From Lenisia limosa (taxonomy: Eukaryota; Protista; Breviatea), in the NCBI GenBank assembly GCA_001655205.1, contig LPNZ01010658.1, positions 1 to 33,755 of the forward strand: a stretch of 33,755 nt of DNA, given 5' to 3'. The notes beneath the pieces were generated by a model, which was not told the DNA's origin, made no database searches, and was given only the letters and a program-made list of their open reading frames with translations. How positions within the stretch are numbered: position 1 is the stretch's first letter; each line of letters begins with the position of its first letter. The position numbers and the translations under genes were made by a program. Positions 1 to 33,755 of this stretch are shown here, piece after piece.

Positions 1-718
1 CCCGGGACCCCCCAGCAACCTATGTTGAGCGAGTGTTACGTTCGAGTGCACCGAAGTTCGACCCTCCCATAGCCTTAGACGCAGCGGTTGGTTTTTGGAA
101 ACTCCACATACTATCATAATTAATATTATAATGGTGTGGACTGCTTAGACCACCTTGTTTTATTTCTCATCGCTCTCTCTTTATACATATATATATAGCT
201 ATAATATAAAAATCATATTCCAAGGGGCTTTTGAATATATTTTTTGGTGCAGAGTGAATGCTACTCTGCTTTCATATGAAAGTGACCTCGTTCTGATAAT
301 ATCACTAGGACTTTAAGGGCTTTAATTCAAATCCTTCGTGAGAAGTTTCAGTCAAAATAGTAAATAGTACATTAACAATTCAAAGTAATTTCCCCTAGTA
401 TTGCTTAGGTATCCGTCAACTACTATTTTTGCGCTTGAGAGCTTATTTTTCAGATCCGCGGGCTTCAGCCACTCTGGGAGGAGGAGATGGACTGATTATG
501 GTTTTTGATGGTTTCCACTGATTCTATTTCTAATGTATTTTTTTTGCTCTCAGAAATCACCACTTTAAAAAATGTTAACTTGATATTTTGTCCATATAAT
601 CTGAGAATTCAACCAACATAGCCAATTGGTCAATTCCTCGATTATTATTATCTGAGAATATTTGTGATACTCAAAATTCAGTAAACAGAATAAACTTAAA
701 AATACATAGCAACACAAC

Positions 719-2187
719 CTAGATGAAATAAGGGAACCAGCTGAGATCCATAGGACCAAGGATCGACTCACACCCATAGTGCCTATTATCTCCAGCATAT
801 TGCTTCATGACTGGTGTGGTCCTGCATCAGTTATGGGTATTCTGGATTGAAGAGCCCCACCAGTTTGAGAAGGGACGGAAATCTTCAAAATTCTTTACTG
901 CGTCATAATGAGCGTACCTGGAAACATGTTTAGCTAAATAAGAAGATGCATTTTCTTGTCATTCAATGTTGCACCATTACTTTTCTCATACCATAAGGGG
1001 AATTCTGACCCAGCAGTGAAGGATTCTCCCATGATAGGAACCCACTAGAGTGTTAGTAGCAACCACGAAAACTGAGAGGTGTAAAGGACTGTAATCTCAA
1101 GAATGTGAACCTGGGATTTTGAGGTGTATATACCAATGCGAACGCCGTAGGACTTCAGCTGCTTCACTTGTCTGAATAGTAACTTTTAAACCATCAATTG
1201 TGCAATTTGGCCAAACGGGGGCAAGCTAAAATTATCTGATTACAAATAAGGGTACAAACCTATTGAAAAAGTCACGGTTGAAATCGACATCTTTCCAGTA
1301 CTGTGTACCTTCAATATCCTAGGACAGTTAACACAACGGCGCTGTACGCAAGGATGGGAACCCCATCCCCTATTTTTTTACAATATAAATTCAAAACAAT
1401 ATAGTTTCAAAGTTTTTGAAAAATGGAAGGATGCATGATAGATATACTAATCTGGTATAATATTACAAGCGGCAAATAAGGTGAAATGAAAATGGTTGCA
1501 GCTTACAAGCCAAATCATAGGAGGCTTCATGTTCTCTTTTTTGAGGTAAGTCATCATTTCGTCAATCTAACACGTTAGTAATCGACAGCCAGCGATATGA
1601 ACGACAGATAATTTGATTGGCAACCCTTACTCACCTGAGTTTCGGGGGACTTCGATGAATGAGGGTCGGGGAAGATGTAAATATCAACACGAGGAATCTT
1701 GGCTAAAAACGTCAGGATGCGCGAAATAATTCATATGAAGATGGGTGGCGAGTGGTTTCATAATAGCAGCATTTTTTTTTTTAAAAAAAAAACCGACAAT
1801 TGTCACCATCAGTGCCGATTGTGTTGTGAGTGAAAACAACTCAAACTCACCAGCAAGAGCATTGTTGTAAGTGGTAGCGCATCTGGGATCCACCGAGCCG
1901 ATAGATCTATAGCAGCGCACAATACCCCAAATACGTCCGGTCTTTTGGATGCATTCCAAGCCTGTCAAATTACAAAGGAGATTGACAGGGATGAAGAGGA
2001 AATTATGGAAGCTGTACCATTTCAATTCACTTTCTAGTTTTTATTCGACAATGTGATAATTATTAGCCATAATAAAACTGCAGCGCATACCTGCAATGGT
2101 AGAGTCTTGTGAAATGTCAAAGCATTCAAAAGCCCAAGTGGTAACAACAACTGCAAAGAGCAAAATAAGGCAAGAAAGCCTGCTCAT
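719..2187 (-). CDS. Secreted glycoside hydrolase family 25 lysozyme (Lys1-like muramidase), 9 exons, 222 aa
   Basis: Hand-spliced exons (minus strand): 2187-2091, 1961-1851, 1702-1635, 1566-1507, 1318-1260, 1171-1111, 1044-992, 917-861, 821-719. All introns are GT-AG with consistent phases; total 669 nt. Protein: MSRLSCLILLFAVVVTTWA-FECFDISQ...IVRCYRSIGSVDP...VDIYIFP...IWLDIEGTQYW...GIYTSKSQW...PLWYAHYD...FRPFSNWTTPVMKQYAGD...MDLSWFP. It has a signal peptide, an N-terminal Asp (FDIS), the catalytic DxE (WLDIE) and the GIYT, LWYAHYD and KQY motifs typical of protist/nematode GH25 lysozymes (motif recognition, no database search). Confidence 0.9.
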
Positions 2188-2413
2188 ACTAAAAGGAAAC
2201 TAGCTTGGGGACTTGGGGAAAAAGAAAAGAACAAAAGAGTATAATTACGGTACCAGGGGTGACCCACTTGAAAAGGCGAAAGCAAATGATAGATATATAG
2301 TAGATATTATATATGTTGAAAGCTGTTGTTAATACTATATAAATATGTTTCTAGCGTAATTTTTGCTTCAAAGGCCTTTCTCAGTTTTTCAGCTCTTTTT
2401 TGGCCCTTCTCAA
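2188..2413. promoter_or_regulatory. Probable bidirectional promoter and 5' UTRs between divergent genes
   Basis: Only 226 bp separate the ATG at 2187 (-) from the ATG at 2414 (+). AT-rich, with TATATAAA at 2336-2343, TATTATATAT near 2306-2314 and a direct repeat CTTGGGGA x2 at 2204-2219. Confidence 0.55.
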
Positions 2414-2473
2414 ATGAAGGGCCCTATTTGGCCTTTGGTGTTCTTGCTGCTCCTTATTTCTTATTCATATGCA
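2414..2473 (+). other. Signal peptide of the giant protein
   Basis: MKGPIWPLVFLLLLISYSYA: basic N-terminus, hydrophobic core, small residues at -3/-1, followed directly by the first CPPG repeat. Confidence 0.75.
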
Positions 2474-5400
2474 ATTAGTTGCCCTCCTGGAGAGTTTTGG
2501 GAATCTACTCTCGATGAGTGTGGCGATTGCCCTTCTGGACACTAGTAAGCTTCTCTCCGCTTTATCTATGAGCTTATATGTTCTAGTAACACTTTTTAGT
2601 TGCCTTGGAGGTCAAACAGCAGCAGTACCTTGTCCCATTGGTACAGGATCATCTGCATTGAAAGCCCAACTTAGTGACACTTGTGTGGTATGCGTTGGAT
2701 CCCATTGCAATGTTTCCTGCCTTACCGTTCACACCTTACTGGGGTTTTTTTTTGTTTTTATGATTTTTAAATGATTCTATGGAGTGACATATCTTTTATA
2801 CATTTACTATTTACCTACTGTTGCCTGTCTTTTATACACTTACTATTTACCCAGTTGCCTGTCTTTTTCTGTTCATTGTATGAAAAACTTCATAGTGGTN
2901 NNNNNNNNNNNNNNNNNNNNNNNNNNNNNNNNNNNNNNNNNNNNNNNNNNNNNNNNNNNNNNNNNNNNNNNNNNNNNNNNNNNNNNNCCCTGACACCGTG
3001 TACAGTGGGCACGTATTCAATCGCCGGCATGTCATCCTGTGATCCTTGTCCGGCAGGCTTCAGTTGTGCGTCAGTATCGGTATCCCCTGTGGCCTGTGTC
3101 AGCCCCAACTACTCCATTGAGGGCGATGAAAACTGCAACAGCTGTCCTGCTGGTTCGTACTGCCCGTCCACCAGCGAAGATAAAAAAGTGGGTTTGTGAC
3201 GGTGTATCGGCTGGTTTAACTGAGCTGGCCTTTTCATACATCTTTTTTGTTTGACCAATTCAGGCTTGTCCATCAGGGATGTACTCAGGNNNNNNNNNNA
3301 GGTTTTGTATATTTTTTAATTAATTGATTGAGCTTAAGTCAATGCTGATAGCGTTTAATTAAGTCAATGCTGATAGCGTTTAATTAAGTCAATGCTGATA
3401 ACGTTTAATTGATTGAGCTTAAGTCAATGCTGATAGCGTTTAATTGATTGAGCTTATGTCAATGCTGATAGCGTTTAATGATTGAGCTTAAGTCAATGCT
3501 GATATAGTTTAAATGAGCTTAAGTCAATGCTGATAGCGTTTAAATGATTGATCTTAAGTCAATGCTGATAGCGTTTAATTGATTGAGCTTCAGTCAATGC
3601 TGATAGCGTTAAAATGATTGAGCAGCAAGTCATTGCTGACAGCGTTTAAATGATCTCACAATACAGGCATGTCCATCGGGAATGTACTCCGTCGCCGGCT
3701 CGGTTGTTTGTTTGGACTGCCCTCCTGGGCACGAGTGCCCGACACCGTCATCGTTGCCTTCTTTCTGCAACGCAGGTACGCTTGAATTCAATTACTTCAT
3801 CAACATAACCTTAAAATGCTCTAATGGTAGCGTGCTCTATTGTTGACTTTTTTTACCAACAGTACTGGTATATTTATATTTAATTGTCACTTAGAAAGCG
3901 GTGTTCATTGAGCAAACAAATAATGGGTGATGGATATCATAGTATGTTACGAATCCAATATCTCTTCGAAGCGTGATAGTATGAACTGCTTTAGCCAGAT
4001 ATGACCTTGTTATCATATCGTATGATATCAAGGAATGTAGGTGACCAAAAGGGAAGACGCACATACTACAAAATTGACAACAAATAGGTTCATATTCTGC
4101 TGGTGGCCAGGTCATCACATGCTCCTCTTGTCCCGACGGTATGCCAAATTCTTTGCTTTTGATGACGTCACTAACCTTCCTTTTAAGGCATGTACCAAGA
4201 CTCGTCTACCATGTCCACCTGTATCTCATGCCCGGCCGGTCACTCGTGTTTGGATAAAGCGGTTGCTCCTTCGCAATGCTCTGCTGGTACTGCGTCCCCT
4301 GTGCTGGCCAGTTCCTGTCAAGCCTGTCTGCCAGGTGGGTGCCTCATGTTTTTGTGATGCCCACCATGTGAGACTATTTTATGTCGCATTATTATCCATT
4401 TTAGGCACATACAGTCTGATTGGTGCTTCGGCATGTATTGCGTGTCCGGCAGCCAAGCAATGCCCCTCTGTTTGTACGGGTGTACTACTGTAATTCTCAT
4501 ATAAAACCATCCCAGTATTGTGTAACCGATATCTACATGTATATGAAGTTTACCCTCTGTTCATGAGTTATCTGGACACTCACAACCCAGGTTAGCGCGG
4601 CTGTCGACTGTCCGATCGGAACCTACAGTGCCGGCGGCCTGCTTGCCTGCACAAGCTGCCCTAACGGCCAGGTTGTTAACGCCAATGCCGACGGATGTGA
4701 TAATTGCGCCGCCGGATTCTCCTGCCTTGCTAACGGCACCATGACTGCCTGTCCTTCGGGCCAATATTCTCTCCTTGGAGTGGACTCCTGTTCGCCTTGC
4801 CCGGCCGGAACGGAGTGTCCCAACACATCATCACGTCCGCTGCCGTGCTCCGTCGGTACGTATTCCATCGGAAGCCAGACTGCATGCACATCGTGTCCCG
4901 CCGGTAGCTCTTGTATCGACACTGCCGCACTGCCTTCCGTTATCCCTTCCGGCTACTATTCCCCTGATGGCGATGCCTTTAGCCACATCTGCCAGGCCGG
5001 ATATGCGTGTCCAGACACAGCACAACTTCCGGCGGTGTGCTCCGACGGCACATTCAGTTCGGCTGGTGCCGACTCCTGCACAGACTGTCCTTCAGGCTTT
5101 TTCTGTCCATCAGCTGACTCTCAGCCCGAGTCGTGTCCTTCTGGTTACCATTCGTTCGCCAATGCCACGATCTGTGATCTTTGTCCCGCTGGTTCTGAGT
5201 GCAGCAACGCTGCTATCGTTCCCGTGCCGTGTGTTGCGCCTAATTTCTCTCTCGATGGCGCGATCATGTGCTCCATGTGTCCTAAGGGTTTCAGTTGCGC
5301 GTCTACGTCTGTGGCACCGACGCCATGCGCGTCTGGGACCTACTCCCTAGAGAATGAGGCCGGATGCACTGACTGTCCCGTTGGAAGAGAGTGCCCACAC

Positions 5401-8400
5401 GCAACCGAACTTGGTCCTGCCTGTCAAGTCGGAACATATTCGGATAGTCTTGCCACCGCCGCATGTCTGCCATGCCCATCCGGACAGAGCTGTGCAACAG
5501 TGAGCGCCACACCCGTTGATTGTCCAGTCGGAAGCTATTCTTGGTCTGGTGTAGCCACGTGTGACCCGTGTCCTGCGGGATACGAATGTTCCGACTCTGC
5601 GCTTCCGACTATCTGTCCGCTCGGCTCATGGTCGCCGCCGTCGGCAACAGCGTGTTCTGCGTGTACACCAGGTTACGTCTGTCTGCCTGGGAGTACTTCC
5701 GCCACTCCTACTGACGCTGATTGTCCCGTCGGCTATTATTGCCCCGGACCTTCCGACAAGATTGCTTGTAGCGTTGGGACAGTTGGCACGATTGCGGGCC
5801 AAGCATCATCAGCTCTCGCCTGTTCCCCGTGTCCTGCCGGCAAAATGTGCCCAGTTTCCGGTCTGTCCGGCTCTCTTGACAGCCACATCTGTCCGGTAGG
5901 TCACTACTGTGTGGCCGGCACGGGTGCAACCGCGAGCCCCTGTGCCGCCGGAACTTACAACAATGAGCCTGGTGGAGCAAGTCCAGCTGTTTGCGACGTT
6001 TGTCCCGAAGGTTACTACTGCCCTGCCGGCTCTGCCGTTCCAATTGTCTGTCCCCAAACGTATTTCTGTCCCACCGGAAGCGGGCATTTGTCCGGTACGG
6101 AACAATGTTTGGCCGGAACGTATTCGGGCTCCGTCACTGGTCTAACTTCTTCCGGTGACTGTCAGCCCTGCCCGGCTGGCCACTATTGCCCGCTGGGCGC
6201 CCCGATGCCGCTCCCATGTTCCGCCGGCACGTACAACCCCGTCAGCAACGGACCGTCGGCTTTGTCATGTCTGTCATGCACCGCTGGTACAGCGTGTCCC
6301 TCAAGCGGACTGACCGCGCCAACCTCGGCGTGTGACGAGGGGCATTACTGCCCGGCTGGTGGGATATTGTGTTGTTATTCTGCATATGCATCCATAATTT
6401 ATACTACTATGTTCTATCAGACTTTTTTCTTCTCATATTCCCTCATCGTGTTTTTAACTTAACAGGTACGATCAATCCGAATGACAACCCCTGCGATGAA
6501 GGTTATTACGGACCCAGCACCTCTTTAGCCTCATCTACGTCCTGTCTACCATGCCCTGCTCGTGTGGCTTGTGCACAGGGAACAGGTGAGCAACTTCCAA
6601 GATATCGTGTCATTGTACTGAATATCTTCCAAGATGATATACAATAATGCCCCCCTCCCCCCAGGCGGTTTCGGTTCGGCAAGTCCGCCAAGCCCATGCG
6701 GGGCGGGTCACTACTGTTTACAAGGTACGCGGACGCCGACGCAGCGCAATTGTCCGAGAGGCACGTTCTCAGCCTCCACCAACCTGGCGTCTTCGGATGA
6801 GTGCACCCAATGCACCCCCGGGTATTATTGTTCCCCGGGGCGGAGCACCGAAACGGGCCTCTGTCAATATGGGTCGTACTGCCCGCTTGGTTGGGGGATA
6901 CGTTGCATTTAGTATGTACTATAGGAAAATGTTGTACAAATCTGGAACCACGAGAGTAACCCCTCCCCCCAGGTTCCGGTTACTCGAGTGGAGTATACTG
7001 CCCTGCAGGTACTTATATGGACGAACGCGGAGCCTATGCTGTGCATGAGTGCAAGAAATGCCCAGCTGGCAGCTATTGTCCCGAAGGTATGCTTAAGCAT
7101 GACGGACAATCTTCCCACTTATTTCTCTAACCGGCACTTCCGACCAATATCTCTAACCGGCATAGGCTCACAAGACCCGATTGAATGTCCGGAGCGGACC
7201 TTCGGCTCCACTGAGGGTCTTGGTGCATTAGCGCAGTGTCTGGACTGCCCTGCCGGTCACTATTGTACTGCCAACACTGCCGACCCGGCCGTGTGCCCAC
7301 CCGGTGGCTGGATGTTGTCATTATTATTTCCAGTTTCAGTATTTTTGATCATTGACGGTATATCTCACCAACTAGGTGAACACTCTGCCAGCCGGGCACT
7401 CAACTGCACCCAATGCCCTAGAGGCCATTATTGCCCCCACCATGCCACCTCCACGTCCGACATGGCGACGTCCTTCATCTGCGTCGCAGGACTTCTCTGT
7501 CCGCCCGGTCTCTCAGCTGAGCCGACGGGAGCCACTGTCGCGTGTCCCGTGGGCCATTACTGTCTCGAAGGTGCGGTGACCGGAACGCCCTGCCCCGCCG
7601 GCACGTACAACCCTGCCGTCCAGTCCAAAACTGAGGCTGAGTGCTCTACATGCCCCCCAGGATACTATTGTCTCGGAGGGAGCAACACTGTTTCAGGCGA
7701 GTGTGATCCGGGGTACTACTGCCCTGCCGGCTCGGATATGGCTCAAGAACAGCCGTGCCCGATAACCCGTTATAGAAACTTGCCTAAAGGGGAATCAGTT
7801 GCCGACTGTGCCAGTTGCCCTGCCGGAACTTCGTGTTCATCGCCCGGTAAGGCGGGTTTTGCGGATTTGGGTTCTTTGATCCGTTTTTTGGCTGCAAATA
7901 TTTTTTGTTCATGCTTTGATATTTGATTGACNNNNNNNNNNNNNNNNNNNNNNNNNNNNNNNNNNNNNNNNNNNNNNNNNNNNNNNNNNNNNNNNNNNNN
8001 NNNNNNNNNNNNNNNNNNNNNNNNNNNNNNNNNNNCACCGGAGTCAGTAACCCAGAGCCTTGTCCTGCTGGGTCGTACGGCAGCTCGCAAGGCCTCCGTA
8101 GTGTGGGCGAGTGCACCTATTGTCCTGGCGGAAAGTACTGTGAGGGAACAGGAATGTCGACATTCACTGGTCCGTGCCAGGCCGGGTTCTACTGTGTGGA
8201 GCGCGCTGAAACCGCAGCACCTGCGTCCTTACCGCAAGGTGGGGGGGGGGAGTCGTCTGTCATTCCTTTCATTTTCGGGTTTGGTCAATTTTTACACTCT
8301 CAACTAAATATGACCTTCATTCACGCACAACTAAACCTTCATTCACGCACAACTAAATATGACCTTCATTCACGCACAACAGGCGGTGTTTGTCCGACAG

Positions 8401-11400
8401 GAGGATATTGCCCCGAAGGTTCCGCAACTCCCGAGCCTTGTCCTGCTGGAAAGTACAACACAGTATCCGGCCGCACACAGCCGACTGACTGTATCGACTG
8501 TCCTGTTGGCCAATACTGTTCTGGAAGCAGCAATCCAGCGCCAACGGGTATTTGGGGTGATATCTCTTTCAGTTTTCGACTATTATCAAAATATCAGTGT
8601 ATATCAAGATGACTATTACCAAAATAGCAGTGTCTATCTGTGTATCAAGATGACTACTATCAAAATATCAGTGTGTACAAGATGACTACTATCACAATAT
8701 CAGTGTCTATCTTGTATCAAGATTTTTTTTTTTTTTTTCAAAGTTTTACGTTGTAGGCCCATGTCTCGCAGGCTTTTATTGCGACGGAGGGTCCAGCACT
8801 CCCATGCAGCATACCGCTCCCAACGGGACGTACACAGAAGAAGGCGACTCCAGCCCCCGACAATGCCCTGCTGGAACGTACAACCTCGATAGCGGGCAGT
8901 CAGTGTGCCCCGATTGCCCCGAGGGCTATTACTGTGATCTGCCTGGGACTAGTGTGCTCCAACAGTGTCCAGCAGGCAGCTACTGTCCGAGCGGGTCTGA
9001 TGCACCCATTCCATGTCCCGAAGGCACTTTCAGCAGCACTGCACAACTCAGCAACGTCACACAATGCAGCCCCTGCACACCAGGAAAATACTGCGACGCC
9101 GCCGGACTTCAGACCCCCACTGATGACTGTCTTGCGGGCTACTTCTGTGCCGGCGGCGATGACTCAGCCACCCCCGTCACGGTGTGCCCGGCTGGACACT
9201 ACTGCCAAGTCGGCACGCACACCCCAGAGCCTTGTCCCATCGGAACGTTCGCTGCCGCCACCGACGGCAAAGATGTTTCGCATTGCCAGCAGTGCAGTGG
9301 CGGCAAATTCTGCTCCAGTGCCGGGCTGAGCACGCCGACCGGCGACTGTGACGGCGGCTGGTATTGTTCCGGCGGCGCGTCCTCCAGCCAGCCCAATGAC
9401 GCCACCGGTGATGAGTGCACAGTCGGCCACCAGTGTCCTGCCGGCTCCGTGGCTCCGGTCGATTGTGCCGATGGAACTTACGCAGCCACCCCGGGCCTTG
9501 CCACGTGTACGCCTTGCCCAGAAGGCAACTTCTGCGAGACGCCATGGATTGCGCCCACACCATGTCCGGCTGGAAGCTATTGTACCACCAACTCCGGGCC
9601 GGATTACCCCGACTGTCCTGCCGGAACCTACAGCGCCACCGGAGGCAAGGCCAACCTTGTAGACTGCCAGGACTGCGACGCTAATAAGTACTGTGCCGGT
9701 CCGGGCAACACAGCCCCCACAGGCGACTGTGAAGCCGGCTTCGAATGTGTAGCCAAATGCGCGGACGCTCAGTGCAGCAATGCTGACGGCACCGGTGGAG
9801 CATGTCCCCAAGGGTCATTCTGTCTCGAGGGCACCCCTGCGCAGCTTTGTCCCGTCGGAACGTACGGTGCCTCCTCAGGGTATGTTGATGTGTTTAGATC
9901 TCTTAGTTTTTGGGAATTTAGTGACGCTTTAGATTAACTCTCGAGTCGGAGTGTTCCAAATGTCTAGGTGGCCGTTATTGCCCCTCCCCAGGTTGGTACC
10001 GTGCAAGGCTTAATGTGAGGGTTGGATACTATTTCGACACAAAAATTCGACGACTTTTCTTCATAAATCCACTAAAATCAGTTCAATTAGCCTCCTTTAA
10101 CACTCAATTGACACCATATTGTTCGTACCAGTAGAGATTCTTTTCTGCAGTCTGGTCTGGTTCGCGCTCTGTCCATCCAGCTTTGATCCCCTCGGGGGTC
10201 GTATGCTTGGGAAGGTTCTAAGCGTTATGATTGGGTTGTGACCGTTAATAAGTCGAATTTTTTTCTCTCACATTTACCTTACTTTTTAACACCTTACAGG
10301 TACGTTTGGGTGATTGAGCGGTTGGACTCTTCAAAGGCTGGCTCGGGCTTGTTTTTGTTTTTGTGTTTTTGTCATCTGGCTTTNNNNNNNNNNNNNNNNN
10401 NNNNNNNNNNNNNNNNNNNNNNNNNNNNNNNNNNNNNNNNNNNNNNNNNNNNNNNNNNNNNNNNNNNNNNNNNNNNNNNNNNNNNNNNNNNNNNNNNNNN
10501 NNNNNNNNNNNNNNNNNNNNNNNNNNNNNNNNNNNNNNNNNNNNNNNNNNNNNNNNNNNNNNNNNNNNNNNNNNNNNNNNNNNNNNNNNNNNNNNNGCAC
10601 TGCGGGGGCCACTACGGCCACGCCAACCGATGGTGTCACTGTGAGTTGATGGATCATATGATTCATAGTATTGTTGTTTCTGCGCAACTTCTTGAATCCA
10701 TATTGTTAATCTTCTTACTGACTCAATCAAAACGATGCTCACCTAACTAGGGGGACATTTGCCCTGCAGGCAGCTCGTGCATTGAAGGAGCTGCGGCTCC
10801 AGCCCCCTGTGCTGCCGGGTCCTACTCCTCTGCCGGCTTGGCCACATGTGAGGCGTGCCCCAAGAACTACTACTGCACCACCGGCAGCACGATGTACTTT
10901 GACAAGCCCTGTCCGACTGGCCACTACTGTCCCGAAGGCACAAAGTCGTCGTATGAATTCCCTTGTCCCGCCGGAACGTACAACACCTTTGGCCTGCAAA
11001 ACAACCCGTCGGCATGTAAGTCATGCCCGGCTGGGTCGTATTGCGGCTCCTCTGGTCTCGGGGCCGTCTCCGGGCCCTGTACAGCCGGGTACTGGTGCGC
11101 CAGTGCGGCCACCACCGCGACGCCAACCGACGGAACAACTGGCGATGAATGTGGAATCGGCGAGTTCTGTCCCGAGGGTTCCTCCGGTCCAACGCCTTGC
11201 ACGGCCGGCAGCTTCTGTGCCTCTCCTCGTCTAGGCGCCGTGACGGGACCATGCAAACAAGGGTTCTACTGTCCGACAGGGTCTACCACCGATCAGCCGA
11301 TCACAACTTGTCCTGCTGGCTCATATTGCCAGGCCGGGGCTGCCACCCCAACTCAGTGTCCTCCTGGCACTTTCTCCGTCTCTCCTGGCGCCACGTCATC

Positions 11401-14400
11401 ATCTACGTGTCTCCAGTGCACACCGGGCTACTACTGCGAATCAAGCGGACTGAGCTCGGTTAGTGGCCCCTGTACAGCCGGCTTCTATTGTCCCGGTGGC
11501 GACATCCATTCTGGCAATCCCAACCAAACCTGTCCAATCGGCCACCAGTGTCCGTTACAGTCCATTTCGGCTGACCCATGCCCTCAGGGCTCCTACCAGG
11601 ACCAAGCCGGCCAAGCGTCGTGTTCAGCGTGTCCCGTCGGCATGTACTGCCCCACGTTCAACACCACCGTCCCGTCTGCCTGTCCTGCTGGAAGCTACTG
11701 TCCCCTTGCCACCAAGTTTGCAGGCGAGTTCCTCTGCCCTGCAGGCCGACTTTCTGTTTTAGAGAATCTTGAGAAGGCAGCTGACTGTCCGGCTTGTCCG
11801 CCATCAAAATACTGCGCGTCCTTGGGTATGATGACAGTGTCGGGTGATTGTAGCGAGGGTTACTACTGCTCCGGAGGTGCAACGACTGGTTTGGGGGCTT
11901 CATGCTCTAATGTCTCATTTTATCGTATTAGTAGTGCCGCATTTCCCCCACTTACCATATTTAGACACGCCCACAGACGGAATCACAGGCAATACTTGCC
12001 CGCCGGGTCACTATTGCCCGGCCAACTCCAGCATCGCAACCCCTTGTCCTGTCGGAACGTATTTGGAAACCACGGGCTCCACCAAGATCGAAGACTGCCA
12101 GCCGTGTACAGCCGGCTTTTACTGCGACTCACCTGGTATGGTTGCGCGAGTCGACGCTGACGAGTGTTCCGAAGGTTATTTCTGCACCTCCGCCGCTACA
12201 ACTGCTATGCCTACTGATGGTGTAACTGGTAATATTTGCCCGGACGGAAGCTATTGCCCAGCCGCTTCCGATGCTCCTGTGCCGTGCGGCCCGGGCACCT
12301 TTGCTCCGGGACCAGGAATGTCGGAATGTTCACCCTGTCCCGTCGGTAGACTCTGTCCCAATTTGGGTATGGACAACACATTGGACTGCACTCCGGGCCA
12401 TTATTGTCCCGTCGGCTCGTCCATCGCTGTTGGATGTCCACTCGCAACCTTCAGCAATTCAACGGACCTGACGGACAGCGGCCTTTGTTCCCCCTGTCCA
12501 CCTGGCTTCTACTGCTCACCTGCTGGTNNNNNNNNNNNNNNNNNNNNNNNNNNNNNNNNNNNNNNNNNNNNNNNNNNNNNNNNNNNNNNNNNNNNNNNNN
12601 NNNNNNNNNNNNNNNNNNNNNNNNNNNNNNATAAATCAGGTCTGAGTGAACCGGCGGGGCCGTGCGAAGAAGGCTTCATCTGTTCCGGCGGCTCGGATAG
12701 CCCAGTACCGTCAGGAGTTTGGCCGGCAAACGGGCCGTGTCCGACTGGGCATTATTGTCCCGAAGGTACTTTAGCGCCTGTAGAGTGCCCTGCTGGCACG
12801 CTCGTGGCAACCACAGGCAGTCGTGACGTGAGAGATTGCCTTCCTTGCACCGGCGGTGACTTCTGCTCCACTGCAGGTTTGCAAATACAAAACTAGAGGA
12901 AAAGCTGTTTTAATTGGACCATATTTCCCAACCCGCACCCACCTGACGTTGTAGGTCTCAGTGCTGTCACAGGGCCCTGTAGTCCTGGCTATTACTGCCC
13001 CAGTGACAGGTATGTTACGCTGCTGAATTACTAATAGTATACAATAATCTACATTTGTACATCTGTTACTGTTGTCGTAATTCAGACTGCTCTTGTTTGT
13101 TGTTCCTCGGTTTACAATATTAGGAATGTTGTAGACTACGCCCCAAGTGATGGTCTGTGTCCTGCGGGCTATTTCTGCGCGATCGGGTCGGAAAGCCCAA
13201 CCGGGTGTCCTGACGGCCAATATCAGCCGCTGGAGGGCCAAAGCAATTGCATCGACTGTCCGGCTGGCTTCTTCTGCATGGGCAACGCGACGCACCCCTC
13301 AGAGTGTCCGATACGCAGTTTCTGTCCTGAAGGCTCAGCCGCGCCATCCTTGTGTACAGATGGCACTTGGACTAACTCCACGGGCCTCACTTCCGCTTCC
13401 GACTGCTCAGCTTGCCCCGCCACGTTCTACTGTGTCAATGGCGAAGTGGCCGGACATTGCGCAGCCGGATACATTTGTTATAGCGGAGCTCCGAGCCCCT
13501 CGCCTGGCATTCAGGGTCCAGTGTTGGCCAAGACGGCCGGGCCATGCTCAACTGGCCACTACTGTCCCGCCGGCACGGATGTTGAGATTCCGTGTCCTGA
13601 CGGCACAGTTCGCGGACTGGAGGGCGGCCAGAAGGCCAGCGACTGTGGTCCCTGCCCGGCAGGCTTCGTGTGTGTGGATGGCGACCCTGTTGCCTATCAA
13701 TGTCCTCGGGGCTACTACTGCGCGCTGGAGCAGAGTGCTGAGCCTTGCCCGTTGGGGAGCTACAATGCCGATCTTCAGGGCGAGGACCTCACCGACTGCG
13801 CTCCATGCCCAGCCGGTTATCTTTGCGATGACGTGGCCATCTCCAATTTGCTCCTGCATACCTGTCCAGCTGGGAGCTACTGCGAGGAGGGAGCCAGTGA
13901 GAAGCAGCCTTGTCCTGGTGGCACATTCCGAACCACACCAGCCGCGACTGCAGCGTCAGATTGCACCATGTGTCCGGCCGGATACTACTGTCCCGTGGAA
14001 TCGATAAGCCCCACGGTGTGCCCAGAGGAGCACTATTGTCTCACCAACTCCTCAGAACCAACGCTGTGTTCGCCAGGGTTCGTGTGCCCTGTCAACTCAG
14101 TTTTTCCCATTGTTTGTCCGGGCGGATCGTATTGCCCCCTCGGAGCTGTGGTGTCTATACCCTGTCTTGCTGGCCACTATTGCCCCGAAGGAAGCAGTGA
14201 GCCTGAGAAGTGCCCTGCCGGCACCCTTGGGCTTGTTGACGGCCCGGCCGGAAAAGCCTCGGCAGCCACGGCGTGTCAGTTGTGTCCTGCCGGCACGGGC
14301 TCGTCCTTGGACCGCCTCTCCTGTGAGGCGTGCGNNNNNNNNNNNNNNNNNNNNNNNNNNNNNNNNNNNNNNNNNNNNNNNNNNNNNNNNNNNNNNNNNN

Positions 14401-17400
14401 NNNNNNNNNTCAGCCTACGGAAGATGAGCATAACGGCTACGTCTGCCCCGTGGGGTACTATTGTCCGGAGGGCTCATCTGAAGAACTGCCATGCCCTCCG
14501 GGCTTCTACGCAGCAAACACCATGACAACGCTCCTGTCCGGCTGCACCCCTTGCCAGGCCAACAGCTACAATCCCAAGTACGGCCAGAAGGCGTGTTTGC
14601 CATGTGGCGCGTCTGCGTACAGTGGCGCTGGCGCCTCAGAATGCGCGTGTCGGGGCTCTCACCGCACGTTCCAAGCCTCGGATGGACAGTGTCTTTGTGA
14701 CTCAGGATACGAATATTTCGCTTCCGACTTGAAAGGTGACAATGAGGACAACTCGGCTGGTTGTCAGAGTGTCGTGTATGACAGGTGCGACCAGGGCGAC
14801 ACTCGAACGGCCGACGGCACGTGTCTTTCCAACAGTGACGAGGGCGTGTACTGCAACAGCCGCTGCCCTACCGGATTCGGACTCTACCGTAAGGGGGGTA
14901 ATTCTCACTAATAAACATTATAAATAAATTCATAGGGATTCCATCAACAAATCATCATACTTCCGCGCCCTTCGCGCCGAAACAATTTGCAAACAGTTGA
15001 ATCATGCTTTTCCACTCACCATTTAGACTCGGGCTATGGTTCGTGTGAATGTCTCAATACCAACGCACAGACCTACAGTTCGGAGATCATATGCGACGCG
15101 TCTTGTCGCACTAAAGCGTTCAAGGTGGGAATAAGCTTCTATGATATCACAAGGTGGGAAGAAGCTTCTATGATATCATAAAGGTCCGTAAAAGACGCAA
15201 CTGAACTGATTTCTTCATTCAGAAGAATTCAGTTTATTCGGGTACTAGTCAAGGATAATACGAATTTCATATTCTCACCCCTACAGGTTTTTCTTGACAT
15301 AACCAATTCTAACCCCTTCAGGTTGTTCTTGACACAACCAATTCTCCTAGTCTCAGTCTCCGTGTGATTAACAAGGAAACTTCCAACATGACAGATGCAG
15401 TGGGAGGGGGCGGTGAACATAAGCTATGGAGGATCAAAAGCAAAACAATATCTTAACCCCGAAAGCAAATTTTGTTGACAGGCGCAGGTTGATACTGCGG
15501 CCGTCTCCGGTCTGTACGGCACACCAACCCCAGCCAAATGCGTTTCGGGATACTGCCAACTGGAAATCATGGTGTTGGATGATGCCGGGTTTTGGGGTGT
15601 GGTCGAGGCTTCGCGAGGCTACATGGAGAACATGCTCAGCTTCGACTTATCTGCCATCACGCCTGACCCTATCGATTCTCTTCGTGTGACACAGCACAGC
15701 GAAATTCTGGAAACACTGACCGGCCGAAGGGATGTTGCTGGACAAGACAGGGTTATAACCAATGCAACCGTCATTCCAAATCCTATAGTTTGTCTCATTG
15801 AAGGAGAAGGCCTAGTGGTATCTCTCGCCTCAGGCACGCAACACCACCCAGTGTATCTCAAGGACTCCCTTCTCAATGATAACGAAGGCTTTGATAGTGG
15901 TGGGCATTAATATTGGTTTGTTTTTGGGTTCTGCACCTTTTTCCCTGAGGGCATTTCACTTGGGGCAACCGTTTTTTGAACATTTTCTAACAGTTTTTTT
16001 TTTTGCATTTTCTAACAGTTTTTTTTGCATTTTCTAACGCATGGATAGGAGCGTTCCGTCAGCTGACCACTCGAATTGAAAGTGGCCTGGACGTTAACCT
16101 TGTCATTGCCACGTTCGACTCTGCCGGTGGGAGGCAAGCTATGTTATGTTCCTTCTTTAGCTTCATATTTTGCGACACTATTTCCTTTGGAAGCACTAAC
16201 AACCATAGGTACATACGTCTTTGGGAGTGCCAGTGACAACACGCAGCAAATTATCGTTTCCGTCCTGGCGAGTGGCCTGTCTTGCCCCAATGCCAGCCCC
16301 TCTTTGGAAGGAGACGGCAGTGGAGGAGCGCGGATCCTTGCACCAAGTACCACGAATCTGGCGACTGTTGGTGTTGTGCGTGAAGACTCCCTCACTATCG
16401 AGCCCGATTGGTTGCTCATCATAGCTGCTCTCATGTTCATGTTCTTCCTGTCGCTGTGCTCGTTCAGTGTTCTTCGCTGGCTGCGGCAGCGAACGAGTTT
16501 GACTGACGAGGAGCCAGTCCCGGACTATTGGCGTGTTGGCGAGTTTGGCCGGCCGCCTTGGCTTCAGGGCGCTTCAACGCAATACCCGTACATGACCCGG
16601 CCCGGCCAGAAGGATGTCGGATCCGACGAAGATGAGCCGTCGGAGCATTTGGCCATGCACAACACAATGACGACTGCAGCTCATCCGAGGCTCCTAGGCC
16701 ACCAGCTGACCTATAGCAATGTTGATGACAAGGACCCTACGGCATTGACGACCCCGTTCATGCTCGAGAATTTCAGTGTCAAAACGCTCTTTGACAAACT
16801 TGAGGATCAGACTCTGCACGTGGCGTCGCAGCTGTCTAGAGGGCAGATTGAGGTTCAGACCTTCCATGACCGTGTTGTTGCCCACACCGACGAACTCAAG
16901 GCCCTCCTGCATCATAAGGTGTTTGCGGCCGAGGAAGCGCTTGAGGAGAACAGGCGTGCACGCGACTCTGAACGCGCGCGCCGCTCCAAACTAGCCGGTC
17001 GCTTTTTACCCGTCCTGCAGCAGCACCAGGCCCTCTGCATCACAAGCAGCCAGAAACGGTCCGGCTTTGACGGCATGTTGCGCGCCATACGCATGCGCCT
17101 CAGCACTTTACGCCAGCTTTCCGTCCAAGGTCTGCGAGCCCTCGTGGCTTCCGACAAACCTCAAGACGCGGCCCGGGTTGAGATCATGATTGCCGATCAC
17201 GCCGCCGCCATCAACCATGTCAAGACGCTCCTGGAGGCCGAGGCCCGGCGCCGTGGTGTGTACACCGCCGTTGGCGAGGCAACCGGGGCGGTTTTGGCTG
17301 ACCGGCACGGCAAAGTCATTCCGTTGGACGTTCTCCGTGACAGACACGGCAATATCGGCCCTCTGGAAGGTGTCGTCGAGACGGATGACGTGTATGGTCT

Positions 17401-20400
17401 GTTGTTCCCCGTGCCGGGGTCGAAAATGATCACTGCCGCGGGGAAAACCAAACCCGTGCCACCTTACCATATGGTGCACCCCATGACCGGACGAGTGGTG
17501 CCTATACATGGCTACGCCGCTGTGACAAGTGTTGGCAGATGTCTGACCATCGGCGACGTCAACGTGGATGTTACGCTGGCGCAAGGCGGTGGCCTTCCTC
17601 TTGTCGTTCTCTCCGATGAGGTTTCGCACAGTCTCCGGAACCGTACCGGCCCAATTCGTCCTGGAGGGGAGATGGTTGACCATTCTTCAGGTGCGTGGGC
17701 TGGCTTTCGTGAATAATGACAACGATAATATTACTTTGGCAACGGTTAATTTATTATCTTATTGACCACCCCAGGCCAAGCGGTGCCGATTATTGCCGCC
17801 GCCATCGACCCACAATCTCGAGGTCCGGTGCCGCTAGGAGGCACGTACCTGCACCCCCTGTCAGGTATGTTGAAATTTTGTTCTATGTATCGTATCACAC
17901 AATACTATTTCGACTCTAAACAGAATTTACCCCACCACCCCACAGGAGAGCCCACTATCATCCGAACTGGAGAGTTGATGCTTGATGGAGAAAAGCCAAC
18001 TTTGGTGACTGGAATTACTGTGGACGGCTCAACCTCGAAGGTAAGTCAAATGCAACCACGGTCTTGGTCCGCCATTACCAGGAGCTTTATTTCATGCCCC
18101 CCCCCCNNNNNNNNNNNNNNNNNNNNNNNNNNNNNNNNNNNNNNNNNNNNNNNNNNNNNNNNNNNNNNNNNNNNNNNNATCCTCCCGAACCAGACGATAA
18201 ATGATGAGCTTTCAGGTTCGCAAACGGCTCTCTTGGCCGAACTGGTTATTAGTTTCCTTATTTTCCAGGCCACACTGTCTTGGTATCCGGCTCGCACATT
18301 GACCCCTCTTCGGGCTATCCCGTGGCGACTACGGGCGGAATGTGCTCTTTAGCCGACGCCGTGCTTCTGGAGGCTGTTGCTGCCGACATCGTGGGGTGCA
18401 TGGGGGTTGAGAGTGTATGCCATTGGATCATTGACCGAATAGGGAGCGTTGGGAGAGATCCAAGATCGACTTGAAGAGTTTCTCCGGTCTTGTACTGCTG
18501 AGGCTCGAGCCTACAAGAAGGCCCTCGCTATCAGCCAGGACAATCCGGCCCGGCTTCGCTCAGGTTGCCACCCTTACATCTGCCTTTCTCACCCGTGTGT
18601 CTGCTTATCTCACCCGTGCATCTGCTTATCTCACACGTGCAGTTGAGGCAGAGCACCGGTCTGCGGCCACAACGCTGCGTCTGGACCTGACGGACAGTAT
18701 CGAATCTGCCGTCGTACAAGAGGAGAAGGTGGCTGGGCATATCAAGGGGAAGGTGCCCTACCCTTGGATATATGAGGGCTTATCGAAGTCCTTATCGAGG
18801 ATTTATCGAGGGTTTACCGAGGGTTTACCTAAGTCTTGACGTATCAGATGTTTTCGTCGTATTCGGCCAATGAGCGAACAGCACGGCAACAGCGCAGCAC
18901 AAATCTTGCCAGGGTCATCCAACGTCTGTATTTCACAAACCAGACCATTGAGACTGGGTTGTTCCGCCCACAACCGCCACCCGGTTGGTGGAGGCGGTGT
19001 TCTCATAGTAATTACTATCCGTGTTGTTTAGAAGTGATAGGACCTCCTATTACTTCCCCCCCAGAANNNNNNNNNNNNNNNNNNNNNNNNNNNNNNNNNN
19101 NNNNNNNNNNNNNNNNNNNNNNNNNNNNNNNNNNNNNNNNNNNNNNNNNNNNNNNNNNNNNACTCGGAACGGTCATCATCGTCGGCAGACCCGAGCCCTG
19201 TCCAACGCCAAGACGGGCTGGGCTGAGATCGAGACCCTCATGAGCAGTCTCTCGCCACCAGGTGGGCTATCAAGCAGCTGTTTCGCTTTTGTCATTATGA
19301 ACCGTATTCCTTCTCATATACGCAAATCTGATTAGTACCTTTACGCCAATATTCTTCATCGNNNNNNNNNNNNNNNNNNNNNNNNNNNNNNNNNNNNNNN
19401 NNNNNNNNNNNNNNNNNNNNNNNNNNNNNNNNNNNNNNNNNNNNNNNNNNNNNNNNNNNNNNNNNNNNNNNNNNNNNNNNNNNNNNNNNNNNNNNNNNNN
19501 NNNNNNNNNNNNNNNNNNNNNNNNNNTTTGTTGAGCAGGTGGAAGCGCTGCACCGTAACTTTGAATCCGAGCGGGATCGAAGGGGCGAGCGGCGAAGCCA
19601 GGTAAGGGCAAGTATTATGAGATGGGGAGCAATCGTTACAGAAGGGACAGTTTTATCTCTTGTAGGAGGAACAGCAAGAAGACGAGGGATTAACAGGCGC
19701 AATTGATGACGTCGACACTGAAGCAACCAAAGCGGCCAAGGGGGTTGATGCTGAAGGTGTGCTGGTGGCATGTAATATCATATAGTAATGTTCTTTTCTG
19801 AACTGACATAGCACCATTCCCACGCGCAGTTCTGTTTATACCATCACAGAANNNNNNNNNNNNNNNNNNNNNNNNNNNNNNNNNNNNNNNNNNNNNNNNN
19901 NNNNNNNNNNNNNNNNNNNNNNNNNNNNNNNNNNNNNNNNNNNNNNNNNNNNNNNNNNNNNNNNNNNNNNNNNNNNNNNNNNNNNNNNNNNNNNNNNNNN
20001 NNNNNNNNNNNNNNNNNNNNNNNNNNNNNNNNNNNNNNNNNNNNNNNNNNNNNNNNNNNNNNNNNNNNNCGAAGCAGATGCGGAAACATATGCAGTTAGG
20101 ATTAATTATATTAGACAATATCAGAGAGAAAGCAGAACCTGACCCTGAATAGGTGTCCTTTTGGATCGAGTCCGCTCAGATCCTTGCCGGACCTGCGGGC
20201 TCAGTGCTCACAGCTGTGGAACAGGTGGAATCTCCGTCCCTCCCCCCGCCCACTATCCAGGTGTGCTATTACCACCCCCCCAGGTCAACAATATTCACTC
20301 CGTAGGTCACGGCCGAGGCTGAGGATGATGGTGTTGTTGATGTGGACGGACCTGAAGACCCTTCAGCTCCTGAGCAGCTGGTGGGAAACATTCCATATTT

Positions 20401-23400
20401 GCCATGTCCATTGCCTACCTTAATTGGCAACTTTTTTTTGTCAACTTACCATATCAGGCAACTGAGGCGACTGACCTCTCCCGCCGCCAGGCTGTTGATG
20501 ATACTATCAAGGTAGGGGCTACCTAACTGTCCCTTTATGAGCCTCATTCCCCCCTCTCTTTTGACCAAAAATGGACATGCTAATACCTTCACTGCCTTCC
20601 AAAAGCGTATCAATTGGGCAGACCTTTTAGAAACACAATAAAGGGGAAGCTGAGCCTAAAGCAGTGTGTTTAACCTCCAGGAATATTTTCTTATTTTAAC
20701 TAATGGGACAGAGTTTGTCAGTCCTTTTCGTTGAAAGTTCGATTACTTTTTCACCAAATCGCTATTGTCTCAATTCTTCTCGACTTAGCACCCCACACCC
20801 CAGGTCATGAGACTAGCTGTGAATGAGGCACGCGCACGTGACATGTTCGGCCCAACCGCAATTTGGGATGTAGCGGTGGACTACAGCGCCGCACGGTCCA
20901 CTGCTGCCAAACAACTGCTTGAGGAATATGCCGGCCGGTGCGNNNNNNNNNNNNNNNNNNNNNNNNNNNNNNNNNNNNNNNNNNNNNNNNNNNNNNNNNN
21001 NNNNGTAGTGTTCTCGCGGCCGCCAAGGTTCATTGTTTAGATCTGCCACATCTGCCGGTGTTGCACAGGGGCCCGTCATCACAGCTGAAGTTGCCGCAAT
21101 GCTCGCACAAATGGTAGCTCGGAGTCCTACGAAACGGAGCGCCTTCCAGAGTTGAATTGACCATTTAGGTTGGCATGAGAGGTGCAACAGTTGAGAGAGT
21201 TGCCGCAGTGGCTGACATGCAATCGTCCAATGAGATCATGGTCCAAGAACAGAAAGCGCAGGTTGGTACCCGTGGATTGTGCTTGGCAAAATCCGACATT
21301 TTACCCTGTAGGCCCGGAATGATATGGACCGATTATTGGCGGACGAGGAGTCCACAGACCGTGAAGTCATGAAGAAGAGGCTTGATGTCAAGAAAAAGAG
21401 GGCCATGGAGAAGTTAAGGTTACAGATGAGAGAGAAACTCAAAGTGGGGGGAGGGTCTGCGTCATGCCATTTTAACCAGTCAGGAATACAGCTCATTTAA
21501 GCCTTTCTGTTCATAAGGCTCACTACACCCCCCTCCAGAACGCAAAATCCTCTAGTGCTGAAGAGATGGTGATGGCGGAGCACGAGCAGCAGTTGAATTC
21601 CTTGGAGCATGAGCTGGAAACTGCCAAGGTACAGGCCGAGCGTGGCCTAGAGAACACCAATAACGCAAGGAGANNNNNNNNNNNNNNNNNNNNNNNNNNN
21701 NNNNNNNNNNNNNNNNNNNNNNNNNNNNNNNNNNNNNNNNNNNNNNNNNNNNNNNNNNNNNNNNNNNNNNNNNNNNNNNNNNNNNNNNNNNNNNNNNNNN
21801 NTTGACCTGCTATGTATAGCAAATCGGTCAAACTTATCCAGGTCACTGTACAGATATATAAGTACTTTATCATAAGATATGTTATATAAACCAAGACTTA
21901 CAAGCCAAGAGCGTCGAGAGAGTCAGTTGCAACGACAGTATGAGGACATTGAGGCTCTCCCACAGGCGTCTTACGCTTCCCTTCCTTCAGGTATGATAAG
22001 CGATTGGCTTGAGCTCGTGTCAATCTTTATCAAAATGAGTTGTTTTTTTTTTATTATTATTATTATTCTTATTATCAATTTTTCATCTCTGCAGGTATTG
22101 ATGGGATNNNNNNNNNNNNNNNNNNNNNNNNNNNNNNNNNNNNNNNNNNNNNNNNNNNNNNNNNNNNNNNNNNNNNNNNNNNNNNNNNNNNNNNNNNNNN
22201 NNNNNNNNNNNNNNNNNNNNNNNNNNNNNNNNNNNNNNNNNNNNNNNNNNNNNNNNNNNNNNNNNNNNNNNNNNNNNNNNNNNNNNNNNNNNNNNNNNNN
22301 NNNNNNNNNNNNNNNNNNNNNNNNNNNNNNNNNNNNNNNNNNNNNNNNGCTCGTGCTGATGCGGATAAGGCTGAGGAGGAAGAGAAGCAAATCCTTCAAA
22401 GAGTGGCTGTTGTGGAGGAGGAAAAGGTGCTCCAAGCAGGTGCTGTGGAAAGCACCGAGCTCCAGACAGCCACCAACAAGCTGGAGGAGATGATTGCCCG
22501 GGCTGAAGCGGCCGCGAACCAAAACGCTGCTGATACACTTCGACGACAGGGTGGGTGCGGCTTTTATTTCGTCTCGCATTTTGTATTCTTAATAATCAAA
22601 TCCTCATTTGGCAACTATTCTGATTCGGACAGAGGCCGAGGCTCAGGAAGCCATTGCTGCGGTTGAGCGTGCACGCACCATAGCACAGGCACGCGAAGAT
22701 GCCCTTGTTGAGGAATCGCGCATCCGAGCCGAGTTACTGAGTAAAGCAATTGAAGAGGGTGAGTCGAAGTTGGCACTCAAACATCGCGCAGAGCGTGAGG
22801 CCACCATCACGGAAGTTGCTATTGAGGAAGCAGAGGCAATTGAAAAACTTCGTGAAAACCATCAGAAAGAGGTTCGTGGGGTTATGGCTGCTACCAGCAT
22901 GGAACTTCTTCCTTTGCTCACACTACAGGTCGAACAATCAGTTCAGAATGCTCAGGCCGCTATATTGGAGGAAAACACAGACGCTTCTGATGAAATCAAG
23001 GTAAGCAGGCACCAGTTATGTTGATCAAGTTAACAGGAGTATGATACCTTATAAGGAGAATGTACTTGATAGAATATATCATATTGCAAACTCAAAGAAA
23101 TATGTTCTTTTCATGGTTTCTGTCAACTCCAACACTTGTTTTTCCTGGACTGCGAGCATAAATTTCTCGCATCAACACCAGGTTGACTTACCATATTAGG
23201 AATCTCTAGCCGCCGGCGCCGCAATTACGGCTACCGCGAAGGCTGGGCTTGACCTGGCTCGGATGGAGGAGGAGACGCGGCAATCCATGTCGGCCCGTCG
23301 GGACCTAAAGTTGGGTGTCCTGAAGGTATTTGGGGATGGTGGGTATTGTTGTGAGGAATGCATAAGCTTATATGATATACTATATAGCAATGAGAAATAA

Positions 23401-26400
23401 AAAAATATGGTTGTATCTGGCCGTTATCATAAACATGACCACTCAACCTTCTTACCCTTCCCCTCAGGAAGAACAATCCTCGGAAGTTGACAGAATTCCG
23501 GACGGCGGATCAGCCACAGCCTCTGCCGCCACGCAGCCTCCCCCCAAAACAGTTGTGGACAACGTTGACGACTCCGAAGCCCAGGCCAAGGTGCGTCTTG
23601 CGATGCGAAACCGGTTTCATTGTTCAGGCTGCAGCTGAGAGGGAACTGGACGAACTGGATCGCCGTGATCGTGACAATCTGGAGCGCACTCTCAAAGGTG
23701 GGAGAGGGCCTCTCTAAGGCCTTGGTAAATGTGGGGGATAGGTAAACGTTTAATAGTGACGAACCTATTTCGAAGCTACCCTCACCAACATAGGGCTTTC
23801 TGACAGCGACCCCATGGTTGTGGCACAGCGACGATCATTGGAGAACAGACTAGCAGCGCGCAGACGGCGCAAATTGATGACGGTCCACCTTGACCATGTC
23901 AGAAACAAGGCAACCGCACTCGGTGAATCGTAAGCGGGCATCTATTATGATCCCGTGTTAGTATTCAGGAATAGCAATTGACCGATTTAGTGGCGCAAAG
24001 ACCCAGCCGAAGCTCACCCCCCGCGGCATGTCAAGCAGACGCTCCCTTGGTACCCCCATGCCTGGTGAGCACTCTATTGTTTTTGATAGGTTTACTTTGT
24101 CGAAAAAGGACGCTGTTTTTATTGATGGCCTAGGAATGGGCATGAACTCGGGCGGTAGTGCCGCAATGCTCAGTCGCGGCGGCTTAGAGTCAACTTCCTT
24201 CGGGTGGGGGCTGGCGGTTGGGATGGTTGTGTTTTTTTACTGCTTGTTTTTTGACTCTCCAGACACACCGCATCGGGTATGAACCTCAAGGCCCCCCGCA
24301 AGGCCACGGGCAAGGCCATGTCGGAAGCGGCGACTGAACTTCGGAACGAGGCCGACCTAGCCGCGTTGGCTCGGGTCACGGAGGCGTTGATTGAGGAGGA
24401 GGAGGAGCAGGAGGAGCTTGACAAGGCCATTGAGGAGCAAGAGGAGGTTGGAATGGACGATATCGCGCGCAAGATTGCCGAATCACGCGAAAGTCGCGTG
24501 GCAATCGAGAAGAAGCGGTTCACAGTGGTCATTTCCGACGCGAAACTCAGTGAATCCGAACGCGCCGCCGCACTTCAAACACACAATGACGCCCTTGCAC
24601 GCATCGAAATCGACCTCGGCGCTGAACGCCGACGCATGGAAACCGTGCTGCAGAAGAAACTCAAGGCTCGCCGCCGGGGTGAGGTGTACATCGAAACAGC
24701 CGCCGATACCGCTGAGGATATGTCCGTACGCCACGAGCGTGAGCGCGCAGACCTCATTGTAAAGTTGGACCGCGAGGATCGCGAGGATCGTGAGAACCTT
24801 GACATGGAGCTGGAGGGAGCCGACACCGCCACCGTGGACCGACGGAACAGCACTCTCGCACAACGCATGGCTGGACGTCGCGACCGCAGGCTCGCCGCAC
24901 TCAACCGGTGGGGGGGGGTGTCACTCTACCAACTGCATTTCTCATATTATACTGTATCACTTCACTTCGGACAGAAAAAAACCCGAGATAAATCTTTGAT
25001 TTGGTTTCCGGGTTTTTTTCGTCGGAGTGAAGCACTTTTATTACAAAGCTGTCACCCATTGGCGCTGACCCTTCAGGCAACAGGCGAACGAGCGCTCGTC
25101 CAACACAGGTCCCGTCCTGGCTGAGGAGTCTGAGCCAGAAGAGAGCGACGGAAGCGACGAGGACGATACTTTGGAGGAGGTCAAGCTCAAGGAAAGACAG
25201 AAGGAAATGATGAGTCAGATGAAAGACCGCCATGCAGATGAGACCAGGGCCTTAGAGTATAAGGAGAAGAAGCAAGAGGAGGTGATGCGGATGAAGATGG
25301 AGGAGGCTGAGCGTGAGCGCGAAGAAAAATTGCGTCGCGAACGTGAGGAGAAGCTAGCCGTTACAGCGCAGTCACGCAACGACATCAGTGACGCTGAGCG
25401 CCGTGCACAGTTTGCGCAACATGAGCGTGACATGGCGGAGCTGGAGACGAAAATGGCTGCTGATCGCGACCGAATGGAACAGAAACTGCGGCAAGAGATG
25501 GAAGACATGAAGAAGAAGTTCCGTGAGGAGCAGATCTCACGCCAGGATGAAGAAAAGCAAAGGGAAATGGCAGAGCAGGAGAGCGAGCGGGCGGCAGCGC
25601 GTGAAAAGGCCAACAGACAACGTGACGTCGACGCCATTTCCGAGGCGAAGGAGAACCTTGGCTCGGATCAAACGGTTCAGGCCATCCAGCTCATCCTCCA
25701 TCGTCGCCATACTCGCGAGACCCGCGACCTCAACAAACAGCTCAAGAAGGACAAGGCGTTCAAGATCAAGGTGCGTTGTGCTCGTATATTTGGTCTTCAT
25801 TAATATCTTCTATTATCTTTGGTCTTCTATTACATCAAAAAAAAACGTAAAATCCGAGTGATACCCCCCCCCCCCCNNNNNNNNNNNNNNNNNNNNNNNN
25901 NNNNNNNNNNNNNNNNNNNNNNNNNNNNNNNNNNNNNNNNNNNNNNNGAAGATCACACAAAAGCAGAGTGGTGAGCTGGCGGAGCTGATGAAACAGCGCA
26001 CAAGCCTCTCACACGAGGACTTCAACACTGCCCAGGCGGACCTCCTATCCAAACAACAGAGCGAGCTGACTGCCCTGGACTCGCGACACCTTGGCGAGAG
26101 GAGAGAGGTTCGTTATTTGTTTGAGGACCAATAAATATTGTTGAGAATATTTCATTTCTCTTCTCATTTGTGTTGGTTTGTTCATTTCTCTTCTCATTTG
26201 TGTTGGTTTGNNNNNNNNNNNNNNNNNNNNNNNNNNNNNNNNNNNNNNNNNNNNNNNNNNNNNNNNNNNNNNNNNNNNNNNNNNNNNNNNNNNNNNNNNN
26301 NNNNNNNNNNNNNNNNNNNNNNNNNNNNNNNNNNNNNNNNNNNNNNNNNNNNNNNNNNNNNNNNNNNNNNNNNNNNNNNNNNNNNNNNNNNNNNNNNNNN

Positions 26401-29400
26401 NNNNNNNNNNNNNNNNNNNNNNNNNNNNNNNNNNNNNNNNNNNNNNNNNNNNNNNNNNNNNNNNNNNNNNNNNNNNNNNNNNAGGAGAAATACGTTCTGA
26501 AGAACAGGCACTCGTTTGAGATGTCAGCCGTTCACGAGAGCAGTGATCCTGAGAAGGTGGGGCTGGTCAGCTGAGGCCACAAGCGTTGTGTTTTTCTGAA
26601 CTCTCGCGCATGTGGGTTGTTGATGTTTCTTAATAGTTTTGTTTCAATAATTCACTCCCCCTAGGTGCTGAAGCAAGAGAGAGACGAAGTGGAGAGGGAT
26701 ATGAAGGAGCTGCAGTCTCGCCTTGACGCTGAGAGAAACGAGAAACTAGCGAGTGTCGAGGAAGAAAAGGCCAAGATTGAGGCTGAACACCGTAAGAGAC
26801 TCGAGGAGGAGCTTGAGGAGTTTGAGCGTCAAGCAGAGGAGGAGCGGAAGAAGGAGCAGGAGAGGCTTGAGGAGGCTATGAGGGTTAGGAAGGAGCAGAA
26901 GGAGGCGCTGGAGGCTGAGAGGCTGAAGAAGAAGGAGGAGGAAGTGTCCCTTGCCCGGAGTCTTGGCGACGCCGACCGCATTGCGATCATCGAACAGGCG
27001 CAGAAGCAGCGCGATGACTTCGAAAGCAAAATGGAAGAGGACTACAACAGGCAACAGGCCAAGTTTGCGGAGCGTCTGACTGAGAGAAGGGCTAAGGTCA
27101 GGGCTAAGAAGCTTGCGGAAGCCCAAGAGAAGCTGAAACAGGAGGAGGAAGAAGCAAAGAAGAAACTTGCCGCCGAGGCAGCAGAGAAGCTGGAGCATGA
27201 GGCGCGGAACTTTGAAGAGGACGCTCGGATGTTGGAAGAGAAAATGCGGGCTGAAGCACGCCAAATTGCTCTCAAGGTGAGCCTTTTCATCTACTTCTGA
27301 AAAATCATTATTATCCTGATTAACACAAGGGACCATATTAAAGCCTAACCACCCCAGGCCAAACGTGAGGCTGAGGAGGCTCTGTTGAAGGAGGCGCAGG
27401 AGGCCGAGGCAGAGGTCCTGGCCGAAATGCAGGCAGCTGGAGGCGGACTGGGCGGACCTGGGATGTCCAATGAAGAGTGGTTTGAGTTACTCAAGAACTC
27501 TCCCCTGTTTGCAAAGCTGGAAGTGATTGAGCAAAAGGTTGGGGCGGGGGGTGAAGCTGTTTTTGCACGAATGCTGATATTATATTTTGAAGACCAATAT
27601 GTGATAGTGTTTTCATCATTACTATGTCAGGTTGGTGATTTGATGGACGGGTCCGGACCGGAGGGAGAGACCCTAGTCAATGCGGTTAGAGAAGCGGCGA
27701 GCCAGCTCAAGACCGTCGGCCCAATGCCCACGCAGAACATTGCCCAGCAGGCTGGTATGTGCGATATTTCATACAGCTCGTCCATCTTAGGTACTATTCC
27801 AATCACCCCCTCCCCCCAGTCGTTGAGAAGATCGACTTGGACCCGCGTGAACACGAGTTCAGCGTGGGCGGTCCGCTGAAGACTCTGAGCATCGATGAGT
27901 TGAGTCCAATGGAATGTGTTGTGTCCCGGTTCGGACAGTATCTAGCCGGTTGGGGGAGGGGGCCGTCTTGAAGCCAACATCACCAGGAGTGTTAGTTGCC
28001 ATTCTTGACACCATCAGATATGCTCTCGGCACGCATTAGCACCCCCGCGGTTACTGTGCAGCTTGCAAGCAACCTGCCGTCCAACGACTTCGAATCAACG
28101 TACAAACACTCCTTCCACTGCTCCCTTGACAATGTACGTACTGCCTTAACCATTTATCACCCCCTCACCGCCGCCGCCGCCAGGCCCCAATTTATATCAC
28201 ACCCAGATCATCATAACACCTAGAAACTCCAATTCTTGTCCCTTCATAGACCTTAGAGCCGCTCAGCTTCTCAAGCTGTTCCACAATTTACATCACTCCC
28301 CCCCAGGCCACAATTTACATCCGACGTGAGCGCGCATCACCAGTTGGCGAGTTTGCCGCGGTCCTGGTCCATGCGCTTTGCCACATTTCAGCCAAAGGAC
28401 AGCCATACAGCCATTTCCAGTTGGTCATTGCTAACATCGATGACAACTCTGTATCATACCTAGGCAAAGTACTAACGTGATCCAGACGATCGCTGTTGAG
28501 GGCCACCGTGGCTGTGGGCGAAGATCTTTTCCTTGCGCGTGTGCGTGGTCCTGGTGGCGCCCTTGTTTCTGAAGCAGCTAAGGATGCTGTCAAGGTTTGT
28601 CCTCGTGCAATTCACCATATTAGGCAAGTATCGCAGCTTCGTCCGGAGCAGACCGGCAGGCTCTTGTCAGCGACCTTGTTGACAGCCATGTATGGGCCGC
28701 TGAGACCGGCACGTTCACGTCTCGCAATATGGCCGCACGCATGGAGGTATGAGATTAGTGATTCTGTAATCCCCCAGCAATACATGGGCAACCAGGACGC
28801 TGGTCATCTTTCCACGTTCCTTGCGAAGCTTGGCTCTGAAATCGGTCGTGACCCCCAGGCTGACTCAGCTGTCGATCAGAGGTGCGCTGTCGTATTTGGC
28901 CATAAATATGTGTTGCTATCAATGTGTATTGGCCATACATATGCTACCAATGCTCATCACGGTGATTATTTCATTAGACTGAGTAACCTCTCGTCCGAAG
29001 GCGATCGTGTCGACTCTTTCTCCGAGTATCTTCAGAGGGAAATCAAGCATCTCGAAACGAATGTATGCGTAAGGTGTTGGGTGAACGAATGTATGCGCAA
29101 TGGGTGAAGTGTTTAAGTTTTTTTGAACCCGAAAATATATTTTGAGTAGACTTTACGCCAGTATTCTCGAAATTTCCTTCGTTTTACCCCCCCCCCCCAG
29201 GNNNNNNNNNNNNNNNNNNNNNNNNNNNNNNNNNNNNNNNNNNNNNNNNNNNNNNNNNNNNNNNNNNNNNNNTTGAAATCACGTCGCGCGTGCAAGCCTC
29301 TCGCGAGAGCCTCGAGGAAATCGGAACTGCCGACTCATTGTCATCCGGTGAATCCCGGGCCGACCTCATCGGATCCCTCCGACGGTCCGAACATGCCCAG

Positions 29401-29705
29401 GTGGGGCGTTGCTTACAATTTTTCATTTTACTCAACCCTCGCACCCCCCAATTTTCGCTGGAGTGATGGGATGTGTTGTTATCAACCCTTGCGTGTTGTC
29501 AGCCAACAGAGTAGATTCTGGGTTGGCCAACAGATTCTGGGTTTTTTGTTTTGTTTCACACCGTCACCTTATGATGCAGAAAAAGGCCGAACGCGAAAAG
29601 TTGCGCGTTGCCCACACGCTCAAGCAAGCCTCTGAGGAACTGGAGTCAAAGAGGGGCCTCCAAGCCGCCCACGCCGCCCGTACTGGCAATGAATTCTCTG
29701 TTTAG
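2414..29705 (+). CDS. Giant type I membrane protein with Cys-rich GCC2/GCC3 (ephrin-receptor-like) repeats and a long coiled-coil cytoplasmic tail; multi-exon, roughly 6,000 aa
   Basis: Phase-consistent GT-AG exons: 2414-2544, 2600-2687, ~2988-3187, 3667-3775, 4088-4138, 4188-4334, 4405-4469, 4591-6358, 6466-6585, 6665-6889, 6973-7086, 7166-7303, 7376-7846, ~8036-8238, 8383-8547, 8757-9879, 9933-9991, ~10596-10640, 10751-11888, 11965-12525, 12640-12876, 12955-13009, 13124-14888 (internal gap), 15027-15124, 15322-15399, 15482-15899, 16049-16126, 16209-17690, 17775-17864, 17946-18040. Many further small exons follow through 27820-27948, 28018-28133, 28307-28419, 28486-28594 to a last exon ending NEFSV-TAG at 29705. 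No intervening stop, start or signal peptide needing a second gene was seen, but N gaps (esp. 19046-22348, 25877-26482) hide some exons. Confidence 0.85.
2792..2867. repeat. Intronic tandem duplication, ~35 bp x2
   Basis: TCTTTTATACAYTTACTATTTACCYA(CT)GTTGCCTG repeated twice plus a partial copy. Confidence 0.8.
3321..3655. repeat. Intronic minisatellite, ~35 bp unit x ~10
   Basis: Consensus TAATTGATTGAGCTTAAGTCAATGCTGATAGCGTT. Two copies are truncated to 25 bp and the last copy is degenerate. Units are contiguous with no unique spacers. Confidence 0.95.
8301..8382. repeat. Intronic tandem repeat, 27 bp x3, ending at the acceptor
   Basis: CAACTAAATATGACCTTCATTCACGCA x3 (middle copy has a 6-nt deletion), then CAACAG acceptor. 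Confidence 0.9.
8578..8723. repeat. Intronic tandem repeat, alternating 32-33 and 40-41 bp units x4
   Basis: GACTAYTAYCAMAATAKCAGTGT...CAAGAT units alternate short-long-short-long, followed by a T run. Confidence 0.9.
15121..15184. repeat. 29 bp duplication spanning a 5' splice site
   Basis: CAAG|GTGGGAAKAAGCTTCTATGATATCA x2. Confidence 0.9.
15482..16408 (+). other. Non-repeat juxtamembrane extracellular module (possible cupredoxin-like beta sandwich)
   Basis: Spliced sequence ...GRRDV...IPNPIVCLIEGEGLVVSL...HHPVYLKDSLLNDNEGFDSGAFRQL...IATFDSAGTYVFGSASDNTQQIIVSV...SC. The alternating strand pattern and F-x-x-x-GTYxF resemble cupredoxin folds (inference). Confidence 0.5.
15981..16038. repeat. 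Intronic repeat of a branch-point-like unit x3
   Basis: CATTTTCTAAC(AG)(T)nG repeated three times upstream of the acceptor at 16048. Confidence 0.8.
16409..16474 (+). other. Single transmembrane helix
   Basis: WLLIIAALMFMFFLSLCSFSVL (22 aa) followed by the basic RWLRQR (positive-inside rule). No other long hydrophobic segment was seen in the model. Confidence 0.85.
17232..18340 (+). other. Cytoplasmic beta-hairpin-like repeat region (D/H-P-x-S/T-G motifs)
   Basis: Recurring motifs: HPMTGRVVPI, DHSSGQAVPI, DPQSRGPVPL, HPLSGEPTII, DGSTSK, DPSSGYPVA. Confidence 0.5.
18579..18642. repeat. 21 bp x3 intronic repeat ending at the acceptor
   Basis: TCTGCYTWTCTCACMCGTGYR x3. Only the last copy ends in CAG. 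Confidence 0.9.
18774..18830. repeat. ~11 bp x5 intronic repeat
   Basis: GAGGGYTTAYC-like units. Confidence 0.75.
26151..26210. repeat. 30 bp intronic tandem repeat running into an assembly gap
   Basis: TTCATTTCTCTTCTCATTTGTGTTGGTTTG x2 exact, then N gap 26211-26482. Confidence 0.9.
27820..28594 (+). other. C-terminal globular domain with zincin-like HxxxH motif (HALCH)
   Basis: Spliced: ...LSPMECVVSRFGQYLADML...VTVQLASNLP...YKHSFHCSLDNATIYIRRERASPVGEFAAVLVHALCHISAKG...FQRSLLRATVAVGEDLFLAR. HALCH lies at 28370-28384. Confidence 0.55.
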
Positions 29706-30011
29706 TTTTGTTTGAGGGGGGGGGGGTAGCAATACAGTAGTCAAGTCTGACTCTTTAGATGTCCTCTCTACCAATGAGGTACTGTTTCGTTTTCGGTGAC
29801 TATTTCTTAAGTATTTCTTAGCTTTTCTTACAATTTTGTTTCTTACAATTTTGTTATATATTTCGATTCCCTTTCACATGAGTGTAAGTAGAACACAGAA
29901 CCCTCAGCTCTTCCAGTCACAAAACGAAGGATGCTGGAATGGGTGGAAAATAATTCACAGATCACCTTTGGATCTTTCCGTGATCTTTCGGTCTTCTGTG
30001 TGACGGGAAGG

Positions 30012-30043
30012 AAAAAAAATCCATCAGCGAGACTCGAACCCAC
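30012..30043 (-). other. Isolated tRNA T-arm/B-box-like element with T8 tail (not a complete tRNA)
   Basis: Minus strand GTGGGTTCGAGTCTCGCTGATGGATTTTTTTT: B-box GGTTCGAGTC, 5-bp T-stem with wobble pairs, then a T run. No D arm, anticodon arm or matching 5' acceptor strand upstream. Confidence 0.3.
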
Positions 30044-30272
30044 TATCAAATGTCTAAAACCACTTTTTCATTGCTTTTTTTGGACGTTTGGACGAGGACA
30101 TGAGGTGTTATGATGTTGTTAAGTATATATTATATATACAATGATCAGATAATGATATAAGATATATCCAACAATGCCAAGAATATGCAACTCTCTGCAG
30201 TCTACCCATCAGTCTCCATAAAACTGGAGTTCTACCAGTGTATACATTAGTTTTCAAGAAGTTAGACTCATC

Positions 30273-33200
30273 ATGGCAACAGAAGAGCCTAGGGCAATGA
30301 AGGATGGTGCAATCCTTCCTCCAAGGGAGCACCCTCGCTTCAATTGGACGTTTTTCAAACGATTGGGACACATTATGGCACTTACCTTTCCGTTGCGGTC
30401 AAAAAACGTGGGCTTCATCCTGCAACAGCCGGGGGATCTGATGTCATTTCGATGACATCGCATTGTGTTCACCTTGTTTGATGTTGGCACATATAAGAGA
30501 TGTTGAGTGTATATCAGCTGGTTGGCACATATAAGAGATGTTGAGTGGTATCAGTATATTTTTTTTTTTGCAGTTTTGCATTTCGTACCAAACCCGGATT
30601 ATGACCTCACAACGTATTAGTTCTCCTACATTCTGGTGATGCTCCTCTTCTTGATTGCAGTGGAGGTTCTGACCTATAACATGGGTGGGTTGGAAGAGGG
30701 CTGTGGCTTGCTATAACATGGGTGGGTTGGAGCTGTGGCTTGCTCTCAAACTTCAGTCATCCATCCGAGCATTTATTTCAACAAATTGTATCATCTGAGG
30801 CTTTGAGAATTAATTGGCCATTGTAATCTGAGGCTTTAGGAGTGGTCGCGTCGGACCTACTGGTTGCTATCCCCAATGACAACGAAGACGACTTCCACCA
30901 CTCCCTTGTCAAGGTGGGTAATAAGGGGAGTGTCAATCAGTGCATTTAAGTGTCAGGCGATTTCATTAAAGTGAACGCTCACGCTGCAGTTCTCAAGTTA
31001 CGCTCTGCTGATGGTGTTCTTTAAGACAGGCGTGCGGTACTCGTGTTGTCTAGTCGGTCTGGCCCTGAGGAAGTGCCTCGTGTCGCACATGATGTCGCTG
31101 TACCTCCACTGGGCTCGGTTTTATGCACTGACAGCGTTCCACAGACACTCTATCGACAATCCGTGAGTGGGGCAATGAGGGCAGAAGTGATGTGTGTTGT
31201 TTGGCTCGTTTCTCACCTTACGAAGGGATCAGCGTGTCGCTTCAGACACCTTCCTGCTTTCGGGATTCCTCTCAGACAGTATCGCAACTCTCACCCTGAA
31301 ACCTATCATGCTTGCTTTCTATTTCCAAAGGTATGGGGAACCTTTAGACCATGTATTTGTGGAGTATGGGATTGTTTCGTAACCCTTCAGAGCGATACAG
31401 ATCATAGGGTGGCAAACGCCTACCGCACTTGTGACTTTTTATTTTGTTGCATTCTTCTTCGCCCGAGTGTTTATGAGCAGAGCTGTGCCTGTGGGGGGTC
31501 TAGACAGTGTATGTATTAGTTATGTTAATAATAGATGGACTAGAACAACTTATTAAAACGTTATGATAGTTGACTTTTCAGTATGTTGCACAACAGGAGA
31601 AGTTGGAGGGTGCATTCAAGTTCTACCACGCAACCATCAGAAACAAATCAGAATCGTGAGCAATTTCATTGGGTGAAGATGGAGGAGTCAACATTTCTAA
31701 TGATTGATAATAACATAATCCAGGATTGCCTTTGCCAGGGGCTGGGATGCTGAGGAGCAGAAAGTCTTTTCAATGTTCCGAACGGTCCTATCAAATCGCC
31801 TTGTTGTGATGAGGAAACAGCTCTTTATTGATCGTAGGTGTTGTTATGTGCGTATTTGGTTATATGATTATGTACCTGTTATATTAACGTTTGCAGTGTC
31901 AACGTTCTCGATCATGCGAATTTCCAATGCCATGGTTTACCTCATCGCAGGGTACTCAATGATTGGTTCTGGCGGCTCTCTATGTAAGGGGCCGTGGAGA
32001 TGGCATTTTGCGTTGCTCTCAGTTCTCACAGCACAACTGATACCCCTCCACCAGCTGAACGCACTTGGATACTCTCACAGGTCCTCTTCCTCTCAACAAG
32101 ACTCACAGACCTTATGGCAGCTATTTTGGGCACTGCAAAGCCCTTGACAAACGTTGCAGGCTACACCAGCAGATACTGCTCTATGGGTGGGATAATTATT
32201 TGTTTGGATTGCATTTGCACAAACGTTTCATATGAATCACTAACCATACAGAAGAAACTCTTCTACGCATTAAGCCGAAGGACTTTGTTGGATACCACCA
32301 GATCCCGTACCCCACATCTAGGATTCCCCAGCGACTTTACGCTGCAACTTCACAGGGCCGTAAAAGAGCGCAATATGAGGAGAACTGCAGGTGTGAATCC
32401 TAGGGACATATTACATATAAAGCCAAGTAAAACAGAGCTCATAATTCAGGAGCATGATTAACAAGGCCACATTGAAGCACGCCAAGGCCATAGCCAAAGG
32501 AATCTCGAGGGACAAGTTTCGAGAAAGGAATGAGAACACCCCCCTTCTTCAGCCGTAAGAGGTTCAACTTTTCTCAAGAGTGGAGAAATTTTCATTCTTG
32601 GATGCTTTATCTTTCCATACCTCCTTACTAGTTTACCCAACCTTCAAGACGACGCTGCATTCACTTACCATACAGTCCCTCCCCAGAACGCGAAGACCAC
32701 CCAAAGTTCCCGACCATCACGCTTCCNNNNNNNNNNNNNNNNNNNNNNNNNNNNNNNNNNNNNNNNNNNNNNNNNNNNNNNNNNNNNNNNNNNNNNNNNN
32801 NNNNNNNNNNNNNNNNNNNNNNNNNNNNNNNNNNNNNACTTTTGTGATCCGCGCGAGTGCTAAAATGGCTTTAGTTTGCACTTGGTCAAGTCAACCTTCC
32901 CGAATACAAGCTTCCAACTCCTGAAGACGGCACTTATTTGGTAGCCATGCCTGCGTGTCAAAGGTAATGGATACGCCCCATCCAAGGATTATAATCATAA
33001 AAACAACAGAATAATAATGCCGCATAATACCCATTTTTGTCCCATTTACACCATAATTCTTTAGTTTGACATCGTTCTTCAAAGAATTCGAGACCCCTCC
33101 ACCCCAGCCCACCCCTTCTTCGAAATCGGCTGTGGTAGGCGTGGTTCAAGTACAGAGTTCTGCCCAACCTACTGGCTGGCATTTTGCTTCAACCATTTCA

Positions 33201-33755
33201 ATGATGTATATTACTGATACCCTTTTCCTTTTAAATCATTCTGACCGACCCCAGGATAAGATATTTGAGTCTCGAGGATATGATCAAGGCGCTGAGCGAG
33301 TGAAACGGGTGGGTCTCATCATACCATCAATGGATCGAACTGAAGCTTTGCTTGTCAGTGTTCTTTTGCCTGGGACTTATTTACCTGACTTCAGGCATTC
33401 TACAGTAATCGGTCGAATGAGCGGCTTACTTCAGACTCTCCGACCGCACAAAGCCAAGAGTACACGGGTTCATTTTCTCGGGATATATCCCATGATATTG
33501 CCTTCGTTCCGAGGTTCATCCCCTAGTATCCCTTTGCTGCAATTCATGATTATTTCTGTAGGTCTGGCAGCCGTACAAGGACACCCTCCCCGGTTGCTCA
33601 AATGTACTCGTCTAATTCGACGTGGGGTGTATTAACCTATTTTTCGGCTTAGCATTTTATAAGTCGTGTAATATTCACCTTCAGGTGTTATGTGCCTTGT
33701 GATGTTAACCGCCATGTAGACGGCGGATCACTTCACCGCGTCCCGGGCAAGATGC
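30273..33755 (+). CDS. ABCD4: ABC transporter subfamily D member 4-like half transporter, 5' part (3' end beyond the window)
   Basis: Phase-consistent exons 30273-30407, 30621-30684, 30840-30913, 30990-31162, 31226-31330, 31391-31490, 31582-31655, 31724-31833, 31897-31983, 32055-32186, 32252-32390, 32450-32554, then more small exons. ABCD motifs: HPRFNWTFFKRL..ALTFP (cf. ABCD4 N-terminus RPRLDLQFLQRF..VLFP), IDNPDQRV, GWQTP, QQEKLEGAFKF, EAA-like ESIAFARG, NVAGYTSR..EETLL. No Walker A motif is reached in the window. Confidence 0.82.
30483..30554. repeat. 38 bp x2 intronic duplication
   Basis: GTTGGCACATATAAGAGATGTTGAGTG...ATCAG twice in ABCD4-like intron 1. Confidence 0.9.
30674..30744. repeat. 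37 bp-period duplication spanning a 5' splice site
   Basis: CTATAACATGG|GTGGGTTGGA...GCTGTGGCTTGCT duplicated. Confidence 0.9.

What the first reader, a model, noticed from the sequence alone, without database searches (positions are those of the whole stretch)
2414..29705. ~6,000-aa single-pass receptor-like protein with giant domains on both sides of the membrane
Seen: signal peptide, at least ~3,300 aa of ectodomain (sum of visible exons), one TM helix, then ~13 kb of genomic sequence coding hairpin repeats, a very long coiled coil and a globular C-terminus. There is no kinase or other standard signalling domain. Inference: a rigid disulfide rod outside and a coiled-coil tether inside suggest a mechanosensor, adhesin or organelle-docking tether. 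From memory, similar uncharacterised architectures exist in some animals, oomycetes and ciliates, but I cannot verify that here; if true it would be an ancient, unstudied eukaryotic family.
Basis: partly seen in the sequence, partly recalled or inferred. Interest (0 to 1): 0.78.

Follow-up and report, generated by a model that had tools for sequence, protein, structure and literature searches.

The report
Giant two-sided membrane tether protein
This is one very large gene for a single-pass membrane protein with a long cysteine-rich rod outside the cell and a long charged helix ending in a protease-like but apparently inactive domain inside, and it belongs to an old, widespread eukaryotic family that nobody has studied.

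Summary
The + strand at 2568-29705 carries a signal peptide and about 3,000 visible residues of Ephrin_rec_like cysteine repeats. These are followed by a conserved membrane-proximal module and one TM helix (16412-16474). Inside the cell come a conserved juxtamembrane helix, beta-hairpin repeats, a highly charged helical spacer and a globular C-terminus.

Assembly gaps prevent reading it as one frame. Two gaps cut exons, and 18.4-22.3 kb is largely unreadable.

The one-gene reading is nevertheless well supported:
- A paralog in the same genome carries the same order of parts in a single 4,105-codon open frame, collinear with the window from 15.5 to 27.5 kb.
- Single polypeptides of 4,000-7,800 aa with the same architecture occur in ancyromonads, CRuMs, metamonads, a cryptophyte, an ichthyosporean and many marine invertebrates.
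- Short versions occur in non-mammalian vertebrates.

Every named member is "uncharacterized". No Pfam family, solved structure or paper covers the core modules.

The C-terminal domain models as a minimal zincin fold (Wss1/minigluzincin-like, Z about 8-9). It has an invariant H-x3-H but never the catalytic Glu.

The function is inferred, not shown: a transmembrane spacer or tether. The family is undescribed; this locus is an ordinary, gappy member of it.

The parts
2568..2615 (+). Predicted signal peptide (MSLYVLVTLFSCLGGQ), followed at 2622 by the first Cys repeat (AVPCPIGTGSS)
   Evidence: Translation, coordinates. Relatives also start with an N-terminal hydrophobic segment. The choice of start codon is inferred.
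2622..15178 (+). Cysteine-rich ectodomain exons (Ephrin_rec_like / GCC2-GCC3 type repeats). Main coding stretches: 2990-3196, 3640-3825, 4570-6438, 6664-6909, 7159-7335, 7357-7923, 8037-8228, 8352-8579, 8828-9892, 10751-11938, 11958-12527, 12651-12893, 13101-14333, 14411-14908, 14990-15121. Interrupted by introns and by gaps at 7932-8035, 12528-12630 and 14335-14409.
   Evidence: about 3,000 aa at 8-13% Cys, about 90 CxxGxY motifs. (PF07699 in 7 exon frames: 25.6, 25.0 and 29.8 bits against a cut-off of 23.1, the others just below). (14411-14887 is 42-44% identical to the membrane-proximal Cys module of Fabomonas and Chromosphaera giants).
15479..16408 (+). Conserved Cys-poor membrane-proximal ecto-module (motif HHPVYLKDSLLNDNEGFDSGG at 15842-15904), split by an intron at about 15908-16070
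   Evidence: The same motif precedes the TM helix in the paralog, the protist giants and the short vertebrate members. No Pfam family.
16412..16474 (+). Single transmembrane helix (LLIIAALMFMFFLSLCSFSVL), followed by basic RWLRQR
   Evidence: In the AF2 model it is a helix at residues 115-143 with pLDDT above 90. Most full-length relatives examined have exactly one internal TM segment.
16763..17251 (+). Conserved juxtamembrane helical module (motif LENFSVKTLFDKLEDQTLHVASQL at 16763-16834). The model gives a 124-residue helix plus a 31-residue helix, after a roughly 90-residue disordered linker.
   Evidence: This is the most conserved stretch in the 1.84-billion-protein search (query residues 229-300). 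Model (pLDDT 85-91). No Pfam family, no PDB sequence match, no PDB fold match.
17288..18363 (+). Beta-hairpin repeats of the type (D/H)PxTGxxVP(I/V)xG, across exons 16067-17713, about 17760-18000 and 18253-18471. Gap at 18107-18178.
   Evidence: paired short strands at residues 408-495, pLDDT 80-90. (collinear with paralog repeats 2432-2564). The same repeats occur in eel and protist members.
18472..22348 (+). Gappy, low-GC stretch (5 internal gaps plus the gap at 22108-22348) that should hold the first roughly 700 aa of the helical spacer. Only weak collinear matches at 21315-21440 and 21578-21673. A dispersed repeat of about 60 bases lies at about 18767-18833.
   Evidence: Exon content here is not resolved.
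22349..27297 (+). Highly charged alpha-helical spacer exons: 22349-22490, 22596-23021, 23439-23714 (uncertain), 24255-24908, 25069-25800, 25949-26131, 26665-27297. Part heptad-like, part ER/K-like.
   Evidence: Collinear with paralog residues 3194-3872. Relatives have 40-55% E+K+R+Q over 1,000-1,700 residues at the same position.
27349..29104 (+). C-terminal globular domain in at least 5 exons (27349-27876 in part, 27690-27968, 27996-28220, 28250-28477, 28481-29104). Zincin-like fold, with HALCH at 28370-28384 in place of HExxH.
   Evidence: An HMM built from six relatives hits these exons collinearly. The relatives' domain models as helix, three strands, HxxxH helix, helix with pLDDT above 90. 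Fold matches to Wss1, minigluzincins, YbeY and SPRTN. Motif census.
29275..29705 (+). Probable terminal helical exon(s) and stop codon (29703-29705). Preceded by the gap at 29202-29272.
   Evidence: Relatives end in a terminal helical or coiled segment of about 150 aa after the globular domain. Exon borders are inferred.

Best explanation
SHOWN. The window holds one intron-rich gene for a type-I, single-pass membrane protein of roughly 5,600-6,000 aa. It belongs to a conserved, uncharacterised eukaryotic family.

The family has a fixed core: a membrane-proximal ecto-module, one TM helix, a juxtamembrane helical module, and a C-terminal zincin-fold domain with H-x3-H but no catalytic Glu, followed by a short terminal helix.

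It also has two parts of very variable length. One is an extracellular rod of Ephrin_rec_like cysteine repeats, from 0 to about 7,500 aa. The other is a cytoplasmic array of beta-hairpin repeats plus a charged alpha-helical spacer, from about 100 to about 2,500 aa.

INFERRED.
- The protein works as a transmembrane spacer or tether. The disulfide-stiffened rod would hold a distal contact site roughly 100-200 nm from the surface.
- The helical spacer would hold the C-terminal domain a comparable distance inside the cell.
- There the C-terminal domain, a pseudo-protease, would bind a protein partner (cortical cytoskeleton or an organelle) rather than cleave it.
- The juxtamembrane helices probably pair the chains.
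- Mechanical or positional coupling across the membrane, not enzymatic signalling, would be the output.
For: One gene:
- Paralog G000:C10397 has ecto repeats, TM, juxtamembrane motif, hairpins and more than 1,500 aa of charged helix in one 4,105-codon open frame.
- That paralog is collinear with the window at 15539-25740. It matches weakly at 21315-21673 and again at the 27349 exon.
- Paralog C8518 has the juxtamembrane module and the C-terminal motif on one strand 11 kb apart.
- A Trinity transcript of Fabomonas encodes 7,499 aa with the same order of parts.

Family:
- 167 hits at E<=1e-3 in 1.84 billion representatives.
- Most giants examined have about 10-12% Cys ectodomains, one internal TM segment and an EKRQ-rich tail.
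- Sources are Fabomonas, Chromosphaera, Diphylleia, Hanusia, Barthelona, Kipferlia, crinoids, a hemichordate, a sea urchin, a sea star, an annelid, amphioxus, molluscs, a brachiopod, fishes, a caecilian and an amphisbaenian.
- Short vertebrate members keep only the core. This is why I read the rod and the helix as spacers.

C-terminal domain:
- Conserved at 30-40% identity between protists and animals.
- Confident AF2 core.
- Zincins dominate both fold searches: Wss1 Z 8.8 over 108 residues, abylysin 8.1, YbeY-like 8.0, SPRTN 7.0.
- H[A/T/S/C]xxH is kept in every giant or long member aligned through the motif, with never a Glu after the first His.

No catalytic or signalling Pfam domain in any cytoplasmic part.
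Against: - No transcript, localisation or binding data exist for any member, so the function is anatomy-based inference.
- The window copy cannot be read through. Two gaps cut exons, and 18.4-22.3 kb is mostly unreadable.
- The fold matches (Z 7-9, Foldseek E 0.05-2) lie in the range that the tool says unrelated models can reach.
- The strict conservation of H-x3-H plus a downstream Asp is also compatible with a real metal site and even with catalysis. YbeY uses an H-x3-H motif without Glu (my knowledge).
- My helix classification (heptad-like versus ER/K) is a crude heuristic.
- The length estimates in nm are extrapolations from general knowledge, not measurements.
Confidence: 0.5

Rival explanations
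1. Signalling receptor with an active cytoplasmic metallohydrolase. The H-x3-H...D motif binds zinc, and the C-terminal domain cleaves itself or a substrate when the ectodomain is engaged. BlaR1-type sensors, or a YbeY-like hydrolase, would be the model.
For: H-x3-H and a downstream Asp are conserved across protist and invertebrate members. BlaR1 and YbeY-like chains appear among the fold matches. Conservation this strong suggests a liganded site.
Against: The general-base Glu of HExxH is absent in every member. One vertebrate subgroup has lost one or both His residues yet keeps the rest of the domain. There is no sequence-level match to any peptidase family.
Confidence: 0.15
2. Surface-coat or cilium/flagellum-associated fibril. 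The rod is a structural hair or glycocalyx element, and the cytoplasmic part merely anchors it to the cortex or axoneme.
For: Rod length varies enormously between lineages while the anchor is constant. As far as I know, the protist lineages found are mostly flagellated; that is my knowledge, not tested here.
Against: A simple anchor does not need 1,500-2,500 aa of cytoplasmic helix plus a conserved terminal domain. Vertebrate members have almost no rod.
Confidence: 0.2
3. Two or more separate genes: an ecto/TM gene ending near 18.4 kb and a helical protein gene starting near 21.3-22.3 kb, joined only by eye or by scaffolding.
For: 18.4-22.3 kb is low in GC, full of gaps and has almost no detectable coding signal. 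There is no transcript evidence for this locus.
Against: The same parts occur in the same order in single open frames or single polypeptides, in a paralog and in more than 20 other species. Weak collinear matches do occur at 21315-21673.
Confidence: 0.07
4. Decaying copy (pseudogene) of the family, the functional copies being the paralogs.
For: The genome holds several paralogs. The middle of this copy is unreadable. A stop codon (28478-28480) separates two same-frame C-terminal open frames.
Against: All long exons are open and keep the family motifs. The stop lies just after a TACTAAC branch-point-like sequence and before an AG, as expected inside an intron. The unreadable part is explained by assembly gaps.
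Confidence: 0.07

Closest known systems
Ephrin_rec_like (PF07699, GCC2/GCC3) repeat proteins: the Eph receptor cysteine-rich region, SVEP1, SCUBE and ELAPOR-type proteins, and protist cysteine-rich surface proteins
   Same: The ectodomain is built from the same kind of disulfide-rich module of about 40-50 aa. The domain is old in eukaryotes and occurs in adhesion and complement proteins (PMC6993872).
   Different: There is no ephrin-binding domain, fibronectin, kinase or SAM domain. The repeat number (dozens to more than 100) and the whole cytoplasmic cassette have no counterpart in those proteins.
Minimal zincins: Wss1/WLM and SPRTN, minigluzincins (abylysin, jannalysin, selecase), YbeY
   Same: Predicted fold of the C-terminal core: backing helix, three-stranded sheet, a helix carrying H-x3-H, and a following helix. 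Wss1 5xbn Z 8.8 with rmsd 3.0 over 108 residues, abylysin Z 8.1, 1oz9 Z 8.0.
   Different: No sequence similarity is detectable. The catalytic Glu is never present. The domain sits at the end of a giant membrane protein.
BlaR1/MecR1-type sensors (membrane receptor with a cytoplasmic zincin domain)
   Same: An extracellular sensor part, a membrane anchor and a cytoplasmic zincin-fold domain in one chain. BlaR1 appears among the weak Foldseek rows.
   Different: BlaR1 is bacterial, multi-pass and small, and has an intact HExxH. Here there is one TM helix, no Glu, and more than 1,500 aa between the membrane and the domain.
Giant spacer and tether proteins: golgins and nesprins (long cytoplasmic rods anchored by one TM helix), usherin/ADGRV1 (giant ectodomains), ER/K single alpha-helices of myosins
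   Same: The working principle I propose: long stiff elements that set a distance between a membrane and a binding site. This rests on my knowledge of those systems.
   Different: There is no homology. Those proteins are giant on one side of the membrane only, whereas this family is giant on both.

Membership tests
Ephrin_rec_like (PF07699) repeat-containing proteins | Match to the Pfam model at or above the curated cut-off (23.1 bits) | tested here: met
   25.6, 25.0 and 29.8 bits in exon frames 4567-6459, 10751-12157 and 13038-14333. Four more frames score 16.6-22 bits. Relatives P0006 and P0017 score 45.4 and 28.6 bits.
Eph receptor tyrosine kinases | Ephrin-binding domain, fibronectin III repeats, cytoplasmic tyrosine kinase and SAM domain | tested here: not met
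   None of these Pfam families was found in any exon frame or in the relatives' full cytoplasmic parts.
Zincin metallopeptidases (HExxH) | HExxH motif with the catalytic Glu | tested here: not met
   The window has HALCH (28370-28384). Every giant or long member aligned through the motif has H[A/T/S/C]xxH.
Zincin metallopeptidases (HExxH) | Zincin fold: backing helix, beta-sheet, active-site helix, C-terminal helix | tested here: inconclusive
   Confident AF2 core. The top non-helical VIA matches and most Foldseek rows are zincins, but Z is 7-9 and E is 0.05-2, in the range the tools flag as possibly non-specific. The model is of a relative (L015), not of the window's split domain.
Zincin metallopeptidases (HExxH) | Bound zinc with a third protein ligand | not testable with these tools
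   Candidate ligands (a conserved Asp 8-9 residues after the second His, and Glu of the REF motif) are seen in the alignment. Metal binding needs experiment.
The undescribed family defined here (Cys-rod / pseudo-zincin tether proteins) | Membrane-proximal ecto-module with the (H)YPVY.KD.L.N.N..FD.G.F motif directly before a single TM helix | tested here: met
   Window 15842-15904 and 16412-16474. The same is seen in the paralog, the protist giants and the vertebrate members.
The undescribed family defined here (Cys-rod / pseudo-zincin tether proteins) | Juxtamembrane helical motif LE.F.V.T(L/F)(Y/F)D.LE.Q.....QL | tested here: met
   Window 16763-16834. This is the best-conserved stretch across 167 hits.
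The undescribed family defined here (Cys-rod / pseudo-zincin tether proteins) | C-terminal domain NAFRNS.YYD...LF.R..RL...G.F.LVLVH..(A/S)HI...DD...F.REFY......DLFFAR | tested here: met
   The family HMM hits window exons 27349, 27690, 27996, 28250 and 28481 in order (E 4e-7 to 0.05 per exon). The window copy has an insertion of about 11 residues after HALCHIS, shared with paralog C1557.
The undescribed family defined here (Cys-rod / pseudo-zincin tether proteins) | All parts on one polypeptide | tested here: inconclusive
   Shown for the paralog and for other species. For the window copy it is inferred from collinearity only, because of the gaps.

The most novel reading that the evidence does not exclude
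A family dating back to the last eukaryotic common ancestor, or close to it, of 'two-sided molecular rulers'. A conserved transmembrane core ends in a metal-binding pseudo-zincin head, and lineage-specific spacers on both sides of the membrane set the distance between an extracellular contact and a cytoplasmic structure. That would be a new class of mechanical or positional coupling device. It is kept in protists, marine invertebrates and non-mammalian vertebrates, and no mammalian member turned up among the members whose source I could look up.
Probability: 0.3. Interest if true: 0.8.

Novelty: categorically new. Interest (0 to 1): 0.62.

Why it matters
If the reading is right, eukaryotes from metamonads to fishes share a giant membrane protein whose three core modules have no Pfam model, no solved structure and no paper. 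Its two enormous arms behave as length-adjustable spacers. That would give cell biologists a new, testable candidate for how cells couple the outside to the cortex or organelles over hundreds of nanometres. It would also give protein scientists a deeply conserved zincin-fold pseudoenzyme.

Tractable members exist in sea urchin, sea star, amphioxus and fishes, including short versions, so experiments are feasible.

The novelty belongs to the family. Its sequences already sit in public databases as 'uncharacterized protein'. This particular locus is a gappy, ordinary member with at least three paralogs in the same genome.

Tried and rejected
- Pfam on all major cytoplasmic exon frames and on relatives found nothing beyond PF07699.
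- PDB sequence searches with exons and with a family profile found nothing meaningful.
- ESM Atlas gave no usable lead. The best hit was an unnamed chordate cluster at 0.85.
- Foldseek on the TM / juxtamembrane / hairpin model gave no match. The hairpin array has no identified structural relative.
- A word search with the Ala-rich C-terminal domain of L015 was swamped by low-complexity candidates and returned one hit. A word search with the Diphylleia domain added only two proteins.
- Literature searches on the repeat, the architecture and 'lost in mammals' found no description of the family. One pseudoenzyme paper (Jhc1) proved unrelated.
- A strict heptad scan found almost no canonical coiled coil, which led to the mixed heptad/ER-K description.
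- I looked for the 21-28-base introns reported elsewhere in this assembly. The junctions inspected here look like ordinary GT..AG introns of tens to a few hundred bases.
I could not verify either and leave the organism open.
Every exon was used by reference on its own. The C-terminal fold therefore comes from an intronless relative (L015), not from the window.
- Nothing suggested a human contig.

Full report
**What the window is**

The window is contig C10658 of a 49-Mb, 11,727-contig eukaryotic assembly. Exons run at about 55% GC and introns at about 38%. The junctions I inspected look like ordinary GT..AG introns of tens to a few hundred bases. Three of them have a C-rich tract just before the AG.

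I did not take any of it for human.

**Gaps first**

Of the six gaps listed with the finding:
- 2900-2987, 3290-3299 and 10384-10596 lie in intron-like sequence.
- 7932-8035 has an exon beginning directly at its right edge.
- 12528-12630 and 14335-14409 have repeat-coding sequence on both sides.

The last two cut exons, and the nominal gap lengths do not keep frame. Gap lengths are estimates, so continuity there is unknown.

Ten more gaps follow between 18107 and 29272. Several sit on poly-C runs that I take for the C-rich tract preceding 3' splice sites. The stretch at 18.4-22.3 kb (about 36-43% GC, with five internal gaps and a sixth at its downstream end) is the weak point of the whole model.

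**The observation**

All the described parts are present on the + strand.
- A signal-peptide-like start lies at 2568-2615.
- About 3,000 residues of stop-free, 10-11% Cys sequence with about 90 CxxGxY motifs lie between 2595 and 15121. This includes a 631-codon open frame.
- Seven exon frames hit PF07699 Ephrin_rec_like, three of them above the curated cut-off.
- A Cys-poor membrane-proximal module follows at 15479-16408.
- One TM helix lies at 16412-16474.

An AF2 model of exon 16067-17713, built with 28 relatives, gives these elements in order:
- the TM helix, with pLDDT above 90;
- a disordered linker of about 90 residues;
- a 124-residue helix plus a 31-residue helix, starting at the motif LENFSVKTLFDKLEDQTLHVASQL;
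- a run of short beta-hairpins, with pLDDT 80-90.

The hairpin repeats, (D/H)PxTGxxVP, continue in the next two exons. Exons from 22349 to 27297 are 40-55% E/K/R/Q. By a crude scan they are partly heptad-like and partly ER/K, that is single-alpha-helix-like. 'Very long coiled coil' should therefore be read as 'very long charged helix'.

Exons at 27349-29104 encode a globular domain. The frame ends at 29703-29705. No cytoplasmic exon has a Pfam family.

**One gene or several**

The best evidence comes from the same genome.
- Paralog C10397 carries ecto repeats, the membrane-proximal module, TM, juxtamembrane motif, hairpins and more than 1,500 aa of charged helix in a single 4,105-codon open frame.
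- That frame aligns collinearly with the window at 15539-15904, 16208-17866, 18268-18363, weakly at 21315-21673, then at 22668-22892, 24429-24908 and 25075-25740.
- The paralog's next open frame matches the window exon at 27349.
- A third paralog, C8518, has the juxtamembrane module and the C-terminal motif on one strand 11 kb apart.

Outside this genome, the full HMMER scan of 1.84 billion representatives found 167 proteins at E<=1e-3. The long ones are single chains of 3,000-7,800 aa. They have an N-terminal hydrophobic segment, up to 7,500 aa at 10-12% Cys, in most cases exactly one internal TM segment, and then 1,500-2,700 aa that become EKRQ-rich and end in a less charged domain. One of them is a Trinity transcript of Fabomonas tropica (7,499 aa), which is direct mRNA evidence for the architecture in another lineage.

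I put the split-gene rival at about 0.07.

**The family**

Members whose source could be read:
- Protists: Fabomonas (Ancyromonadida), Diphylleia (CRuMs), Kipferlia and Barthelona (Metamonada), Hanusia (Cryptista), Chromosphaera (Ichthyosporea).
- Invertebrates: crinoids (Anneissia, Antedon), a hemichordate (Glandiceps), a sea urchin (Diadema), a sea star (Asterias), an annelid (Owenia), amphioxus, molluscs (Elysia, Dreissena) and a brachiopod (Lingula).
- Vertebrates: eels, bowfin, several teleosts, an electric ray, a caecilian and an amphisbaenian.

Every name is 'uncharacterized' or 'hypothetical'. I saw no oomycete or ciliate, but most hits are unnamed environmental sequences, so this is not evidence of absence.

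The vertebrate members are short (about 550-1,750 aa). They keep the membrane-proximal module, TM, juxtamembrane motif and C-terminal domain, with little or no rod and a short helix. This is the key anatomical fact: the core is constant, and the two giant parts are variable spacers.

**The C-terminal domain**

It is 30-40% identical between Fabomonas, Chromosphaera and a crinoid. An HMM of it hits five window exons in order.

The window's copy is split by introns, so I folded the same domain from an intronless environmental relative (L015:11132-12169) with 17 homologs. The core (residues about 70-215) has pLDDT above 90. Its topology is helix, three strands, a helix bearing HALAH, then another helix.

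Foldseek gave only weak rows (E 0.05-2). Most of the best were zincins: jannalysin, selecase, abylysin, IrrE, BlaR1 and Wss1. The Foldseek-independent search put these chains on top for this region:
- Wss1, Z 8.8 with rmsd 3.0 over 108 residues;
- abylysin, Z 8.1;
- the YbeY-like 1oz9, Z 8.0;
- S. pombe Wss1, Z 7.8;
- SPRTN, Z 7.0.

These Z values are in the range the tool warns can be non-specific. I call the fold 'zincin-like, probable', not proven.

The motif census is clear. H[A/T/S/C]xxH is kept in every giant or long member aligned through the motif. There is never a Glu after the first His. A conserved Asp lies 8-9 residues downstream, and the sequence DLFFAR follows. One short vertebrate subgroup has lost one or both His residues.

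The window has VLVHALCHI (HALCH at 28370-28384), followed by an insertion of about 11 residues shared with paralog C1557. The standard zincin mechanism is therefore excluded. Metal binding is possible, and a binding (pseudoenzyme) role is the most economical reading.

**Mechanism (inferred)**

I propose a transmembrane spacer or tether. The assumptions are general knowledge, not measurements:
- Cysteine-rich modules of this kind add about 2-3 nm each.
- An alpha-helix rises 0.15 nm per residue.

On these assumptions, both the rod and the helical spacer could each span on the order of 100-200 nm. The juxtamembrane helices probably pair the chains. The C-terminal pseudo-zincin would dock a cytoplasmic partner.

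Rivals are an active hydrolase sensor (0.15), a surface-coat or cilium-associated fibril anchor (0.2), separate genes (0.07) and a decaying copy (0.07).

**Comparison with what is known**

The ectodomain repeat is a known, ancient eukaryotic module of unknown function, found in adhesion and complement proteins (PMC6993872). The Eph-receptor membership test fails: there is no ligand-binding, FN3, kinase or SAM domain.

Zincin membership fails on the defining HExxH, while the fold resemblance stands.

No Pfam model, PDB sequence relative or paper covers the membrane-proximal module, the juxtamembrane module, the hairpin repeat or the C-terminal domain.

I therefore rate the family as undescribed. 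Three caveats apply: its sequences are already public as uncharacterised proteins, this locus is one of at least three or four paralogs, and the function is untested.

**Earlier notes of the scan**

- A note naming the organism Lenisia limosa (s1-194051) and one suspecting a second organism in the assembly (s1-201495) could not be verified. The introns inspected in this gene are of ordinary size, unlike the 21-28-base introns those notes describe.

Noticed in passing
G000:C10397 (L007+L008), 5433-17747 versus window 8800-27300: The paralog encodes the last 4,105 codons seen on its contig in one uninterrupted exon. The window copy has many introns over the equivalent region. The paralog still has introns upstream (exons at 238-723, 2678-3235, 4739-5314). 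This could reflect massive intron loss or partial retro-copying in one copy, or intron gain in the other.
   Followed up: partly
window 6630-6645, 6960-6973, 17775-17785, and gap edges at 18107, 25877, 29202: Three inspected 3' splice sites are preceded by a run of C (CCCCCCAG). Several assembly gaps start exactly on a poly-C run, as if sequencing or assembly fails on this tract.
   Followed up: partly
window 18767-18833: A short element of about 55-65 bases, with at least 20 copies at 83-94% identity on other contigs of the genome. Some copies are in tandem (for example C2620, C6210).
   Followed up: partly
window 2792-2867, 3334-3654, 8301-8380, 8578-8723, 15967-16038, 18569-18641, 26151-26210: Many introns of this gene carry short tandem duplications or minisatellites with periods of 21-41 bases. 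The largest has 7.9 copies of a 35-base unit, at 3384-3654.
   Followed up: no
window 28478-28480: A single in-frame stop separates two same-frame C-terminal open frames. It lies 3 bases after a TACTAAC branch-point-like sequence and 5 bases before an AG, so it is probably intronic. I could not place the 5' splice site so that the frame is kept.
   Followed up: partly
window 1-2400 and 29900-33755: The flanks are AT-rich with only short open frames. None of six flanking frames tested has a Pfam family. The lysozyme gene that another note places head-to-head upstream was not seen in the one upstream frame I scanned (1687-2025, minus strand).
   Followed up: partly
proteins P0081, P0086, P0093, P0068 versus P0067, P0050, P0014, P0049: Vertebrates appear to have two subgroups of the family. 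One keeps H-x3-H in the C-terminal domain. The other (short teleost, bowfin and caecilian proteins) has lost one or both His residues.
   Followed up: no
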